Source: a virus. From it: a stretch of DNA of 64,000 nucleotides. The DNA is taken from positions 64,001 through 128,000 of IMG/VR virus record IMGVR_UViG_3300027754_000045. The stretch is one strand, 5' to 3'. Made by a program: the position numbers and the translations under genes. This document shows positions 1 through 64,000 of this stretch, one piece after another (the first letter of the stretch is position 1; every line of letters starts with the position of its first letter). Below the pieces are notes generated by a model, which searched no databases, was not told the origin of the DNA, and was given only the letters and a program-made list of their open reading frames with translations.

Positions 1-1
1 A

Positions 2-121
2 AAAACAGATTTTCAAAAAGAAATTGTTCTTTATCTAGAAGGTGTTGTTAAAATAGTTCAGAACCGTCAATGGCAAATAAGAGCGATGATAGACTGGATC
101 AAGTTTACTCAAGGAGCTTAA
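2..121 (+). CDS. uvsY: Recombination mediator UvsY, C-terminal fragment (5' truncated by window)
   Basis: Frame from nt 2 reads KTDFQKEIVLYLEGVVKIVQNRQWQIRAMIDWIKFTQGA*, matching the UvsY C-terminus. Its TAA overlaps the uvsW ATG (TAATG), as in T4-like synteny. Not in the ORF track. Confidence 0.85.
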   Translation, partial: KTDFQKEIVLYLEGVVKIVQNRQWQIRAMIDWIKFTQGA

Positions 122-1629
122 TGGCAGATTTAGATATTACACAACCAGATGCAGTTATGGTCAAGGTTGATTGTGATCGGTCTTTAGCCAAAGAACTAAA
201 TTCCTACTTTACTTTCACTATGCCTAATTTCAAGTATACTCCAGCCTATAAGAATAAAATTTGGGATGGTAAAATACGTCTTTTTAATCTATTTACCCAG
301 TCCATGTACGCTGGACTAGTAGAACCTTTGATCAAGTTTGCCAAGGATAGAGGGTATTCCTACTCCTTTACTCCAAGAACGTACCAGAAACCATCTAATG
401 CCCTTATAAGCGATTTTATAGAGAACCTACCCATCCAGGCTAACGGCTCCACAATCAAACCCCACGATTACCAGGTTGAAGCCGTCCTACACAGCCTGGG
501 GCATTCTAGGGCCCTTCTCGTGAGTCCTACAGGCAGCGGTAAGTCTCTAATCCTGTATCTTTTGTGTCGTTGGATACTAGAAACTCATAATACAGGTAAA
601 TTGCTCATAATCGTTCCCACCACCAGTCTAGTTTCCCAGATGTTGGCAGATTTCCGAGAATACGCCAAATTAGACACTTGGAAGGCGGATCGTAACATTC
701 ATACGATTATGGCAGGCAAGGATAAGGATACAAATAAACGTATCATTATATCTACATGGCAAAGCATCTATAAACAACCAGAAACTTGGTTTAATGACTT
801 TGTGGGTGTGTTTGGAGACGAGTGTCATTTATTTTCCGCTAAATCCCTAACTGGTATTCTAACTAAAGCTAAGAATACAGATTATCGAATAGGTACTACT
901 GGAACCCTAAGCGGAATGCAAATTCATCAGTTTGTTATTGAAGGCTTATTCGGACCTGTTTATAACACCACAACCACTAAAAAGTTAATTGATAAAGACC
1001 TATTGTCTAGTATTAATATTGATTGTTTAACACTACAATATACTCCAGAAGAAATCCAGAAAACAAAACGAATGGAATATCAGGACGAGATTCGATTTGT
1101 GGTTACTCATAAAGGACGAAATAAATTTATTAAAAATTTATGTAACAGTCTAACAGGTAATACTCTAGTTCTTTTTAATTTTGTGGAACTTCAAGGAAAG
1201 CCATTATACGAGTTGATAGTAAACGATTCCGATAAATCTATTTATTTTATTCACGGAGAAACTGATGTGGAAACTCGTGAAGAGATACGAAAAATTGTAG
1301 ATAAAGGAACAGATTCTATTTTAATTGCTTCTTACGGAACTTGTTCTACAGGAATTAATATACGAAATATTAATAATATTGTGTTTGCTTCTCCTTCAAA
1401 GTCTGTTATTCGTGTACTACAGTCTATTGGACGAGGTTTGCGTAAAACAGAAACAAAATCTAAAATGAAATTGTTTGATATTGCAGATGATCTGTCTTAT
1501 AAGAGTTACGAGAACCACGGAATGAAACATCTAGAACAACGATTTAAAATATATACTAGTGAAGGATTTCCTTTTAAGATTGTTCCTATTCAGTTGCCCA
1601 AGGAGACTAATGATGAGAACCCCCTATAA
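121..1629 (+). CDS. uvsW: SF2 DNA helicase UvsW
   Basis: WDGKIRLF, Walker A SPTGSGKS, DECH, GTTGT and QSIGRGLR motifs. Start moved to ATG 121, coupled to the uvsY stop. Confidence 0.95.
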   Translation: MADLDITQPDAVMVKVDCDRSLAKELNSYFTFTMPNFKYTPAYKNKIWDGKIRLFNLFTQSMYAGLVEPLIKFAKDRGYSYSFTPRTYQKPSNALISDFIENLPIQANGSTIKPHDYQVEAVLHSLGHSRALLVSPTGSGKSLILYLLCRWILETHNTGKLLIIVPTTSLVSQMLADFREYAKLDTWKADRNIHTIMAGKDKDTNKRIIISTWQSIYKQPETWFNDFVGVFGDECHLFSAKSLTGILTKAKNTDYRIGTTGTLSGMQIHQFVIEGLFGPVYNTTTTKKLIDKDLLSSINIDCLTLQYTPEEIQKTKRMEYQDEIRFVVTHKGRNKFIKNLCNSLTGNTLVLFNFVELQGKPLYELIVNDSDKSIYFIHGETDVETREEIRKIVDKGTDSILIASYGTCSTGINIRNINNIVFASPSKSVIRVLQSIGRGLRKTETKSKMKLFDIADDLSYKSYENHGMKHLEQRFKIYTSEGFPFKIVPIQLPKETNDENPL

Positions 1630-2365
1630 ATTAATTAAGATGATGTCTGGTGAAGAATTAATTGCTACTATTCGTAAAGGCAGAAATGGTAGACTTATAC
1701 TAACCAGACCTATGATGTTTGAGTCTACACTATCTGCTGATATGATGGGCAGAGTAAAGGAAATATTTACCTTAAGAAACTGGATTATTCTTTCTTCTGA
1801 TACCACGGTAACTATTTCAGAAGCATCTGTAGTTTCTATTAGTACACCTAGCAATGATATTGAACTTTTATACGATGCAGAAAAAGGTAAAGAAGATGCT
1901 CAAAAACTTAATCCTAAGTCATTAAAGCCACCAACAACAAAACTTCCATCAGTAATGGATTTATTTGGTGATCTTCCAGAAATTCCTACAGATTATCCAC
2001 ACAAATTAACAACTCCTATTTCTAAAAAAGAAGAAGATGCTTTATTTAAAAAAATGGATCAAATGATGAAAGATATTGGAATGGATTTTAATACAGAAAA
2101 ACCAAAGAAAAACCTTGCAAAACCTGATTTTGATGATACAATAGTGTATATGAATTTAGTTTTTTCACCCAATGTTCTTCTTAAACTTTTAAAGAATGGA
2201 ATGCTCAAGCGTTCCGATCTGGGTAAAATAATAAATGAATTAACTGATGGTAATGGTGAAGGTATGAGCGTTGATAAATTTACAAGTAAGAATAAGAAAA
2301 AAGAAGACTTTGGTAATAAGTGGACTGATTGGAATCCAGATCCAAAGTCTAATGATTATCAGTAA
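1610..2365 (+). CDS. Conserved T4-like hypothetical protein, Sm-like N-terminus
   Basis: KLIKMMSGEELIA start is typical of the gene between uvsW and gp55. AAGGAG lies upstream of ATG 1610. Confidence 0.6.
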   Translation: MMRTPYKLIKMMSGEELIATIRKGRNGRLILTRPMMFESTLSADMMGRVKEIFTLRNWIILSSDTTVTISEASVVSISTPSNDIELLYDAEKGKEDAQKLNPKSLKPPTTKLPSVMDLFGDLPEIPTDYPHKLTTPISKKEEDALFKKMDQMMKDIGMDFNTEKPKKNLAKPDFDDTIVYMNLVFSPNVLLKLLKNGMLKRSDLGKIINELTDGNGEGMSVDKFTSKNKKKEDFGNKWTDWNPDPKSNDYQ

Positions 2366-2436
2366 TATCTAATATTATTTGATTCTCTATTTTCTCATTC
2401 ATACCAGACACACAAGTATACACGATAATATTAATT

Positions 2437-3018
2437 ATGTCAAGTGAAAAATCTAAAAAATCTAAAAATATTGTAGACCCCCCGATTGTAGCCCAAAAAC
2501 GGCTTACCAAGGATAGTGACCACTATGTGGATAACAAGAAGTTCCTTGCTGAGATGGTTATTTGGAAACGTCAAATACGAGAAGCAGAAGAAGTAGAAGA
2601 CGATAAGCCACCAGTATCCACATATATTGGCGAATGCTTTATGAAGATTGCTGAAAGGCTTTCTTCCAAGCATAATTTTGCCAATTATCCGTATCGAGAA
2701 GAGATGGTGGGAGATGCTATCGAGAACTGTCTCATGTATGCACACAACTTTAATCCTAAGAAATCCAAGAATCCGTTCTCGTATTTCACTCAAATAATCT
2801 ACTATGCCTTCCTTAGACGCATAGAAAAAGAAAAAAAGCAAAATTATATCAAGTTTAAGTTGACCGAGCACCTAGATGATGGTACAATGCATAAGTGGTG
2901 TAAAACTAATTACTTTGAAAAAGCTGATCCACGAGAAGCACTAAGTGAACATTTCTCTATTACAGAAAAGGATATAGAGAAGTATGAACCAAAGGTACGT
3001 AAAAAGCGCAAAATATAA
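2437..3018 (+). CDS. gp55: Late-transcription sigma factor gp55
   Basis: HYVDNKKF, YIGECFMKIAERLS, NFANYPYREEMVGDAIENC, NPFSYFTQIIYYAFLRRI. Confidence 0.95.
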   Translation: MSSEKSKKSKNIVDPPIVAQKRLTKDSDHYVDNKKFLAEMVIWKRQIREAEEVEDDKPPVSTYIGECFMKIAERLSSKHNFANYPYREEMVGDAIENCLMYAHNFNPKKSKNPFSYFTQIIYYAFLRRIEKEKKQNYIKFKLTEHLDDGTMHKWCKTNYFEKADPREALSEHFSITEKDIEKYEPKVRKKRKI

Positions 3019-3021
3019 ATT

Positions 3022-4065
3022 ATGAAAATATGCATTATTGGTGACTCGCATTTCGGAGCAAGATCCGATTCGCCATTATTTTTAAATTATTTCTTTAAGT
3101 TTTTTGATAATGAATTATTTCCTTATCTAAAAGCAAACGATATCAATACAGTCATTCATTTAGGTGACATGTTTGATCGTCGTAAGTTTATAAATTTTCA
3201 TACTCTAAAACACGTAAGAGAACGATTCATGAATTGGTTTGAAGACAACAATGTGGATCTTCACTGTATTCTTGGAAATCATGATGTGTTCTATAAGAAT
3301 ACGAATCATCTAAACTCTCCAAAGGAACTATTTGTTGATTGTTATTCTAAATTTCACCTATACGAACACACCACAGAACTAGTAGTGGCAGACGGTACCA
3401 AGTTCTTAATGGTTCCTTGGATTAATGAGGAAAACAAATTAGCCGTAATCAAGGCTATTGAAGCCAGCACAGCACCAGTAGTATGCGGTCATTTTGAATT
3501 GAATGGTTATGAGATGATATCTAATATTAAATGCTCTAGCGGAATGGAAGATAAATTCCTACAAAAGTTTGAATTGGTTCTTTCTGGTCACTTTCATACA
3601 AAGAGTTCTAAAGGAAACATTCATTATCTTGGAACTCAATATGAAATGACTACAGCAGATCTTCATCAAGATAAAGGCTTTCATGTATACGACACAGAAA
3701 CTCGTGAACTAACATTCATTAAGAATCCACATAAAATGTACTATAGTATTGAATGGACGGATAAACGAGATTTTAGTGATCTAGATCCTACCGTATACAA
3801 AAACACTTATGTTCGTGTATTAGTATTAAACAAAAAGAATGAAAGAAAATTTGACGAGTTCATAGATTTGTTGTATACTGGAGAGCCAGCAAGTATTACA
3901 ATTATTGAAGACATAGTAACCAAGGACGATGAAAATAGTCCAGAGTTTGATATCAGTGAGGACACTTTGAGTCTGATTAATCGAGAAATTGAATTTTTAG
4001 AATCTGATAACACAGAACAATTAAAAGAAATTATGCGTCAAGTCTATATGGAAACTCTTTCATGA
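3022..4065 (+). CDS. gp47: Recombination endonuclease subunit gp47 (Mre11/SbcD-like)
   Basis: Metallophosphoesterase motifs GDSHFG, HLGDMFDRR, GNHD, SGHFH. Confidence 0.95.
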   Translation: MKICIIGDSHFGARSDSPLFLNYFFKFFDNELFPYLKANDINTVIHLGDMFDRRKFINFHTLKHVRERFMNWFEDNNVDLHCILGNHDVFYKNTNHLNSPKELFVDCYSKFHLYEHTTELVVADGTKFLMVPWINEENKLAVIKAIEASTAPVVCGHFELNGYEMISNIKCSSGMEDKFLQKFELVLSGHFHTKSSKGNIHYLGTQYEMTTADLHQDKGFHVYDTETRELTFIKNPHKMYYSIEWTDKRDFSDLDPTVYKNTYVRVLVLNKKNERKFDEFIDLLYTGEPASITIIEDIVTKDDENSPEFDISEDTLSLINREIEFLESDNTEQLKEIMRQVYMETLS

Positions 4066-5777
4066 TCCTATTCAAGACTGTTCGATTTAAAAATTTTGGT
4101 TCATTTGGAAACAGCTTTACGGAAGTTAAGTTAGGCGAGAAATCTACAACTCTAGTATGTGGTAGTAATGGCAACGGTAAATCTTTTGCTTTATTGGATT
4201 CTATTGCTTTTGGGTTATACGGAAGACCGTTTCGTAATATAAACATTCCTCAACTAGTCAATTCGGTTAACAAAAAGAATTGCGTGGTAGAGATCAATTT
4301 TAATATTGGAAAGAATGAGTTCAAGGTGGTTCGTGGTCTAGTCCCAAAATTATTTGAAATCTATAAAGACGGCAATCTACTTAATCAGGACGCAAAGATT
4401 AAAGATTATCAGGAAGTATTGGAATCGCAGATATTAGGAATGAATTTCAAGACGTTCTCTCAGGTTGTTGTGTTGGGAAGTTCCTCATTTGTTCCGTTCA
4501 TGCAATTAACTCCTACTGATCGCCGTCAGGTTATAGAGAACATATTAGATATTAGCATATTCTCGCAAATGAATGTTGTAGTTAAAGACAAGGTGAATGG
4601 TGTTAAGTCTGAACTAGACGCAACCAATACTCAAATAGAAGTATCTAAAGCACAAATTGCAGACACCAAAGAAACCATACAATCCCTAGTAAAGAACACA
4701 CAACAGATCATAGAAGAACGCAAGGCAGCACAGGCTCAACTAGAAGCCCAGATGGTTGCTGTGAATGGGGACATAGAAGAATTATCTGAGCCGTTAAAGA
4801 TTTCTAGTACATCAATACAGACCGAATTAAAGGAAGTTCAGAAGAAACGAACAGATGCACAAAAGATTCTTGGCAAAATTGAACAGGCTAAAGAGAGTAT
4901 CAACGAAGATATTGAATTCTTTAATAATAATGAAACGTGCTCTTTATGCAAACAAGGAATTGCTCATGATCACAAGGATACCCTACTAACACAAAGAAAA
5001 ACAAAATTAGAAGAGTATCAGCAAGGCACTCAGGATATAAACACACAAATTACAAAGACTGAGAAACAAATAGCAGAAATTCAGAGTCGTTTAGACGAGC
5101 ACCAAACTAATGTTATTCGTTTGGCTAATAAACAAGAAACCTTAAAGAGTCTGAATACTAGTCACGCAAATCTTGAATTGAATAATGCCAAGACATACTC
5201 TCAAGAAGAGATTGCCAAGTTTGAGATTAAACTTACAGAATTAGAAAATAAAGAAGTTGATCTGATTGATAAAAAGTATAAAGTCCTCAAGACTCTGAAA
5301 TGCTACGACCAACTTATAAATTTATTTAAAGATAGTGGCATTAAATCAAAAATTATTAAGTATTATATTCCTTTAATCAATAAACATGTAAACAAGTACT
5401 TGACAAGCATGGATTTCTATGCTATATTTAATCTGGACGAAGAGTTCAAGGAAATCATCAAGAGTCGTCATAGAGACATATTTACGTATGAATCATTCAG
5501 CGAAGGCGAAAAAATGCGTATAGATTTAGCACTACTTCTTACTTGGCGAGAAATTGCTCGATTAAAGAATAGTGTTTCCACAAACCTACTGATTCTAGAT
5601 GAAGTATTTGATTCTAGTTTAGACGGTACTGGAACTGATGAGTTTATGAAACTGATATCTTCGTTTGGATCTAAGGTTAATGTATTTGTTATCAGTCATA
5701 AAACTGATCAATTACTAGATAGATTCGGTTCAATAATTCAATTCGAAAAGAAACGAAACTTCAGCAGACTAGTATGA
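4062..5777 (+). CDS. gp46: Recombination ATPase gp46 (Rad50/SbcC-like)
   Basis: Walker A GSNGNGKS, coiled coil with CSLC zinc hook, FSEGEK signature, Walker B LILDEVFD. Confidence 0.95.
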   Translation: MILFKTVRFKNFGSFGNSFTEVKLGEKSTTLVCGSNGNGKSFALLDSIAFGLYGRPFRNINIPQLVNSVNKKNCVVEINFNIGKNEFKVVRGLVPKLFEIYKDGNLLNQDAKIKDYQEVLESQILGMNFKTFSQVVVLGSSSFVPFMQLTPTDRRQVIENILDISIFSQMNVVVKDKVNGVKSELDATNTQIEVSKAQIADTKETIQSLVKNTQQIIEERKAAQAQLEAQMVAVNGDIEELSEPLKISSTSIQTELKEVQKKRTDAQKILGKIEQAKESINEDIEFFNNNETCSLCKQGIAHDHKDTLLTQRKTKLEEYQQGTQDINTQITKTEKQIAEIQSRLDEHQTNVIRLANKQETLKSLNTSHANLELNNAKTYSQEEIAKFEIKLTELENKEVDLIDKKYKVLKTLKCYDQLINLFKDSGIKSKIIKYYIPLINKHVNKYLTSMDFYAIFNLDEEFKEIIKSRHRDIFTYESFSEGEKMRIDLALLLTWREIARLKNSVSTNLLILDEVFDSSLDGTGTDEFMKLISSFGSKVNVFVISHKTDQLLDRFGSIIQFEKKRNFSRLV

Positions 5778-6502
5778 AACGAAAACAAACAAAACACAAA
5801 CGTATCAAGCGTGGCGATTCTGTAGATTCTCTACTCATCAAGAACGAGCCTTCTTGGGAGGATGTGGCTACTCTGACCCCAGAACAAATTGATGCCAGAA
5901 TTCTCAAGGCAACTAGTTGGTATAGTTACAGTTGCAAAAATGAGGTTTATAAGCCTTGGGTGATTGATTGGATGCAAAGAAACAAATACTCCAAATCAGA
6001 TGTTCGTGATGCCGTTAAAGTACCAGACACTCATCCATTTATAATGAGTATAGGCAAATACTGCAGAATTATGAATCTTGGCGGAAAGTTTGTTGATAAA
6101 GTTCTAGACAATATCAAATCAGAAGTAGAACACATTATTAAACTTGGTCGGGTAGTTAAGCCAAAGGTAGTAAAAGAACAAGTTTCAATTCAAGAGCATA
6201 TTCGAAAGAAAACCGAAGGATATCTGTGCACAATGAACGAAAGAATTGATGAATTATATCTTGCAGTATGTGAAGATGAAGCATGTAAATTTGACCACGA
6301 AGGTTGGTTAGAGGTTGAAGACATAAATCATATTCACTGGAAAAAGATGTCTAAAATACTTGATCCGTTTATTACTGAATTAAAAGTGGCACACACAGGA
6401 AAAGATTTAGAACTAAAAGAAGCCTATGAATATCTTGGTAAAAAAAAGATTAAAGTTATGATAAATACCCTAGAGGATTTCAAAGAGATACTTAATGGCT
6501 AA
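5774..6502 (+). CDS. Hypothetical protein
   Basis: 242-aa ORF coupled (ATGA) to gp46; no recognised motif. Confidence 0.65.
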   Translation: MKRKQTKHKRIKRGDSVDSLLIKNEPSWEDVATLTPEQIDARILKATSWYSYSCKNEVYKPWVIDWMQRNKYSKSDVRDAVKVPDTHPFIMSIGKYCRIMNLGGKFVDKVLDNIKSEVEHIIKLGRVVKPKVVKEQVSIQEHIRKKTEGYLCTMNERIDELYLAVCEDEACKFDHEGWLEVEDINHIHWKKMSKILDPFITELKVAHTGKDLELKEAYEYLGKKKIKVMINTLEDFKEILNG

Positions 6503-6818
6503 TTTCAAAGGAATATTCAAAGTTAGTGGAATTGATGGGCAATGTATACAATATGCTCAAGGAGATATTGTATACAAAAACGGAGAAGCGTATATTGCAT
6601 CACGTGCTCCAGATCTTTGTAAATCTCCAGAACATAAATTGTCGGGATGGGAACCTTTAGTATCAGAAAGAGCAGGAAACCCAGTAACATTCTTTAGTTC
6701 TACTACTCCTCCAAGTCGAGTTTCTCAGGGAGACGAATGGTGGGATCCAAACACTGGCAAATTATACAAATATTATATAATTGGAACAAATAGTGAACAA
6801 TGGGTAGAAATTTATTGA
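6495..6818 (+). CDS. Small protein with fibre-type C-terminal module (GDxWW...TGKLY...WVE)
   Basis: C-terminus resembles that of the collagen protein at 33446-34711; N-half YAQGDIVYKNGEAY resembles small carbohydrate-binding modules. Confidence 0.55.
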   Translation: MANFKGIFKVSGIDGQCIQYAQGDIVYKNGEAYIASRAPDLCKSPEHKLSGWEPLVSERAGNPVTFFSSTTPPSRVSQGDEWWDPNTGKLYKYYIIGTNSEQWVEIY

Positions 6819-6842
6819 CTTTTGTTTTTTACATGATATAAT
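6815..6842 (+). promoter_or_regulatory. Sigma70-type promoter TTGACT-N16-TATAAT with extended -10 (TGn)
   Basis: TTGACT 6815-6820, TATAAT 6837-6842; RNase H ATG follows 6 nt later. Confidence 0.75.
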
Positions 6843-6848
6843 TACATT

Positions 6849-7685
6849 ATGCTTCTTATTGACAATAATCAAATAATTTTAGCAAACATATTTCAGGCTG
6901 CTAAAGACACAGATAACTTTAACGAAGATTATATTCGTCATACTGTGCTTAATTCGTATCGTAAATACCGAATGATGTTTCGTGAATACGGCGAGTTAGT
7001 TGTGTGTAATGACAGTTCTAATTATTGGAGGAAACAATGGTTTCCTCATTACAAGCAGAATCGTAAGAAGACACAAGATGCAGCACCAGACCAATGGAAA
7101 GAAGTGTATTCTATTCTAGATGTTATTCGAGACGAAATCAAAGAGATCTTCCCGTATCCTAACATTCGTATTCAGGGAGCAGAAGCAGACGACATTATCT
7201 TTGCCTTAACCAAGCGGTTTGCTCAACAAGAAAAGATTATGATTTTGTCTAACGATAAAGACTTTCAGCAACTTCAGATTTTTCCTAACGTAAAGCAATA
7301 CAGCACAAACAAAAAAGAACTTATGGAGTGTGCAGATCCTCGTGGTTATTTACTAGAACATATTATTAAAGGGGATTCCTCTGACGGTGTTCCTAACATG
7401 CTGTCTGATGATGACACCTTTATGAATGATGGTAAACGTCAGACCGTAATGACAGCCAAACGATTAGAAGCACTAAAGAAACAATCAGGAGAATCTTCTT
7501 TTTGTGAATTACCTAACTATATAAGGAATAAGATGATGATTGATTTGTCTTCTATTCCAATGGCATTAGAAGAGAGTATTTTAGATTCATACCAAGAACA
7601 ACAAGGAAAAGGTCGAGAAAAATTGTTTAATTATTTTATTGATCACAAGTTAAAGGAGCTCCTTCCAAGTATTGAGGAATTTTGA
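6849..7685 (+). CDS. rnh: T4-type RNase H / 5'-3' exonuclease
   Basis: YWRKQWFPHYK, EADDII, ILSNDKDFQQL, IIKGDSSDGVPN. Confidence 0.92.
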   Translation: MLLIDNNQIILANIFQAAKDTDNFNEDYIRHTVLNSYRKYRMMFREYGELVVCNDSSNYWRKQWFPHYKQNRKKTQDAAPDQWKEVYSILDVIRDEIKEIFPYPNIRIQGAEADDIIFALTKRFAQQEKIMILSNDKDFQQLQIFPNVKQYSTNKKELMECADPRGYLLEHIIKGDSSDGVPNMLSDDDTFMNDGKRQTVMTAKRLEALKKQSGESSFCELPNYIRNKMMIDLSSIPMALEESILDSYQEQQGKGREKLFNYFIDHKLKELLPSIEEF

Positions 7686-7865
7686 ATGGCAAACGAACAA
7701 GAACCAGAATCGGAGTATGAAAAATTCAAACGCTTGCAGAAGGAACAAAAGAAAGCGAAGAAAACCAAACATCGTCCAGACGCAAGAAAGTGGCTGAACG
7801 ATTTACGACATGGACACAATAGTGATGATGAAGATTACCAAAGTTTTGAAAGATTTAACAAGTAA
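7686..7865 (+). CDS. Small charged hypothetical protein (59 aa)
   Basis: MANEQEPESEYEKFKRLQKEQKKAKK...QSFERFNK*; GAGG upstream; fills the rnh-gp45 gap; below the ORF-track cutoff. Confidence 0.65.
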   Translation: MANEQEPESEYEKFKRLQKEQKKAKKTKHRPDARKWLNDLRHGHNSDDEDYQSFERFNK

Positions 7866-7879
7866 AGGATGACTATATT

Positions 7880-8566
7880 ATGACAAGTACAACAACCAGT
7901 ATTTCTAAGCAGACGTTTAACATTTTAAAGAATTTCAGCAGTATTAACTCTAACTTGTTTGTGAAGGCGGGAAATAAAATTTCCACTATTTCACCAAGCA
8001 AGAATGTGATGGCAGAAGCCATCGTAGAGGAAACATTTGATTCCCAGTTTGGTCTCTGGGATCTGAACAAGTTTCTTGGTATTGTTTCTCTTCTCGAAGA
8101 TCCTGAATTTATGTTTGAAGAGAAATGTGTGGTAGTAACAGGAGTTAATGGTTCCTCGGTAAAGTATTACTTTGCGGATCCAGCACTTCTGACGTATCCA
8201 ACCAAGCAAGTGAAGACTCCAGCCGTCGCCATTACCTTTGATCTGATGGCGGATCAATTCCGTGAACTTCAACGATCAGGTGCTGCTCTTCAACTTTCCG
8301 ATCTCTGCATTATCTCTAAGGGCAGTGAAGTATTAGCAGTAGTCAAGGATCTAAAGGATCCTACCACTAATGTGTTCACCTTGCCAGTAGGCAGCAATCC
8401 AGAAGAAGCAACTTTCTCGTTCAACTTTAAGTTAGATAATCTGAAGTTGTTTGAAGGAGACTATAGCGTGGAAATTAGCAAGACTGTGATCTCGCAATTC
8501 ACGCATAAGAACCTGGATCTAAAGTATTGGATTGCCATGGAAAACACCAGCACATACAGCGAGTAA
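7880..8566 (+). CDS. gp45: Sliding clamp gp45
   Basis: ILKNFSSINSNL, FGLWDLNKFL, YWIAME; synteny gp45-44-62-regA. Confidence 0.93.
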   Translation: MTSTTTSISKQTFNILKNFSSINSNLFVKAGNKISTISPSKNVMAEAIVEETFDSQFGLWDLNKFLGIVSLLEDPEFMFEEKCVVVTGVNGSSVKYYFADPALLTYPTKQVKTPAVAITFDLMADQFRELQRSGAALQLSDLCIISKGSEVLAVVKDLKDPTTNVFTLPVGSNPEEATFSFNFKLDNLKLFEGDYSVEISKTVISQFTHKNLDLKYWIAMENTSTYSE

Positions 8567-8569
8567 TAG

Positions 8570-9532
8570 ATGACAATAACCGCAAATAATGCGATTGGTT
8601 TGTTGGTCGAGAAGTATAGACCACAAACCATTCGGGACTGTGTACTTCCTGCAAATATTAAAAAGATTTTTCAGGATATAGTAAACTCAAAGGATTGTCC
8701 TAATCTTATGCTATCAGGCAAGCCAGGTCTAGGTAAAACTAGCGTGGCTAAAGCCCTTTGCAACGAACTAGGAGCAGACTTTATTATTATCAATTGTTCT
8801 GAAGATGGAAACATTGATACTCTGCGAACAAAGATTCGTCAGTTTGCAAGCACGGTATCTCTGTCAGAAGACGCAAACCAGAAGATTGTTATTCTGGATG
8901 AGTTTGATTATTCTAATGTGAACAGTATTCAGCCTGCCCTTCGTGGAGCCATTGAAGAGTTCTCTAAGACTTGTCGGTTTATTATTACCTGCAACTACAA
9001 GAATCGTATCATTGAGCCTATTCATTCTCGTTGCACAGGTATCGACTTTAACTTTGCACACAAAGACCGACCAGAACTAGCCAAGCAGTTTCTAGAACGA
9101 TGTCAGGGTATTCTGGAAGCAGAAGAGATTACCTACGATGTAAAGATTCTATCTAAAGTCATTGTAAAATTCTTTCCAGATTTTCGTCGTGTTCTGAACG
9201 AACTTCAACGATACTCTGCGGCAGGAACCATTGATGTAGGTATTCTGAGCACGGCAGGGGAATTAGATGTGAAGCAACTGATGGGGTTCATGAAAGAGAA
9301 GAACTTCAACGAGGTCAGAAAATGGGTGGCAAACAATACGAACCATGTTCCACAGGATCTGTTCAGGAAGGTCTACGATAGCCTATACGACTTCCTAGAG
9401 CCTTCCACCATACCACAGGCGGTTTTGATCATTGCAGAGTATCAATACAAGGCTAGTTTTGTGAGCGATCAGGAGATCAATATGTGTGCTTTTATGGTGG
9501 AAGTCATGATGACTTGTGGGTTCAAGAAGTAA
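8570..9532 (+). CDS. gp44: Clamp loader AAA+ subunit gp44
   Basis: VEKYRPQTI, GKPGLGKTS, ILDEFDY, SRC motif, FPDFRR. Confidence 0.95.
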   Translation: MTITANNAIGLLVEKYRPQTIRDCVLPANIKKIFQDIVNSKDCPNLMLSGKPGLGKTSVAKALCNELGADFIIINCSEDGNIDTLRTKIRQFASTVSLSEDANQKIVILDEFDYSNVNSIQPALRGAIEEFSKTCRFIITCNYKNRIIEPIHSRCTGIDFNFAHKDRPELAKQFLERCQGILEAEEITYDVKILSKVIVKFFPDFRRVLNELQRYSAAGTIDVGILSTAGELDVKQLMGFMKEKNFNEVRKWVANNTNHVPQDLFRKVYDSLYDFLEPSTIPQAVLIIAEYQYKASFVSDQEINMCAFMVEVMMTCGFKK

Positions 9533-9915
9533 TGGATCCATTCGTTTTCCTCAATTCTATAAACCAATCCAAGGTTCCCCTGATGGACGAGGATCATCTA
9601 TGCGAAAAAGAGTATGTTCCGTACATGACTAATCGTGGATTATCCTACTTCTCAGACACCATTTTCTACGCAAATACCATGAACCGTCACGGTAATATTG
9701 ATAAGAAGCTTCAGTTTGATTATCTTCGTATTTCGGTTCGTCCACGAAAGCGGTTTAGTAAGTGGCTAAAGCCTGAACAAGATGATCGTATTGATGCCCT
9801 AAAAGCATTGTACGGGTATTCGGATACCAGAGCCAGAGAAGTGGTGGATTTGCTGTCCGAAGAGGATTGGAAACAGATTCGTAGCCTTTTGGATCAGGGT
9901 GGAGCCAAACTTTAA
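9532..9915 (+). CDS. gp62: Clamp loader small subunit gp62
   Basis: FLNSINQSK, YVPYMTNRGLSYF, RKRFSKW; TAATG coupling to gp44. Confidence 0.9.
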   Translation: MDPFVFLNSINQSKVPLMDEDHLCEKEYVPYMTNRGLSYFSDTIFYANTMNRHGNIDKKLQFDYLRISVRPRKRFSKWLKPEQDDRIDALKALYGYSDTRAREVVDLLSEEDWKQIRSLLDQGGAKL

Positions 9916-9919
9916 TTTA

Positions 9920-9927
9920 TATAAATA
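9920..9927 (+). promoter_or_regulatory. gp55 late promoter TATAAATA
   Basis: Exact T4 late consensus in the intergenic gap before regA and the glycan cluster. Confidence 0.65.
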
Positions 9928-9971
9928 CTTATGTTATTGTATGAATTAATTTAACGTAAAGCGAATTTGAT

Positions 9972-10382
9972 ATGGAAACTGATGATAATGATATATTTGA
10001 TGGGCTAGGTGTGGAAATTACACTCAAAAGCAAAGACGATTTTCTTAAGGTTCGAGAAACCTTGACTCGTATGGGCGTTTCCTCTAAAAAAGAAAAGAAA
10101 TTATTTCAAAGTTGCCATATTCTACACAAGCGTGGCAGATATGCTATCATGCACTTTAAAGAATTATTAGATCTGGATGGTCTGGAAACAGATATATCAG
10201 ATTCAGATATTGGTCGTAGAAATCTTATAGTGAAGCTTTTAGTGGAATGGGGACTAGTAATCGCTGTAGATCCAGACGAATACAAAGAACCTCAACTTAC
10301 TCTGGCTCAATTAAAGATTATTCCTCACAAGGAAAAAAAAGATTGGGAGTTGTGTGTGAAGTATCATATAGGAAATGGATAA
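9972..10382 (+). CDS. regA: Translational repressor RegA
   Basis: DDFLKVRETLTRMG, LFQSCHILHKRGRYAIMHFKEL, KYHIG. Confidence 0.95.
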   Translation: METDDNDIFDGLGVEITLKSKDDFLKVRETLTRMGVSSKKEKKLFQSCHILHKRGRYAIMHFKELLDLDGLETDISDSDIGRRNLIVKLLVEWGLVIAVDPDEYKEPQLTLAQLKIIPHKEKKDWELCVKYHIGNG

Positions 10383-10384
10383 TT

Positions 10385-11023
10385 ATGCAAACACAAGTGA
10401 TTAGTTTTTATAGTGATTTAGAAGGATCGACATATTACAGCGATCATGCAAAGCGGTTAAAAGAAGAGTTGGCACACTTTAGAGTGCCAGCCGATATACG
10501 AGAAAAGCCGTCTCTAGGATCATATCAAAAGAATTGTTTGAGCAAACCTCAATTTATCTACCAAATGCTAGTAGAAAAACAAGAGCCAGTAGTATGGCTA
10601 GACATTGATTCTTATATTCGAAAAACACCAGATATATTTGATCTGTTTACTGGAACAACCGATGTTGCCGTTTCTTGCTCAACAACCAAACTTCATGCAG
10701 CAAAAGCATCTCCAATATATTTGGCATTCAATAGCAAAGTATTAGATTTTCTTCAGCATTGGATGTTTATGGCTCGTCAAATAGAAGCTGGAGGACAATG
10801 GTTTGATCATGAAGCACTAATTGGTATTCTTCAAAAATTTCATGGACAGGAAAACTTTCATATGAAATTTATTGGTCCAGAGTATTGTGTTTGGCCTGGA
10901 GATGAAAACGAAAATACGATAATTCTTATGGGATTAGCGGATGTGGAATCAAAGAAACAATCTTTACGTGAATTAGGATATAATGAGGAACTTATAGCAT
11001 GGCAGAGTCCAGGAACAAAGTAA
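10385..11023 (+). CDS. Putative GT-A fold glycosyltransferase
   Basis: KPQFI...VVWLDIDS DxD motif and WFDHEAL segment as in nucleotide-diphospho-sugar transferases; start at MQTQVISFY. Confidence 0.6.
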   Translation: MQTQVISFYSDLEGSTYYSDHAKRLKEELAHFRVPADIREKPSLGSYQKNCLSKPQFIYQMLVEKQEPVVWLDIDSYIRKTPDIFDLFTGTTDVAVSCSTTKLHAAKASPIYLAFNSKVLDFLQHWMFMARQIEAGGQWFDHEALIGILQKFHGQENFHMKFIGPEYCVWPGDENENTIILMGLADVESKKQSLRELGYNEELIAWQSPGTK

Positions 11024-11862
11024 GAGGCATAGGATTACCGTTTGACCCACAATACTCGTCTTGCTCTAATATAAAACCAAAAGATTTTGATTGGGTTATT
11101 ACAGCAGGCGACTGGAATGTGCATATAGACCAAGGTTTATTAATGCAACCAGATAGTACCCCAAAAGAAAAACGGTTTGGGTGGGTATGCGAATCCAAGT
11201 ATATTGTTCCAGATGTATATTGGCTTTTGACCCATAAACACAAAGAGATGTTTGAAGAATATTATACAAAAATATTCACATGCGATCAAGAATTATTGAA
11301 GTTAGATGAACGATTTGTTTATTGCCCAAACGGAAGTAATTATCCTTGGGTTCCTAAAAACAAATGGGAAGTATACACAAAAACTAAGTTATGTTCTATG
11401 TTTTGTTCTCCCAAACTAATGACCGAAGGGCATGTTTATCGACATCAAATTGCTAGACTAGCTCTACATACTGGGTTTGATGTATTTGGTGGAGCACACG
11501 GAACACCAAGAACCGTAATAGATCCTCAAAATCCATGGAACACTAAAATTGATGGGGTAAAAGATTACAGATTTAGTATTGTTATGGAGAATGGAGTTTA
11601 TGATTCTTACTGGACAGAAAAAGTCACAGATTGTTTTGCTACAGGAACTATACCAATTTACTGGGGAACAAAGAAATTACTTGACTTTTTCAAATCTGAT
11701 GGTATAATACTACTAGAAATTGGAAAAGAACAAGAAATTATGGAATCATTAACTACTGAATTATACGAATCTAAATTAAAAGCAGTAAATGCTAATTTAG
11801 AATTAGTTAAAGATATGAAACTTGCTGATGATATTTTATGGAATCATATTCATGAAAGTTGA
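10999..11862 (+). CDS. GT10 (alpha-1,3/4-fucosyltransferase-like) glycosyltransferase
   Basis: GT10 signature YRFSIVMEN...SYWTEKVTDCFATGTIPIYWG. Confidence 0.85.
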   Translation: MAESRNKVRGIGLPFDPQYSSCSNIKPKDFDWVITAGDWNVHIDQGLLMQPDSTPKEKRFGWVCESKYIVPDVYWLLTHKHKEMFEEYYTKIFTCDQELLKLDERFVYCPNGSNYPWVPKNKWEVYTKTKLCSMFCSPKLMTEGHVYRHQIARLALHTGFDVFGGAHGTPRTVIDPQNPWNTKIDGVKDYRFSIVMENGVYDSYWTEKVTDCFATGTIPIYWGTKKLLDFFKSDGIILLEIGKEQEIMESLTTELYESKLKAVNANLELVKDMKLADDILWNHIHES

Positions 11863-12211
11863 AGTATCAAATGGAGAACTTGTAGATAAATATACTATTT
11901 TATTAATTAAATCAAATAAAATATTAGATTTAATAAAACAAAAAAATATACAATTAGAATTAAAAGAAATAGCTCCACTAATAGAATCTTTAAATTTATC
12001 AAAAACTATTATTGATGAATTATTAGAAACGAATAATATATTATGGGAAATTGAAGAAGTTATTCGTGTAAAAGAAAAAAAACAAGAATTTGATGTGGAA
12101 TTTATTGAATTAGCAAGAAACGTATATAAGACAAATACAATCAGATTTAATCAAAAAACTAAAATTAACATATTAACAGAATCTAAAATAATTGAAGAAA
12201 AATCACATTGA
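11852..12211 (+). CDS. Small conserved protein of glycan loci (DUF6165-like)
   Basis: VSNGELVDKYTILLIK...LWEIEE..R..EKKQEFD.EFIELARNVY..N..R...K pattern. Confidence 0.65.
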   Translation: MKVEVSNGELVDKYTILLIKSNKILDLIKQKNIQLELKEIAPLIESLNLSKTIIDELLETNNILWEIEEVIRVKEKKQEFDVEFIELARNVYKTNTIRFNQKTKINILTESKIIEEKSH

Positions 12212-12951
12212 CAAAATACATTTTAATAGATCAGCCAGCAGGATTAGGTGATATATTTTTTTTACAAAAAGCAGTAAAAAATTTAATAGATTTGGGAAAT
12301 ACAGCTATTTGGCCAGTAATATCCAATTTTAGTTATATCAAAGATTATATACAATATGAAAATTTAATTTTTGTTAATAAAGAAGAAAATTTTTCTTATA
12401 AAGAAATATTTACGGAATGTGAAATTAAACATATACAAAAACCTTTGCTTATAGAAAATTTAAAAGAATCATTAATTTATATTCCATTTATTAGAGCAGA
12501 ATCTCCCCATATGCATGGGATGAAATGTAAATATCCATTAGTACAAAATTCAAGTGATAATTGGCAAAATTATTTTAAATTTGAACGAAATATTAAAAGA
12601 GAATTAGAATTAAAAGAAAAATATAATATTCAAAATGGAGAAGAATTTATTTTTGTAAATGATTTATTTGCTTCTCCACCAGATATGCTAAGAAGAAATA
12701 TAGATATAAAAACAAACAAAAAAATAATATACAATGACGGAGAACCTTGTCATATTTTTGATTATTGTTGGTTATTTGAAAATGCTTCTGAAATTCATAC
12801 AATAGAATCTGCTTTTTGTTATCTAGCTGAAGTGTTAGATACTAATGCAAAACTTTTTATGTATTCCAGAATAATTAATGGACGACCCCAACATAATAAT
12901 TTTGATTATATAGATCACGTTTACAAAAAGAATTGGTTTAAAATACTATGA
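12208..12951 (+). CDS. Putative glycosyltransferase / glycan-locus protein
   Basis: GLGDIFF N-terminal motif and ENASEIHTIESAF, reminiscent of GT-B enzymes; TTG start overlaps the upstream stop. Confidence 0.45.
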   Translation: MTKYILIDQPAGLGDIFFLQKAVKNLIDLGNTAIWPVISNFSYIKDYIQYENLIFVNKEENFSYKEIFTECEIKHIQKPLLIENLKESLIYIPFIRAESPHMHGMKCKYPLVQNSSDNWQNYFKFERNIKRELELKEKYNIQNGEEFIFVNDLFASPPDMLRRNIDIKTNKKIIYNDGEPCHIFDYCWLFENASEIHTIESAFCYLAEVLDTNAKLFMYSRIINGRPQHNNFDYIDHVYKKNWFKIL

Positions 12952-13652
12952 TAAAGTTTAATGACATTACTCTTATTGGTATTGACGGTACTGGAAATGA
13001 TTTTAATATATTAAAATCATTAAAATACAGTAAACAAATATTTCCAAATGCAAAGATTAAATTTTTAACATCTGGTGAACACAAACAAATTGACGAAACA
13101 ATAGAACATATAAAAATTAAAAATTTGAATTATCATGATTTTAGTAAATTTTGTTTAACAGAATGGCACGAACATATTGATACTAAATTTAGTATTAATT
13201 GTCATAATGATGGTTTTGCTGTGAATATACATGCATGGACTGATGAATTTTTAAATTATGATTATATTGGAGCTCCTTGGCCAAGACATAATTTAGAACA
13301 AAGTTCTCAAAGGTGGGAATTAGTCAAAACTGCATATAACAATTCAAATAAATTGTATTGTATTGGAAATGGTGGATTTTCTTTAAGAACAAAAAAATTA
13401 ATGCAGGCAGTAAGTAAATTATATGTAGATGAATATTACGGTATACCAGAAGATTTGGTAATTTGCGTTATATTACGAAAACAATTAGAGGAACAAGGAT
13501 TTAAATTTCCTAATAGTATAGAATTTGCTGGTAAATTTTCTTGCGAAGCACAATTTGTTGATGAATATATATTATCATCGGATAATAGTTTGGGTTTTCA
13601 TTGTGGAGGAACTCATCCTCAAAAAGTAAAATTATTGGAGTCTATATTATGA
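12948..13652 (+). CDS. DUF5672-like putative glycosyltransferase (paralog 1)
   Basis: YDYIGAPW, GNGGFSLR, PEDLVIC, GFH. Confidence 0.75.
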   Translation: MIKFNDITLIGIDGTGNDFNILKSLKYSKQIFPNAKIKFLTSGEHKQIDETIEHIKIKNLNYHDFSKFCLTEWHEHIDTKFSINCHNDGFAVNIHAWTDEFLNYDYIGAPWPRHNLEQSSQRWELVKTAYNNSNKLYCIGNGGFSLRTKKLMQAVSKLYVDEYYGIPEDLVICVILRKQLEEQGFKFPNSIEFAGKFSCEAQFVDEYILSSDNSLGFHCGGTHPQKVKLLESIL

Positions 13653-14644
13653 ATGTTTTAATTACAGGTGTTGCTGGTCTATTGGGTTCTCGTCTTGCTG
13701 ACTGGCTAATAGAAAACAATAAAGCAACTGTTTACGGTATTGATGATCTTTCGGGGGGGTTTATTGAAAATATAAACCCAAAGATAAACTTTTATAAAAT
13801 TAATCTGGTAACCAATAGTGAAAAATTAGAATATATTTTTAAAGAACATAATTTTGATTATATATTTCATTTTGCTGCATATGCTGCAGAAGGTCTAAGT
13901 CCATTTATTCGACAATATAATTACGAAAATAATCTTATTGCAACAACAAAATTAATTAATCTTAGTATTAAATATAATATAAAAAGATTTATATTCACCT
14001 CAACTATGGCAGTATATGGTAATGGAGAAGTTCCATTTAAAGAAACACAACAACAAGCACCTATAGATCCATATGGTATTGCAAAATATGCATGTGAAAT
14101 GGATCTTCGTGTGGCTGGCGAACAACATGGTCTTGATTGGTGTATTTTTAGACCGCATAATGTGTATGGGGCAAAACAGAATATATGGGATAAATATAGA
14201 AATGTTTTAGGTATTTGGATGTATCAACACCTTAATGGTATGCCGTTATCAATTTATGGTGATGGAGAACAAACTAGAGCATTTAGTTATATTGATGATT
14301 GTGTTCCTTATTTTTGGTTAGGTGCAATAGATGATCTTTCCTCAAAACAAATATTTAATATTGGTGGAGACGATCATATTTCTATAAACAATGCTTGTAA
14401 TTTATTATTAGATGTGATAGGATCTGGTAATAAAATTCACTTAGAGCAAAGGCACGAAGTGAAACATGCCTGGGCTACCCACGACAAGATTAAATCTATT
14501 TTGAATTTTAAATCAACTACTCCATTACAGGAGGGTCTTAGTAAAATGTGGGAATGGGCAAAAATACAACCATCCAGAGAAAGAATATTGTGGTCTAAGT
14601 ATGAATTGGAAAAAGGAATTTATAATTATTGGAGATTGAAATAA
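13649..14644 (+). CDS. NAD-dependent NDP-sugar epimerase/dehydratase (extended SDR)
   Basis: TGVAGLLG, YGIAK (YxxxK), RPHNVYG, GDGEQTRAFSYIDD; start at ATG 13649. Confidence 0.9.
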   Translation: MNVLITGVAGLLGSRLADWLIENNKATVYGIDDLSGGFIENINPKINFYKINLVTNSEKLEYIFKEHNFDYIFHFAAYAAEGLSPFIRQYNYENNLIATTKLINLSIKYNIKRFIFTSTMAVYGNGEVPFKETQQQAPIDPYGIAKYACEMDLRVAGEQHGLDWCIFRPHNVYGAKQNIWDKYRNVLGIWMYQHLNGMPLSIYGDGEQTRAFSYIDDCVPYFWLGAIDDLSSKQIFNIGGDDHISINNACNLLLDVIGSGNKIHLEQRHEVKHAWATHDKIKSILNFKSTTPLQEGLSKMWEWAKIQPSRERILWSKYELEKGIYNYWRLK

Positions 14645-14645
14645 T

Positions 14646-15275
14646 ATGGCACAAGGTGTATACAAAATTACAGAAGAATTTGAAGAAAAAGTAGCAAAAT
14701 ACACAGGTTCTCCTTATGCCATTGCTCTTGATAATATGAGTAATGCTTTATTTCTTGCATTATATTACGAAAAGGTTCAAGGTTTAGAGATAACAATACC
14801 ATCAAGAACATATATGTCAGTTCCTTGTGAAATAATTCATGCTGGAGCAAAAGTAAAATTTGAACCAGTAGAAGGAACTAAAATTAAAGGTGCATATCAA
14901 CTTAAACCAACTAAAGTTTGGGATTGTGCTTTACGTTTTACTTCTAAGATGTATGTTCCTAATACACACATGTGTTTATCCTTTACTGGTCCGTATAAGC
15001 ATTTAAAATTAAGTAAGGGTGGAATGATACTTACAGATGACGAAAAGGCATATAATTGGTTTAAACGTGCCAGATTTAGTGGAAGAAACGAGACTTCTTA
15101 TCACGAAGACGCATTTGATATGCTTGGGTGGAACTTTTATATGATGCCAGAAATTGCTGCACGTGGTCTTCTTTTTATGACTCAATTTTATGATATCAAT
15201 GGAACACCAAAGGAAAATGAAGATATTGAATTAGGATATCCAGATTTGTCACAATACAAGATCTATACAAAATGA
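14646..15275 (+). CDS. Short DegT/DnrJ/EryC1/StrS-like PLP sugar aminotransferase
   Basis: FEEKVAKYTG, PSRTYMSV, SFTGPYKHL (PLP lysine), GGMILTDD, GWNFYM; only 209 aa. Confidence 0.75.
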   Translation: MAQGVYKITEEFEEKVAKYTGSPYAIALDNMSNALFLALYYEKVQGLEITIPSRTYMSVPCEIIHAGAKVKFEPVEGTKIKGAYQLKPTKVWDCALRFTSKMYVPNTHMCLSFTGPYKHLKLSKGGMILTDDEKAYNWFKRARFSGRNETSYHEDAFDMLGWNFYMMPEIAARGLLFMTQFYDINGTPKENEDIELGYPDLSQYKIYTK

Positions 15276-15865
15276 AAAAGGCAATAATAGGAAATGGATC
15301 GTTTGCAAAAGAGATTTATTGTTATATTCGAGATAATGGGGATATGTCTGATATAGTTTTTTTTGTAGACGACCAGTATAAAACTGAAAATTGTAAAGGA
15401 TTATCTGAATTTGATCCTGAAAATTATGAAGTGGTTGTAGCAATTGCTAATCCTATAGTAAGAGAACAATTTGTCAATAAGCTTCCAAAAAATACAAAAT
15501 ATTTTACTATGATTCACAAGTCAGCACAATTATTAGATTCAAATATTAAAATTGGAGAAGGAAGTATAATATGTGCAAATGTTGTTTTAACTACCAATAT
15601 AAATTTAGGAAAACATACTCAATTAAATTTATTATCATCAATTGGTCATGATTGTGTAGTTGGTGACTACTTCACTACAGCACCAGGAGCAAAAATATCA
15701 GGGAATTGTTGTATAGGAAATAGAGTGTACATCGGAACAAATGGATCAGTTAAAGAAAAAACAAAAATTTGTGATGATGTAATCGTTGGGTTAAATGGTG
15801 GTGTTGTTAAAGATATAGAAATTCCAGGAACATATGTGGGATGTCCCACCAAAAGGATAAAATGA
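15272..15865 (+). CDS. NeuD/PglD-like sugar acetyltransferase
   Basis: IIGNGSFAKE N-domain, hexapeptide beta-helix, IGHDC catalytic His, YVGCP. Confidence 0.88.
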   Translation: MKKAIIGNGSFAKEIYCYIRDNGDMSDIVFFVDDQYKTENCKGLSEFDPENYEVVVAIANPIVREQFVNKLPKNTKYFTMIHKSAQLLDSNIKIGEGSIICANVVLTTNINLGKHTQLNLLSSIGHDCVVGDYFTTAPGAKISGNCCIGNRVYIGTNGSVKEKTKICDDVIVGLNGGVVKDIEIPGTYVGCPTKRIK

Positions 15866-16608
15866 TACATATATATTTTCGTCATTATAATGTTGGGGGA
15901 GATGATAATTCTTCTAGGCAAGATGGTCGTTATAAAGCACGATCTGCTCGTCGTTGGGGAAACGTGGATAGTTGGTTTAGTTATGAAAAGGTATTTCTTA
16001 ATCTACTCAGTACTACTGCTGGAACTAATGTAAAAATTAATGTTATGATGGATGGTGTTATTGAGGAAAATTGGATAGCAAAATATAAAGATAAATTTAC
16101 AGGATATCAATTTGAAGGTGGAACTGATGGATTATCGTTTCATTCAACTTTGAGTATTATTAAAAACGATACATCAATTCAACCTAATGATATAGTCTAT
16201 CTTTTGGAAAATGATTATCTTCATGTAGATGGGTGGGTTCGTAAAGTAGAAGAATTATTTGAAATGTATAATAATAATGTAAGCTATGTTTCTCTGTACG
16301 ATCATCTTGATAAATACATCTATGATCATTATTCGCATTTAAGAGAAAAAATTATTATAAGCAAAACTCACCACTGGAGAACTACTCCCAGCACAACAGG
16401 AACATTTATGTTAACTAAAAAGATTTTTGATGAAGATTATGATACACATTCAACACGAATGGATGATCATGCTAAGTTTGTATGGTTACAAGAAAACAGA
16501 CAAAGATTTTTATTAACACCTATTCCTGGATTATCAACACATTGTGTTGGAGAATGTTCTCCTACTATAGATTGGCAAGCAATTAGTGATAAAGAAATAA
16601 TATTATGA
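15862..16608 (+). CDS. Putative GT-A glycosyltransferase
   Basis: DIVYLLENDYLH, YVSLYDHLDKY, HWRTTPSTTGTF, PIPGLSTH; glycan-cluster context. Confidence 0.55.
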   Translation: MIHIYFRHYNVGGDDNSSRQDGRYKARSARRWGNVDSWFSYEKVFLNLLSTTAGTNVKINVMMDGVIEENWIAKYKDKFTGYQFEGGTDGLSFHSTLSIIKNDTSIQPNDIVYLLENDYLHVDGWVRKVEELFEMYNNNVSYVSLYDHLDKYIYDHYSHLREKIIISKTHHWRTTPSTTGTFMLTKKIFDEDYDTHSTRMDDHAKFVWLQENRQRFLLTPIPGLSTHCVGECSPTIDWQAISDKEIIL

Positions 16609-17216
16609 ATTCAGTTGAACAATCATATCAGTTGTTAGTGGAAAGTTCATCGGATATAAATGAACATTTGCCGACATTAAAACGATATGCAGAGGAATGT
16701 GATCATATTACTGAAATGGGTGTAAGGTGGGTTGTTTCTACATTTGCCTTTGCTGTTGCAAAACCAAAGACATTTGTGTCTATTGATATCATAGATCCTC
16801 GTAGTGATTTTGAAAATTGGAATTCTGTTTGGGGATCTGGAGAACGGCTGAATAACATAATTAAATATTGTGCTGAAAATAATGTAAATTATTCATTTTT
16901 GTTAAGTGATACCACAAAAATCACTATTGATGAAACTGATTTGTTGTTTATTGATACATTACATGAATATAATCAAATTAAAACAGAATTAAAATTACAC
17001 GGAAACAAGGCAAAAAAATATCTAATATTTCATGATACTGAAAATTTTAAATTTAGAGACGAAAGAACCCCAGACGTATATGGGTTATCAAGCAAAGATA
17101 AACTTGGAATATGGTCTGCCATTGAGGAATTTTTAATAGAAAATCCACATTGGAAGATTCATGAATTATTTACTAATTGTAATGGTCTTACTATCCTGAA
17201 ACGAGTTAATGTATGA
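16605..17216 (+). CDS. Class I SAM-dependent methyltransferase (Methyltransf_24-like)
   Basis: SDINEHL, ITEMGVR, DLLFIDTLHEY, IFHDT, NCNGLTIL. Confidence 0.8.
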   Translation: MNSVEQSYQLLVESSSDINEHLPTLKRYAEECDHITEMGVRWVVSTFAFAVAKPKTFVSIDIIDPRSDFENWNSVWGSGERLNNIIKYCAENNVNYSFLLSDTTKITIDETDLLFIDTLHEYNQIKTELKLHGNKAKKYLIFHDTENFKFRDERTPDVYGLSSKDKLGIWSAIEEFLIENPHWKIHELFTNCNGLTILKRVNV

Positions 17217-17941
17217 TAGATTTATCAAGAGTTACTCTTGTGACTATAGATGGTAGTGGAAAAGATACTACTAAACTTCTTGAAGTTATTGATATATGTA
17301 CTCGTAAAATAAATTTTGGATCTGTTATTTTAATTACAGCAGATCCAGATATTGAATCAAACGATAAAGTTACAATTCACAGAATTCAAAAAATGACATA
17401 TCCAGAATATAATGCATTCTGTATAACTGATTTAAATGAATATATAAATACAGAGTTTTGTTTGATTGCACAAACTGATGGATTCATTTGTAAACCAACA
17501 AATTGGATGGATGAATTTTATAACTATGATTATATTGGGGCTCCTTGGATGGATGCTGAGCCTGGTTATTTTCCTTGGGTGACTGAACCAAAATATCAAG
17601 TAGGTTGTGGTGGTTTTTGTTTCCGTAGCAAGAAACTTTTACAGGCAGGAGCAGATATAAACAAAGTAGGTATAAATAAAGGATACATCACTAGGATGAC
17701 AGAGGCAGGAATGGGCGAAGATGTAATTATATGTGTATCTCTCAGAAATTATTTTGAAAAAATGGATTGTAAATTTCCTACAGGAGAATTTGCAAAAAAG
17801 TTTGCACTCGGAAGTGCTCCTTTAAAGGAAAATCAGTTAGAAACTACATTTGGATTTCATAGTAATGAATATATGCCAGAAGTGAGAAAAATGATTGAAA
17901 GGTGGGATGATTATGAAACTACAAGAAATATTAATAAATAA
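17213..17941 (+). CDS. DUF5672-like putative glycosyltransferase (paralog 2)
   Basis: QTDGF, YDYIGAPW, VGCGGFCFRSKKL, EDVIIC, FGFH. Confidence 0.75.
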   Translation: MIDLSRVTLVTIDGSGKDTTKLLEVIDICTRKINFGSVILITADPDIESNDKVTIHRIQKMTYPEYNAFCITDLNEYINTEFCLIAQTDGFICKPTNWMDEFYNYDYIGAPWMDAEPGYFPWVTEPKYQVGCGGFCFRSKKLLQAGADINKVGINKGYITRMTEAGMGEDVIICVSLRNYFEKMDCKFPTGEFAKKFALGSAPLKENQLETTFGFHSNEYMPEVRKMIERWDDYETTRNINK

Positions 17942-18494
17942 TAAACACTGGAATTCTCCAATAGAAGGAGGACCAGGAACGGACAAAAATACAGGACATA
18001 GTTATATTTCTGGATTTTATGAAGAAGCATTTTTTCCTTATAAAACTAAACATATCTCTATTCTTGAAATAGGAATAGCAAGAGGTGATTCATTATTATT
18101 ATGGAATGAATATTTCAAAAATAGTAAATTAATTTATGGTTTAGATAACCACAATCAATTATCATCAGAAGTTAAATCACATTCAAATTTAAATATAATA
18201 TTCAATAATGCATACACAGAACAAATTGCAAACACACTTCCAACATTTGATATTGTAATTGACGATGGTCCACATAGTTTAGATTCTCAATGTATTGCTA
18301 TCTCTTTATATCTTCCAAAAGTAAATCCTGGTGGTATTTTTATAATTGAAGATGTTCAATCTGAAAGTTATATTGAAACATTTAAAAACTTAGTTCCAGA
18401 AAAATATAGAAAATATTGTGAATTTATTGATCTTCGTAAGATTAAAAATAGAGTAGATGATATGATGTTTGTTGTAAGAATTCCTGAGGAATAA
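17913..18494 (+). CDS. SAM-dependent sugar O-methyltransferase-like
   Basis: TDKNTGHSY, ILEIGIARGDSL..W..YF, FDIVIDDGPH, GGIFIIEDV. Confidence 0.8.
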   Translation: MKLQEILINNKHWNSPIEGGPGTDKNTGHSYISGFYEEAFFPYKTKHISILEIGIARGDSLLLWNEYFKNSKLIYGLDNHNQLSSEVKSHSNLNIIFNNAYTEQIANTLPTFDIVIDDGPHSLDSQCIAISLYLPKVNPGGIFIIEDVQSESYIETFKNLVPEKYRKYCEFIDLRKIKNRVDDMMFVVRIPEE

Positions 18495-18495
18495 A

Positions 18496-19299
18496 ATGCC
18501 AAAAATATATGACTGTTTTCAATTTTTTAATGAATTGGATATTTTAGAAATACGATTAAACGAACTTAATTCTGAAGTTGATTATTTTGTTATTGTTGAA
18601 GCAGAAACTAGCCATCAACTTAAACCAAAACCATTATATTTTGAAGAAAATAAAAAAAGATATAGTGAGTTTTTAGATAAAATTATTCATGTTGTTGTTC
18701 CAGCTAATAAATTTGTAACCCCAGATATTTTTAATTTTGCTCATCGTAATGACCAAATCCAAAGAGATTATTTAAGAAATGGAATAAAAGATGCAAATGA
18801 TACAGATTTTATTATTATTTCTGATTTAGATGAAATTGTTTCTAGTAAAAAATTAAACGAATATAAACATTCATCATATGGCGAACAAGGAATACCTGTT
18901 ATTTTTGAACAAAATTTTTATATGTGGTATTTAAATACTAGAGTATCTAATTATATGTGGCATAATTCTGGTATTGTAAGAAAACAAGATTTAGATAAAG
19001 TTGGTACTAGGGGATTTAAAGATAATAAAACTTGTTTAATGTATCCTAGAATAAAAAATGGTGGATGGCATTTTTCTTATATTGGCTCACCTAATCAGGT
19101 TAAAACTAAATTAGATAATTTTGCACATACAGAATTTTCACATATAAGTATAGAAAATTTAACTCAAAATAAAGAAAATTTAACCGATCCTTTGTGTAGA
19201 TCAGACGAAGGAATTAATTTTATAATTGATTCTATAGATACTATGCCAGAATATGTACAAAATAATATTGAAAAATTTAAAGAATTTATAAAACAATAA
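18496..19299 (+). CDS. GT17 (beta-1,4-GlcNAc transferase-like) glycosyltransferase
   Basis: IYDCFQFFNELDILEIRLNEL, VDYFVIVEA, IISDLDEI, GGWHFSY...KLDNFAH. Confidence 0.88.
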   Translation: MPKIYDCFQFFNELDILEIRLNELNSEVDYFVIVEAETSHQLKPKPLYFEENKKRYSEFLDKIIHVVVPANKFVTPDIFNFAHRNDQIQRDYLRNGIKDANDTDFIIISDLDEIVSSKKLNEYKHSSYGEQGIPVIFEQNFYMWYLNTRVSNYMWHNSGIVRKQDLDKVGTRGFKDNKTCLMYPRIKNGGWHFSYIGSPNQVKTKLDNFAHTEFSHISIENLTQNKENLTDPLCRSDEGINFIIDSIDTMPEYVQNNIEKFKEFIKQ

Positions 19300-19300
19300 A

Positions 19301-19328
19301 TTGACATTTATATTATATCGTGTATAAT
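19301..19328 (+). promoter_or_regulatory. Sigma70-type promoter TTGACA-N16-TATAAT
   Basis: Perfect hexamers in the only sizeable gap inside the glycan cluster. Confidence 0.8.
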
Positions 19329-19354
19329 ATTAAAACAGAAAGAAGATTTATGTT

Positions 19355-20473
19355 ATGAAAAAAATATTAGTATTAGGTGGTGGCGGATTTATAGGTTCTC
19401 ATTTAGTTAAAAGACTAAAAAACGAAGGGCATTTTGTACGAGTTTGTGATTTAAAACATCCAGAGTATTCATATACTACAGCAGATGAATTTATTATTGG
19501 AGATTTAAGAAATCAAATAGTCTGTGATAGAGTATTTGATATGCAATTTGACGAAGTATATCAATTAGCAGCAGATATGGGTGGTGCTGGATATATCTTT
19601 ACTGGAGAAAATGATGCAAACGTTATGCATAATTCTGCATTAATCAATTTAAATGTAGTTGAACGATGTGTTAAAACTAAAGTAGGTCGAGTATTTTATT
19701 CTTCCTCGGCTTGTATATATCCTGCATACAATCAGCAAGATCCAAATAACCCAAAATGTTCAGAAGATAGTGCATATCCTGCTGCTCCAGATAGTGAATA
19801 TGGTTGGGAAAAATTATTCAGTGAACGATTATATCTTTCATTTAGTCGTAACTACAAATTAGATGTACGTATTGCAAGATATCATAATATTTTTGGTCCA
19901 GAAGGAACATGGAAGGGTGGTAAGGAAAAGGCTCCAGCGGCTCTTTGTCGTAAAGTATCAGAAGCAAATAATAATTCTTCTATTGAGGTATGGGGCCCTG
20001 GACAACAGACACGTTCTTTTTTATATATCGATGAATGTATAGAAGCAACCATAAGACTTATGAGATCTGATTTTACAGGACCAGTAAATATTGGTTCAGA
20101 AGAAATGATAAATATTAATGATCTTGCAAAAACTATTATTAATATTTCTAATAAAAACATTATAATTAATAATGTGAAAGGACCAGTTGGAGTTATGGGA
20201 AGAAATTCAGATAATAAATTATATAAAGAACAAATTGGTTGGGAACCATCACAACCATTAGTAGAAGGTCTTAAAATTACATATAAATGGATCGAAACAC
20301 AACACATGAGTTGTTTGTCTTTTACTAGTATTGCTCAATTAGATATTGAAGATAAAACTGGAAAAGATACAAGAGATAATCCATCAATCATAAAACCAGA
20401 ATATATTAATAATGGAAAATCAGAAAAAGTTAGTGTTGCTCAATTAGACATTGAAGATAGATTTAGGAGTTAA
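19355..20473 (+). CDS. GDP-mannose 3,5-epimerase-like SDR
   Basis: GGGGFIG, LAADMGGAGYI, YSSSACIYP, YGWEK, GGKEKAPAALCRK, GRNSDN. Confidence 0.9.
   Translation: MKKILVLGGGGFIGSHLVKRLKNEGHFVRVCDLKHPEYSYTTADEFIIGDLRNQIVCDRVFDMQFDEVYQLAADMGGAGYIFTGENDANVMHNSALINLNVVERCVKTKVGRVFYSSSACIYPAYNQQDPNNPKCSEDSAYPAAPDSEYGWEKLFSERLYLSFSRNYKLDVRIARYHNIFGPEGTWKGGKEKAPAALCRKVSEANNNSSIEVWGPGQQTRSFLYIDECIEATIRLMRSDFTGPVNIGSEEMININDLAKTIINISNKNIIINNVKGPVGVMGRNSDNKLYKEQIGWEPSQPLVEGLKITYKWIETQHMSCLSFTSIAQLDIEDKTGKDTRDNPSIIKPEYINNGKSEKVSVAQLDIEDRFRS
20326..20459 (+). repeat. 29-nt direct repeat (2 mismatches) in the epimerase C-terminal extension
   Basis: tagtattgctcaattagatattgaagata (20326-20354) vs tagtgttgctcaattagacattgaagata (20431-20459); encodes S(I/V)AQLDIED twice. 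Confidence 0.85.
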
Positions 20474-21348
20474 TGATGAAAATAGTATTTTTTAATCATC
20501 ACTCTGATGAAATGTATTGGCACATCAAAACCTTTCAATCTCTTGGGCACGAATGTTGTGTAGCCACTCGTAGACTTACTTTAGAATGCGGAGAAGATTA
20601 CTGCACATTTAATGAATCTGGACTTGTGCAAAAAGGTCCAGTATTTTATAAGTGGGAACACCTTCACCCCGACATGGATTTAACCTTTACAGATACACTT
20701 GAAGGCTTTGATGCAGCAGCAACAATAAGTAAAAAAATTCCACATGTTTTGGCACCAAAAATGAAAGTATTTGCGTGTATAGTAGTAAAATACGATATTA
20801 ATAATTTTAATAATATACAAAATGTTACTAAAATAATAGCACATCCAGATGCAAAACAATGGAATGGACATTTTGTTCCTAAGTATGTTCCACCTTATGG
20901 AAAAATTGGTGATAATATCTACATAAGTCAATTAATGGAAAGATATTACACAAAATACTTAAAAGATTTAATAGAATTAAAAAAACAAGGATATCCAGTT
21001 ATTGTTGCTGGAGCAAACGAAGCACCAGATGGTGTTGTTGGTGATTTAGATTTATTACAAAATACTAGATTTTTAGTTCATGATAAAGATTATGGAATAT
21101 CTTGTGGTGCAGTATTAAAGGCTTTAGATTCAGGTTGTATGGTATACATTAGTAAAATTAATAGAATTGAAATTGGATTATCTGATGTTCCAGATAAGTG
21201 TTTTATATTTAACGATGATATTTCTATCAAAGATGCATATCATAAATATAAAAAATATGATAAATGTGATATTCAGACAACATACCGCAACGTAAGAAAC
21301 ATAAATAATGCAGTGGAGCGATTGAAAGATATTCTTTGTATGATGTAA
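20473..21348 (+). CDS. Hypothetical glycan-locus protein, possibly GT-B
   Basis: FLVHDKDYGISCGAVLKALDSGCMV resembles a GT-B C-terminal segment; context. Confidence 0.45.
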   Translation: MMKIVFFNHHSDEMYWHIKTFQSLGHECCVATRRLTLECGEDYCTFNESGLVQKGPVFYKWEHLHPDMDLTFTDTLEGFDAAATISKKIPHVLAPKMKVFACIVVKYDINNFNNIQNVTKIIAHPDAKQWNGHFVPKYVPPYGKIGDNIYISQLMERYYTKYLKDLIELKKQGYPVIVAGANEAPDGVVGDLDLLQNTRFLVHDKDYGISCGAVLKALDSGCMVYISKINRIEIGLSDVPDKCFIFNDDISIKDAYHKYKKYDKCDIQTTYRNVRNINNAVERLKDILCMM

Positions 21349-21351
21349 ACC

Positions 21352-23967
21352 ATGGAAAAAATAATAATAACAGGCGGTCTTGGTTATATTGGTTCTGAAT
21401 TATGTAAATTATATTCAGGCGAAGCTCGTTTCAAAAACATAACGGTAATTGATTCTCGTTTTATTTCTGAAAGAGTTAAACAACTCAGAGATTGGGGTAT
21501 TAATTTTGTTCAAGGATCGATTTTAGACGAATCTTTTATTTCTAGTCTTATCAAAGATGCAGATGTTGTTATTCATCTTGCTGGTATAACCGATGTAGCA
21601 TATACTAAAACCGAAGCAAATGAAGAAAAAGATATTCAAATACGCCAAATAGGAATTAATGGTACTAGAAATATTATTAAATATACTAAAAAGAATTGCA
21701 AAATTATATTTCCTTCAACACACGTTGTATTTGAGGGATTTTCTGAAACTAAAATTAATATTGAAGAAACAGAACAGCCATGTCCAATTTTGACATATTC
21801 TATTGGAAAAGCACAATCAGAAATTGATATTATTCAATCTAATAAAAATTATATTATTCTTCGTTTAGCCTCAGTATACGGTTATTCTACCGATACTACA
21901 AGAATGAATATAATGCCTAATTTATTTTCTAAAATTGCATCACAGAATGGAACAATTAGTCTTTTTTCTGGTGGAATTCAATTAAAAAGTCTGGTTCCTT
22001 TAATTGATGTGGCTAGATGTATGAAATTTATGGCAGAAAATAATATAAAGAAAGAAATATTTCATCTTTCAAAAGAAACTATGACCGTTAAAGAAGTTGC
22101 AAATATCTGTAAAGAATTTAATCCTAAATTAACTATAATAGAAACAAAAGACGAAATTCCAAATCTTGGTTATACATTATCTAATAAAAAATTATTATCT
22201 ACTGGTTTTCAATTTTTATATGATATTAGACAATGTATTAAAGAAATGATTAATAATTGGTCAATCAAAGATATAAATTTAGAATTAGAATATTTAGATA
22301 AGGGTGGTAAAGAATTTGTTGATTCTCGTGGTAAAATTTTAAATTATGAACTCACAGAACCAATTAATATGATTGGTTATATTGAATCTAAAAAAGGAAC
22401 AGTAAGAGCAAATCATTATCATCCAATTCAAGAACAAAAATGTTTACTTGTTAAGGGTCAATATATTAGTGTAATAAAAGATCTTTCAATAGAAAATGGT
22501 CAAATTGAAACTAAACTAGTAAATGAAGGTGATATTGCTATTATCAAACCAAATGTTGCTCATACAATGATATTTACAGAAGATTCAATTTTCTTAAATT
22601 TGGTTCGGGGAGAGAGAGAACATTCAAATTATGGTATTACGCATACCATTCCATATATTCTTGTAGATGAAGAAACAAAAAATAGACTTCTTTTATCATA
22701 TAAAACTTCATGTAAATCGTGTGGTAATAAACATTTAGATAGAGTTATCTCTTTAGGCAATTCACCTCTAGCAAATAATCTTAAAAATTCTATAAATGAA
22801 AATACTGAAGTATATCCACTAGAAGTTAATTACTGTTCAAAGTGTCAAAATTGTCAACTTTCTGTTGTTGTACCACCAGAAAAAATGTTTGATAATTATC
22901 TTTATGTTTCTTCTACAACATCAGTTTTCAGAAACCATTTTGAAAATGTAGCTTTACAATATATTGATGAATTTAATTTAGATAATACTTCTTTAGTTGT
23001 TGATATTGGAAGTAATGATGGTGTAGGTATTAAACCATTTATGGACAGAGGAATAAAAGTAGTTGGAGTAGATCCTGCTAAAAATATTGCAAATATTGCA
23101 AATGATAAAAATATTCCAACTATAAATGAATATTTTGATCATAGCACTGCAATTAAAATTATTGAAAAATATGGAAAAGCAAAATTAGTAACTGCGTCTA
23201 ATGTTTTTGCACATTCAGATAAGTTAGTAGATATTGCTAATAGTGCTTTTGAATTATTGGATGATGATGGTGTATTTATTGTTGAAGTTCAGTATTTATT
23301 AGATACTATAAATGATTTAACTTTTGATAATATTTATCACGAACATGTAAATTATTGGAGTATTACTTCTATTAATAATTTTTTTAATAATTTAAATTTG
23401 ATAGTTTATAAAGTAGAGCACATAGATACTCATGGTGGTTCTGTAAGAGTTTATGTAAAAAGAAATGGATGCTTAATAGAGCCTAGCGTTAATATTTATC
23501 TGGAAAATGAAAATAATTTTGGTATTAAAACCTTAAAAACATATAAAGAATTTGAAAAAAATATAATTAATATTAAAAAAATTGTAAATGAAAATTTTAA
23601 AAAATTAAAAGAAAAATACGGCACAATTGCTGCATATGGTTCACCAGCAAAAGCAACAACTTCTTTAAATTATTTTGGTATTAATAATAATTATATTGAT
23701 TATACTATAGAAGATAATCAGATGAAAGATGGTAAATATATTCCTGGAGTAAATATTCCTATTAAAAATAAAGAATATTGTATATCTAATCCACCAAAAA
23801 TTATTGTTGTTCTTGCTTGGAACTTTTTTGAACATATTAAAAATAGTAACAAAATATTATTAGACATGGGAATAAGGTTTATAAATATAAAAGAGTTACA
23901 AGATATTAATTTTAAATTAGATGATAAACCACAAATAGATACTAAGAATTTTATATATTACATGTAA
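21352..23967 (+). CDS. Three-domain fusion: SDR epimerase/reductase + cupin + NDP-sugar C-methyltransferase
   Basis: SDR GGLGYIG/YSIGK; cupin DSRG...RANHYH...AHTM; C-MTase CKSC/CSKC zinc site, DIGSNDG, NVFAH, YHEHVNY, THGGS, YGSPAKA, LAWNF. Confidence 0.88.
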   Translation: MEKIIITGGLGYIGSELCKLYSGEARFKNITVIDSRFISERVKQLRDWGINFVQGSILDESFISSLIKDADVVIHLAGITDVAYTKTEANEEKDIQIRQIGINGTRNIIKYTKKNCKIIFPSTHVVFEGFSETKINIEETEQPCPILTYSIGKAQSEIDIIQSNKNYIILRLASVYGYSTDTTRMNIMPNLFSKIASQNGTISLFSGGIQLKSLVPLIDVARCMKFMAENNIKKEIFHLSKETMTVKEVANICKEFNPKLTIIETKDEIPNLGYTLSNKKLLSTGFQFLYDIRQCIKEMINNWSIKDINLELEYLDKGGKEFVDSRGKILNYELTEPINMIGYIESKKGTVRANHYHPIQEQKCLLVKGQYISVIKDLSIENGQIETKLVNEGDIAIIKPNVAHTMIFTEDSIFLNLVRGEREHSNYGITHTIPYILVDEETKNRLLLSYKTSCKSCGNKHLDRVISLGNSPLANNLKNSINENTEVYPLEVNYCSKCQNCQLSVVVPPEKMFDNYLYVSSTTSVFRNHFENVALQYIDEFNLDNTSLVVDIGSNDGVGIKPFMDRGIKVVGVDPAKNIANIANDKNIPTINEYFDHSTAIKIIEKYGKAKLVTASNVFAHSDKLVDIANSAFELLDDDGVFIVEVQYLLDTINDLTFDNIYHEHVNYWSITSINNFFNNLNLIVYKVEHIDTHGGSVRVYVKRNGCLIEPSVNIYLENENNFGIKTLKTYKEFEKNIINIKKIVNENFKKLKEKYGTIAAYGSPAKATTSLNYFGINNNYIDYTIEDNQMKDGKYIPGVNIPIKNKEYCISNPPKIIVVLAWNFFEHIKNSNKILLDMGIRFINIKELQDINFKLDDKPQIDTKNFIYYM

Positions 23968-23982
23968 AGAGAAAGTTAAATT

Positions 23983-25227
23983 ATGCCTAAATTATGCCTA
24001 TCGATGATTGTTAAAAATGAAACTCACATTATCAAAGAATGCCTGGATTCAATCTACAAGTATGTGGATTACTGGGTCATTGTGGATACTGGTTCCACAG
24101 ACGGAACTCAAGAGTTAATTAAAAACTTCTTTGCCGAGAAGGGTATTCCTGGAGAACTTCATGAACGCCCATGGGTAGGATTCGGTGATAACCGCACAGA
24201 GGCTCTACAACTCTGCGACGGCAAGGCAGACTGGGCATGGATGATTGATGCCGACGACTATGTGGAAGGAGAGTTTCAGTTTCCGTTTAATGTGGGAGAA
24301 GTTGAAGCATTTGCTCTTGCGTTTGGTCGTGGCGAGTTCAGTTGGTGGAGAACTCAGATTTTCCGCACAGGTATTGGCTGGAGATACGAAGGCATTCTTC
24401 ACGAGTACCCAACAAAGCCAAATGTGGAAACTACTCCTCCAAAGATTGCAAAGCTGGAAGGAAAATATAAAATTGTTGCTCGCACCGTTGGAGCACGTAA
24501 TGTAGGCATTGATCCTATCGAGAAGTATAAACGGGATGCCATCATGTTGGAAGAAGTTCTGGTTAAGGAACCAAACAATGTAAGATACCAGTTCTATCTG
24601 GCTCAAAGCTATTTTGACTCTCAGCAATGGGAAAAGGCAGAAGCCGCCTACAAGAAGCGTGTAGAGATGGGTGGCTGGGAAGAAGAGCAATACTATTCAG
24701 CTTTTCGTATCGCCATGTGCCGTGGTCTTGCCAACAAGCCTTGGATCGAAATTCAGCAAGGATTCCTAGAATCCTGGGAACTTCGACCACACCGAGCAGA
24801 GCCTCTTCATCAGATTGCACGAGTCTACCGAATGATGGGTCATCCACGACTAGCCTTCTTATACGCAAAGATGGCTCTTGATATTCCGTATCCAAAGGAT
24901 GATATCTTGTTCGTCTCCGAAGATGTCTACAAGCATGCTGTTCTAGACGAAATTGCTTCCACTGCTTTCTATGCAGGAAAGCCTCATATGGGATACTCTG
25001 CCTGCAAGAAACTATTACTGGAAAACCTGCTTCCTCCAGATCAGGTTGAGCGTGTGCAAACCAATCTGAGTCAATACTTAAAGTTCTTTGAACAAAGTAA
25101 TCAAATGGAGATTATCAAGCAGTTAGATGAACAAGCCTCAAAACAAGCCGAAAAACGAGACCATAAACCTGCCCTATTTCCAGCACAAAAAAAGAACTTT
25201 AAAACTAGAAAACCAGTACATCGATAA
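23983..25227 (+). CDS. GT2 glycosyltransferase with C-terminal TPR repeats
   Basis: LCLSMIVKNE, IVDTGSTDGT, MIDADD, YEGILHE, then TPRs (RYQFYLAQSYFD, RPHRAEPL). Confidence 0.9.
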   Translation: MPKLCLSMIVKNETHIIKECLDSIYKYVDYWVIVDTGSTDGTQELIKNFFAEKGIPGELHERPWVGFGDNRTEALQLCDGKADWAWMIDADDYVEGEFQFPFNVGEVEAFALAFGRGEFSWWRTQIFRTGIGWRYEGILHEYPTKPNVETTPPKIAKLEGKYKIVARTVGARNVGIDPIEKYKRDAIMLEEVLVKEPNNVRYQFYLAQSYFDSQQWEKAEAAYKKRVEMGGWEEEQYYSAFRIAMCRGLANKPWIEIQQGFLESWELRPHRAEPLHQIARVYRMMGHPRLAFLYAKMALDIPYPKDDILFVSEDVYKHAVLDEIASTAFYAGKPHMGYSACKKLLLENLLPPDQVERVQTNLSQYLKFFEQSNQMEIIKQLDEQASKQAEKRDHKPALFPAQKKNFKTRKPVHR

Positions 25228-25230
25228 AGC

Positions 25231-25237
25231 CTAAATA
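25231..25237 (+). promoter_or_regulatory. Late promoter variant CTAAATA
   Basis: Sits 5 nt before ATG 25243 at the start of the virion block. Confidence 0.6.
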
Positions 25238-25242
25238 CACGT

Positions 25243-25653
25243 ATGACCGCAAAATACGACTTAACAATCAATAAAGGTTCTAATTTTGAGTTTTGGCTTC
25301 AGTATCAAAGAGAAGACAACACTCCAGTCGATTTAAGTGCGTATACTGCCGCACTGGTAGTTAAACGATTTAAAGGACAAGAATATCCTATTTTGTCTAT
25401 GAATAATTCTGGCTTGACTTATGGGTATAGTTCTGGAAATACTCTTGGTCTTTCTGGTTCGGGCAATATAAGTCTTAATACAGATTATGACGGAACAGGA
25501 ATTACTGGAGGAATTTCTGTAAATATCACAGCAAACACAACAAAAAAACTAACTTCAGGAAGTCATTTTTATGATTTAAATTTGATGATAGGAATTACGT
25601 ATTCTCAAAAACTTCTTGAAGGAAAGATTTTCATACAAGACGGATCACGTTAA
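25243..25653 (+). CDS. Small virion (baseplate/fibre adaptor-like) protein
   Basis: YDLTINKGSNF...PVDLSAYTA...YDL...KLLEGKIFI pattern typical of T4-like small structural proteins. Confidence 0.6.
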   Translation: MTAKYDLTINKGSNFEFWLQYQREDNTPVDLSAYTAALVVKRFKGQEYPILSMNNSGLTYGYSSGNTLGLSGSGNISLNTDYDGTGITGGISVNITANTTKKLTSGSHFYDLNLMIGITYSQKLLEGKIFIQDGSR

Positions 25654-28600
25654 TGAAACTCAAAATTCGTGAACTTTTAAATAAGGTTTTGTTTTTTAAT
25701 AAACCTCAGGAAAATATAACTAAACTTAAAATAATTGAGCAAGTTAAGTTTAATACTGTTTCAGTCAATACTGATTTTTTTGCTAATGATTTTTTTAATT
25801 TTCTTCCTACAATAACAAGTATTGCTCCAACTTCTGGTTTAGTAGCTGGAGGAACGTCATTTACTATAACAGGTACTAATCTTACTGGTACTTCTAGCGT
25901 AACTGTTGGCGGTGTTGCAGCAACCAGCGTTGCTGTTGTTTCTGGGACTTCTGTTACGGCTGTTACTCCAGCAGGAACAGCAGGCGTAAAGAGTGTTGTT
26001 CTTACTACTCCTGGAGGAACAGCCACTGCATCAAGTGCATTTACCTATATTGGCGTACCTACAATAACAACAATAAATCCTAGTACTGGTGTATTAGCTG
26101 GAGGAACACCATTTACTATAGGAGGAACTAATTTATTAAATACTTCTAGTGTAACTGTTGGCGGTGTTGCGGCAACCAGCGTTACTATTGTTTCTAGTAC
26201 TTCTGTTACCGCTGTTACTCCAGTAGGAACAGCAGGCGTAAAGAATATTGTTCTTACTACTCCAGGAGGAACAGTAACATTCTCAAGTGCTTTTGAATAC
26301 ACAGATATTGCTGTATTCCCTACAATAACAATTATTGCTCCAATTTCTGGAGTATTAGCAGGAGGAACAACCTTTGGCATAACAGGAACTAATTTATCAG
26401 ATACTTCTAGCGTAACTATTGGTGGTGTTACCGCTACTAGCCTTACTAATGTTTCTAGTGTTTTTGTTACTGCACGTACTCCAGCAGGAGCAACAATAGG
26501 CTTAAAGAATATTGCTTTAACAACTCCTATAGGAACAGCAATATCAGCAAATGCATTCACGTATATTGGCCTACCTACAATAACAAGTATTGCTCCAACT
26601 TCTGGTGTATTAGCAGGAGGAACAACCTTTGGTATAACAGGAACTAATTTATCAAATACTTCTAGCGTAACTGTTGGTGGTGTTACGGCTACTAGTCTTA
26701 CTAATGTTTCTGATACTTCTGTTACTGCACGTACTCCAGCAGGAGTAACAACAGGATTAAAGAATATCACTTTAATAACTCCAGGAGGAACAACTACTGC
26801 ACCAAATGCATTTACGTATATTGGCCTACCTACAATAACAGAAATTACTCCAAATTCTGGTCCAGTAAGCACCGAAACAACTGTAAATATAGATGGCACT
26901 AATTTATCAGGTACTTCTAGTGTAACTGTTGGCGGTGTTGCGGCAACTAATTTAAATATATTTAGCCCATTTAGCGTAGGGTGTGATTTTCCAGTAGGAA
27001 CAATAGGTGCAAAGAATGTTGTTCTTACTACTCCAGGAGGAATAACTACTGCACTAAATGCATTCACGTATATTGGCGTACCTACAATAACAAGTATTTC
27101 TCCTACTTCTGGTGTAGTAGCAGGAGGAACAACTATTACTATAACAGGTACTAATTTATCAGATACTACTATCGTAACTATTGATGGTGTTGAGGTAACT
27201 AGCTTTACTAATGTTTCTAGTACTTCTGTCACGGTTGTTACTCCAGCAGGAGCAACAATAGGCGCAAAAAATATTGTTCTTACTAATTTCGGAGGAACAG
27301 TTACTGCACCAAACGTATTTACGTATATTGGGCTACCTACAATAACAAGTATTGCTCCAGCTTCTGGCGTATTAGCAGGAGGAACGACTTTAGGAATAAC
27401 AGGAACTAATTTATCAGGTACTTCTAGCGTAACTGTTGGTGGTGTTACGGCTACTAGTCTTACTAATGTTTCTAGTGTTTTTGTTACTGCACGTACTCCA
27501 ACAGGAGCAATAATAGGAGTAAAGAATATTGTTCTTACTACTCCAGGAGGAATAACTACTGCACTAAACGCATTTACCTATATTGGCGTACCTACAATAA
27601 CAACAATAAATCCTAATACTGGTATATTAGCTGGAGGAACATCATTTACTATAGCAGGAACTAATTTATCAAATACTTCTAGCGTAACTGTTGGCGGTGT
27701 TGCGGCAACGAACGTTACTACTCTTTCTGGGACTTCTGTTACTGCAGTTACTCCAGCAGGATCAGCAGGCCTAAAGAATATTGTTCTTACTAATCCAGGA
27801 GGAACAGTTACTGCATCAAATGCTTTTGAATACACAGATATTACTATAATACCTACAATAACAAGTATTTCTCCAACTTCTGGCGTATTAGCAGGAGGAA
27901 CAACTTTAGGCATAACAGGAACTAATTTATCAAATACTACTAGCGTAAAGGTTGATGGTGTTACCGCTACTAGTCTTACTAATGTTTCTAGTGTTTTTGT
28001 TACTGCAGTAACTCCAGCAGGAGCAACAATAGGCCTAAAGAATATTACTCTAAATACTACTCTTGGAGGAGTAACATCAGTAAATGCATTTACTTATATT
28101 GGCCTACCTACAATAACAAGTATTGCTCCAATTTCTGGCGTATTAACAGGAGGAACAACCTTTGGCATAACAGGAACTAATTTATCAGATACTTCTAGCG
28201 TAACTGTTGGTGGTGTTACTGCTACTAGCCTTACTAATGTTTCTAGTGTTTTTGTTACTGCAGTAACTCCAGCAGGAGCAACAACAGGCGCAAAGAATAT
28301 TGTTCTTACTACTCCAGGAGGAATAACTACTGCACTAAACGCATTTACTTATACGGATTTTAATCTTGATTTTGCAAGAATACAAGTATTAGCAGATACT
28401 CGTATAAGTGATTTGTGGGTATTAGATACTACAAAAGCAAAACCTGTTGGTGTTGTTGCTGGGAAGTTTTATGCTCAAAGTGGCATTGATCGTTCTCAAG
28501 GAGGTTACACATCTGCTCCTAATGGAAGATTGACAAAATGGGCACAACCATTATTTTATACTCCCAGATCTATGGCAGATGTTATTAAAGGAACAACTGC

Positions 28601-31600
28601 AATTTCTGGCTTATGTGCAAGCCTAACTTATAATAAATTTGGCATTTTAAAAAATTTAAATTATTTTTATGGTGGACAGACCTCTGGTAGTGAAGGATCG
28701 GTTAATATGTCACGCCTATTGAGACTCAAAGAAGGAATAACTGGAGGAAAAAATGTAATCAAAAGACCGTATTCTTTTAATGATATTAAAACTTTTGGTT
28801 TAAGTGCAGGTCATACACTTTTTGGTAATATTAATAGTGATAAAACAGTAACTGCTGTAGCAATAGCATACAATAATCCAAACTCTTGGTCTCTAAAAAG
28901 AAATATGTTACTAAGTAGTTTAAGTCAAATTGATGAATGGCAATCTTATAGAGTTTTAAATTATTTAACACCTCTTGCTATTTCCTGGAGATTTCAAAAA
29001 GAAATCAGACAAAATAGTATAGGATTTTCAAATAATGTTTCACAAATATCTGAATCAGAACTTAACGCAGTAAATACAGATACTCTAAATCATCTTAAAA
29101 TATTATTAGACGAATATAAAGACCATTATCCGCTAGCAAGACCGAATAACGGAGTGAATAATACTCTAGGTAGTAACCAAACTTGGCGTGGAGAGGCAAC
29201 TAGTGGCTATCCTATGGGTCTGTGTGGTTCTTTTGGTGTTCGAACATCTCCATATCCGTTAGGAGCAACTCTTGATTTTATTCCTGCACTAGGAGTAAAC
29301 GGAACAACCTTAGATACTTGGTCTCCTCAAGGATGGACAGCAGATACAGGAATGTATTTATTTGACGGTTGGGGTATGAGATATATTTTAGAAAATATGA
29401 TATATTTGGACGGAGTAACATCAGTAATAGAACCAGTTACAACAACAACTCAACTTAAAGCAGATTCTTCGTGGAATAATATTCTTATAGAAGTAAAAAA
29501 ATTAATGCTTAAAGAAATTTTTGATTATGTGATACACACAGAAGAAGGAAGAGCCTGGTATGCTAAAAGAAAGTATTGGCCAGACGGTTCAGAGCGAGAC
29601 TCACTGATTTATGCAGACTCAAACCCAAATCGAATATGGACAGAACAAGCAACTGGTTTAACAGGAATTAAGTATTATTATAATCATTATTTTAATGGAA
29701 CTGGTTATTGGTATCCAGAACCAGATAATAAAGGATATGTAGGAACCAATCAAAATATTACTCCTATGGCATATCGTATGTTAGCCACAATGTATTTGTA
29801 TCCTTATATGACACTAGACAAAGAAAGAACTGCTCTTTTATCTGCGTATAATATGATGGCAGAAGAATGTGCTTCGGTGTTAGAACGATTTTTAATGGGA
29901 GTTACTTCTTCTCAAGAAAATAGTGCTGGATATTGGACGGAAGGTTGGGGATATGCTGCACAATCTATGCCAGATTTTTTGAAAATATTAACCTCTATGA
30001 AAACTATGGGAGACAGGAGACTATGGGACAAAAAGTCAACTCCAGACTATTTCAATAAAACAATACCAGGAATTTCTTATAGTTCTTGGACAAACAATAC
30101 TTGGAAATGGATCGTTAGTAGAATAATGCCAAATAATTTAATTATTAATTCTGGATCATGCAATAGTTCTGGATGGGAAACTATAGGCAACTCTTATCAA
30201 TTTACACCGTGGGGAGTGTATTTAACTGCTGTGAATGCAAGCGAAAGTCCTACTCCAGGAACCACGGGATCTGCAATTAGCGAACTTCATGATTGGTTTG
30301 ATAATAACGCAGGATACGAAGAAGAAATTGAATATTTTTACAATGTTAGAAAATATCAAGAACGTAATACATATAACGAAAAAATTAACACTCCTTGGTT
30401 TTACTCTCCAGGGGACTGTATAGTTACTTGGAAGTCGGAACACGTAATACCAAAATTTCAAAGTGATTGGACTTACGGAAATAATACAGAAAGACCTGAT
30501 GGTAAACCAGGATACGTTGTTAATAATTTTAATAAACCTTTAATTTTTGGTCTTTGGGCTAAGGGCGTAGGAGTTAGTGACGAAAAAACTAATGTTGATT
30601 GCGGTCACATTTCTGCTTATTTGGGCGACGCTGCATTACTAATAGAGACTGGTGAACCTAGACAGTTACTGGAATTTGATAATGATAAAACAAATAACTA
30701 TTTTTACGAAAGAGAAACTTTCAGGGTAAAAGGACATAATGTTATGCAATTGGGAGAAAGACTTGATTACAAGAATCCCAAATATGCTCCTTGGACTGGA
30801 GTAACATTTACCGCAACTGGTGGTAGTGCATTTTTAAATGCAACTTCAAATTATAATGTTAGACCATTAAAAATAAGTACTCCTCAACCATTGGGTGATA
30901 ATCGACCTAATCCAAAAGATGGAGGTTTTCCAACATGGGCAGAAAGTGATCCTGCCTGGGATAATGTATCTGACGGATTTTTATATCTTGCAGGAACAAC
31001 ACAAATAGCGAATACACGAGGAGGAGATACTGCACAATATTTGGCTCAATCCAGTAATATTCTTGGTGGATCAGAAACTATAGACGGAAGAGCTGGTCAA
31101 TACGTATTTGAGCCGTATCAATACCAAATAAAAACCTGCACAAGAGGTATTACCTGGGAATATTCTGCTGGTGTTGCAAAAATTAGAATTCAGGATATTG
31201 TGGGAATAAGTGCATTCAACAACAATCCATCGTTCTGGTCAGCAACTGGTCCGTATGCAACAGGACCAGACACAAGAGTATATTATCGTTTTCATACTGG
31301 ATATACTGGAGCAAACGATATAGCAGGAAATCCAAGTTCAACTAGTTGGCCATTCTTTACCACCACAGACGCAGGATTAACTTTCTTTTCAGTTTCTGGC
31401 ACAAACAACAAGACTTGGCAAGCAGCGTGGACACAACCAATACCGTATAATACAATGGCATATGATGGTGTTGTGAGCAGATTAGATTCTGTTGGTGTCA
31501 CAATGACCTTTGTTGGAAGTCAGCCAATTAAATTAACAAAAGAATTATCAGTAAATCATTCTTTTAAATATTCTTCAGTAACTAAACCAGGAATAGGAAT

Positions 31601-33194
31601 TACTGCTCCTAGTCGCCATTACGCAATTAATATTTTGTTAGGACTATCTGGTGGAGCGTTTCACGACGAGAAAAACCTTACTCTTAATACCACTATTGAT
31701 GCGGCAGTTAAAAAGAGAGATAACTTTACTATATTATTTCAAGAGGACGTTACAGTACAACAAGAAAATAAATTTAATGCACTAGGAGCAAAGAAATATT
31801 ACATAAACTCTAGAGGACTTTCTGCAGGTAGTTGGAATTTATCCCAATCAAACATAGATGCAGCTGTTGCATATTTAAAAGGAGATCTTAATGAACAAGG
31901 AAGTATGGTATTTGGTAGAGGCATAACTGCAACCAGTAAATCTTTTATATTTTTAGATTTTGAATCAACGTATGATCCTATGACTAAATCAGGAGGACCT
32001 ACTGTAGATGTCATGTTAGTTGATGGTCATACAGGACCAAATGGTTTTACAGGACCAGACGATCTTAGTTTTGATCAAACTTTACTAGATGGTCGAATAT
32101 TTGGTCAAACCTGTGCAAATAAATATTTTTATGAATGGATTGAAGGTGGAACGTCAAATAACGGCACAACATTCCACGGATTACGACATTATTTTCCAGG
32201 ATGCAGTTTTGGTAATTACGGACCACATTGGTGGTGGGGAAATAGCCAATGGTTTGGAAAAACTGATGCACAAATTGACGCACAACTAGAAATAGCCGCA
32301 AATACTCTTGTGGCTGGTTGTTCTGCTGCTTTTAAGGCATTTGATATATTTTCTCCTAGTGTTTATTCTAATGTTAATACCAGAAAATTAACCAGATGGA
32401 ATAATGCACAAAATGTAAGATTGTATAAAAAAATTAATACAATAATGGGTACCAATAAACCAATTATGCCTTGGGTTACTCCAACGTATTGGCATAATGG
32501 TACTGGTACTCCTTATACCACAGGCAACGCACCAGATGGTTATACAGGTTTCGAAGCTCAATATACTCCACCATGGACAATACTTCTAGATACTGACATT
32601 GTTTATGAAAATGCAGAACCTCTGATAGCCGAAGGAGCCGATGGAGTAATGATTTGGGGTAGTCCAGAATATAGAAGCATTCAAATACTTGGTCGTCCTG
32701 GTTGTTCGGATTGTAGTGAATTTTCGTTAATTGGTTTCGAGGGACGTACTGCGCAAGCTGTTGACGGAAAATATCAACAATGGCCATTAGATAAAGCAAC
32801 AACTCCAGGTGCAAGTCCTACTGGAATAACATTAAACGAATGGTCTTTCTTTACAGGTCAACGCCAAGCAATTTCTGCTCACGAGAACTATATAAAAGGC
32901 AGAGATATGGGTGTTACTGGTAATCGTTGGTGGTGGAAAGAAATTTCAGGTTCTACAGCGTATACACCACCAGAATGGGGAAATTTAAACACCAATCTTC
33001 AATGGAATGATGCAAATATTACTACTGGTACTACTGGTGCAGAAATAATTACAAGAACCTATAGAGATACTTTTTATAATATGGCAAAAGTAATTAAAGA
33101 ATCATACGGAACAAAAGATCAATGGATCTCTGGAATGACTGGACCAATTAAAGGTCTTACTGGTAACAGAAGAGTTAATGGAGTACAACAATAA
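25653..33194 (+). CDS. Giant virion protein: 10 IPT/TIG repeats + heparinase II/III-like lyase region + GH56-like barrel
   Basis: PTITSIxPxSG..GGT repeats; GYWTEGWGY, DCGHISAYLGDAALLIETG, GHNVMQLG; FIFLDFE, FSPSVY, GADGVMIWGS. Confidence 0.75.
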   Translation: MKLKIRELLNKVLFFNKPQENITKLKIIEQVKFNTVSVNTDFFANDFFNFLPTITSIAPTSGLVAGGTSFTITGTNLTGTSSVTVGGVAATSVAVVSGTSVTAVTPAGTAGVKSVVLTTPGGTATASSAFTYIGVPTITTINPSTGVLAGGTPFTIGGTNLLNTSSVTVGGVAATSVTIVSSTSVTAVTPVGTAGVKNIVLTTPGGTVTFSSAFEYTDIAVFPTITIIAPISGVLAGGTTFGITGTNLSDTSSVTIGGVTATSLTNVSSVFVTARTPAGATIGLKNIALTTPIGTAISANAFTYIGLPTITSIAPTSGVLAGGTTFGITGTNLSNTSSVTVGGVTATSLTNVSDTSVTARTPAGVTTGLKNITLITPGGTTTAPNAFTYIGLPTITEITPNSGPVSTETTVNIDGTNLSGTSSVTVGGVAATNLNIFSPFSVGCDFPVGTIGAKNVVLTTPGGITTALNAFTYIGVPTITSISPTSGVVAGGTTITITGTNLSDTTIVTIDGVEVTSFTNVSSTSVTVVTPAGATIGAKNIVLTNFGGTVTAPNVFTYIGLPTITSIAPASGVLAGGTTLGITGTNLSGTSSVTVGGVTATSLTNVSSVFVTARTPTGAIIGVKNIVLTTPGGITTALNAFTYIGVPTITTINPNTGILAGGTSFTIAGTNLSNTSSVTVGGVAATNVTTLSGTSVTAVTPAGSAGLKNIVLTNPGGTVTASNAFEYTDITIIPTITSISPTSGVLAGGTTLGITGTNLSNTTSVKVDGVTATSLTNVSSVFVTAVTPAGATIGLKNITLNTTLGGVTSVNAFTYIGLPTITSIAPISGVLTGGTTFGITGTNLSDTSSVTVGGVTATSLTNVSSVFVTAVTPAGATTGAKNIVLTTPGGITTALNAFTYTDFNLDFARIQVLADTRISDLWVLDTTKAKPVGVVAGKFYAQSGIDRSQGGYTSAPNGRLTKWAQPLFYTPRSMADVIKGTTAISGLCASLTYNKFGILKNLNYFYGGQTSGSEGSVNMSRLLRLKEGITGGKNVIKRPYSFNDIKTFGLSAGHTLFGNINSDKTVTAVAIAYNNPNSWSLKRNMLLSSLSQIDEWQSYRVLNYLTPLAISWRFQKEIRQNSIGFSNNVSQISESELNAVNTDTLNHLKILLDEYKDHYPLARPNNGVNNTLGSNQTWRGEATSGYPMGLCGSFGVRTSPYPLGATLDFIPALGVNGTTLDTWSPQGWTADTGMYLFDGWGMRYILENMIYLDGVTSVIEPVTTTTQLKADSSWNNILIEVKKLMLKEIFDYVIHTEEGRAWYAKRKYWPDGSERDSLIYADSNPNRIWTEQATGLTGIKYYYNHYFNGTGYWYPEPDNKGYVGTNQNITPMAYRMLATMYLYPYMTLDKERTALLSAYNMMAEECASVLERFLMGVTSSQENSAGYWTEGWGYAAQSMPDFLKILTSMKTMGDRRLWDKKSTPDYFNKTIPGISYSSWTNNTWKWIVSRIMPNNLIINSGSCNSSGWETIGNSYQFTPWGVYLTAVNASESPTPGTTGSAISELHDWFDNNAGYEEEIEYFYNVRKYQERNTYNEKINTPWFYSPGDCIVTWKSEHVIPKFQSDWTYGNNTERPDGKPGYVVNNFNKPLIFGLWAKGVGVSDEKTNVDCGHISAYLGDAALLIETGEPRQLLEFDNDKTNNYFYERETFRVKGHNVMQLGERLDYKNPKYAPWTGVTFTATGGSAFLNATSNYNVRPLKISTPQPLGDNRPNPKDGGFPTWAESDPAWDNVSDGFLYLAGTTQIANTRGGDTAQYLAQSSNILGGSETIDGRAGQYVFEPYQYQIKTCTRGITWEYSAGVAKIRIQDIVGISAFNNNPSFWSATGPYATGPDTRVYYRFHTGYTGANDIAGNPSSTSWPFFTTTDAGLTFFSVSGTNNKTWQAAWTQPIPYNTMAYDGVVSRLDSVGVTMTFVGSQPIKLTKELSVNHSFKYSSVTKPGIGITAPSRHYAINILLGLSGGAFHDEKNLTLNTTIDAAVKKRDNFTILFQEDVTVQQENKFNALGAKKYYINSRGLSAGSWNLSQSNIDAAVAYLKGDLNEQGSMVFGRGITATSKSFIFLDFESTYDPMTKSGGPTVDVMLVDGHTGPNGFTGPDDLSFDQTLLDGRIFGQTCANKYFYEWIEGGTSNNGTTFHGLRHYFPGCSFGNYGPHWWWGNSQWFGKTDAQIDAQLEIAANTLVAGCSAAFKAFDIFSPSVYSNVNTRKLTRWNNAQNVRLYKKINTIMGTNKPIMPWVTPTYWHNGTGTPYTTGNAPDGYTGFEAQYTPPWTILLDTDIVYENAEPLIAEGADGVMIWGSPEYRSIQILGRPGCSDCSEFSLIGFEGRTAQAVDGKYQQWPLDKATTPGASPTGITLNEWSFFTGQRQAISAHENYIKGRDMGVTGNRWWWKEISGSTAYTPPEWGNLNTNLQWNDANITTGTTGAEIITRTYRDTFYNMAKVIKESYGTKDQWISGMTGPIKGLTGNRRVNGVQQ
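25806..28355 (+). repeat. Ten tandem ~250-nt IPT/TIG domain repeats
   Basis: Units begin cctacaataaca (PTIT) and end (A/V)F(T/E)Y; high nucleotide similarity between units. Confidence 0.92.
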
Positions 33195-33195
33195 T

Positions 33196-33438
33196 ATGAA
33201 AGTTAAAATAAAAGAAAAATATGAAAATATATCATTTATTAATATAACTAATGTATATAATTATTCTATACTAAAAATAACAGATAAATCTAAATATATT
33301 GTTTTAATTTCTGAAATAAAAGAACCTGTATTTTTTGAAGGAGAACCAGAGGCTAATTTTATTCCAGATATTCCAGGAGGACGAGAGGATACTGATAATG
33401 CATTTACAGACGCACCTTTTCCTGCAATATTATTATAA
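33196..33438 (+). CDS. Small hypothetical protein
   Basis: MKVKIKE...LKI resembles the N-terminus of the 2513-aa protein. Confidence 0.55.
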   Translation: MKVKIKEKYENISFINITNVYNYSILKITDKSKYIVLISEIKEPVFFEGEPEANFIPDIPGGREDTDNAFTDAPFPAILL

Positions 33439-33441
33439 ATA
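33434..33441 (+). promoter_or_regulatory. Late promoter TATAAATA
   Basis: Exact consensus 4 nt before ATG 33446. Confidence 0.7.
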
Positions 33442-33445
33442 TTAA

Positions 33446-34711
33446 ATGAAACGTTTTTATAATTATTTTCAGTCTACTGAAACTCCTCCAGGATATGTGG
33501 AAGGACAGTATTCTTACGGATCTAGTTTTGTACTGAGTGAATCTTGGCATGATTACGCTCAAGGATCCGAATTTACTCTAACAGACAATGATGTTCCTGA
33601 TCGTGTTTATCGCCACGGAGTCGGTGTGGCTGCAGGACAGTTTCGTGACAGCAAAGGAAACGTGGTAGCGGTTACAGGAAACAGAAACGAATTACATAAT
33701 TTGTTTCAGTATCGCCCTCAAGAACAAACCCAATACCCAGAACCACAAACCAGAATAGAACGAGAGATTGTTCGAGAAACTGGTATTCCTGGACCCAAAG
33801 GAGAGAAGGGTGAAGACGGATGGGCTGGTCCCCAAGGAGAGCGAGGTCCTCGTGGAGATGATGGCCTTCAGGGTGTTCGGGGTCTACAGGGCATTCAGGG
33901 AGATCAGGGTCCTCAAGGGCTAGGCGGAGAACAGGGTGATATTGGTCCTCAAGGAATACAAGGCGACCAGGGTTCTCAAGGAATACAAGGACCACAGGGT
34001 GTTCAGGGAGATCAGGGTCCTCAGGGGCTGGGAGGAGAACAGGGTGCTATTGGACCTCAAGGCGAACAGGGTACACAGGGAGAACGGGGTATTCCAGGCA
34101 TTCAGGGCAAGGACGGCTCACAGGGCATTCAGGGGCTTCCTGGAGCCTCTGGCAAGGATGGTAAGGACGGCAAAACAGGTAAATCTGGACCTCGTGGAGC
34201 CCAAGGAACTCAAGGCAAGGCAGGTCCAAAAGGTGATCAGGGAGTAAAGGGAGATCAGGGTCCGATTGGTCCAGAAGGTGCTCAAGGAGCCATAGGAGAA
34301 TCGCCAATATTAACTGCCCAGTATCCTTTGGTATTAGAGGATAATGAACTAACCTTTGATCCCAAGAAAATACAAGAATTTTTATCTGGTTTAATTAAGA
34401 GCAAAAGTGACGCTGATCGAGTCTCCCATAACATGGGACTGATGGCTAGTTCTGGTGGTGGTGCAGTCGGCATCTATAAGGATAAAGCCAGAATTATTAA
34501 ATCAGTAAATGATATTAATTTTATTGGTAATAATATTGTGGTAACTCGCAAAGGCAAACAAGTTGATGTGAGTGTTACTGGAGGAGCAGCAGGAGGAGCA
34601 TTCTACGAATCCGCTACTAGTCCTATAGCTACTTTAATAGACGGAGATCGTTGGTGGAATACTAATACAGGTAGACTATATACTTGGATTGGAATTTGGG
34701 TTGAAATTTAA
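33446..34711 (+). CDS. Collagen-like fibre protein
   Basis: 58 uninterrupted Gly-X-Y triplets; C-terminal GDRWWNTNTGRLY...WVEI module. Confidence 0.85.
   Translation: MKRFYNYFQSTETPPGYVEGQYSYGSSFVLSESWHDYAQGSEFTLTDNDVPDRVYRHGVGVAAGQFRDSKGNVVAVTGNRNELHNLFQYRPQEQTQYPEPQTRIEREIVRETGIPGPKGEKGEDGWAGPQGERGPRGDDGLQGVRGLQGIQGDQGPQGLGGEQGDIGPQGIQGDQGSQGIQGPQGVQGDQGPQGLGGEQGAIGPQGEQGTQGERGIPGIQGKDGSQGIQGLPGASGKDGKDGKTGKSGPRGAQGTQGKAGPKGDQGVKGDQGPIGPEGAQGAIGESPILTAQYPLVLEDNELTFDPKKIQEFLSGLIKSKSDADRVSHNMGLMASSGGGAVGIYKDKARIIKSVNDINFIGNNIVVTRKGKQVDVSVTGGAAGGAFYESATSPIATLIDGDRWWNTNTGRLYTWIGIWVEI
33782..34303 (+). repeat. Gly-X-Y collagen repeat with internal duplication
   Basis: GDQGPQGLGGEQG(D/A)IGPQG occurs twice; locally GC-rich. 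Confidence 0.9.
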
Positions 34712-34713
34712 CT

Positions 34714-34721
34714 TATAAATA
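34714..34721 (+). promoter_or_regulatory. Late promoter TATAAATA
   Basis: Exact consensus 5 nt before ATG 34727. Confidence 0.7.
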
Positions 34722-34726
34722 CTGTA

Positions 34727-37700
34727 ATGCCAATAGAATTTACTCCTAATCCTAACGAAGGCGACCTCTACAACTACCTTGATTCAACGTGGTTTTGGAA
34801 CGGTGTTGCTTGGGATAAGGTAGATGCCACGATTACTGCGGGTGGTGCAAATGTATTCACCGCACTCAACAGATTCAGTGCAGGTATCTCTGCTTCGGGT
34901 GCAACATTCTCAGGAAACATCTCAGCACCATGTTTCAAAACCTTCACATCGGGAGTTAATGTTGATTTGAATCTGAATGTACAAGATTTGGTTGGTCTTG
35001 AAGGCGCAAAGATATCCTTTTATGGAGTAGACAGTGGTGATCCTGGTGCTACAGGGTATGGAGTTGTATTTGGTGCAAACGGAACATCGGCTATTCCATT
35101 TAGAATAACTGATTATATTGATGGCACTAATTATTTTCAGATTGATGCTAACAAAATCATTACAATAGGAGATGTTGATGGTGTTTATGGTGGCACTAAT
35201 TTATCAATAAATAATACGACTCAAACTATCGCCGTTACTGGTAGACTGACTGCATCGGGTGCAACATTCTCAGGAAATATCTCTGCACCAAACATTGTAA
35301 ACTCATGGAATGGTGCAACAGGTGCAGTGACATTCACCAACTATGTGACATCATTCAACGGCAAGACAGGTGCGGTGAGTGGTGCATCTCTTGGCGCAAA
35401 CACATTCACTGGACTCAACACATTCAATGCGGGTATTGGTGCATCAGGTGCTTCTTTTACTGGAACTGTTACTGTTCCTACACCAACCAATCTTACAGAT
35501 GCAGCAAATAAAAGTTATGTGGATTCTCTAGCATCAGGAATTAATTGGCATCAAGCAGTAACTGCATTGAGTGATGTTCAATCTGCAAGCACATATGTTG
35601 CAGGAACTGTGGGTTATGATGGAGGAACAGGTGTTGGTGCGTATATTGAAGCAAACGCAAACGGAGCATTGACTGCTGTGGATAGTGTGAATGTTGTAGT
35701 TGGCAATCGTCTTTTAATGATAGGCAGAACAAATACAATAGAAAATGGAATCTACACAATTACAAGTGTAGGTAGTGTTGGAACTAAATGGAGAATTACT
35801 CGTGCCACCGATATGGATGGTCATGATGCTGCATCTGCAATTATTGCAGGTGATGCTGTGTATGTTACAAGCGGAACAGATCATGGTGGATTGGCATGGA
35901 TTGAAACAGGCACAGGCACAGGCACAGGCGGTATTCACATCATTGGAACTGATGGAATTGTATGGACACAATTCACAGGAACAGCAACATTCACTGCGGG
36001 TGCGGGTCTCACCGCAAACGGCAGAATCATTGATGTGAATGTGGACAACTCAACCGTTGAAATTTCATCTGATATATTGCGAGTAAAAGACAGCGGAATA
36101 ACAAACGCAAAACTTGCAAACTCTAATATCACAGTCACTGCAGGAAACGGACTAGCAGGTGGCGGTTCGGTGGCATTAGGCAGTAGTGTGACCTTGACCA
36201 ACGCAGGAGTCACTGCTGCTGTGGCAGGAACAGGTATTTCGGTTAGTGGAGCCACTGGTTCTGTTACAATTACGAACACAGGCGTTCAATCATTCAACGG
36301 CAGGACAGGTGCGGTTCAAGGCGTGTCTGCTGCTGTGGCAGGAACAGGGATTTCTATCTCTGGTGCAACAGGCTCGGTTACAATTACAAACACAGGCGTT
36401 CAATCATTCAACGGTCTTACAGGTGCGGTGACAGGAGTAGCATCCGTGAACGGCAGCACAGGCGCAGTGGTTACCTATGTGGGAACAACAGGCAATATTC
36501 CTTACCGATACGGCGCAGGAGTTGGAATCACTGCAAACAGTTACTTTACTCTACAGAATACTGATATTGGTATGCCCACAGACATATTGATTCTTTCTGG
36601 TGCAACAACTGATGGTATAGAATATAGTATAGCATATGGAAACCAAGAAGCGATGGGACTAGAATTTCATCGAGCATATGCTGGACTAGGACTAGACGAA
36701 AGCGGTGGAGCCGCCATTGTGGCAAAGGGTATCTTTAATGATGGTGGTCCATTTAACTATGGAAGTAGTTTGTGGTTAGTGACTCCTTCTATTGGTGGTG
36801 GTACAATACGCCTTGCTCCTCAAGGATATGAAGTTGTTCAGGTTAGTGCGGGTAATATGAATATTAATGGATCATTAACCACCTCCTCAACAGCAACTAT
36901 CGCAGACACACTCACGGTAAGCAGTGGTGGTGGTGGTGCAGTGTTGGAGTGGGACGGCAGTCTACCTATACCAACAGTTCTCACTGTTTACGACAGCGGA
37001 ACCCCAGCAAACACCTTGACCTTGAAAGGTGATGGCACATTCTCCCAACTTACCACAAGCGGAACAATTAGTGGTGCAACAGGCGCATTCTCAAAACTGT
37101 TGACTTTGAGTGGCGGTCTTTCTGCTTCTGGCGCAACATTCGCTGGCGATATAGCCGTGAACGGTGTTCTTATTGGTCGTGGTGCAGGCAGTGTGACAAC
37201 AAATACGGTTCTTGGCGCAGGTGCTGGAGCAGCCAATACGACTGGAGCAAACAATATTTTTGTGGGATCTGCAGCAGGTGATGCGGTCACGACAGGCGCA
37301 AGAAATATTGCGATTGGATCTGATGCATTGGGTGCAGGTGTCACAACTGATTCTTGCGTTGCGATTGGATACAATGCTCTTCTGTTAAACAGAGGCAATT
37401 ATAATATTGCTATTGGTGATTCTGCATTAGATGCAAGCACCACGGGGTTTAGTAATCTTGCTATTGGAAATGATGCTTTGGGCTCATTAAACTCTGGTTC
37501 GTACAACATGTCACTTGGTTCTTCTTTACGAGCAGTAACAACTGGTCAAAATAATGTTGCAGTAGGACAATCAGCAGCAGTAACTATAACAACTGGAGTT
37601 AACAACATTGCCATTGGAACATTTGCTTTATATCAAGCAAATACATCTTCGAGTAGTAATACTGCAATCGGAAATCAAGCAGGCGGCGCAGCAAATGCTT

Positions 37701-38149
37701 CTGCAACCGTTCAAAATAATAATACATTTATTGGTGCGTCATCAGCACGAAGCATTACAACAGGCAGTCAGAATGTTGGAATCGGAATGGAATCAATTTA
37801 CGGTATTACTGGTTCTTCTAACAACACAGCACTTGGATATCAGGCTGGCAGATACACAGCCAATGGCACAACCGAACTGACCGTAACTGCTAACTCTCTA
37901 TATCTTGGATACGGAGTTCGTGGATCTACTAATTCTGTAACCAACGAAACGGCTATTGGTTATCAAGCCGTTGGTCTTGGATCCAACACCACGGTGATTG
38001 GAAACTCTAGCACAACAGCCACCACGATCTACGGAGTCTTGAATGCTCCTGGTGGTATCTCATTGTCTGCTGGTATCACATTCACAGACGGAACATATCA
38101 AACATCAAAAACACCAGACTTTTTACTTTTCAGTATGGGAATCATCTAA
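34727..38149 (+). CDS. Tail fibre / receptor-binding protein
   Basis: DAANKSYVD, ENGIYT...WRITRATDMD, VxSFNGxTGAV repeats, C-terminal NxAIGxxAL beta-roll repeats of trimeric adhesin type. Confidence 0.85.
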   Translation: MPIEFTPNPNEGDLYNYLDSTWFWNGVAWDKVDATITAGGANVFTALNRFSAGISASGATFSGNISAPCFKTFTSGVNVDLNLNVQDLVGLEGAKISFYGVDSGDPGATGYGVVFGANGTSAIPFRITDYIDGTNYFQIDANKIITIGDVDGVYGGTNLSINNTTQTIAVTGRLTASGATFSGNISAPNIVNSWNGATGAVTFTNYVTSFNGKTGAVSGASLGANTFTGLNTFNAGIGASGASFTGTVTVPTPTNLTDAANKSYVDSLASGINWHQAVTALSDVQSASTYVAGTVGYDGGTGVGAYIEANANGALTAVDSVNVVVGNRLLMIGRTNTIENGIYTITSVGSVGTKWRITRATDMDGHDAASAIIAGDAVYVTSGTDHGGLAWIETGTGTGTGGIHIIGTDGIVWTQFTGTATFTAGAGLTANGRIIDVNVDNSTVEISSDILRVKDSGITNAKLANSNITVTAGNGLAGGGSVALGSSVTLTNAGVTAAVAGTGISVSGATGSVTITNTGVQSFNGRTGAVQGVSAAVAGTGISISGATGSVTITNTGVQSFNGLTGAVTGVASVNGSTGAVVTYVGTTGNIPYRYGAGVGITANSYFTLQNTDIGMPTDILILSGATTDGIEYSIAYGNQEAMGLEFHRAYAGLGLDESGGAAIVAKGIFNDGGPFNYGSSLWLVTPSIGGGTIRLAPQGYEVVQVSAGNMNINGSLTTSSTATIADTLTVSSGGGGAVLEWDGSLPIPTVLTVYDSGTPANTLTLKGDGTFSQLTTSGTISGATGAFSKLLTLSGGLSASGATFAGDIAVNGVLIGRGAGSVTTNTVLGAGAGAANTTGANNIFVGSAAGDAVTTGARNIAIGSDALGAGVTTDSCVAIGYNALLLNRGNYNIAIGDSALDASTTGFSNLAIGNDALGSLNSGSYNMSLGSSLRAVTTGQNNVAVGQSAAVTITTGVNNIAIGTFALYQANTSSSSNTAIGNQAGGAANASATVQNNNTFIGASSARSITTGSQNVGIGMESIYGITGSSNNTALGYQAGRYTANGTTELTVTANSLYLGYGVRGSTNSVTNETAIGYQAVGLGSNTTVIGNSSTTATTIYGVLNAPGGISLSAGITFTDGTYQTSKTPDFLLFSMGII
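36213..36430 (+). repeat. 114-nt tandem duplication in tail fibre
   Basis: ctgctgctgtggcaggaacagg at 36213 and 36327; AAVAGTGISxSGATGSVTITNTGVQSFNGxTGAV twice. Confidence 0.88.
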
Positions 38150-38173
38150 TAAATACAATAGGAGAATAACAAA

Positions 38174-38602
38174 ATGGCAACTTCAGCACAATATGTCACA
38201 ACACCAGTTTTAGAAATCATGCAGGGTATAACCGCAGACACATCCAGAACTGCACCTACTGCAGCAAACACTTACTTGGTTTGTCAGGGTCCAGCAACCG
38301 CTTCGGGTTCAGGTGTTGGAAAACGAATCACAAGAGTCACTGTTTCTGCCACAGGAACCACCACTGCAGGCGTTATTCGGTTTTGGATCAGTGTGGACAC
38401 AGGAACAACAAAGCGATTAATTCTAGAAAAAATTGTTGCCGCCAATACTCCAAGTACAAGCAATCCCGTTGTTCGTTTTGATGTACCTGAATTGGTTGGT
38501 CTTGTGCTTCCAGGAACAGTTGCTTCGGCGGTGACAAGTCTTTACGCAACCACAAACAACACAGAAACATTCAACTTTTTAGTTGAAAGTGGAACTCTAT
38601 GA
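38174..38602 (+). CDS. Fibre-associated virion protein
   Basis: AGGAG RBS and AATAAATA upstream; beta-rich T/A/G composition; follows the fibre gene. Confidence 0.55.
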   Translation: MATSAQYVTTPVLEIMQGITADTSRTAPTAANTYLVCQGPATASGSGVGKRITRVTVSATGTTTAGVIRFWISVDTGTTKRLILEKIVAANTPSTSNPVVRFDVPELVGLVLPGTVASAVTSLYATTNNTETFNFLVESGTL

Positions 38603-39273
38603 ATCAAGGTATATTTGGATTACCTCCAAACAATAAGATTGGTTACGATACTCCCGCTCTTTTGCATCCGTTAGCATATGTGGATGTTATGAATAGTTCT
38701 GCAAATGGAACAAGTCAGACTCTTTATTATATGCCGTATGGGTTTCAAGCAACAGGATCCACAGTAACTATTGCTGCAAATACCCTATATTTCAATGCAT
38801 TTTGGATTGGTAAACCTGCCGTTGTAAAATATATTTCAATACGAAGTGCTGTCCCAACCGTCGCAGGTAACTTAAAATTTTCTTTTTATGATTCCGAGTC
38901 TACCACAGGACTACCAAACAAATTATTATTTTCCTCTGTTAGCGTTGCTCGTGCTGCTGGTTACGGATACACCACAGTATATACTGCTCATGTGTTAAAA
39001 ATAGATAAGCCTGGATTTTATTGGACAGGTATTGTTTTTGATGCAGCAATAGATAATTTGGAAAGATTCAGTGGAAGTGGAGCAAATCCATTCCCTTCAT
39101 CAGGAACACTTGGAAATTATCAAGGCTACGGAGTGTCTACTCCTCTAACATTTGGTGATCCTCCATCTTCTTGCGAAGGAGTAAAATTTAGTTTATTAGA
39201 TAGTGGCTCAACACCATTGACTCAATTAGTCATGACCTCACAACTTCAAAATATCACAGTTCTGAAAGGATAA
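38599..39273 (+). CDS. Hypothetical virion protein
   Basis: Coupled (ATGA) to previous gene; beta-rich. Confidence 0.5.
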   Translation: MNQGIFGLPPNNKIGYDTPALLHPLAYVDVMNSSANGTSQTLYYMPYGFQATGSTVTIAANTLYFNAFWIGKPAVVKYISIRSAVPTVAGNLKFSFYDSESTTGLPNKLLFSSVSVARAAGYGYTTVYTAHVLKIDKPGFYWTGIVFDAAIDNLERFSGSGANPFPSSGTLGNYQGYGVSTPLTFGDPPSSCEGVKFSLLDSGSTPLTQLVMTSQLQNITVLKG

Positions 39274-39276
39274 TAT

Positions 39277-39609
39277 ATGAAATTTTCCACACAACACATT
39301 TATTATCCTGACGGAACTCTAGAAATCATTGATGATCGTGTTTTTGAAGACTGCAAAACATTTCATCTGGAACGAATCAAAAAATCAGCCACGGAGCGAA
39401 TACTTGAATTGGCACCTGAATATAAACAAAGAAACGCCGCTCTTGGTTTACTAACGCAAGGAGAAACAGATGCCATAAAGTCCACAATTCAAACCATAAG
39501 GAATGCTGTAAACTCTGCAGAACAACAGATTCTTTCCGTGGTTTGGAATGGCACAGAACAAACTCGTGCTGCCGCCTGTGACGCTGTGCAGGCAGTTCGT
39601 TGCGAATAA
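39277..39609 (+). CDS. Putative tail-fibre chaperone-like protein
   Basis: ERILELAPEYKQRNAALG...IRNAVN..E; position at the end of the fibre cassette. Confidence 0.45.
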   Translation: MKFSTQHIYYPDGTLEIIDDRVFEDCKTFHLERIKKSATERILELAPEYKQRNAALGLLTQGETDAIKSTIQTIRNAVNSAEQQILSVVWNGTEQTRAAACDAVQAVRCE

Positions 39610-39626
39610 GTCTCCTATATACTACC

Positions 39627-39887
39627 ATGAGCACAGAATACACAGCAGAAGATACAGCAGGACACATTCAAGGATTACAGGATGTGGCGAATCTGATTCA
39701 GATCATTATTGCAGGAAACTATCCTGCGAATACTATTAATCCTGAATCGCCCACCACTCTTATGGGGCGACAGACTGGACATATTCGCATCATGCTTGCG
39801 ATGCCCCATATTCAAGCATCGGGTGTGGATCTGAGCTCATTTGAAACCGCTGCCGATGACGGTGAAGCCTGGGCAAATTCTCAATAA
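39627..39887 (+). CDS. Small hypothetical protein
   Basis: MSTEYTAED...; ATG 5 nt after CTATATA, a late-promoter-like element. Confidence 0.55.
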   Translation: MSTEYTAEDTAGHIQGLQDVANLIQIIIAGNYPANTINPESPTTLMGRQTGHIRIMLAMPHIQASGVDLSSFETAADDGEAWANSQ

Positions 39888-39894
39888 TTTTTAC

Positions 39895-39922
39895 TTGACT
39901 TTTCCTTTTCCTGGGGTATATT
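39895..39922 (+). promoter_or_regulatory. Sigma70-type promoter TTGACT-N16-TATATT
   Basis: Intergenic, at the head of the DNA polymerase operon. Confidence 0.7.
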
Positions 39923-39967
39923 TGATTTAGTGTTTGCTAGACATTAAACCAACCAAAGGAAAATACT

Positions 39968-40450
39968 ATGAATCGTGAAGATCTGCTCAATATCCATGAA
40001 ACCCTTACTCGCCGTGCTCGTGAACTAATGGACAAGAAAAATCGTGACTATGCAGGAAAAGGAGGAATTGAACCATTTGCTAATTTTACAAGAGTAGAAT
40101 CGATGGGTATTTGTAGCACCGAACAAGGATTTCTTTGTAGACTTACTGATAAGATGAGTCGTCTTTCTTCGTTTGCAGAAAGCGGTAAACTTGCAGTGGA
40201 AAATGAATCATTTGAGGACACAATTATTGATGTTATCAATTACATGGTTCTGTTCTATGCCTATCTTCAAGACAAGACAAGCAAGGGAAATTCTTCAGAA
40301 TATAATCCTACACAATTAATTCCCCAACAACTATTAAACGAAGCAGTAAAGAAATTCAACCGAGAATACCAAATGGAAATTGAAAAAACTATTAATGATA
40401 ATGCCGCTATGTTCGGAGATGTACGCCTTCCAACTACCAATCATAAATGA
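39968..40450 (+). CDS. DUF1599 / nucleotide-modification-associated (MazG-like helical) protein
   Basis: KKNRDYAG...PFANF...RLTDKMSRL...ESFEDTIIDVINY. Confidence 0.7.
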   Translation: MNREDLLNIHETLTRRARELMDKKNRDYAGKGGIEPFANFTRVESMGICSTEQGFLCRLTDKMSRLSSFAESGKLAVENESFEDTIIDVINYMVLFYAYLQDKTSKGNSSEYNPTQLIPQQLLNEAVKKFNREYQMEIEKTINDNAAMFGDVRLPTTNHK

Positions 40451-43020
40451 GTGAATTCTATACCTCGGTTCATCTTGTCGGAAACGACATTAAAGAAATC
40501 TATTACTGTAACGGAAAGCGAAGCACGAGAAGTATTCGATTCCAGCCCACACTATTCACTCCTTCCCTGAAGCGTGACGTAGAGTGGCATACACTAGAAG
40601 GAATTCCGCTTGAATCCTATAAACCTGGAGATGTGGCTGACTGTAGAGAGGTGTTTACCACATACGAGAATGTTGAAAACTTTCAGATATACGGCAACGA
40701 GGATTATGTTGCCCAGTATATTGCGGAACGATACTCTGGAGAAATTCCTTATAATTATTCAGATCTGCGTGTTGCATTTCTAGACATTGAAACTGAGTGT
40801 GAAAACGGATTTCCTTCTCTAACCGAGTACAATGAGCGAGTGAGTGCTATTACTGTGGAGATGGACGGTGTTCGCCATTCGTTTGCCATTCACGACTTCA
40901 GTATTCCTGATGTAGAATGTCATGTGTTTGGGGACGAACAAGATATGCTTGAAAGTTTTGTGGAGTACTGGGAACAGAATTATCCTGACATTGTGACTGG
41001 ATGGAATATTCGATTCTTTGATATTCCGTATCTCTATGGTCGCATCGCCAAAATCATAGACCAAAAGACTGCGAAGCGATTGTCTCCGTTTCGTCAAGTG
41101 CGTGAGCGAATAATTAATCGCAAGGGCAAGGATCATAACGTATACGACTTGGTTGGTGTTGCCACCATGGATTACTATGAGTTGTACATTAAATTTACCT
41201 ACACGAATCAAGAGTCGTACAGCCTGAATAATATTGCCAGCGTGGAACTGGGAGAAGCCAAGACCAATTACGAAGAGTATGATGGTATCAAGGATTTCTA
41301 CACCAAGGATTGGCAGAAGTTCATGGAGTACAACAACCAAGACGTTGTGTTGGTGCAGCGACTGGACAAGAAATTAAAATTGATGGAACTGGTTGTGGCA
41401 ATGGCATACAACGCCAAGGTTAATTTCATGGACATCTTTTCTCAGGTTAAGACTTGGGACTCTATTATCTACCACCATCTGAACGATAAAAAGATTGCGA
41501 TTCCTCTAAAAGTTTCAGGAGAAGAACAAGACACGCAGTTTCAGGGAGCGTATGTTAAAGAACCTATAGTGGGTCTGCACGAATGGGTAGTGGCATTCGA
41601 TTTGGATAGTCTGTATCCTCACTTAATTATTAATTATAATATGTCTCCAGAGACCAAGCACAAGATGGGTAAACGAAATACCCTGAAGCCTGAAGACATT
41701 CTACACCCAGAATCGTATGATGCCCAAACAAACTTTATTCGCCTAGAAGATCACCAGAAGTTTGCCAAAGAAAATAACATTGCTATTACTTCTAACGGCA
41801 TCTATTTCAAAAGAGAGAAGCAAGGCTTTCTTCCTGAACTGATGGAAACCATGTATTCAGAGCGAAAGATGTACAAGGAAAAGATGTTGGACTGCAAGGC
41901 AGAACTTAAAAGTCTGCCTAGCACAGCAACTAAGAAGGAACGAGAACTTCTAGAGTACAAGATCTCCAAGTATAATAATTTTCAGTTGTGTCGCAAGATT
42001 CAACTTAACTCCGCTTACGGTGCTGTTGGAAACCGATGGTTTCGCTATTACGATCTAGATATCGCAGAAGCAATCACCATTTCTGGGCAGTTAAGTATTC
42101 GTTGGATCGAGAAAGCCCTGAACGAGTTTGTCAACAAGATGGTTGGCACCACAGGAAAAGACTACGTGGTAGCATCAGATACCGATTCCATCTATCTGTG
42201 TCTTGATAAGGTGGTGCAGAAAGTTTTTGCTGGCAAAAAACCATCCCAAGAACGAATTGCAGAAGTAATACAAAAGATTTGCGAAGACAAGATTGAGCCT
42301 TATATTGAAGCCAAATATCAAGAACTTGCCAATACCATGAATGCCTACAAGCAAAAGATGCACATGAAGCGAGAGTCTATCTCAACCAAGGGTATTTGGA
42401 CTGCCAAGAAACGATACATGCTGAACAACATCATGGGCGAAGACGGAGTATTATTAAAGATTTCTGAACTAAAGATGGTTGGTATCGAGACGGCAAGGAG
42501 TTCTACACCACTAATGGTGCGTACAGCACTGAAGACTGCTATTAGTATTATTATGAACAAGACGGAATTAGATGTTCAGGAATTTGCAGAAGATTTCAGA
42601 AATAAATTTAATAAGGCTTCCATACAGGATATTGCGTTTCCTCGCAGCGTGTCTGGACTAGATCGATACGAATGTACTACCGCAGTATACAAGAAGGGAA
42701 CTCCTATTGCGGTAAAGGCATCCCTGTTATTTAATGATTATTTGGAAAAGAATAATCTAGAGAAAAAATACAGAAAAATTGCGGAAGCAGATAAAATTAA
42801 ATTTATCTACTTGAAGGAACCTAATCCGTTCTCTATAGTAAGCGGAAAAGAACAAGTAATTGCATTTATGCAGCATATTCCTAAGGAACTCCACCTAGAT
42901 AAGTATGTGAATCGAGACCTACAATTCGAGAAATCTTTCAAAGATCCCTTGACAAGGATTCTAGATGTGATACAATGGAGTGTAGAGAAAATTAGTACCT
43001 TGGAGAGTTGTTTTGAATGA
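40447..43020 (+). CDS. gp43: Family B DNA polymerase gp43
   Basis: ExoI LDIETE, GWNIRFFDIPY, FDLDSLYP, KIQLNSAYG, SDTDSIY, KKRY. Confidence 0.97.
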   Translation: MSEFYTSVHLVGNDIKEIYYCNGKRSTRSIRFQPTLFTPSLKRDVEWHTLEGIPLESYKPGDVADCREVFTTYENVENFQIYGNEDYVAQYIAERYSGEIPYNYSDLRVAFLDIETECENGFPSLTEYNERVSAITVEMDGVRHSFAIHDFSIPDVECHVFGDEQDMLESFVEYWEQNYPDIVTGWNIRFFDIPYLYGRIAKIIDQKTAKRLSPFRQVRERIINRKGKDHNVYDLVGVATMDYYELYIKFTYTNQESYSLNNIASVELGEAKTNYEEYDGIKDFYTKDWQKFMEYNNQDVVLVQRLDKKLKLMELVVAMAYNAKVNFMDIFSQVKTWDSIIYHHLNDKKIAIPLKVSGEEQDTQFQGAYVKEPIVGLHEWVVAFDLDSLYPHLIINYNMSPETKHKMGKRNTLKPEDILHPESYDAQTNFIRLEDHQKFAKENNIAITSNGIYFKREKQGFLPELMETMYSERKMYKEKMLDCKAELKSLPSTATKKERELLEYKISKYNNFQLCRKIQLNSAYGAVGNRWFRYYDLDIAEAITISGQLSIRWIEKALNEFVNKMVGTTGKDYVVASDTDSIYLCLDKVVQKVFAGKKPSQERIAEVIQKICEDKIEPYIEAKYQELANTMNAYKQKMHMKRESISTKGIWTAKKRYMLNNIMGEDGVLLKISELKMVGIETARSSTPLMVRTALKTAISIIMNKTELDVQEFAEDFRNKFNKASIQDIAFPRSVSGLDRYECTTAVYKKGTPIAVKASLLFNDYLEKNNLEKKYRKIAEADKIKFIYLKEPNPFSIVSGKEQVIAFMQHIPKELHLDKYVNRDLQFEKSFKDPLTRILDVIQWSVEKISTLESCFE
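42949..42976 (+). promoter_or_regulatory. Sigma70-type promoter TTGACA-N16-TACAAT inside the gp43 3' end
   Basis: TG-A-TACAAT extended -10; upstream of uvsX. Confidence 0.6.
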
Positions 43021-43136
43021 TAACAACAGAGTTTGTTTGTGCCACAATTATTTTTGTTTTATTCTGTTGTTTGGCTATTATTGGATTTTGTGAAACGGTT
43101 GAAGAAATTAAAAGAGAAATAAAAGGAAAAAAATGA
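43017..43136 (+). CDS. 39-aa single-pass membrane peptide
   Basis: [39 protein letters not shown]; ATGA overlaps with both gp43 and uvsX. Confidence 0.6.
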
Positions 43137-44149
43137 GCTTTTTAAACGATATTATTAAAAATTCAGGTAATGAATACGCTTGCACGGTGGAAGACGGTAT
43201 TGACGGCAGTGATGTTAAGGGTTTTATTGATACAGGCAGTTACGCATTTAATGCTTTGGTGAGCGGTTCCCTATACGGAGGAATCCCAAACAATAAGATT
43301 ATTGCTTTGGCTGGTGAGTCTGCCACAGGCAAGACCTACTTTGCTATTGGCATGGTGAAGCGATTCCTGGAAAATAATAAAGATGCTGTGGTTCTTTACT
43401 TTGATACGGAACAAGCCGTAACTTCAGACATGTTTATCAGTCGTGGTATTGATGCTAAGCGTGTGGCTATCTTTCCTGTAGCGACTGTGGAAGAGTTTCG
43501 CAAGCAACTTATCACTATTGCCGACAAGTACCTAGAGCAAGATATCGCCAAACGAAAGCCTATGATGGTTGTGTTAGACTCTCTGGGAATGTTGTCTACA
43601 AGCAAGGAAATCAACGACACAACAGAAGGCAAGGAAGTGCGAGATATGACTCGTGCTCAAGTTATCAAGAGTACATTCCGTGTGCTTACCTTGAAACTGG
43701 GTAAGGCAGGAATTCCTCTTATCATGACTAATCACACCTACGATGTTATTGGATCTTATGTTCCAATGAAGGAAATGGGCGGAGGTTCAGGTCTCAAGTA
43801 TGCTGCATCCACCATTGTATTCTTGTCAAAGAAGAAGGACAAGGATTCAGAAGGTCAGGTTATTGGCAACATTATTCACTGCAAGTTATACAAGAGTCGC
43901 CTAACCAAAGAGAATCAAATGATTGATGTTCGACTAAATTACGACAGCGGCTTAAATCTTTATTACGGATTACTTGACTTAGCTCTAAAGCATGGTATAT
44001 TTAAGAAGGTCTCAACTCGCATTGAACTTCCTAACGGAGACAAGACTTTCGAGAAGACCATTAACGATGATCCAGAGAAGTTTTTTACCCCAGACGTAAT
44101 GGCACAATTAGAACTTGCAGCAGCAAAAGAATTTAAATACGGTCAATAA
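43133..44149 (+). CDS. uvsX: RecA-like recombinase UvsX
   Basis: [42 protein letters not shown]. Confidence 0.95.
43974..44001 (+). promoter_or_regulatory. Sigma70-type promoter TTGACT-N16-TATATT inside uvsX
   Basis: TG-G-TATATT extended -10; upstream of gp41. Confidence 0.5.
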
Positions 44150-44152
44150 AAT

Positions 44153-45556
44153 ATGAAAGATTTTGAGCATGTCCTTTTAGAAGGACTTCTCTTTCGAGAA
44201 GACTTCTACAAGAAAGTTATTCCATTCATTAGTTTGGAATACTTTCATCGAAACCCAGTGCAGATGTTGTACACCTGCATTCACGACTTTGTTATTCAGT
44301 ATAACAGTTGTCCTTCAAAAGAGGCAATCAGTATCTGTCTAGAAAAGCATAAGGGTATCAGTCAGGCAGACTATGATATCTGCATTGAGATGCTAGAGTC
44401 GTTTCAAAAAGAAGAAGCAGACAAACACAACATTGATTGGTTGGTGGAAGAAACCGAGAAGTTTTGTAAGGAGAAGGCTCTCTACAACGGCATCATGGAA
44501 TCTATTCACATCATTGACGGCAAGAGCAAGGACAAGACCAAGACGGCTATTCCTGACATCTTGAGCAAGGCTTTGTCTGTATCTTTTGACACACATATCG
44601 GACACGACTACCTAGAGGATACTGAACTTCGATACGATTTCTATCACAAGGTAGAGCAACGAGTTCCGTTTGATCTAGAGTACTTGAATACGATTACTGC
44701 GGGTGGAACACCAAACAAGACGCTTAATATTGTCATGGCTGGAACTGGTGTAGGTAAGTCTTTGTTCTTGTGTCATCATGCGGCTAACTGTATCTCGCAG
44801 GGCAAGAATGTTCTCTACATTACTTGTGAAATGGCAGAAGAAAGAATTGCAGAACGCATTGACGCAAATCTATTGGATACTACACTTGATTCCTTGCGTG
44901 ATCTCAGCAAAGAGGTCTACGACAAAAGAATTGATAACATGAAGCAAACGGTCAAGGGTAAACTTATTATCAAAGAGTATCCTACTGCAAGTTCTAGTGT
45001 GAATCATTTTCGTGTCCTGTTGGATGAGTTGTGGCTGAAGAAGAAGTTTAAGCCTGATGTAATTTTTATAGATTATTTAAACATCTGTGCATCCTCTAGA
45101 ATGAAGCAGGGCGCAAATGTAAACTCATACACCTACATCAAAGCCATTGCAGAAGAACTACGAGGATTAGCCACAGAACGAAACGTTCCTATCTGGTCAG
45201 CCACGCAGGTTAATCGTATTGGCTTTGGTAATTCAGATTTTGGTCTGGAAGACACCAGCGAATCGTTTGGTCTTCCTGCTACTGCTGACTTTATGATTGC
45301 CTTGATTGCCACAGAACGCCTAGATGAGATCAATCAAATTATGGTTAAACAGTTAAAGAATCGATACAACGACACCGTGGCTAATCGTAAGTTTGTGCTT
45401 GGTATCAATCGATCCAAGATGAAGTTGTACGACATTCCAAAGTCGGAACAGCCTCAGTTATCGGACAGCAATCCACAAGATGCTCCTGATAATGATGAAG
45501 ATCGATTTAACAGTAAGTTCAAGAAATCAAGTAAGTTTACAGGATGGAAAGTATGA
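44153..45556 (+). CDS. gp41: Replicative helicase gp41
   Basis: AGTGVGKS, ITCEMAEE, IDYLNIC, SATQVNR, SESFGLPATAD, KQLKNRY. Confidence 0.95.
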   Translation: MKDFEHVLLEGLLFREDFYKKVIPFISLEYFHRNPVQMLYTCIHDFVIQYNSCPSKEAISICLEKHKGISQADYDICIEMLESFQKEEADKHNIDWLVEETEKFCKEKALYNGIMESIHIIDGKSKDKTKTAIPDILSKALSVSFDTHIGHDYLEDTELRYDFYHKVEQRVPFDLEYLNTITAGGTPNKTLNIVMAGTGVGKSLFLCHHAANCISQGKNVLYITCEMAEERIAERIDANLLDTTLDSLRDLSKEVYDKRIDNMKQTVKGKLIIKEYPTASSSVNHFRVLLDELWLKKKFKPDVIFIDYLNICASSRMKQGANVNSYTYIKAIAEELRGLATERNVPIWSATQVNRIGFGNSDFGLEDTSESFGLPATADFMIALIATERLDEINQIMVKQLKNRYNDTVANRKFVLGINRSKMKLYDIPKSEQPQLSDSNPQDAPDNDEDRFNSKFKKSSKFTGWKV

Positions 45557-46584
45557 GTATATACATCGACAAAAAGTTTGTTAATTTTGTAGGAGCAAGC
45601 CTAGAAAAGTTTGCTTGGAAGAAGGATACTCTTGCTTCTTGTCGCTGTCCTATCTGCGGAGACTCCTCTAAAAATAAAAACAAAACTAGAGGATTCTTCT
45701 TTGTTAACAAGAATAAATACTTCTACAAGTGTCACAATTGTGGTGTTTCGTGTAACTTGTACGGATTCCTAGAGAAAGTTTCTCCTTCTTTGTGTAAGGA
45801 GTATTCGCTAGAAGTCTGGAAGGATGGAGACGGACTAAAACCAAAAAAGAAAACAGAACCAGTAGTGGCTATTAAAAAAATAAAGAAAAAGTATACAATA
45901 GAGTTGCCTTCAGTATCAGAACTTCCACCAAACCACCCATGCAGAACATTTGTGGAACTTAGAAAGATTCCTAGAACCGCATGGAAGTATCTGTACTATG
46001 CAGAAGACTTTGGAACATGGGCAAGAACAATTAACTCGGAATCTGCAGAGGCACTAGAGCAGAGTTCTCGTCTAGTTATTCCTATTGTGAACGAAAAGGG
46101 TGAAATGGTTGGAGCACAAGGCAGAGCCCTTAGTGTTACTGGTGATCGCAATGCTCGTAAGACTGCTCGATACATCACCATCAAGACAGAAGGTCAGGAA
46201 CACAAGGGATGGTTTGGTTTGGATCGTGTAGATACTGGAACCATCTATGTGGTAGAAGGTCCGCTGGATTCTCTATTCATTCCTAATTGTGTTGCAATGA
46301 TTGGTCTTAGTGATGCCCTAAATGTTCCAAGTCATTTGAAATCTAGATCTCTTGTGTATCTTATAGATAATGAACCAAGGAACGAGGCAGTAGTGATAAC
46401 GATAGGAAAACTATTAGATCAAGACAAGAAAGTTTGTATTTGGCCTGATCATATCAAACATAAGGATTTAAATGATATGATCATGGCTGGTATGTCTGAA
46501 AAAGAATTAATAAAAACTATTAAGGAAAATACTGTGTCTGGTCTATCAGGAAAAATCAAATTCAACAACTGGAAAAAAATATGA
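45553..46584 (+). CDS. gp61: DNA primase gp61
   Basis: CPICGDS...CHNC zinc finger, VVEGPLDSLF, DNEPRN, KDLNDM. Confidence 0.95.
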   Translation: MSIYIDKKFVNFVGASLEKFAWKKDTLASCRCPICGDSSKNKNKTRGFFFVNKNKYFYKCHNCGVSCNLYGFLEKVSPSLCKEYSLEVWKDGDGLKPKKKTEPVVAIKKIKKKYTIELPSVSELPPNHPCRTFVELRKIPRTAWKYLYYAEDFGTWARTINSESAEALEQSSRLVIPIVNEKGEMVGAQGRALSVTGDRNARKTARYITIKTEGQEHKGWFGLDRVDTGTIYVVEGPLDSLFIPNCVAMIGLSDALNVPSHLKSRSLVYLIDNEPRNEAVVITIGKLLDQDKKVCIWPDHIKHKDLNDMIMAGMSEKELIKTIKENTVSGLSGKIKFNNWKKI

Positions 46585-46817
46585 AAGAAATAGATTTCGA
46601 ATCAGAAGATGCTGCTTTAATTTTTTGTTTTCTTTTAATAGAATATGTAAAAGGAACTGACCCAGAATTATTTAAAAAAGCTCATGCCTATGCTAAAGAT
46701 AATACTGGCATTGATATAACAAATTTTGAAATTGATCTTGATGATATTGACGACGACGAAGACAACGACGACGATGAAGAAGAAGATTTTGAGGACGACG
46801 ATGAAGAAGAAGATTAA
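46581..46817 (+). CDS. Small protein with very acidic C-terminal tail
   Basis: 78 aa ending in a D/E run; ATGA-coupled to primase. Confidence 0.65.
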   Translation: MKEIDFESEDAALIFCFLLIEYVKGTDPELFKKAHAYAKDNTGIDITNFEIDLDDIDDDEDNDDDEEEDFEDDDEEED

Positions 46818-47535
46818 AGTTTTAGACTACGGACATGTTGAGTATGTCGAGCACATGGGAAGTGACCTTACTGTGGTTAATGCTGCTCGTGTATCATTCA
46901 ACAAAGAAAGTGAATGGGACATAGACGAACAGGCAAAACAAAGGTTAACCGCTAGTGAATCCGCATACTATGAAAGCGATCTTCATGTTTTGTCTAGTAA
47001 AGATATAAAATTAATTAGTTACCTAGCAAAGCATCAACACTGGACACCATTTGCTCATCCTCAAATCACACTAAGAGTCAAGGCACCTATCTTTATAAGA
47101 ACACAATTGTTTAAGCATAAAGTAGGAATGGTAGAGAACGAAATGTCACGACGATACGTTACAGATACACCAGAGTTCTATACTCCTACTTGGAGAAACG
47201 CTCCAATCAACGGAGCAAAGCAGGGAAGTTATGAGTTTGTTGATCCAGTATTGAGTATGGAACTAGATCATATGAACGAACGTATCATTGAAAGTGCACT
47301 ACACACATACAAATATTTACTGGAGAATGGTGTGGCACCAGAACAAGCACGTGCCATTCTTCCACAAAGCACGTACACCGAATGGTGGTGGACTGGATCG
47401 CTGTCTGCATATGCTCGTATATTTAAACAACGATCAGATGCTCATTCGCAATGGGAAGTTCAACAATATGCTTCTGCTATTGGAGAAATAATTGAACCAT
47501 TGTTTACTAACTCTTGGAACGTTCTCACTAAATAA
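46801..47535 (+). CDS. thyX: Flavin-dependent thymidylate synthase
   Basis: VVNAARVSF, HWTPF, KHK...EMSRRY (variant of RHRx7SxR), APEQARAILP, HSQWE; start at ATG 46801 after GAGG. Confidence 0.92.
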   Translation: MKKKIKVLDYGHVEYVEHMGSDLTVVNAARVSFNKESEWDIDEQAKQRLTASESAYYESDLHVLSSKDIKLISYLAKHQHWTPFAHPQITLRVKAPIFIRTQLFKHKVGMVENEMSRRYVTDTPEFYTPTWRNAPINGAKQGSYEFVDPVLSMELDHMNERIIESALHTYKYLLENGVAPEQARAILPQSTYTEWWWTGSLSAYARIFKQRSDAHSQWEVQQYASAIGEIIEPLFTNSWNVLTK

Positions 47536-47560
47536 TTTATAAATTAAAAGGAAACTTATC

Positions 47561-49486
47561 ATGCATTTACCAACACAATTTCAACAATTCATTCACCTTT
47601 CTCGCTACAGCCGCTGGCTAGAAGAGGAGAATCGTCGTGAAACCTGGGAAGAAACTGTGAATCGTTATTTTCATTTCTTTGACGGTCATCTGAAAGAAAA
47701 TACTAAATGCAAGTTGGATAAAGCAACAAGAGAAGAGTTGCGCCAAGCAATTCTTAATCTAGAGATCATGCCTTCCATGCGTTCTCTGATGACGGCAGGA
47801 GAAGCACTAGAGCGAGACCATACAGCAGGATACAATTGCTCGTATGTGGCAGTTAATCGAGTAAGAGCATTTGATGAAATTTTATATATTTTAATGTGTG
47901 GCACAGGAGTTGGATTCTCCGTAGAAAGGCAATACGTTGACAAATTACCAACAATTGCAGAGCAATTTACTGATTCGGACACTACAATTATTGTACAGGA
48001 TTCAAAGGCTGGTTGGGCTAAGGCTTACAAGGAATTGGTCTCCTTACTTATTGGAGGTCAAGTTCCAAAATGGGATGTCTCTAAAGTACGGGCTTCTGGG
48101 GCGAGGCTTAAAACTTTCGGAGGTAGAGCCAGTGGACCTCAACCATTGGTTGATCTCTTTAGGTTCACTGTGGATACTTTTAAACGTTCCGCTGGACGCA
48201 AACTCACAAGTATCGAATGCCATGATATTGTCTGTAAGGTTGCAGAGGTTGTGGTGGTGGGAGGAGTGCGTCGATCTGCTCTTATCAGTCTATCGAACCT
48301 CACCGATGAACGTATGCGTGATGCAAAAACTGGAGCATGGTGGGAAGCCAATCCACAACGGGCACTTGCGAATAATAGCGTAGTGTATAGCGAACGACCA
48401 GAGATTGGTACGTTTATGGAGGAATGGGTCTCTCTTTATAAATCAAAGAGTGGTGAGCGTGGTATTTTCAATCGTGCTGCCGCACAAAAACAAACAGCAA
48501 CATTAGGTGATCGTCGTGATGCCACCTATCAGTTTGGAACAAATCCATGCAGTGAAATTATTCTTCGTGACCGACAATTCTGTAATCTTACAGAGGTGGT
48601 TGTTCGTGCAGATGATACTGTTGAAACATTGACACGCAAGTGTCGTCTTGCCGCTATTCTTGGTACATGGCAAGCGTCCCTGACTCACTTCCCATACTTG
48701 TCTAGCGAATTTACAAAAAATTGTGAAGAAGAAGCCTTGTTGGGAGTGTCTCTTACAGGTATTCTAGATAATCATATTATGCGTGGCGAGTCTCAAGATG
48801 ATATTGCTGAATTGCTCGGAGACCTTAAGAAGATGGCAATAACAACAAATGTGGAATGGGCAAAGAAGTTAGGTATCAATGCAGCGGCTGCTATTACTTG
48901 TGTGAAACCGAGTGGAACAGTATCACAACTAGTTGACGCAGCCAGTGGTATTCATGCTCGTCACAACGAATATTATGTTCGTACTGTTCGTGCAGATCGC
49001 AAAGATCCTCTGTGCCAGATGATGACCGACAAGGGATTTCCTGCAGAGCCTGATGTAACCAAGCCTGATCATGTTATGGTGTTTTCGTTTCCCATGAAAG
49101 CAGAAGGATCAGTGACACGCAATGATATGTCTGCTCTAGATCATCTAGAGTTGTGGTTGACGTATCAAAAGTATTGGTGTGAACACAAGCCGTCTATCAC
49201 AGTAACAGTTCGTGAAGAAGAGTGGATGGAAGTTGGTGCCTGGGTGTACAAGCACTTTGATGAAGTTAGTGGTATTAGTTTCTTGCCACACAGCGACCAT
49301 TCATATCGTCAGGCACCATACCAAGACTGCACCAAGGAAGAGTACGAAGCTCTATTGCTAAAGATTCCTGGGAACGTGGACTGGTCAGAACTCAAGAACT
49401 ACGAAAAGGTAGATACAACTACGGGCACACAAACATTTGCGTGTACTGGCGATAAGTGTGAAGTGGTAGATTTAATTACCAGTTAA
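47561..49486 (+). CDS. nrdJ: Class II (adenosylcobalamin) ribonucleotide reductase
   Basis: PSMRSL, YNCSY, GTGVGFS, TNPCSEI, TCVKPSGT, EHKPSIT, C-terminal CTGDKC. Confidence 0.93.
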   Translation: MHLPTQFQQFIHLSRYSRWLEEENRRETWEETVNRYFHFFDGHLKENTKCKLDKATREELRQAILNLEIMPSMRSLMTAGEALERDHTAGYNCSYVAVNRVRAFDEILYILMCGTGVGFSVERQYVDKLPTIAEQFTDSDTTIIVQDSKAGWAKAYKELVSLLIGGQVPKWDVSKVRASGARLKTFGGRASGPQPLVDLFRFTVDTFKRSAGRKLTSIECHDIVCKVAEVVVVGGVRRSALISLSNLTDERMRDAKTGAWWEANPQRALANNSVVYSERPEIGTFMEEWVSLYKSKSGERGIFNRAAAQKQTATLGDRRDATYQFGTNPCSEIILRDRQFCNLTEVVVRADDTVETLTRKCRLAAILGTWQASLTHFPYLSSEFTKNCEEEALLGVSLTGILDNHIMRGESQDDIAELLGDLKKMAITTNVEWAKKLGINAAAAITCVKPSGTVSQLVDAASGIHARHNEYYVRTVRADRKDPLCQMMTDKGFPAEPDVTKPDHVMVFSFPMKAEGSVTRNDMSALDHLELWLTYQKYWCEHKPSITVTVREEEWMEVGAWVYKHFDEVSGISFLPHSDHSYRQAPYQDCTKEEYEALLLKIPGNVDWSELKNYEKVDTTTGTQTFACTGDKCEVVDLITS

Positions 49487-51837
49487 AATCTACTAATATT
49501 CTTAAGAAGAGTTGATGTATTATTTACAGGGGTTTCTACGTCTCTTGCAGAATTCTTTGCCAAATAATCCATATGTTGTTGTAGTCTAGTCTTTGTTGCG
49601 TCATCTACATGAGGAAGAAGAGCACTAAATGTTTGTGGTTCGTGTAATTTGACTTGACTCAATGCATTCAATGCTGGATGTCTTGGTTTTTGTAAGTAAG
49701 AATCTTTAAATGGCACTTTTGCTTTTCCCCAATTTGGAGCTAATTGCTGTGCTACTAATTGTGGCCAAGAAGTAGTAGTTGAAACACCAGTTCCTCCTGT
49801 AGATACTGGTTCAACAGGCAAGTTTTCTGATTTAGGAGTAGCAACGTCAGGAGCATGTTGTGCAAAAAGATCACTATAAATATTGTGCAATGCAGCATGA
49901 CTTTTTCTTTGTTTTGCTGCTTTTGTGTCTATCTTTAATTGAGAAAGGGACATGTTACTAGGAGGATTTTCTGCAGAAATAGGCGCAATATCTCCAACAG
50001 GACTGACACGAGAAGATGCTGGATATAATTTTTCTAATACTCCGTACTTTCTAGTTGGTGATGCATCTTCTCTTTTTGCGTGACTCGCAATGCTAGGTAA
50101 TTTAGTATCAATTGCAGTATCGTCATCAATATCGTCACCTGCGTGTGATTTAGGTTCTTCTATAGAACCATGTGCTCTATCAAGTTCTCTTTCAAGATTA
50201 ATACCTATTTGTGATTGTCTTGAACCTGAAATCTTAGGAAGATTTGGAACTTCCACAGTCATATCAACACCTTCGGCATCAAATGTTTCTTTTGCTGCTT
50301 GAGTTGTTGGCTGTGCTCTTCTTGACTTCATTGCTATTAATTTCTTTTTTATTTCAGTAGCAGCAATTCTATCAGATAATGGAAGAGGTGCTCCTATTTT
50401 TACTGTTTTTACTTTTTTATTTGAAGTACTTGATACATCTTTATCAGCACCATCTGAATAATCATCAGAGGAATCAAGAACTTCCTTAGTTTCTCCTGCC
50501 AACCACTGTCCAGCAGCCTTCATTCTGCCTTCTAATCCCTGTAGCATACTAGACGGAATCAAAGGTTGTTGTATCTTTGGTCCTGACGGCGCAGAAGTTG
50601 CAGTTGCCATTCTACCTAATGTAAATTCGTTTCGTGTTACTGGATCATTTGGAAATTGAAAACGATCTTCTCTTTTTAGAGGCTCTGATTCAACTTTTTC
50701 CTTTTTATCTTTTACTGGCATATTTTTTACTGGATACTTATTTGGTTCCATGGCTTTAAAAGGAAGTAATATATTAAATCTTTCGGATGCTTCAGCAGCT
50801 TCTACTTCTTGTCGTGTAGCTCCTGCTCTAGGTCCTCCAGTTGCTGGGTTGTAAGCCCAGAATGCAGCAGAAGCTTCTTCTAATCTCTGCGCTAATACTT
50901 GGCGATAATGTTCAGTAATTTCTTGTTGTTCGTTAACAGGAGAAACTCTGTTTGGGTTTGTAAAATAATTATAAGGAGTCCATTTACGTTGACCTGGATC
51001 TGGTGGAGCTTCAAATTGCAAACTAGTATCTGGTGTATCAGATTGTGTGGTAGTTGATGTAATCGATTTATTAGCTGGCATTTGTTGATTCATGCCAACT
51101 CCTCTACTACCTAAAATACCTAGACCTAACATACCAGCACCAAGAACGGTAGCTATTGTTTTTGGACTAGTAAGAGTATTTCTTAATCCTTGACCAAATT
51201 TATAAGATGTTGACGGTGTAGTAACTGGAGTAGGAATGGAGGCAGGAGCCGAAGCAGGAGCCGAGGCAGGAACTAATTCAGTTTCTGCTTTAGAAACCAT
51301 ACCATCATTGTTCAAATCCCCATATTTTGTGGTAGCAGTAGAAATTGTTGAACCAACAGGTTGTTGTCTATTAACAATATCACTTGCAGTCTGAACAGAA
51401 CTTAATCGTTTTGGATTTATTCTGAAACCAGGATTAATTATCTCACCTGGTTCTCCGAGAGCTGGATTTGAAATAGAAGAAATGCCAGACGAAACAGGAG
51501 TTTTTGATTTACCAAAAATTGCAGTTCCTTGCTTTTTAGTTATAGGATCAACATTTACACTTTGGGTAATAGTTGTTTCTGGTTCGGGTTTTGGTTCAGG
51601 TTTGGCTTTAACTACAGGTTTACTTTTAGTAGTCTTAGGTTTACCTTTAGTTTTTGTTGCTACGACAGGAGCAGCCACAGGAGCAGCCACAGGAGCAGCC
51701 ACAGGAGCAGGAGCACCACTAAACAAATCAGGTTCTCTAGGAGCCAACTTCTTAGCCTTGGCTTCTAGCAATAAATCGTTACTTTTGGTATAAATCGCTC
51801 TAATCAAATCAATTTCACTATTTACTGGTTTTTGCAT
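49483..51837 (-). CDS. Large low-complexity late protein, probable internal/head protein
   Basis: P/T/K/S-rich; LLLE, ITE and LEE candidate prohead-protease sites; CTAAATA and AAGGA upstream. Confidence 0.6.
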   Translation of the reverse strand: MQKPVNSEIDLIRAIYTKSNDLLLEAKAKKLAPREPDLFSGAPAPVAAPVAAPVAAPVVATKTKGKPKTTKSKPVVKAKPEPKPEPETTITQSVNVDPITKKQGTAIFGKSKTPVSSGISSISNPALGEPGEIINPGFRINPKRLSSVQTASDIVNRQQPVGSTISTATTKYGDLNNDGMVSKAETELVPASAPASAPASIPTPVTTPSTSYKFGQGLRNTLTSPKTIATVLGAGMLGLGILGSRGVGMNQQMPANKSITSTTTQSDTPDTSLQFEAPPDPGQRKWTPYNYFTNPNRVSPVNEQQEITEHYRQVLAQRLEEASAAFWAYNPATGGPRAGATRQEVEAAEASERFNILLPFKAMEPNKYPVKNMPVKDKKEKVESEPLKREDRFQFPNDPVTRNEFTLGRMATATSAPSGPKIQQPLIPSSMLQGLEGRMKAAGQWLAGETKEVLDSSDDYSDGADKDVSSTSNKKVKTVKIGAPLPLSDRIAATEIKKKLIAMKSRRAQPTTQAAKETFDAEGVDMTVEVPNLPKISGSRQSQIGINLERELDRAHGSIEEPKSHAGDDIDDDTAIDTKLPSIASHAKREDASPTRKYGVLEKLYPASSRVSPVGDIAPISAENPPSNMSLSQLKIDTKAAKQRKSHAALHNIYSDLFAQHAPDVATPKSENLPVEPVSTGGTGVSTTTSWPQLVAQQLAPNWGKAKVPFKDSYLQKPRHPALNALSQVKLHEPQTFSALLPHVDDATKTRLQQHMDYLAKNSARDVETPVNNTSTLLKNISRF
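51665..51710 (-). repeat. 12-nt tandem repeat (APVA units)
   Basis: acaggagcagcc x3 plus a partial copy on the + strand. Confidence 0.9.
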
Positions 51838-51858
51838 AAGGGGTTCCTTTTTCTACTT

Positions 51859-51865
51859 TATTTAG
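51859..51865 (-). promoter_or_regulatory. Late promoter CTAAATA
   Basis: tatttag on the + strand, 21 nt upstream of the 51837 start. Confidence 0.6.
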
Positions 51866-51899
51866 GCTTTTTATACTTTGTCTGTATACATACTAATGT

Positions 51900-52664
51900 A
51901 TGAAATACCTCAGGCTTGCTGCAATAAGTTTCGCAGTAGTCTTCGTGGTGCTCCTCTTGAGGCACAAAGAAGCAAAGCCTATACTACCTAAAATCAATCT
52001 TCCTGATCCAGCAACCATGATTGATGACATTCTAGAGATAGACAGTTATCCAGGTTTTACTGTGGTAACTGACGACTGTGCAGATACCTATAAATGTGTT
52101 GGAGAAATATTCACTGCTGATGGTCCGTTCATTGGTAGTGGAACATTGATTGCTCCTAAAGTAGTGGTTACTGCGGCACACGTAATTAAAGGTTCCGATT
52201 TAGAATATTTCCGAACAAACAACAAGTGCTACAAGATTAAAAAATCTGTGGTACACCCAGATTATACAGAGGAAGGAAGTGGTAAAAATGATATCGGTTT
52301 ACTTTTCTTAGAGGAAGCGTGTTTGGAAACTCCTGCAGTGTTACAGACAGATCCCCAAGAACTAAAACGAGGAGAATTATTAACAACAGTTGGATTCTCT
52401 CATAAAATTAAAAAAATTAGTAATGAACACACCTTCTGGTATTACGGAACCATTGTGGAGCAACCGACGTATATTCGTTTTCTTGCCTACAAAGGAAACA
52501 TCTGGCTTGGTGATTCTGGAGGTGCCGTATTCGAGGACGGCGGTAAGCTGGCAGGAGTAATATCTGCGCTTATGATTATGGAGTATGATGTAGTGGATCA
52601 GATTGCTGCACGAGTAGACCTGTACGTTCCTTGGATCAGACAGATGGAGAAGATCAATGAGTAG
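51900..52664 (+). CDS. Trypsin-fold (S1) serine protease with N-terminal membrane anchor/signal
   Basis: Triad VTAAHV / NDIGLL / GDSGG; hydrophobic LAAISFAVVFVVLLL. Confidence 0.9.
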   Translation: MKYLRLAAISFAVVFVVLLLRHKEAKPILPKINLPDPATMIDDILEIDSYPGFTVVTDDCADTYKCVGEIFTADGPFIGSGTLIAPKVVVTAAHVIKGSDLEYFRTNNKCYKIKKSVVHPDYTEEGSGKNDIGLLFLEEACLETPAVLQTDPQELKRGELLTTVGFSHKIKKISNEHTFWYYGTIVEQPTYIRFLAYKGNIWLGDSGGAVFEDGGKLAGVISALMIMEYDVVDQIAARVDLYVPWIRQMEKINE

Positions 52665-52737
52665 GGTTCAACGATGTTTAGTTGCAGCCTGTAGCTTTCT
52701 AGTCGGAATTATTCTGGCTAGACTGTTTGGGTTTTAA
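52657..52737 (+). CDS. 26-aa hydrophobic peptide
   Basis: [26 protein letters not shown]; GGAGA RBS; fills the gap. Confidence 0.45.
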
Positions 52738-52781
52738 GCCTAAATACCTATGTGAATATCACAAAAAGCATAAATAAAAGT

Positions 52782-52811
52782 GGTCGAGTGAGGTTCGAAG
52801 CCTCCCCGACC
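52782..52811 (+). promoter_or_regulatory. GC-rich hairpin with T-loop-like TTCGAAG, downstream of late promoter CATAAATA (52769-52776)
   Basis: GGTCGAGTGAGG-TTCGAAG-CCTCCCCGACC. Confidence 0.7.
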
Positions 52812-52832
52812 TACACAGAAAGGTTAGTTTCC

Positions 52833-53525
52833 ATGCATTCTATTTATATTATCTACCTTGTTCGACTTAACGGAAAACCTGTTTATGTTGGTTTTACTTC
52901 CAAAACATTAGAAGAGCGTTGGAATAAACATTGTACAGATGCAACAAAATATATGTCGCCATATGTTTTTCATAAAGCAATCCGCAAATATGGAATTGAA
53001 TCCTTTTCAGTAGAAACTATTTATACAGGAGATGATTGGAAATATACTTTACAAGTAATGGAGCCCCAGTTTATCACTGAATATAATACTTATATTCGTA
53101 ATGAAGGTTATAACATGACTATGGGAGGAGAGGGAAGTGTTGGCTTCCGTCATAGCCTCGAAACTATAACGAAGATGTCAGAAGATAAGCAAGGAATGGG
53201 AAAGGGAAGAATCCACTCAGAAGAAACTAAAGAAAAGATACGGCAATCTCATATGGGAAAGAAACGAAAGCCATTCTCCGAAGAGTGGCGACAAAATATG
53301 GGAAAAGCATCTAAGGGCAAGAAACGAAAGCCTTTTTCGGAAGAACATAAACAAAAAATTTCACAGGCAAATAAGGGCAAGAAACGTGGACCTCCCTCTG
53401 AAGAAACACGCAAAAAATTATCAGAAGCAAATAAAGGTCAAAATAAAGGTATTCCGTTATCTGCTGAAACCAAAGCAAAGATATCAGCCTCTCATCTTGC
53501 TCGTAAAGAAAGTAGGCTTGTATGA
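52833..53525 (+). mobile_element. Free-standing GIY-YIG homing endonuclease with NUMOD3 repeats
   Basis: IYIIY...[22 protein letters not shown], repeated (H/F/P/L)SEE(T/H/W)(K/R)xK; ATG 52833 follows AAAGG (an in-frame GTG exists at 52752). Confidence 0.9.
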
Positions 53526-54079
53526 TCATTAGTGGCATAGACTACTCAATGACTTCGCCTGCAATTTGCGTATTTAACTCCGCAGAACCTTTCAAGTTTC
53601 AGAGATGTTCGTTCTATTTTTTAACTGATGTGAAAAAATATCAAAAATTATTCCTAACCAATATTCGTGGAGATCCATTCGACGACTGGAACTCTGATTT
53701 TGCCCGTTTTGAAAGCATATCAGACTGGGCACTACAGATGTGCATAGGATGCGACCAGATAGCCCTGGAAGGGTATGCATACGGCGCAAAGGGTAAAGTG
53801 TTTCATATTGCAGAGAATACTGGCGTTCTCAAATATCGTCTGCACCAGCTGAGTATTCCAGTAGAAGTGATTCCTCCGAGTGCTGTGAAGAAGCAGGCTG
53901 CTGGCAAGGGCAACGCAAACAAAGAAGAGATGTATCAGGCATTTCTAATGGAGACTGGAATAGATCTTAAGGGAACTATTAGTCCAGATAAGAAAGATGT
54001 CGGAAACCCAGTTTCCGACATCGTGGATTCTTATTATATCTGTAAGAGTCTGTATACGAAACTTAAGAGTTTGGGTTAG
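53522..54079 (+). CDS. RuvC-like Holliday junction resolvase
   Basis: [32 protein letters not shown]...[17 protein letters not shown]. Confidence 0.85.
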
Positions 54080-54302
54080 TATTCTTTTTTCCTGAAATGT
54101 ATTTTACAGCCATATCTACCCAACTATTCTTTTCATTTAATTGAGTTTCTATAGGCTCTGCTTTTGATTCAATTGTTGTATCTTTTACAACATTTTGTTC
54201 GTATACTGGCAATCGATTACCGTTCACCCAAAGACCTGGGTTTTGTGCCCCTTGGCTCTTGGTTTGCATACTCTTTAAAAAAGATAGAAACATTGAGTTC
54301 AT
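54063..54302 (-). CDS. Small late hypothetical protein
   Basis: CTAAATA (54324-54330) and AAGGA upstream; QLNE candidate cleavage motif. Confidence 0.55.
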   Translation of the reverse strand: MNSMFLSFLKSMQTKSQGAQNPGLWVNGNRLPVYEQNVVKDTTIESKAEPIETQLNEKNSWVDMAVKYISGKKNTNPNS

Positions 54303-54334
54303 TTTATTCCTTTGGTTATACTGTATTTAGTGTT

Positions 54335-54709
54335 TTAGCAATTCCACTTGCGAAGAGACAGGGCTTTACGAGTAGGCTCTCCATTTGGTTTTTTCATGGC
54401 TCCAGGCATTCCGCCCATTCTTGCACAAAAAGATTTTCTTCTCTTTGCTGCTTTAGAGCCAGGCTTTAGTTTAGAAGGAGGTGTTGTTACTGCGGTCTTT
54501 AATTTACTTCCAGGATGTTCCATTCTGTAAGAATCAATACCCGCTGCATTCAGACCACCTTCAGGATTCTTTCCCTCTTTGCGTGTCCATGCCGCAGTTT
54601 CGTTTACTGGTACACAGTTAGGAACTTGACGTTTACCTTTACGTTTTGTGCCTACAGCCTTGTATCCAGTCCAACAAGCTTCTTTTAAGTATTCTCGAAA
54701 CGATTTCAT
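54335..54709 (-). CDS. Basic internal head protein-like (DUF6321-like)
   Basis: MKSFREYLKE capsid-targeting-like start, CWTGYK motif, AAWTRKEGKNPEGGLN, RRKSFCARM, LRKWNC. Confidence 0.7.
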   Translation of the reverse strand: MKSFREYLKEACWTGYKAVGTKRKGKRQVPNCVPVNETAAWTRKEGKNPEGGLNAAGIDSYRMEHPGSKLKTAVTTPPSKLKPGSKAAKRRKSFCARMGGMPGAMKKPNGEPTRKALSLRKWNC

Positions 54710-54948
54710 GATTCTGCATTAATCTTTTTTCGTTTAACCAGCACAGTCCATCCCCACGCCACTGCCAAGAACAGCACAGGAAGATACCACAAAATCCATC
54801 CCCAACCGTTTCGTTGAGAAATATTATCTGCGTGTTGTGCCGCATTAGTAGAAGTATCAGGAATAATCATAGGGGTTGTGTTGCAAGCAGTAAAAAAACA
54901 AAAAATCGTCAACGCCAATACTAAACGAGCCTTTGTGATAAGTTTCAT
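54706..54948 (-). CDS. Lipoprotein with C-terminal TM helix (unimolecular spanin-like)
   Basis: Signal peptide ending FTAC, short linker, WGWILWYLPVLFLAVAWGWTVLV then KRKK. Confidence 0.5.
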   Translation of the reverse strand: MKLITKARLVLALTIFCFFTACNTTPMIIPDTSTNAAQHADNISQRNGWGWILWYLPVLFLAVAWGWTVLVKRKKINAES

Positions 54949-54957
54949 ATAATCTCC

Positions 54958-55395
54958 TTAAGATTTATTGCTGGCTGCAGCTGATCCAAAATAGAATCCT
55001 ACAATTGAAAGTAGAATCTGTCGGTTTTCACTAGTAAACAAGTACCCATTTATTTCCACAAAGAATTTTCTGGTAGAAGAAGGAATTAAACCAAACAGTC
55101 CCTCTGGTGTAGTTGCATCAACTTCCACAAATGTTGGTGTGCCAAAGAACGGCAGTATGAATGGAGCAAGTAGTGTGGCAAACAGAACACCCAGCACAAT
55201 AACTTGGCGCACAACACGTCCAGCATCCACTGAGACACGCTGCACGGCTTTATCTTGATTCTCGGTGGTCTGCTTGTTAGCAGCCATGAGTTGGTTAAAC
55301 ATCTCTTTTTGGTCCTGACTCTTCTGAGCCATGTAACGAAAAAGGAATCCAGTGAATCCGCCACCAATGAGTGAAATTAGTTCAGTTGGTATCAT
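54958..55395 (-). CDS. Membrane protein, holin-like
   Basis: Three hydrophobic segments; C-terminal IVGFYFGS motif common in phage holins; CTAAATA (55411-55417) and AGGAG upstream. Confidence 0.5.
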   Translation of the reverse strand: MIPTELISLIGGGFTGFLFRYMAQKSQDQKEMFNQLMAANKQTTENQDKAVQRVSVDAGRVVRQVIVLGVLFATLLAPFILPFFGTPTFVEVDATTPEGLFGLIPSSTRKFFVEINGYLFTSENRQILLSIVGFYFGSAAASNKS

Positions 55396-55945
55396 TTGAT
55401 TCTCCTGTAATATTTAGGCTATTCTTCTTTCGACGTGCCATATACCGTCCTTTGCTCTGTTGTATACGTTTTTGAACTGAAACAGGCACTCCAATGTCAT
55501 CAGGCTTCATTCCAGCTACGCCACCTGCTGCCACACTATTAGCAATAGGAGCAGCAACGGCAGCTTCTCCGTCTTCCTGTAAAACACCACAAGCCCGCAG
55601 TTCACGCATTGCTCCTTCTAGAAACAGTTTTCCATTACCTCCTGCTGCTTCACATTGTTCAGAAAACAAAGCAAGAGCTGCAGGAACATTAGTGAGATGA
55701 GCACGAACATAAGGATCAGGAACTTTCACAATAATTCTTTTCAAAGAAACAATCATCTGATCAAATGGTGTAAACTGTTGTAGTTCTCTTTGTGATAATT
55801 TGCCAATATCTTTTAGTTGTCTGCCATTAGCATCAATAATACCTAGACTATATGCGGCAAGTCTTGTGAATGGTGTAGTCAGGGCATCAATAAATTTATA
55901 CATTGTAAAACTGGTAACAATTTGACTTAATGTATTTGCGTTCAT
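55382..55945 (-). CDS. Conserved T4-like hypothetical protein
   Basis: LTTPF...AYSLGIIDANGRQLK and LQED...APIANSV motifs recurrent in T4-like genomes. Confidence 0.65.
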   Translation of the reverse strand: MNANTLSQIVTSFTMYKFIDALTTPFTRLAAYSLGIIDANGRQLKDIGKLSQRELQQFTPFDQMIVSLKRIIVKVPDPYVRAHLTNVPAALALFSEQCEAAGGNGKLFLEGAMRELRACGVLQEDGEAAVAAPIANSVAAGGVAGMKPDDIGVPVSVQKRIQQSKGRYMARRKKNSLNITGESNDTN

Positions 55946-56322
55946 GTGATTTCTTTTAAAACTTTCATTATTCTGTGATCTAGTGGAATGTCGTCTATTT
56001 TAACTTCTGGTACTCTTTTAGGTAGTATTTGAAGAAAATACAAAAATGTTTTTAAATATGAGTGATATCTGGGTTCAGTCTTAAAGAATAGAATTCGTGA
56101 GCAAGCTTCAACCCCAAACACATTATTAAGTATTAATATGTGGTTGAGAAGTAAACGATCCTTTAGTGTCTTTTTTAAATCATACTTGTTAAACAACCTC
56201 TTAATGTACTTAATTCTGTTGAGATCGTCATAAAACTCTGAAATACCAATACAACTGGGATTATCATACATTTTAATCGAATACAACAGAAAATTGTCTT
56301 CACTTAGAGGTTCATAAAGCAT
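55942..56322 (-). CDS. Conserved T4-like hypothetical protein
   Basis: NFLLYSIKMYDNPSC...EFYDDLNRIKYIKRL...RLLLNHILIL.NVFG. Confidence 0.7.
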   Translation of the reverse strand: MLYEPLSEDNFLLYSIKMYDNPSCIGISEFYDDLNRIKYIKRLFNKYDLKKTLKDRLLLNHILILNNVFGVEACSRILFFKTEPRYHSYLKTFLYFLQILPKRVPEVKIDDIPLDHRIMKVLKEIT

Positions 56323-56325
56323 AAT

Positions 56326-56892
56326 TTATTTTTGATTATTAAATCCAGAACTATTCAAAGGAGTATCAATAGCAGCAGGAGTATGTTGACCTTGTTCTGG
56401 ACTATCTCCAGAGTATCGCATAACACTAGCAGTCATTTTGTACAATCCAGATGCTGCTTCTTCTACACCAAGAGCAATAGCCAAATGATCTCCGTCAAGA
56501 GTATCTTCTACGCCATCGGTTACTTTAAAACCATCCTTCATTAAATTATGCTCTGGAGTAGTACCAAAAGTACCACCAAAACGAGTAAGCTTCAGGTAAT
56601 TTACAACACCAACATTAATCGGAGTCTTACCATTAAACTCAAAATCCAAACCAGCCAAGTTAATCTTGACTCGCATCAAAGATAAAGCTGCACGAGGATC
56701 TAGGTACTCACGACCAGTGAATGCGCTCAGGAAAGCTTGAATTCTTTGTACTTGTTCTGTGCTTTCGATACGGTGAATACCAAAGTCAGATGTTGCAGAT
56801 CGAACATTCTGTGCTGGGTAACCACCAAGAGCTCCGCCTTCAGTATTTTCGGCTTCGTTTAATTGTAATCGTAAATCTTTGTACTTTTTCAT
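56326..56892 (-). CDS. Late protein with capsid-targeting-like N-terminus
   Basis: MKKYKDLRLQLNE; TATAAATA (56907-56914) and AAGGAG upstream. Confidence 0.6.
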   Translation of the reverse strand: MKKYKDLRLQLNEAENTEGGALGGYPAQNVRSATSDFGIHRIESTEQVQRIQAFLSAFTGREYLDPRAALSLMRVKINLAGLDFEFNGKTPINVGVVNYLKLTRFGGTFGTTPEHNLMKDGFKVTDGVEDTLDGDHLAIALGVEEAASGLYKMTASVMRYSGDSPEQGQHTPAAIDTPLNSSGFNNQK

Positions 56893-56919
56893 TTTTGTCT
56901 CCTTTGTATTTATATGAAA

Positions 56920-57807
56920 TTATTTGCCAGCAAAATATGGACTATTTTTGAGATTTGCAGCAAGTCGTCTCTTTCGATTTGCAGCCATGGTTAATCGATC
57001 CGAACCTTTAGCGTTGGCCCAGGTTTTTCGATCAGTAACTGTTTTTTTACTAGCCTTTTGTCTTTCTGCTTTTTGACGATTCTTGGGAACATTCTTACTA
57101 GATCCAGAAAGACCTGTTGTTCGGTTAGTATTTGGAATTTTCTTTTGAGTAGACTTCAACAGTTTTTTATTATATTTCTTTTCACCATCATCGTCCATCG
57201 TTATGCGAGCATCATTTCGTTTTTGTTTTCTGGTTCGCTTAGGAGCACTATCGTCTCTTCCGTGACTATACAATGAAGGTTCATAACCATGTTTATTTCT
57301 ACCACCACCCATTACTTGAAAAGTAGCAATACGATGAGCAGCATTTTCCTTAGTATCTTTACCCTTTAATTTTGGTTTAAAATTAGGACTATTTAACATG
57401 GCATCTGCCATTCTGTCTCGTTTTGCTATTTCTGGATCAGTCATAGTAAATTCATTTTCTGGATTCACTACTTCTTCTGAGATAACACCAAAGAATCTGG
57501 ATTTTAAACGATCACGAAGCAAAACTTTAAAATTTTCGTGAATCAATTCACCATCACTATTATCAACAATTGTGTGATCATGTTTTCTTTTTTTCTCAGG
57601 TTTATCAATTTTCTTTATATTAGTTTTAATATTTTCACACAATATACTAATAACATTTTCTGGAATAATTATATTCTTAACATAATCTGCTTCATAAAGA
57701 GCCAACTTATTTTTAAATGTTCCTAATATACCAAAATACACACCATTTGTGGTTTCTACAAGAATACGTTTGTTCATAAAATCAGTTATATTTTTATTAA
57801 TTGTCAT
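56920..57807 (-). CDS. Basic hypothetical protein, probable internal protein
   Basis: K/R-rich C-half; LIHE and ISE candidate cleavage motifs. Confidence 0.55.
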   Translation of the reverse strand: MTINKNITDFMNKRILVETTNGVYFGILGTFKNKLALYEADYVKNIIIPENVISILCENIKTNIKKIDKPEKKRKHDHTIVDNSDGELIHENFKVLLRDRLKSRFFGVISEEVVNPENEFTMTDPEIAKRDRMADAMLNSPNFKPKLKGKDTKENAAHRIATFQVMGGGRNKHGYEPSLYSHGRDDSAPKRTRKQKRNDARITMDDDGEKKYNKKLLKSTQKKIPNTNRTTGLSGSSKNVPKNRQKAERQKASKKTVTDRKTWANAKGSDRLTMAANRKRRLAANLKNSPYFAGK

Positions 57808-57816
57808 ATGTTTGCT

Positions 57817-60800
57817 TTATATTGTTATTTCATTACCATCGATTATACAATTTAATACTACATTATCTATAATACTTGGAATTTTTAGTGTTATGTCTAT
57901 AAATAAGCTTCCTGTTTTTGTTTTCAAGGGAGTATTATTAGTTTCGTCACAAACCACAGTATACGAAGAAATACCATTGTAAGATAAAATTATATTTAGT
58001 TCAGAAACAATGTTCAATTTCAATTTAGATCTAGTAATTTCGTTATTTAATTCGAAAGCATAAGTTTTAAATATATTTTTTATAGTTTTTCTCAACAGGG
58101 TTAAAAAGTATACTTCGTTTATTTTATCGTAATTATCAAAAGAAAATAAGTGTGTAGCTAATTTATTTCCGTTTAAAAACACAACATCATTATTATTTTT
58201 TGTTTTGTTGTATACTGCACTTAAATAGTTTTCGTCGTCATTACTAGAAAATTCATTAATAGGAGTAGGTAGAGTATTTAATAAAGACCCACGAGAAATA
58301 CCTGAAAATGGTCTCCATCTATCCTTTGTTGTTGATAATCGAGCAATACATCCTGCAGCATCGGTATTTGTTGATATATTTACTATAGTATTTGTCCAAG
58401 GACTAATAATTTGTTTTTTATCTGAAAAAAAACAAAGATTATTATCGTTTGTATAATAATTACTGCCTTCTGTGGTACTATAATCAGGTTTATTCACAAA
58501 TCTATAGTCTTGATTATTTAGAAAATTTTTATAATAATCAAGTATTCTAAATTTATCATTTTTGGTTGTGGCTATTATATAATGACTATGAGCATAAACT
58601 TTATCAAAAGATAAGTAATTTTCATTTTCTAGTTTTAAATAATTGTCTGTAGAATAAAGAACTTCTATATCACCCTTCATATTTACAGCGAAAGGTCCAT
58701 CAAAATTCGTGCTTACGGAGGTATACGGACCAGGATAATGCAAATAATTATCATTACCATTAGACATTAACCAAGATACTACACTTCCGTCTGTTTTAAG
58801 AGCAACATATCTGGTGTCTATTGCTGTACTAATTTCTGGATCGGTGCAAATATGGTTATCTATAAGATTTACTGCACTCTCTAAATATACAACACTATTA
58901 TTTGCAATTTGTGGAATATTTTTATTACTACTATTTCCCCAATGTACCACACTTCCGTCTGTTTTAAGAGCTAATATTTGATTCTGTATTACGATTTGAG
59001 AAGTACTATTAAGGGTAGTTAGAAGACCACAACAAGTTTGTGTTACGTCACTAAGTGTTTGTCCTAAAATTTTTATAACACTACCATAAGTAGTACCACC
59101 AGAAAGTGTAATTCCGTTTCCGTTAGAATTTGTTCCTAAATATTGATTATGAAATTCAGTTTCACCAACATTATTCACGTCTGTGTATGAATTTAAATCA
59201 TTACTATTACCAATAGAGGATCTATAAACCGCACCAGACGGTATAACTACAACATTTCTGTTTTTTAGAATTGCCACTATAAAGGTAAAATAGTTATAGT
59301 TGTCGGCAGCTCCGCCAGAGTTCTCACAGTTTAGTCGAACCATACTGTAACTTGTTTTTGCATCAATAACATTTGTTAGTGTGGTTCCTAATGGCCACTG
59401 AATTGGTTCGTACCATTTTTGTTGTTGATTTATTACAATATCCGCCATAGTATTTGTATAATAAATTTTATTATCTGATATTGCAATAAATGAATGATCA
59501 CTAGTGTAAACGTTAGTATAGGTTAATCCTCCACTATTCGTTTGATTATTATATACATTAAAATCTAAAGTAGCTCCCCCAACATGTAAAAATTTATTTT
59601 GTAGACCTTTTTGAACTATAAAGTTGTTGGTTGAAGAACACAACCCCGCTAGTGATCCAAAAGCATCAATACGCCCATTATTATATAAAGAAATACCACC
59701 TTTATAATAAGACACATAATTCTCCCCAGGTAAACTATTCTTAACGCTTTTGTCTATAACTATTTTGTCTATAATATTACTGTGTAAATTTTTTATAGAT
59801 TTTACTTTTTTATCTTTAAACACCATCATATAATCTTCATAAAATTTCCAATCCTGCGTAATTCCTGTATTTTTTGAAGATGTTGTGTTGGAAAGGTTTA
59901 TATAATCAATATCATTATTGTCTAAACCAGGTATGTTGTTTAATGGTGTTATGCTGTTCGATAGACTATGTGCTGGTGTTTTTTGAAAAGAAGGATATGC
60001 TGTTTTATAGTTATTTACATAACTAGTCAAATAAGAACTTTGATAAGTAGCAGAACCTTGGGAATATATGGTTATTGGAAAATTTAAATTTTCGCCAATT
60101 CCCCATCCATAATATGTTCCTCCAGCACTAATAGCAAAATTTGAAAATCCAGATCGACCTAATTTGATTCCATCAAAATTATAACTTGTGGGACAAAATA
60201 CCTGAATAATATCAGTAAGAGTAATGCCATTTATTCGAACAGGAACTAAAGGTGGAGGAATATTTGTGGTAGTATTATTGTTATTTCCTGCATTAGTTAG
60301 AGATATACCATAAGGAGTATCAAGTGCTGTTAAAGGATGGGATTGTGGAGTTCCTGTTCCGTATATTAAACCTATGGGCACAGAACTACAAACTCCTGAG
60401 ATATTATACCCAGTTTGAGAATATGCTTTATTTCTATCTTCCTGGCCCCAACACACCACATTTCCTCCAGCTGTTACAACACAAGTATGATGGTATCCTA
60501 CTGCTACAGATTTAATTCCAGTTAAACCTGAAGGAGGAGTTGTTCGAAATTTGGTTTCTGTATTAAAAGAGGATTCAAAAGCAGTATATCCGCCTGTAGA
60601 AGTTACTACCGCTATATGATTTGGTCCAATACTTATATTTCCTGCACTAATTCCAGTTACCCCGCTCAAAACATTTTTAGAAAATCCCTTTTTTACTAGA
60701 GAAGGATTTATAATAAATCCTTTTGTGTCTGAATTATAGTAAATTTCTGTTTTATTATGTTTTGATCTGTCTAACCAGTCTGAAGACGTAGAATAATCTA

Positions 60801-61380
60801 AAAAAGGCACTAAATATGAAATTTCTGTTTCAGGAAGATATGCGTCTTTTTTGTCGCCTGCTAAATTTGCACTTGATTGTATGCTAGAACGTCCATTAGT
60901 GCCTATTGGTGTGGTTAATACTATGTCATCTGTTCTTGTGACATCAGTAAAATCTTTAAATTTTACTGATTTATTGTAAATATTTGTTGTGAATGATTTT
61001 AGATTTTTTTGAGTTCCTAAAAAACCTAAACAATCTTTTCTTGTTTTAGTTAACTCTATAGTATCCAAAAACATAGTATCACTTAAACCATCATTAAAAA
61101 TAATATCTAAATCAACTAAATTATTGTTTCCGAGCGATCCAGTACTTCCAACAACGCAAATACCTCCATATTGAAGGTAATTGTAGATACTCCACCACTC
61201 TCCAGCCCAAGCACCAGTAGGACCAGAGGTTTTATACGAACTATCGTTTAGTCTACCCAACCAACTATTATAAGAAGGAATCGTCATAAGACCTATTTCT
61301 TTTTCAGAAACAGTACCAAACAAATTCAATAAAGTAGGTGATGGTATTCCAGCAATAATTATGTCATCTATAGTTGGCAT
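57817..61380 (-). CDS. Divergent tail-sheath (gp18-like) paralog with large RCC1-like insertion
   Basis: NYLQYGG, RKDC, NTDAAGCIAR...SRG, FELNNEITR, VVCDETNNTP; insert with VAVGYHHTCVV..GNVVCWG and ALKTDGSVV(H/S)W. Confidence 0.7.
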   Translation of the reverse strand: MPTIDDIIIAGIPSPTLLNLFGTVSEKEIGLMTIPSYNSWLGRLNDSSYKTSGPTGAWAGEWWSIYNYLQYGGICVVGSTGSLGNNNLVDLDIIFNDGLSDTMFLDTIELTKTRKDCLGFLGTQKNLKSFTTNIYNKSVKFKDFTDVTRTDDIVLTTPIGTNGRSSIQSSANLAGDKKDAYLPETEISYLVPFLDYSTSSDWLDRSKHNKTEIYYNSDTKGFIINPSLVKKGFSKNVLSGVTGISAGNISIGPNHIAVVTSTGGYTAFESSFNTETKFRTTPPSGLTGIKSVAVGYHHTCVVTAGGNVVCWGQEDRNKAYSQTGYNISGVCSSVPIGLIYGTGTPQSHPLTALDTPYGISLTNAGNNNNTTTNIPPPLVPVRINGITLTDIIQVFCPTSYNFDGIKLGRSGFSNFAISAGGTYYGWGIGENLNFPITIYSQGSATYQSSYLTSYVNNYKTAYPSFQKTPAHSLSNSITPLNNIPGLDNNDIDYINLSNTTSSKNTGITQDWKFYEDYMMVFKDKKVKSIKNLHSNIIDKIVIDKSVKNSLPGENYVSYYKGGISLYNNGRIDAFGSLAGLCSSTNNFIVQKGLQNKFLHVGGATLDFNVYNNQTNSGGLTYTNVYTSDHSFIAISDNKIYYTNTMADIVINQQQKWYEPIQWPLGTTLTNVIDAKTSYSMVRLNCENSGGAADNYNYFTFIVAILKNRNVVVIPSGAVYRSSIGNSNDLNSYTDVNNVGETEFHNQYLGTNSNGNGITLSGGTTYGSVIKILGQTLSDVTQTCCGLLTTLNSTSQIVIQNQILALKTDGSVVHWGNSSNKNIPQIANNSVVYLESAVNLIDNHICTDPEISTAIDTRYVALKTDGSVVSWLMSNGNDNYLHYPGPYTSVSTNFDGPFAVNMKGDIEVLYSTDNYLKLENENYLSFDKVYAHSHYIIATTKNDKFRILDYYKNFLNNQDYRFVNKPDYSTTEGSNYYTNDNNLCFFSDKKQIISPWTNTIVNISTNTDAAGCIARLSTTKDRWRPFSGISRGSLLNTLPTPINEFSSNDDENYLSAVYNKTKNNNDVVFLNGNKLATHLFSFDNYDKINEVYFLTLLRKTIKNIFKTYAFELNNEITRSKLKLNIVSELNIILSYNGISSYTVVCDETNNTPLKTKTGSLFIDITLKIPSIIDNVVLNCIIDGNEITI

Positions 61381-61400
61381 TAGTTTTTGTTCCTTTTACA

Positions 61401-61408
61401 TATTTATA
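61401..61408 (-). promoter_or_regulatory. Late promoter TATAAATA
   Basis: Part of palindromic TATTTATAAATA; AAGGA RBS then ATG 61380. Confidence 0.65.
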
Positions 61409-61426
61409 AATAAAAATTATATGTTT

Positions 61427-62053
61427 TTATTTTGACTGTAATCCTAGTTGTATGGCAACAGAATTACGAATTTTTGTAATTTCATGAACAGCTAAAGTTT
61501 TATCCACAATCTCAGCTTTTACCGAACTACACCACTGAATCATTAAAAAACCAGTTATTTCGTTTTGTATCCAAATAGGAATTACTGAAAATGCTTCAAC
61601 ATTCCTAGATTCTAAATATTGCTTAAAATAACTATCTTTAAGGTCCTGAGAATAGTGTAATTTTGCGTTATCTTCTACCACAAGATTTAATAGAGGAATA
61701 AACATTGAACACAAAAAACCACGTATTCTTGAGCCATCAGAAGCAATACCTTTTTCAAGAGATTCGTGGGTAAGACTAAATTTCCTCATTGATACACCAT
61801 CCATAAAATATTCGCCATTATGGAGTTGTATGATTTGAGCACGAGCAGAATCTGTTACTAATCTGAGTTCTGTGAGAAGTTCATGTATTTCACTGTGAAC
61901 TATGAAAAAGTTGTCCATTTTCAGGTAACTCTTCAATTTAGACCAACTTTTCATGAAACCTATTATTACACCAATAAAAATTGCTGTATAAATTGCCCAA
62001 TCCTCGAAAACTCTAACAAAATCTTGAGAAATATTAAAAATTCCATTAGGCAT
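61427..62053 (-). CDS. Single-pass membrane protein with GAF-like C-terminal domain
   Basis: TM WAIYTAIFIGVIIGFM; RAQIIQLHNG...FSVIPI...ITGFLMIQW GAF-like strand pattern. Confidence 0.6.
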   Translation of the reverse strand: MPNGIFNISQDFVRVFEDWAIYTAIFIGVIIGFMKSWSKLKSYLKMDNFFIVHSEIHELLTELRLVTDSARAQIIQLHNGEYFMDGVSMRKFSLTHESLEKGIASDGSRIRGFLCSMFIPLLNLVVEDNAKLHYSQDLKDSYFKQYLESRNVEAFSVIPIWIQNEITGFLMIQWCSSVKAEIVDKTLAVHEITKIRNSVAIQLGLQSK

Positions 62054-62056
62054 ATT

Positions 62057-64000
62057 TTATTTCTTTTTCTTCTTTCGTATTTCCAAATATGTTTTACATC
62101 CTTCACACCTTTGTGATGGATTTTTTGAAAATGGCGTATCGTTACTCAATCTATCGGTTAATTCTGGAGTTCCTTCGAAACCAGCACCATGATCTTCGTG
62201 CATAGCTCTATTTTTATGAGCAGACATAGGCTCTAGGTTGTTTGTGTTATTATTTTGTGGGTTTCCGTCTTTATGATTCACATCTATGCCGTCACCCTTT
62301 TTAACTTTGCCTAATTTTATCATTTTTCTTCGAGCAAGAACTCGTTTGCTTCTATTTTTTCTTTGTTTTGCTGATCCCTGATAATTATCATATTCTCTGC
62401 GATAATTTCTCTCGTTGAGTTCAGAAATAGAAAATTGCTCGTTAAGAATTTTAACGGCATCAAAACTAGTCATACAACCACTATTAACTTGTTGTGCGAA
62501 ATAATCATTACAAAATAAATATGATTCCATAAGAGCATCTGCTCCACGTTGTATTAAATCTTCCGAATTTCCTTCTGGATCAAAAATCATTTTGACTGGA
62601 ATATTAATTATTTGTTCTGATGGTGTTCCAGAATTAATAGTAATAGTATTTTCTGTATCAGAGTCTCCTGAATAAAAATCAGAATACGATAAAGGCTTGA
62701 CGAATACTGCGTCTATTAATTCTAGTTCGAATATTTCTAAAAAACTTAAAGGCATACTAATATAATCTTTAATTTTTTCAATATCCATTACTACATCCAA
62801 TGAACTTTCGTTGATTTGTGACATTTTTTGAAATAATGATTGTAGAAACCCATTACTAGCATTTTCTTTTTTTGAAAATTTCAAATGCAAATCTGTATCT
62901 TTTGATTTTGAAAAATCATTAACAAACTCTGCATTTAATGGAATAATTTTAGCATCAGTTCCGTCTTTATTTGCAGTCAACATAGCTTGAGCAGATCCTG
63001 GATTTCCTTCAAACTTTCCGTTTCCAGTTAAAAGTTCTTGTAAAAACATAGACTTTATGTTTATATTTTCGTTAATGTATTGTTCAAATAAATTAGCAGA
63101 TGTATTTAAAAGTTGTTGCTGGCGATTACTAATAAAATCATTTTTCATTCTTTGTTTGTTTAACAACAAAGATCCTTGTTGAATTGTTGTGGATTGAGTT
63201 GGTTCTATAAAATTTTTAGAAAAATCAGAACGAAGATTTTCTACAAAATCTTTAATCATTAAACTAAAAGATTCAAACATTTCTCTAGGATCTATTAGAG
63301 ACAGAGAAGTTGTTAGTGCAAACCCAGCTTCTCCTTTTATTCCTGGTCTCATTTGTTCACCAATTTTAACAGAAATTCCTAAAGAATCTTCTTTTGACAC
63401 ACCAATAAGATTAATATTTCCTACAGATTCTGGAATATTCATACTATTCCATAATTTACCAGTAGGATATGATGGTTCTGCTAAACTAAATTTCATATTA
63501 GCAGCTTCTGGGAATGTTTTAGAAATTTCCTTTACTATTCTTTCTATACAACTACCTAAAGTTCTATTAGAATCAATTTCTTGTTGAAATTCGGTTGGTA
63601 GTTTCTTACCAGATAAATTATTCAAGGCATCAGGTAATAAAGAATTTATTTGATTGTAATCATGATCCCAATCAGGATATGTAGAAAATTCATCAGTAAT
63701 TTCTTTTCCATTCTTTGGGGCACGAATATTTGGCGGAGGTGGCACAGATGCAGAAGATTCACTAGAAGATTTATCAGAAGATTTATCAGAAGATTTATCA
63801 GAAGAATCATCTTTTTTATTTTTTTCTATTTTGCCTAATATTTTTATAGAAGTTTTAGTATTAACAAAATTTTCCATACCAGAGTAATACGTTAGATCTC
63901 TTTTAGTAATATCGCCCTTGTCTACTTTTCCTATACGCCCTTTGATTACAGTATGAAGAGATTTATCAAAATCAGATTTTAAAATAATTTCTACTTTGTT
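62057..64000 (-). CDS. Large protein (5' truncated) with C-terminal HNH-like module
   Basis: Frame stays open from 63877 to the window end; RNYRREY...KGDGIDVNHKDGNPQNN...NRA; GAGFEGT...DTP tail. Confidence 0.7.
   Translation of the reverse strand, partial: NKVEIILKSDFDKSLHTVIKGRIGKVDKGDITKRDLTYYSGMENFVNTKTSIKILGKIEKNKKDDSSDKSSDKSSDKSSSESSASVPPPPNIRAPKNGKEITDEFSTYPDWDHDYNQINSLLPDALNNLSGKKLPTEFQQEIDSNRTLGSCIERIVKEISKTFPEAANMKFSLAEPSYPTGKLWNSMNIPESVGNINLIGVSKEDSLGISVKIGEQMRPGIKGEAGFALTTSLSLIDPREMFESFSLMIKDFVENLRSDFSKNFIEPTQSTTIQQGSLLLNKQRMKNDFISNRQQQLLNTSANLFEQYINENINIKSMFLQELLTGNGKFEGNPGSAQAMLTANKDGTDAKIIPLNAEFVNDFSKSKDTDLHLKFSKKENASNGFLQSLFQKMSQINESSLDVVMDIEKIKDYISMPLSFLEIFELELIDAVFVKPLSYSDFYSGDSDTENTITINSGTPSEQIINIPVKMIFDPEGNSEDLIQRGADALMESYLFCNDYFAQQVNSGCMTSFDAVKILNEQFSISELNERNYRREYDNYQGSAKQRKNRSKRVLARRKMIKLGKVKKGDGIDVNHKDGNPQNNNTNNLEPMSAHKNRAMHEDHGAGFEGTPELTDRLSNDTPFSKNPSQRCEGCKTYLEIRKKKKK
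63764..63805 (-). repeat. 12-nt tandem repeat (SSDK units)
   Basis: agaagatttatc x3 plus a partial copy on the + strand. Confidence 0.9.

Follow-up and report, generated by a model that had tools for sequence, protein, structure and literature searches.

A variable sugar-gene island ending at a conserved protein-type glycosyltransferase beside tail-fibre genes points to probable virion glycosylation in a freshwater T4-like phage

What does a T4-like phage do with a long run of sugar genes lodged between regA and its tail fibres? The 64,000-nucleotide window analysed here comprises bases 64001-128000 of a 153,850-bp IMG/VR T4-like contig from an uncultured freshwater phage; all features described below lie on the plus strand. 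The locus is anchored on the left by regA (9972..10382; Pfam Translat_reg, 3e-39), which is kept in 26 related loci, and on the right by a backbone block (39968..43020) formed by a DUF1599 gene and the gene for the gp43 DNA polymerase (40447-43020; Pfam DNA_pol_B). The latter is kept in 37 related loci and the DUF1599 gene in 52, its own Pfam match being weak (4.7e-4) and under the curated cut-off. The original prediction had placed the sugar genes between regA and gp43, and this layout was confirmed: 17 co-directional ORFs occupy 10385-25227, 11 of them with sugar-pathway or transferase domains, followed by fibre-type genes. Most neighbouring ORFs share 1-4 nt or are separated by 1-15 nt; a single gap reaches 55 bp, and overlaps of up to 50 nt occur between a few ORFs called at their longest. 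The upstream sugar-gene island measures 13.6 kb and ends, just before the tail-fibre genes, at a transferase gene that we call GT2-TPR after its Pfam Glycos_transf_2 and TPR matches.

The first two island ORFs have a core-like GC content of 0.34-0.36 (10385..11862) and encode a 212-aa protein (10385-11023) and a GT10-like transferase (10999-11862; Pfam Glyco_transf_10, 2e-07). They are followed by an AT-rich variable cassette of 14 ORFs (11822..23967; GC 0.20-0.31), running from a DUF6165 ORF to a 3-C-methyltransferase fusion. Its predicted enzymes include a UDP-hexose 4-epimerase-like SDR (13649-14644; PDB 4zrm, 5e-49), a GDP-mannose 3,5-epimerase (19355-20473; 9e-95) and the fusion of an SDR with an NDP-hexose 3-C-methyltransferase (21352-23967; TylC3/TcaB9, 2e-68). 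Domain searches also identified a short DegT-like ORF of 209 aa (14646-15275), a PglD-like acetyltransferase (15272-15865), a Methyltransf_24 protein (17895-18494), a GT17 (18496-19299) and two copies of DUF5672 (12948-13652 and 17213-17941), while a GT4-like ORF (20473-21348) is a lead only, from ESM Atlas matches with TM scores of 0.73-0.75. The 212-aa ORF, the ORFs at 12208-12951, 15841-16608 and 16605-17216, and, beyond DUF6165 itself, the ORF at 11822-12211 returned no informative hits from Pfam, NCBIfam, PHROGs or PDB. Because these five could not be confirmed as transferases, the predicted minimum of five glycosyltransferase-like genes depends on counting the GT4-like and DUF5672 ORFs, and the upper estimate of nine could not be confirmed. 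For two island proteins, the nearest ESM Atlas clusters consist almost entirely of viral members. Islands of relatives encode nucleotidyltransferases, full DegT aminotransferases, GT2 and GT47 transferases, C- and other methyltransferases and HAD phosphatases, all of them soluble.

The last gene of the block, GT2-TPR (23983..25227; GC 0.44), is by its sequence distribution a lineage-core gene, present in at least 126 viral loci; a tblastn search with it matched no cultured cyanophage or pelagiphage record. Its DTGSxD, DADD and HE motifs are invariant across 38 diverse homologues, predicting an active enzyme, and the TPR region is strongly conserved too. Compared with PDB entries, the family profile scored best against GmaR (1e-15), SunS (8e-11) and ThuS (2e-9), the next GT2 enzymes, chondroitin synthase and TarS, reaching 1e-3. 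The top NCBIfam match was the SunS-family S-glycosyltransferase model TIGR04195, at 42 bits against a cut-off of 350; since this is far below the cut-off, GT2-TPR is a distant relative of that family rather than a member. A Foldseek search with its AF2 model (pLDDT 88) returned SunS/ThuS with an E-value of 1e-14 over about 400 columns, and TarS, TarP and RmlT at 1e-7 to 1e-6. Profile scores and predicted fold thus support the earlier assignment of this architecture to the protein/peptide glycosyltransferases, to which GT2-TPR appears closer than to polysaccharide GT2s. GmaR, the Listeria flagellin O-GlcNAc transferase, and the glycocin S-glycosyltransferases SunS/ThuS (PDB 22ao, 7msn, 7msp, 7msk; TIGR04195) are its best relatives in both sequence and fold and have the same two-domain layout, at 15-18% identity in structural alignments. 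They act in the cytoplasm on proteins or peptides, using nucleotide sugars and no lipid carrier; unlike those systems, the locus here encodes no flagellin or glycocin-like precursor peptide.

The genes directly downstream are of virion type, as had been anticipated, with TIG, collagen-fibre and tail-spike families and late promoter motifs. GT2-TPR, p136 and a giant-fibre gene lie 15 nt apart or overlap, an arrangement that speaks for a virion-protein acceptor. p136 (25243..25653; phrog_1084) encodes a small Ig-like beta-sandwich with a variable Gly/Thr/Ser-rich central loop. Its model (AF2 pLDDT 90) folds most like chains of 137-140 aa from the T5 tail tip and the DT57C baseplate (TM 0.57-0.61), and p136 is a probable fibre-anchor or collar-type virion protein. 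The giant-fibre gene (25653..33194), whose start codon shares one base with the p136 stop, encodes a protein of 2513 aa that contains ten IPT/TIG repeats (Pfam TIG, 9e-107, 10 stretches); the array is 33% Ser+Thr, and Gly-x-Thr occurs 77 times against 38 expected. Further downstream are a collagen-repeat tail fibre (33446..34711; Pfam Collagen, 3e-27; PHROG tail fibre families), a 1140-aa structural or tail-spike-like protein (34727..38149; phrog_6002, phrog_23837, phrog_4636) and four small ORFs of 142, 224, 110 and 95 aa (38174..39887) with no family matches in Pfam or PHROGs. The collagen triplets are Gly-x-Gln and Gly-x-Lys with at most one Gly-x-Thr, which counts against a virion-protein acceptor. 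The adjacent proteins had been proposed as targets on account of their Thr/Ser richness, an argument that was not supported: the Ser/Thr content of these neighbours is 0.20-0.27, save 0.10 for the collagen fibre, and is not distinctive because the genome's baseplate and fibre proteins outside this locus are equally rich (0.21-0.25).

In this genome, the late-promoter motif NATAAATA lies 2-22 nt upstream of baseplate wedge, fibre, head-tail adaptor, portal, scaffold and sheath-like genes, a placement that we took as its validation. It also precedes the genes at 33446, 34727 and 38174: TATAAATA at 33434 is 4 nt before the collagen-fibre ATG, TATAAATA at 34714 is 5 nt before the gene of the 1140-aa protein, and the first small ORF has the motif 18 nt before it. 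A late motif stands just upstream of GT2-TPR in 33 of 80 relatives, which argues for a virion target; within this window and the five closest relatives there is none at 32 nt or less from that gene, the sole one here being at -96, and this counts against such a target. Among island ORFs 17 of 651 (3%) are preceded by the motif, and among replication-side ORFs 1 of 353 (0.3%). The island's 55-bp gap contains a perfect sigma-70-type promoter (TTGACA, 16 nt, TATAAT; 19301..19328; score 12/12), and the GDP-mannose 3,5-epimerase gene starts 27 nt downstream of it. Given this promoter and the paucity of late motifs, there is no clear co-regulation between the island and the virion genes; the island may form an early unit that serves a separate purpose, which weighs against the virion-protein reading.

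Known serotype-converting phages use membrane proteins such as Gtr/Oac types, flippases and polymerases. No ORF with more than two hydrophobic 19-aa segments was found across the whole 153.8-kb contig, and only 1 of 693 island ORFs from 80 related loci has two or more. Flippase, polymerase, ligase, Gtr-/Oac-type protein and priming phosphoglycosyltransferase are likewise absent from the contig and from the 693 island ORFs of relatives. The claim that the locus holds no exporter or lipid-carrier genes is therefore confirmed and extends to the whole contig and 80 related loci. Its corollary, a cytoplasmic rather than an LPS route, agrees with the lack of encoded membrane machinery, but the absence of transmembrane segments is also compatible with peripheral enzymes acting on host undecaprenyl-linked glycans. 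Peripheral transferases without such segments also work on lipid-linked glycans, a point that we count against the virion-protein reading.

In a comparison of synteny among relatives, a check proposed earlier, GT2-TPR is directly followed by p136 in about 56-61 of 80 loci, and where regA is visible and an island is present, the co-directional island spans regA to GT2-TPR with gaps of 15-45 nt. The island itself is a hypervariable cassette of 0 to >10 kb: its content is replaced wholesale between close relatives, so that phages with 99% identical GT2-TPR may have no island gene family in common. The p136 type and the island content recombine independently of each other, a further point against virion-protein modification. 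In one clade, GT2-TPR stands by itself, flanked by regA and a dUTPase-like gene, and has neither island nor adjoining fibre genes. The p136 and giant-fibre pair of this clade lies about 12 kb away, so adjacency to fibres is common and not obligatory.

Given these features, we consider the best reading, held at a confidence somewhat short of even, to be a two-part cytoplasmic system by which the phage glycosylates its own late virion proteins. GT2-TPR, kept throughout the phage lineage, is a soluble GT-A enzyme whose C-terminal domain is helical and TPR-like; it would prime a phage structural protein by moving one sugar from a nucleotide-sugar donor onto a Ser, Thr or Cys residue. This sugar could be placed on the Ig-like p136, on the TIG stalk of the 2513-aa fibre with its many Thr and Ser residues, or on a different conserved virion protein; SgtA, GmaR and SunS offer a precedent, as they modify proteins encoded beside them. 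The cassette would provide GDP-L-galactose or GDP-L-gulose, made from GDP-mannose, a 3-C-methyl-6-deoxyhexose and possibly an N-acetylated amino sugar. The GT10-like, GT17 and GT4-like soluble transferases could extend the primer into a lineage-specific glycan, which the one recognised methyltransferase may methylate. Starting nucleotide sugars would be host-derived, and no lipid carrier, flippase or polymerase would be needed. The transferase type, the late promoters, the lack of membrane machinery and the missing DNA-modification precursors favour the original prediction of virion glycosylation; the acceptor and the island's co-regulation are its less secure parts.

Several known systems resemble this scheme. 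SgtA, from the Clostridioides difficile spore exosporium, is a soluble enzyme, as GT2-TPR is predicted to be, with an N-terminal GT-A domain followed by C-terminal TPRs (358 versus 414 aa here; likened by description); its gene lies directly upstream of that of its substrate, the fibre-type surface protein BclA3, as GT2-TPR lies upstream of fibre genes (PMC7157674). SgtA adds an initiating O-GlcNAc to Thr of this collagen-like protein and other unidentified transferases extend it (PMC7157674), as proposed here. FlmG, whose pathway is soluble and free of lipid carriers, binds its flagellin substrate through the TPR domain (PMC7591256). The setting differs, a spore there and a phage here, as does the Gly-Pro-Thr collagen repeat of BclA3 from the Gly-x-Gln/Gly-x-Lys triplets of our collagen fibre. 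Freeman et al., in a Cell Host Microbe study of 2023 that PMC12619734 and PMC12801897 cite, reportedly described mycobacteriophage glycosyltransferases that modify the phages' own structural proteins in the cytoplasm, some phages adding methyltransferases. The acceptors there are C-termini of capsid and tail-tube subunits in siphoviruses of actinobacteria, whereas this is a T4-like myovirus of freshwater bacteria with a conserved TPR-type primer, an island of 0 to >10 kb with its own nucleotide-sugar chemistry, and fibre-type neighbours. In chloroviruses and Mimivirus, the glycans that decorate capsid and fibril proteins, respectively, are built by virus-encoded soluble enzymes that make rare sugars, methylated or acetylated, together with transferases; the clusters are clade-specific and work independently of host membrane machinery. 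These giant viruses are eukaryotic, with unrelated structural proteins and without the SunS-like primer proposed here.

A less likely competitor is remodelling of the infected cell's envelope glycan by the island, alone or together with GT2-TPR. The soluble island enzymes would make new nucleotide sugars and, at the inner membrane face, attach them to host intermediates of undecaprenyl-linked O-antigen, capsule or core, and host flippases and ligases would export the product, blocking superinfection or keeping progeny off infected cells and debris. Host O-chain modification is the function favoured in published work for the hypervariable islands of T4-like aquatic myoviruses, namely pelagimyophage HRC (PMC7029224) and cyanophages P-SSM2 and S-SCSM2R (PMC12801897). 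In these 'LPS' or host-recognition islands, many glycosyltransferases and NDP-sugar enzymes, with predicted functions only, are mixed with tail-fibre genes, as here; they lie in the structural region between the VrlC gene and gp14 rather than between regA and gp43. Early expression would fit the sigma-70-type promoter and the scarcity of late motifs, the extremely fast turnover on a constant backbone recalls bacterial O-antigen loci, and the low GC resembles cellular glycan loci. Against this, the membrane and priming enzymes listed above are missing, the sole lineage-conserved transferase is of protein/peptide rather than polysaccharide type and often late-transcribed, and the near-wholly viral Atlas clusters of two island proteins argue for a phage-resident pool, not recent capture of a host locus.

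Still more doubtful is a separation of functions, with GT2-TPR placing a single host-derived sugar on a phage, possibly host, protein and the island an unrelated passenger, for example in host-surface or storage glycan metabolism, that shares a recombination hot spot with the conserved gene. The clade with GT2-TPR and no island agrees with this, as do the difference in GC (0.44 against 0.20-0.31), the different promoters (late before GT2-TPR, sigma-70-type within the island) and the independent recombination of island and neighbours. Yet the island abuts GT2-TPR co-directionally wherever it occurs with regA in view, and several transferases, for which no acceptor is encoded, require a substrate that has already been primed; GT2-TPR is the only candidate primer in the locus. 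Flagellin systems pair a conserved primer with variable extension genes. Spore-fibre systems do so as well (PMC7157674). Glycosylation of hydroxylated or hydroxymethylated bases in phage DNA, as in T4, RB69 and TET-linked systems, for restriction evasion, is a weak and very improbable alternative. T4-like phages are the classic DNA glycosylators; GT2-TPR in the island-less clade is flanked by genes for dUTPase/dCTP-deaminase-like, DUF1599 'nucleotide modification associated', DNA methylase and gp43 proteins, and its homologue in jumbo phage Tunturi_5 adjoins thymidylate synthase, dCMP deaminase and dUTPase genes. DNA-modifying GT-A enzymes resemble TarP and JGT and have ThyA or TET neighbours (bioRxiv 10.1101/2023.12.21.572611; PMC13326640), but GT2-TPR is 7-8 orders of magnitude nearer SunS/ThuS than TarP by Foldseek E-value. 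No ThyA homologue occurs in the contig or in 4-5 large relatives, one of them complete with terminal repeats, no C5-cytosine methylase in the contig or four large relatives, and no Tet/JBP match in the contig or five large relatives, in a search without a positive control. Late transcription in many relatives also fits virion proteins, though some DNA glycosylation is late too.

Because the island ends at a conserved protein-type transferase just before the tail-fibre genes, this phage probably adds a sugar coat to its own particle.

The 153,850-bp IMG/VR viral contig to which the window (bases 64001–128000) belongs has an estimated completeness of 85%. Its nearest cultured relatives are cyanomyoviruses, with a DNA polymerase identity of only 47%. 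Among public sequencing runs, near-identical DNA occurs almost only in freshwater, lake and river metagenomes, with most of the stretch present in just one run, and no RNA runs containing it are listed. Between regA (9972–10382) and gp43 (40447–43020), 17 tightly packed, co-directional ORFs span 10385–25227 and are directly followed by fibre-type genes, confirming the gene layout described in the original prediction. The block ends in a GT2 enzyme with a TPR-like C-terminal domain (GT2-TPR, 23983–25227), and the sugar genes upstream of it constitute the island. GC content is 0.20–0.31 in the 11.8–24.0 kb cassette, compared with 0.44 in GT2-TPR, which the structural genes resemble.

The island encodes a GT10-like transferase of the fucosyltransferase family (10999–11862), a GT17 protein, a GT4-like protein (an Atlas lead only), a UDP-hexose 4-epimerase-like SDR (5e-49 to 4zrm), a PglD-like acetyltransferase, a Methyltransf_24 protein, two DUF5672 proteins, and a DUF6165 protein that is counted among five ORFs without functional assignment. 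It also contains an 871-aa protein in which an SDR is fused to an NDP-hexose 3-C-methyltransferase (2e-68 to TylC3-type enzymes) and residues 310–450 have no Pfam match. PHROGs returned no match for any of ten island proteins, a phmmer search of the PDB returned nothing for 15841–16608, 16605–17216 or the DUF5672 ORF at 17213–17941, and NCBIfam returned nothing for the four ORFs without domains that were submitted (10385–11023, 12208–12951, 15841–16608 and 16605–17216). Since none of these databases provided an assignment, the ORFs without matches were not counted as transferases; a literature search on DUF5672 gave no useful result. The DegT-like ORF (14646–15275) has only 209 aa, compared with 360–440 in normal family members, and no convincing alignment with a full-length aminotransferase from an island was obtained. 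Fragments read by eye indicate that the ORF may keep a Ser-Phe...Lys motif similar to the PLP-lysine site; it could represent a minimal variant or what remains of a truncated gene. The gene at 19355–20473 is very similar to plant GDP-mannose 3,5-epimerase (9e-95); together with the GT10-like gene it hints at transfer of L-galactose or L-gulose, a chemistry that is unusual in a phage. When the island was compared with cultured phages by megablast, the sole match was the fusion gene, with 71% DNA identity over 2.5 kb (21357–23864), in LR756502.1, an unannotated 642-kb metagenomic "huge phage" that also encodes a distant GT2-TPR homologue.

GT2-TPR, a protein of 414 residues, is assigned to the inverting GT-A family GT2 by Pfam Glycos_transf_2 (48.5 bits; cut-off 23.3). 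Searched against the PDB as a single sequence, it matches GmaR (5e-9), ThuS (6e-8) and SunS (9e-6), and its family profile strengthens these matches to 1e-15, 2e-9 and 8e-11, respectively, with the next GT2 enzymes reaching only 1e-3. The best NCBIfam match is the SunS family TIGR04195 (E 4e-11), which covers residues 2–95 only and scores 42.4 bits against a curated equivalog cut-off of 350 bits. By these scores, GT2-TPR is a relative of the SunS-family peptide S-glycosyltransferases that lies outside the family itself. The nucleotide-binding motif DTGSxD (35–40) and the DxD motif DADD (89–92) are invariant across 38 diverse homologues, as is much of the helical domain. In the AF2 model (pLDDT 88), GT-A strands and helices occupy residues 1–165 and eleven helices residues 178–392, reproducing the SunS-type combination of a GT-A catalytic domain with a helical substrate-binding or dimerisation domain. 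The model aligns with SunS and ThuS over its full length (393–400 columns, E 1e-14), and teichoic-acid GT2 enzymes rank behind them in the fold search (1e-7 to 1e-6). Individual TPR matches are weak, the best being TPR_12 at E 4e-6, under its cut-off; the modeled helical repeats at 178–392 support them, as expected of a soluble transferase that binds proteins through repeats.

These closest relatives, GmaR, SunS and ThuS, all glycosylate proteins or peptides in the cytoplasm. The same layout is found in SgtA of C. difficile, whose gene adjoins that of its substrate and which adds the initiating GlcNAc onto Thr of a spore fibre protein (PMC7157674), and FlmG illustrates that substrate binding in a soluble, lipid-free pathway can fall to a TPR domain (PMC7591256). 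No glycocin precursor gene with Cys/Ser acceptor loops lies next to GT2-TPR; its neighbor encodes a 136-aa beta-sandwich protein of tail-tip type, unlike a helical bacteriocin precursor. The C-terminal tail of GT2-TPR (residues 375–414; 25108–25227) is predicted to be disordered and is rich in Gln, Glu and Lys. Its length varies among relatives, and it nearly always carries a terminal basic FK-x-RK motif, which might direct the protein to membranes, nucleic acids or particles. Among cultured phages, the closest homologue (37% identity) is annotated as a "beta-1,4-glycosyltransferase" in the Tunturiibacter jumbo phage Tunturi_5 (locus L089; PP885688.1, 37023–38126). A block of nucleotide-metabolism and replication genes flanks it on one side and a convergent cluster of tail-fibre genes on the other, which makes the same kind of ambiguous junction that is seen in the lineage of the window.

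We found no evidence of membrane-associated glycan machinery. Hydropathy scans detected at most two hydrophobic segments in any ORF of the whole contig, and only 1 of the 693 island ORFs in relatives contains two or more; GT2-TPR itself has none. By the same measure, neither the contig nor those 693 ORFs encode a lipid carrier, flippase or oligosaccharyltransferase, and the scans revealed no polytopic membrane proteins of the Gtr/Oac type (GtrA flippase, GtrC-type transferase or Oac acetyltransferase). The earlier claim that the locus lacks an exporter and a lipid-carrier enzyme is therefore upheld.

To place the locus among its relatives, we scanned viral contigs with GT2-TPR, which yielded at least 126 related loci, 80 of which were kept, and mapped the window proteins onto these. 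GT2-TPR is present in all 80 by construction of the search, with 53–97% identity. The loci share a backbone that runs from regA through a variable sugar island to GT2-TPR, the 136-aa protein (p136, 25243–25653), variable fibre genes, a dUTPase-like gene, DUF1599 and, after a further 0–7 kb, gp43. In about 56–61 of the 80, p136 comes next after GT2-TPR. The island measures 13.6 kb in the window (10385–23967) and is absent from one clade, and in many relatives it extends beyond the 10 kb of flanking sequence retrieved upstream. Among the gene families found in the islands of relatives are nucleotidyltransferases, full-length DegT aminotransferases, GT2 and GT47 transferases, C- and other methyltransferases, and HAD phosphatases. 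Turnover of the island is very fast: one pair of loci (L003 and L004) has GT2-TPR proteins that are 99% identical and not a single island gene family in common in the last 8 kb, while a second pair (L005 and L006) has most island families in common and p136 proteins that are only 55% identical. These patterns indicate that the island and the p136 type are swapped independently, and island gene content showed no coupling with p136 type once backbone relatedness was considered.

In the island-less clade, GT2-TPR lies 40–55 bp downstream of regA in most members and is followed by the dUTPase-like gene, DUF1599, and then genes for Cpn10, AdoMet decarboxylase and DNA methylase before gp43. Across relatives, the interval between GT2-TPR and gp43 carries genes for dUTPase/dCTP-deaminase-like proteins, Cpn10, S-adenosylmethionine decarboxylase, N6/N4 DNA methylase, UvdE UV-endonuclease and a destabilase-type lysozyme (loci L047 9874–10416, L060 12168–12434, L056 12422–12799, L073 4132–5070, L038 12812–13744 and L024 18337–18723), none of which occurs in that interval in the window. 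In the island-less genome G004, two tandem p136 paralogues directly precede a 2272-aa ORF, with an overlap at its start (L097 5878–13588), at a distance of about 12 kb on the upstream side of GT2-TPR. We therefore regard p136 and the giant ORF as a conserved pair that is usually, but not always, located beside GT2-TPR.

The T4-type late motif NATAAATA is located 2–22 nt before the baseplate wedge, fibre, head–tail adaptor, portal, scaffold and sheath-like genes of the contig and, in the window, before the collagen fibre gene (33446–34711), the gene of a 1140-aa protein (34727–38149) and a 142-aa ORF starting at 38174. In the 80 relatives, counted within 32 nt of the start codon, it precedes GT2-TPR in 33 of 80 cases (41%), p136 in 9 of 54 (17%), island ORFs in 17 of 651 (3%) and genes on the side from DUF1599 to gp43 in 1 of 353 (0.3%). 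Several different upstream sequence contexts surround the motif before GT2-TPR in these relatives. The window and its closest relatives have no late motif within 32 nt of GT2-TPR, and the window has one at −96. The sole intergenic gap of the island contains a perfect sigma-70 consensus promoter (19301–19328; TTGACA, 16 nt, TATAAT), and the GDP-mannose 3,5-epimerase gene begins 27 nt after it, a placement that suggests an early transcription unit made up of the second half of the island. In relatives, the dUTPase-like gene is likewise preceded by strong sigma-70-like promoters. The picture that these motifs point to is a late unit of GT2-TPR, p136 and fibres set between early-type units, in which the island may be expressed early. 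Such timing fits equally well with sugar pools made ahead of virion proteins and with remodeling of the host surface.

A further feature of the late genes concerns spacing. The motif TATAAATA ends only 2–7 nt before the start codon at window positions 33434–33441 and 34714–34721 and at genome positions 76, 676, 43164, 55186 and 132167, too short a distance for a normal leader or ribosome-binding site to fit. In other late genes the spacing is 14–22 nt, with a GGAG. Late transcripts may fall into two classes, one of them possibly leaderless.

The AF2 model of p136 (pLDDT 90) is a beta-sandwich with a central Gly/Thr/Ser-rich loop of variable length. Its top Foldseek matches are 137–140-aa chains in 8hqz and 7qg9, which between them cover the tail tip of T5 and the baseplate of DT57C (E 7e-6 to 4e-5, TM 0.57–0.61), with generic Ig domains close behind (6e-5 to 4e-4). 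Against PF23926, the T5 p132/LtfC-like collar family, it scores 19.3 bits over residues 3–34 only, below the cut-off of 27. The gene is translationally coupled to the giant fibre-like ORF (25653–33194) in both the window and the island-less clade, and p136 is probably a small virion protein of fibre-anchor type. Complex prediction for GT2-TPR and p136 with two alignments (A1 and A2) returned a score of 0.00, which weighs neither for nor against an interaction. We also considered Gly-x-Thr as a sequon. It is in excess in the 2513-aa product of the giant ORF (z 8) and likewise in several structural proteins elsewhere, but a Gly-Gly-Thr triplet recurring in each TIG repeat accounts for part of this excess and neither the collagen fibre nor the 1140-aa protein has the motif, so it was dropped.

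Given these features, we tentatively favor, at slightly less than even confidence, a reading in which a conserved SgtA/SunS-like priming enzyme is combined with a hypervariable extension cassette. GT2-TPR would start a glycan on a virion protein, and the nucleotide-sugar and transferase genes of the cassette would extend it. The virion glycosylation proposed in the original prediction is thus retained in part and for better reasons than those first offered. The kinship of GT2-TPR, its often-late motif and the lack of membrane components speak for it; the Ser/Thr richness of the adjacent proteins, being ordinary for the structural proteins of this phage, does not single them out as targets, and the collagen fibre without Gly-x-Thr counts against it. 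Remodeling of the host envelope by the island, with or without GT2-TPR, is how such islands have been interpreted in print (PMC7029224, PMC12801897); peripheral enzymes can use lipid-linked intermediates as substrates, and the island seems to be early. We consider it less likely than virion glycosylation, and it leaves unexplained why the sole conserved enzyme is of a protein-modifying type, often late and joined to virion genes, and why no membrane component occurs in any of the 80 islands.

A split of function, in which GT2-TPR modifies a protein and the island is an unrelated passenger, appears improbable. Transfer of sugars onto phage DNA bases is more improbable by far. That route depends on a base being hydroxylated first, by way of either a ThyA homologue or a C5-methylase together with TET (bioRxiv 10.1101/2023.12.21.572611; PMC13326640). 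With positive controls that worked, the ThyA family PF00303 was absent from the contig and five large relatives, one of them a complete genome, and the C5-methylase family PF00145 from the contig and four relatives; the TET family PF12851 was not found in the contig or five relatives either, in a search that lacked a positive control. The DNA GT-A enzymes have TarP as their PDB relative, and GT2-TPR is much more distant from TarP than from SunS.

For some twenty years, T4-like phages from marine and fresh waters have been known to carry islands of sugar genes. These are usually labeled auxiliary "LPS" genes and credited with changing the surface of the host, a role that is not known to have been tested. 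Priming by GT2-TPR followed by cassette-driven extension offers a testable alternative to this label and would be a new variety of the known virion and surface-fibre glycosylation systems. In its widest form, which we put forward as a doubtful though real possibility, tail fibres or collars across a large clade of uncultured aquatic T4-like phages would be coated with lineage-specific, rapidly exchanged glycans. The conserved primer and hypervariable cassette would then be the phage counterpart of a bacterial O-antigen locus under diversifying selection, and the "LPS genes" of aquatic myoviruses, a puzzle of long standing, would serve the virion, not the host surface. The claim of virion glycosylation is directly testable. 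If true, a conserved soluble primer with exchangeable extension cassettes would provide a toolbox for lipid-free protein glyco-engineering, and virion glycosylation, so far shown in mycobacteriophages, would also apply to myoviruses that are abundant and presumably infect Gram-negative hosts. Strain-specific glycan coats would then surround phage particles in lakes and oceans and could influence adsorption, stability, grazing and aggregation.

Follow-up and report, generated by a model that had tools for sequence, protein, structure and literature searches.

A dispersed Gly-x-Thr motif in outer virion proteins of T4-like phages and its possible role in Thr O-glycosylation

Introduction

The locus described here raises the question of why one tripeptide, Gly-x-Thr (GxT), should recur in virion proteins encoded beside a glycosyltransferase with a TPR-like domain (GT2-TPR). 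The window is the whole 64,000-nt stretch of viral DNA that was analysed. A sequence-only reading had proposed that G-x-T/S, and occasionally G-x-C, is a glycosylation sequon for this enzyme on which unrelated folds have converged. Its observation is partly confirmed, with a core that holds for GxT only; its interpretation is partly supported, glycosylation being the step that goes beyond the counts.

Results

Organization of the locus

The following features of the window are relevant.

10999–23967, + strand: sugar-nucleotide/glycan island of low GC (0.24–0.34), from Pfam matches
23880–23887, + strand: T4-type late-promoter-like octamer TATAAATA, 103 nt 5′ of the GT2-TPR start
23983–25227, + strand: GT2-TPR, 414 residues, candidate protein O-glycosyltransferase (Pfam GT2 and TPR; SunS/ThuS/GmaR-like)
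25243–25653, + strand: small beta-sandwich-like protein, 136 residues (phrog_1084; weak LtfC-like match below cutoff)
25653–28358, + strand: about 10 IPT/TIG domains, residues 1–902 of a 2513-residue giant protein (Pfam TIG, E = 9e-107, 10 stretches)
28359–31712, + strand: polysaccharide-lyase-like (alpha/alpha) toroid and beta-sandwich, residues 903–2020 of the giant protein (AF2, Foldseek)
31713–33194, + strand: C-terminal domain, residues 2021–2513 of the giant protein (no Pfam or NCBIfam match)
33446–34711, + strand: collagen-like tail-fibre protein (Pfam Collagen; PHROG tail fibre)
34727–38149, + strand: G/T-rich fibre or tailspike-like protein, 1140 residues, with 27 GxT
57817–61380, − strand: sheath-like protein, 1187 residues, RCC1-like repeats plus a C-terminal sheath domain

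The GT2-TPR gene ends at 25227 and is followed by the genes for the 136-residue and giant proteins. The order of sugar island, glycosyltransferase, protein of about 135 residues and variable large proteins is found in the window and in six further loci, in all of which the small protein lies directly 3′ of the glycosyltransferase. GT2-TPR is the one invariant gene at a junction whose flanks both vary in content. In the window, the island encodes a GT10-like protein, two DUF5672 proteins, two SDR epimerase/dehydratases, a DegT aminotransferase and an SDR-cupin-C-methyltransferase fusion; its gene content is different in every related phage (L007, L008, L009, L021, L023 and L024), with NeuB-type nonulosonic-acid genes in L007 and L021. 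The octamer TATAAATA lies 26–152 nt 5′ of the glycosyltransferase ortholog in four of the seven loci and directly 5′ of the structural genes at 33446, 34727, 56892 (− strand) and 61380 (− strand); since it is not enriched overall (13 versus 8.7 expected), it is weak evidence. On inspection, no gene for a small Cys-rich peptide of the glycocin precursor type was noticed between 21352 and 25653.

GxT enrichment

GxT counts were compared with expectation from shuffled sequences. The structural blocks contain 288 GxT for 175.6 expected (1.64×) and the remaining genome 69 for 76.4 (0.90×). Replication and sugar genes are at or below expectation (9/13.4 for the island), in line with the earlier impression that replication proteins do not have the motif at such density. 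The non-repeat 1611 residues of the giant protein hold 36 GxT, close to the roughly 35 first estimated by eye, for 14.8 expected (z = 6.0). In this C-terminal part, the excess is the same after shuffling inside blocks of 20–100 residues, GxT ranks first among all residue pairs at spacings 1–4, and the two alternative frames contain 4 and 1 occurrences, compared with 36 in frame. Codons in GxT are used as for the remaining Gly and Thr. In the structural blocks, the reversed TxG is at 1.07× and other gaps at 0.85–1.03×. The enrichment is real, protein-level and Thr-specific.

The proposed Ser and Cys variants are not supported. GxS is at 175/180.5 (0.97×) in the structural blocks, with no excess in any protein, and GxV is at 1.05×. 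The Cys forms do occur (the giant protein has GLCA and GLCG, the sheath-like protein GVCS and GLCS), and GxC reaches 46/26.2; since CxG (42/26.2) and the GC/CG pairs are also raised, this is a non-directional clustering of Gly and Cys. The motif often takes the form G-[I/V/L/A/T]-T-[G/A], where x is mostly Ile, Val, Leu or Thr, rarely Pro, and is hydrophobic in 52% of cases versus a 34% background.

At least seven GxT-rich proteins share no mutual BLAST similarity. The idea of one tripeptide across unrelated folds is supported for GxT and not for GxS or GxC. The clearest additional examples are encoded outside the window (genome ORFs 21620, 27388, 38217, 41822, 43176 and 45584), each with 2.1–2.9× GxT when collagen-like runs are left out. 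Pooled over six loci, proteins 3′ of the glycosyltransferase contain 352 GxT for 203.4 expected (1.73×, p = 2.5e-21), and genes 5′ of it 35 for 47.0 (0.75×). The motif is over-represented beyond composition in the putative targets and not in the non-targets, as a sequon would be. T4 and Syn9, which are not in the set of 14 phage records carrying a homolog, served as controls without GT2-TPR. Counts were 96/92 for Syn9 and 75/67 for T4 structural proteins (about 1.0–1.1×), without overall enrichment; T4 gp36 (6/1.7) and gp37 (19/11.8) are raised despite the lack of such an enzyme.

Individual proteins of the window differ. All tetrapeptides first quoted for the 136-residue protein are present; its 4 GxT versus 1.7 expected are weak by themselves, and six pooled orthologs (window, L007, L008, L009, L021 and L023) give 20/8.0; a single G-x-T-[YV]-G is invariant in this protein, and a G-x-T-G-G is conserved in most cases. 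The TIG repeats contain 41 versus 25.4, largely from the GGT/GIT consensus of the TIG family. Residues 903–2020 carry 20 versus 9.3 (toroid 12/4.9, sandwich 8/4.4), and residues 2021–2513, which are replaced in homologs P0009–P0011, carry 16 versus 5.6, short Gly-X-Y runs (GHTGPNGFTGPD) included. The sheath-like protein, in which GPTG, GSTG, GVTG, GITL, GLTY and GTTY were all found as listed earlier, shows a modest excess (16 versus 9.0, z = 2.5). The 1140-residue fibre, named at first as an enriched target, has the quoted SGAT (seven times) and GISA (once); its 27 GxT versus 24.3 from composition are no enrichment. The collagen-like protein (20% Gly, Thr-poor) is a non-carrier of the motif, having 1 GxT versus 4.0. 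That these two proteins, encoded directly 3′ of the giant protein, show no excess counts against glycosylation.

Conservation and structural context of the sites

Thr residues in GxT are far more conserved than other Thr (0.67 versus 0.39, p = 1e-5), and x is variable. Homologs at 31–39% identity keep a GxT density of 2.2–2.6× with about half of the sites at new positions. Replacement of Thr by Ser at these sites is almost never seen, and interchange of GxC and GxT never.

The AF2 model of residues 903–2020 (pLDDT 63.7, pTM 0.74) is predicted to have a polysaccharide-lyase fold of the PL12/15/17/21/33 type. Foldseek matched it to PL33, PL15, PL17 and heparinase II/III structures (BtPL33HA, exoHep, Atu3025 and heparinase II; E ~2e-8), and remote homologs have a weak Pfam Hepar_II_III_C match. 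The remotest homologs of this domain (~25% identity) show no enrichment (3/3.1 and 1/1.8) and do not retain the reference sites; the lyase-like fold therefore needs no GxT. One of them adjoins a Wzx-like gene and is therefore probably bacterial. Their lack of enrichment, like that of the T4 and Syn9 virion proteins, is what the sequon proposal had predicted. Its expectation of surface turns is not supported: the 20 mappable sites are spread over helix caps (both C- and N-caps), strand interiors and loops. The hydrophobic x may suggest that the Thr faces outward in strands.

These data bear on whether GxT is an unmodified structural or assembly motif, GT2-TPR and the island acting on something else. 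Coming after a Gly turn, the beta-branched Thr could start strands or cap helices, or the tripeptide could be a tag for a clade-specific chaperone or assembly factor. Both the high conservation of the Gly and Thr positions, together with a preference for hydrophobic x, and the lack of T/S interchange fit such a role, as do the helix caps and strand interiors, the raised counts in T4 gp36 and gp37 and the GGT of the TIG consensus. Against glycosylation, many sites are strongly position-conserved and lie in helices or inside strands of a fold that resembles an enzyme, which is also what a purely structural role would produce. However, the contexts are heterogeneous across unrelated folds (helical toroid, beta-sandwich, fibre-like segments), the motif is missing from the most distant homologs of the same fold, half of the sites relocate while density is held, and both Syn9 and most virion proteins of T4 show only the expected counts. 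A structural role would also have to favour Thr over both Val and Ser; we know of no structural rule with this preference two residues after Gly. We regard an unmodified structural or assembly motif as doubtful.

The glycosyltransferase

The N-terminal part of GT2-TPR matches Pfam Glycos_transf_2 (E = 1.2e-12) and has a GT-A fold with a DxD metal/nucleotide-sugar motif: IDADD (D89, D91 and D92) does not vary among 33 homologs, and it lines up with the IDAD of GmaR, ThuS and SunS. In the AF2 model (pLDDT 84), a TPR-like helical domain spans residues 178–389, with weak Pfam TPR matches at 184–304. Sequence matches in the PDB are only GmaR, ThuS and SunS, with GmaR best (E = 4.7e-9). Over the full length, Foldseek aligned ThuS (7msk) and SunS (7msn) across ~400 columns (E = 6e-15), with the helical domain continuous with the GT-A domain; the next match, the wall-teichoic glycosyltransferase TarS (E = 1e-7), is seven orders of magnitude worse. 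As modelled, GT2-TPR is structurally a protein glycosyltransferase of the SunS/ThuS type. It shares with these enzymes the NE...DTGStD...IDAD motifs and an EPxN-helical continuation, at only 16–19% identity. Its best NCBIfam match is the SunS family; since the curated model TIGR04195 scores it at 42.4 bits versus an equivalog cutoff of 350, matching residues 2–95 only, it is a SunS relative and not an equivalog, which counts against glycosylation. GT2-TPR has more than 7400 metagenomic homologs.

The part proposed for the neighbouring glycosyltransferase is supported by this structure and by the synteny kept in seven loci. The co-occurrence of motif and enzyme is phylogenetically confounded because dispersed GxT enrichment at loci with the enzyme is confined to one phage clade, for which no members without the enzyme were found for comparison. 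In Tunturi_5, the one independent lineage examined closely, a fibre with GPT/GAT runs lies 4 kb from the glycosyltransferase homolog; GxT excess occurs only inside collagen runs, with 13/11.5 outside. Two megaphage loci show no GxT signal near the homolog. The lack of an excess outside collagen runs in Tunturi_5 and of a signal at the megaphage loci counts against glycosylation.

GT2-TPR and the island might instead act on phage DNA or on the envelope of the host (LPS O-chain or capsule, for superinfection exclusion), the GxT excess having an unrelated cause. Hypervariable islands of aquatic T4-like pelagimyophages mix tail fibres with LPS-type glycosyltransferase and sugar genes, and O-chain modification is favoured for them (PMC7029224). 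GT10, DUF5672 and SDR genes are typical of polysaccharide pathways, and DNA-hypermodifying phage glycosyltransferases are known. However, GT2-TPR does not belong to the GT2 enzymes of polysaccharide type. The structures related to it over the full length are those of peptide glycosyltransferases, the one further relative by sequence is GmaR, which transfers O-GlcNAc to flagellin, and its model has no predicted membrane segment. GT2-TPR is invariant at the junction with GxT-rich proteins while the island varies, and the motif would be left unexplained. We consider an envelope or DNA target unlikely. Another Thr modification (phosphorylation, acylation or cross-linking) by another phage or host enzyme is highly improbable: the statistics alone demand just a Thr-specific function, and host-dependent methylation of phage tail proteins has been reported (PMC13445384), but no candidate enzyme was seen beside the genes, where a protein-type glycosyltransferase and a sugar pathway are found instead.

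Discussion

O-glycosylation at GxT, to which we assign a probability of roughly 0.45, is the best explanation of the enrichment. The same rough estimate covers, jointly, selection holding the motif at high density in outer virion proteins of a T4-like clade and its Thr O-glycosylation by GT2-TPR. We infer the action of the enzyme on these proteins, the GxT Thr as its site and the identity of the sugar. The Thr would be the acceptor in the cytoplasm of the infected cell. The conserved GT2-TPR, a GT-A enzyme of the SunS/ThuS/GmaR/SgtA type, would attach the first sugar while its TPR-like domain holds the protein substrate, and the hypervariable upstream island would supply and extend a strain-specific glycan. 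Among the outer virion proteins concerned are the giant protein, which is tail-associated and lyase-like, others that resemble baseplate or fibre components, and the 136-residue protein. Since GxT-packed tail, fibre and baseplate proteins adjoin an enzyme of a protein-glycosylating type, the virus particle may well be sugar-coated.

The closest precedent is SgtA-BclA3 of Clostridioides difficile. The collagen-like spore protein BclA3 has GPT repeats in which Thr receives beta-O-GlcNAc from SgtA (GT-A with four TPRs, 358 residues), encoded immediately 5′ of bclA3, and further sugars extend this first one (PMC7157674). The phage enzyme is similar in architecture and size (N-terminal GT-A and C-terminal TPRs, 414 residues), the comparison being of these and not of sequence. 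Its gene also lies directly 5′ of a GxT-rich gene, the putative acceptor Thr also comes two residues after Gly and is usually followed by Gly, and two ORFs of the genome, 41822 and 43176, contain genuine GPT/GAT runs. Unlike those of BclA3, phage sites are mostly isolated tripeptides in globular or fibre folds with x rarely Pro, the putative targets are many and viral, and the window's own collagen-like protein is Thr-poor. The strict use of Thr, with no Ser sites, counts against glycosylation, being unlike SgtA, which accepts Ser in vitro (PMC7157674). SunS and ThuS are S-/O-glycosyltransferases of glycocins, and SunS acts on Cys of a small peptide; the putative phage acceptors are Thr in large proteins, and GxC carries no specific signal.

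GmaR of Listeria monocytogenes and FlmG of Caulobacter likewise join a glycosyltransferase to TPRs, in the opposite domain order in FlmG. In these systems, a surface filament protein is reportedly O-glycosylated in the cytoplasm, with TPRs binding the substrate (PMC9638930, PMC7591256). The NeuB-type genes of L007 and L021 are reminiscent of FlmG systems; unlike the phage system, those of GmaR and FlmG act on one family of flagellins only and lack a defined G-x-T sequon. Phage-encoded virion glycosylation is already known: mycobacteriophages decorate their own virion proteins with their own glycosyltransferases (Freeman et al. 2023, PMC10527164). Their glycans are reported to be at C-termini of capsid and tail-tube subunits in phages of actinobacterial hosts, unlike here.

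We tentatively propose that abundant aquatic T4-like phages of one whole clade cover their outer virion proteins with glycans that differ between strains, one conserved SunS/SgtA-like enzyme reading dispersed G-x-T(G/A) and the island setting the glycan. If true, no earlier sequon would have been defined for phage virion glycosylation or for a cytoplasmic TPR-glycosyltransferase acting on many unrelated proteins, and a bacterial or phage O-glycosyltransferase family with poorly defined specificity would gain a short, testable acceptor rule. GxT statistics alone could serve as a cheap genomic marker for such systems. The 'LPS genes' beside tail fibres in marine T4-like phages would gain a new reading. 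Very widespread environmental phages would carry variable glycan coats on fibres, baseplate and depolymerase-like proteins, which would matter for how hosts are recognized, how virions withstand proteases and grazers, how sticky they are in aquatic systems and how phages compete with one another.

Genome and gene layout

The contig is a single piece of 153,850 bp (36% GC), of which bases 64001–128000 form the window; coordinates below are those of the window unless marked as genome. By its gene content the phage is a T4-like myovirus, encoding, besides the DNA polymerase, a UvsX-like recombinase, portal, major head protein, terminase, sheath and baseplate wedge proteins. The window genes considered here are:

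10999–23967, low-GC sugar island upstream of the GT2-TPR gene, within which GC falls to 0.24–0.31
23983–25227, GT2-TPR glycosyltransferase, 414 aa, directly upstream of the 136-aa gene
25243–25653, 136-aa protein
25653–33194, 2513-aa giant protein
33446–34711, collagen-like fibre protein
34727–38149, 1140-aa fibre-like protein
40447–43020, gp43-type DNA polymerase (47% identity to cyanomyophage polymerases)

The sugar island encodes a GT10-like protein, two DUF5672 proteins, two SDR epimerase/dehydratases, a DegT aminotransferase and an SDR–C-methyltransferase fusion. At 57817–61380 (minus strand), RCC1-like repeats and a phage sheath C-terminal domain are joined in one 1187-aa protein, separate from an ordinary sheath-like ORF (genome 53471–54610). 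Just upstream of the structural module is a 2210-aa Cys-rich ORF (3.1% Cys; genome 14119–20751, L001:14119–20000) with no PHROG match and no GxT excess (16/15.6, observed/expected from composition, as in all such figures below).

GxT enrichment in the window

The N-terminal part of the giant protein (aa 1–902) consists of about ten IPT/TIG domains (Pfam E 9e-107), and the remaining 1611 aa, referred to as the C-part, are non-repetitive. A sequence-only reading had proposed a recurrent Gly-x-Thr/Ser, occasionally Gly-x-Cys, motif in virion proteins. All the tetrapeptides that it quoted were located in their proteins, and the C-part, estimated to hold roughly 35 GxT, contains 36, compared to 14.8 expected from composition (z 6.0), a number reached in none of 2000 shuffles. 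Shuffling inside blocks of 20–100 residues gave the same expectation (15.3–15.7). GxT is by far the top outlier of all residue pairs at spacings 1–4, and GxS (16 vs 11.6) is not significantly raised. The TIG part is also enriched (41 vs 25.4), an excess that carries less weight because GGT and G-I-T are part of the TIG consensus.

The excess is weak in the 136-aa protein alone (4 vs 1.7) and modest in the 1187-aa sheath-like protein (16 vs 9.0), and GxT is depleted in the collagen-like protein (1 vs 4.0). The 1140-aa fibre, previously taken as an enriched carrier, is at the level expected of its G/T-rich composition (27 vs 24.3). Replication proteins are at or below expectation, as had been supposed by eye, and so are the sugar genes.

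Genome-wide scope and specificity

Over the whole genome, GxT is found 398 times vs 275 expected, and GxS 269 times vs 275. Outside the window, the six strongest further cases are ORFs for tail, baseplate or fibre-like proteins (genome 21620, 27388, 38217, 41822, 43176 and 45584), each with 2.1–2.9x after removal of collagen-like Gly-X-Y runs; since the excess persists outside such runs, they are ruled out as its sole cause in this phage. The GxT-rich ORFs have no BLAST similarity to one another or to the giant protein, which excludes a common paralogous repeat. With the TIG repeats left out, the structural blocks together hold 288/175.6 (1.64x, z about 9 at any block size) and the rest of the genome 69/76.4 (0.90x); the excess thus survives the composition-shuffled control that the sequence-only reading had called for, and block shuffles of 15–100 aa rule out a composition artefact.

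In the structural blocks the signal depends on both spacing and direction (G-T 0.85, GxT 1.64, GxxT 0.89, TxG 1.07), and other third residues show no excess (GxA 0.89, GxN 0.84, GxV 1.05). Serine, at 0.97 for GxS, has to be dropped from the proposed motif. GxC is raised 1.76x, yet CxG is raised similarly (1.61x) and GC/CG about 1.3x, and in homologs the giant protein's four GxC sites are either kept as GxC or lost, never exchanged with GxT; the GxC excess reflects an overall clustering of Gly and Cys in Cys-rich domains, and the cysteine variants are not members of the motif. No tripeptide of the proteome is more over-represented than GIT (65 copies, 3.5x). Within the motif, Ile is favoured at x (3.1x over background), and the position after Thr is enriched in Gly and in Ala, by 2.9x for each.

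A general trait of T4-like virion or fibre proteins is ruled out by counts in Syn9 (first 50 kb, including large fibre proteins, 96 vs 92) and in T4 structural proteins (75 vs 67; raised only in gp36, 6/1.7, and gp37, 19/11.8). Homologs of the glycosyltransferase are present in 14 phage records, none of them Syn9 or T4.

Other features of the structural proteins were also observed. Three consecutive ORFs of 448, 803 and 458 aa (L003:1822–6960, genome 41822–46960) each start with a short GPT/GAT-rich collagen-like run and have Cys-rich C-terminal regions, and RCC1-like WG..G motifs are present in the 803-aa protein and in a 619-aa protein (genome 27388). The major head protein (L004:1672–3096, genome 61672–63096) has a short C-terminal extension relative to T4 gp23, ending HGNTGFGL, and four of its seven GxT lie in a poorly conserved stretch (alignment columns 135–210).

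Selection on the motif

In the C-part, the pattern GGNNNNAC has 36 in-frame matches, against 4 and 1 in the two remaining frames, and codon choice at motif Gly and Thr is the same as at other Gly and Thr. A DNA-level motif or codon bias is therefore ruled out, and the signal lies at the protein level.

Relatives of the C-part are scarce (9 in a set of 5.8 billion proteins; 13 representatives in 1.84 billion), and none were found for it or for a baseplate protein in cultured phages and IMG/VR. All relatives down to 31% identity hold 2.0–2.7x GxT. At 51–92% identity the site positions are conserved and x is free (GVT/GIT/GAT/GCT; GRT/GLT/GYT etc.). Conservation of Thr in GxT is 0.67, compared to 0.39 for other Thr (Mann-Whitney p 1e-5), replacement of Thr by Ser almost never occurs, and Gly shows no such difference between motif and other positions. 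In the homologs of 31–39% identity, about half of the sites are at positions without a reference site (own/shared 9/8, 6/5, 9/7, 8/10 and 7/2 in five homologs), with unchanged density. The lineage maintains the number of GxT sites.

The remotest homologs (about 25% identity) are at expectation (3/3.1, 1/1.8 and 1/1.2) and do not keep the reference sites. Two match Hepar_II_III_C, and one is probably bacterial, as its gene adjoins that of a Wzx-like flippase. The contigs of P0015, P0016, P0020 and P0021 end too soon to show whether they carry the glycosyltransferase.

Structural context of the sites

The AlphaFold2 model of aa 903–2020 (19-sequence alignment, pLDDT 63.7, pTM 0.74) consists of an (alpha/alpha) toroid followed by a beta-sandwich, and matches polysaccharide lyases at E about 2e-8 (28359–31712), namely PL33 hyaluronan lyase, exo-heparinase, PL15/PL17 alginate lyases and heparinase II/III. 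On this model, the best reading of the giant protein is a depolymerase-like protein that is TIG-stalked and associated with the tail. Its C-terminal 493 aa (aa 2021–2513; 31713–33194) have no family match; they contain short Gly-X-Y runs (GHTGPNGFTGPD) and are swapped for other sequence in three homologs (P0009–P0011).

GxT is raised in all three regions of the C-part (helical toroid 12/4.9, sandwich 8/4.4, C-terminal domain 16/5.6), and low-confidence model regions show no excess. The 20 modelled sites, rather than occupying surface turns as anticipated, are spread over helix C-caps, helix N-caps, strand interiors and loops. No single structural role fits such contexts, and the motif-free remotest homologs indicate that the fold itself does not require GxT. 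A structural or assembly role for GxT, without modification, is somewhat less probable than glycosylation.

The GT2-TPR enzyme

The 414-aa protein contains a GT2 domain and weak TPR matches. Its only sequence relatives among solved structures, besides one designed TPR protein, are ThuS, SunS and GmaR, the last being the flagellin O-GlcNAc transferase of Listeria; all four have in common NE...DTGStD...IDAD motifs and a helical continuation. The confident AlphaFold2 model (pLDDT 84) aligns to ThuS and SunS across about 400 columns (E 6e-15), followed by the wall-teichoic-acid glycosyltransferases TarS and RmlT (1e-7). With 42 bits vs a cutoff of 350, the protein does not qualify as a SunS equivalog. 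The enzyme is strikingly common, with more than 7400 metagenomic proteins matching at E<=1e-5, the best 120 all with at least 60% identity.

Gene order in related phages

Gene order is kept in seven loci with glycosyltransferase identities of 61–98% (the window, L007, L008, L009/L010, L021, L023 and L024/L025), running from a sugar island through the glycosyltransferase, a ~135-aa protein and phage-specific large proteins to dUTPase or DNA polymerase. The island varies by locus (window, L007, L008, L009, L021, L023, L024), with versions including NeuB and a TPP enzyme, a dTDP-sugar isomerase and TylF methyltransferase, sulfotransferase-like, GT11, GT25 and others; the glycosyltransferase and ~135-aa genes are fixed.

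GxT counts pooled over six loci, collagen runs and TIG parts taken out (observed/expected)
Upstream sugar genes: 35/47.0, 0.75x
~135-aa proteins: 20/8.0, 2.5x
Downstream large proteins: 352/203.4, 1.73x, p 2.5e-21

GxS in the downstream proteins is 1.12x, and L024 behaves in the same way. One G-x-T-[YV]-G is invariant throughout the ~135-aa family. The T4-type octamer TATAAATA lies 26–152 nt upstream of the glycosyltransferase in 4/7 loci and a few bases upstream of four structural gene starts in the window (33434, 34714, 56907(-) and 61401(-)), which weakly suggests late expression. In related phages, Laminin_G_3 and pectate-lyase-like (Pect-lyase_RHGA_epim) proteins are encoded in the variable cassette that follows the ~135-aa gene (L024:9167–9991 and 13356–14921; L008:15708–17234), and from these matches the cassette seems to collect carbohydrate-binding or carbohydrate-cleaving tail proteins.

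Outside this clade, Tunturiibacter phage Tunturi_5 has a glycosyltransferase homolog (37% identity) beside a nucleotidyltransferase gene and, 4 kb away, the 1469-aa tail fibre gp29 (L018:24813–29222). GxT in gp29 is 79 vs 30, wholly due to collagen-like GPT/GAT triplets covering about 330 residues (13 vs 11.5 outside them), so these runs explain its excess. Two megaphage loci with homologs show no sign of the association within 20 kb and are uninformative. Thus only a collagen form of the association was seen outside the clade; the expected co-occurrence of motif and glycosyltransferase holds in the loci of one clade, from which all the supporting cases come, and for the dispersed motif was not seen in Tunturi_5 or the two megaphage loci.

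Proposed role of GxT

The excess of GxT is real and strong; it is specific to Thr, extends across the lineage and is under selection. The best-supported mechanism, to which we assign a probability of about 0.45, is O-glycosylation: the SunS/SgtA-like GT2-TPR would modify the Thr of GxT, with glycans supplied by the variable sugar island. In Clostridioides difficile, SgtA is a 358-aa GT-A enzyme with four TPRs, encoded immediately upstream of bclA3, that modifies GPT collagen repeats with beta-O-GlcNAc on their Thr and in vitro can use Ser as well (PMC7157674). The phage system resembles SgtA–BclA3 in enzyme architecture, gene arrangement and Gly-x-Thr spacing, and true GPT runs are present in the phage too; however, the phage motif mostly stands alone as a single tripeptide with a hydrophobic x, and it is spread over many unrelated proteins. 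In mycobacteriophages, phage-encoded glycosyltransferases are known to modify the virion, where capsid and tail-tube subunits carry glycans at their C-termini (Freeman 2023).

Alternatively, the glycosyltransferase may act on another acceptor. In pelagimyophages, comparable islands, where a hypervariable host-recognition cluster has glycosyltransferase and LPS genes interspersed with tail fibres, were ascribed to host O-chain modification (PMC7029224), which is the main published alternative for the sugar island.

With O-glycosylation of GxT threonines as the favored reading, what is new here is the turnover of sites at a held density, the motif-free remote homologs, the directional specificity of the motif and the rejection of GxC.
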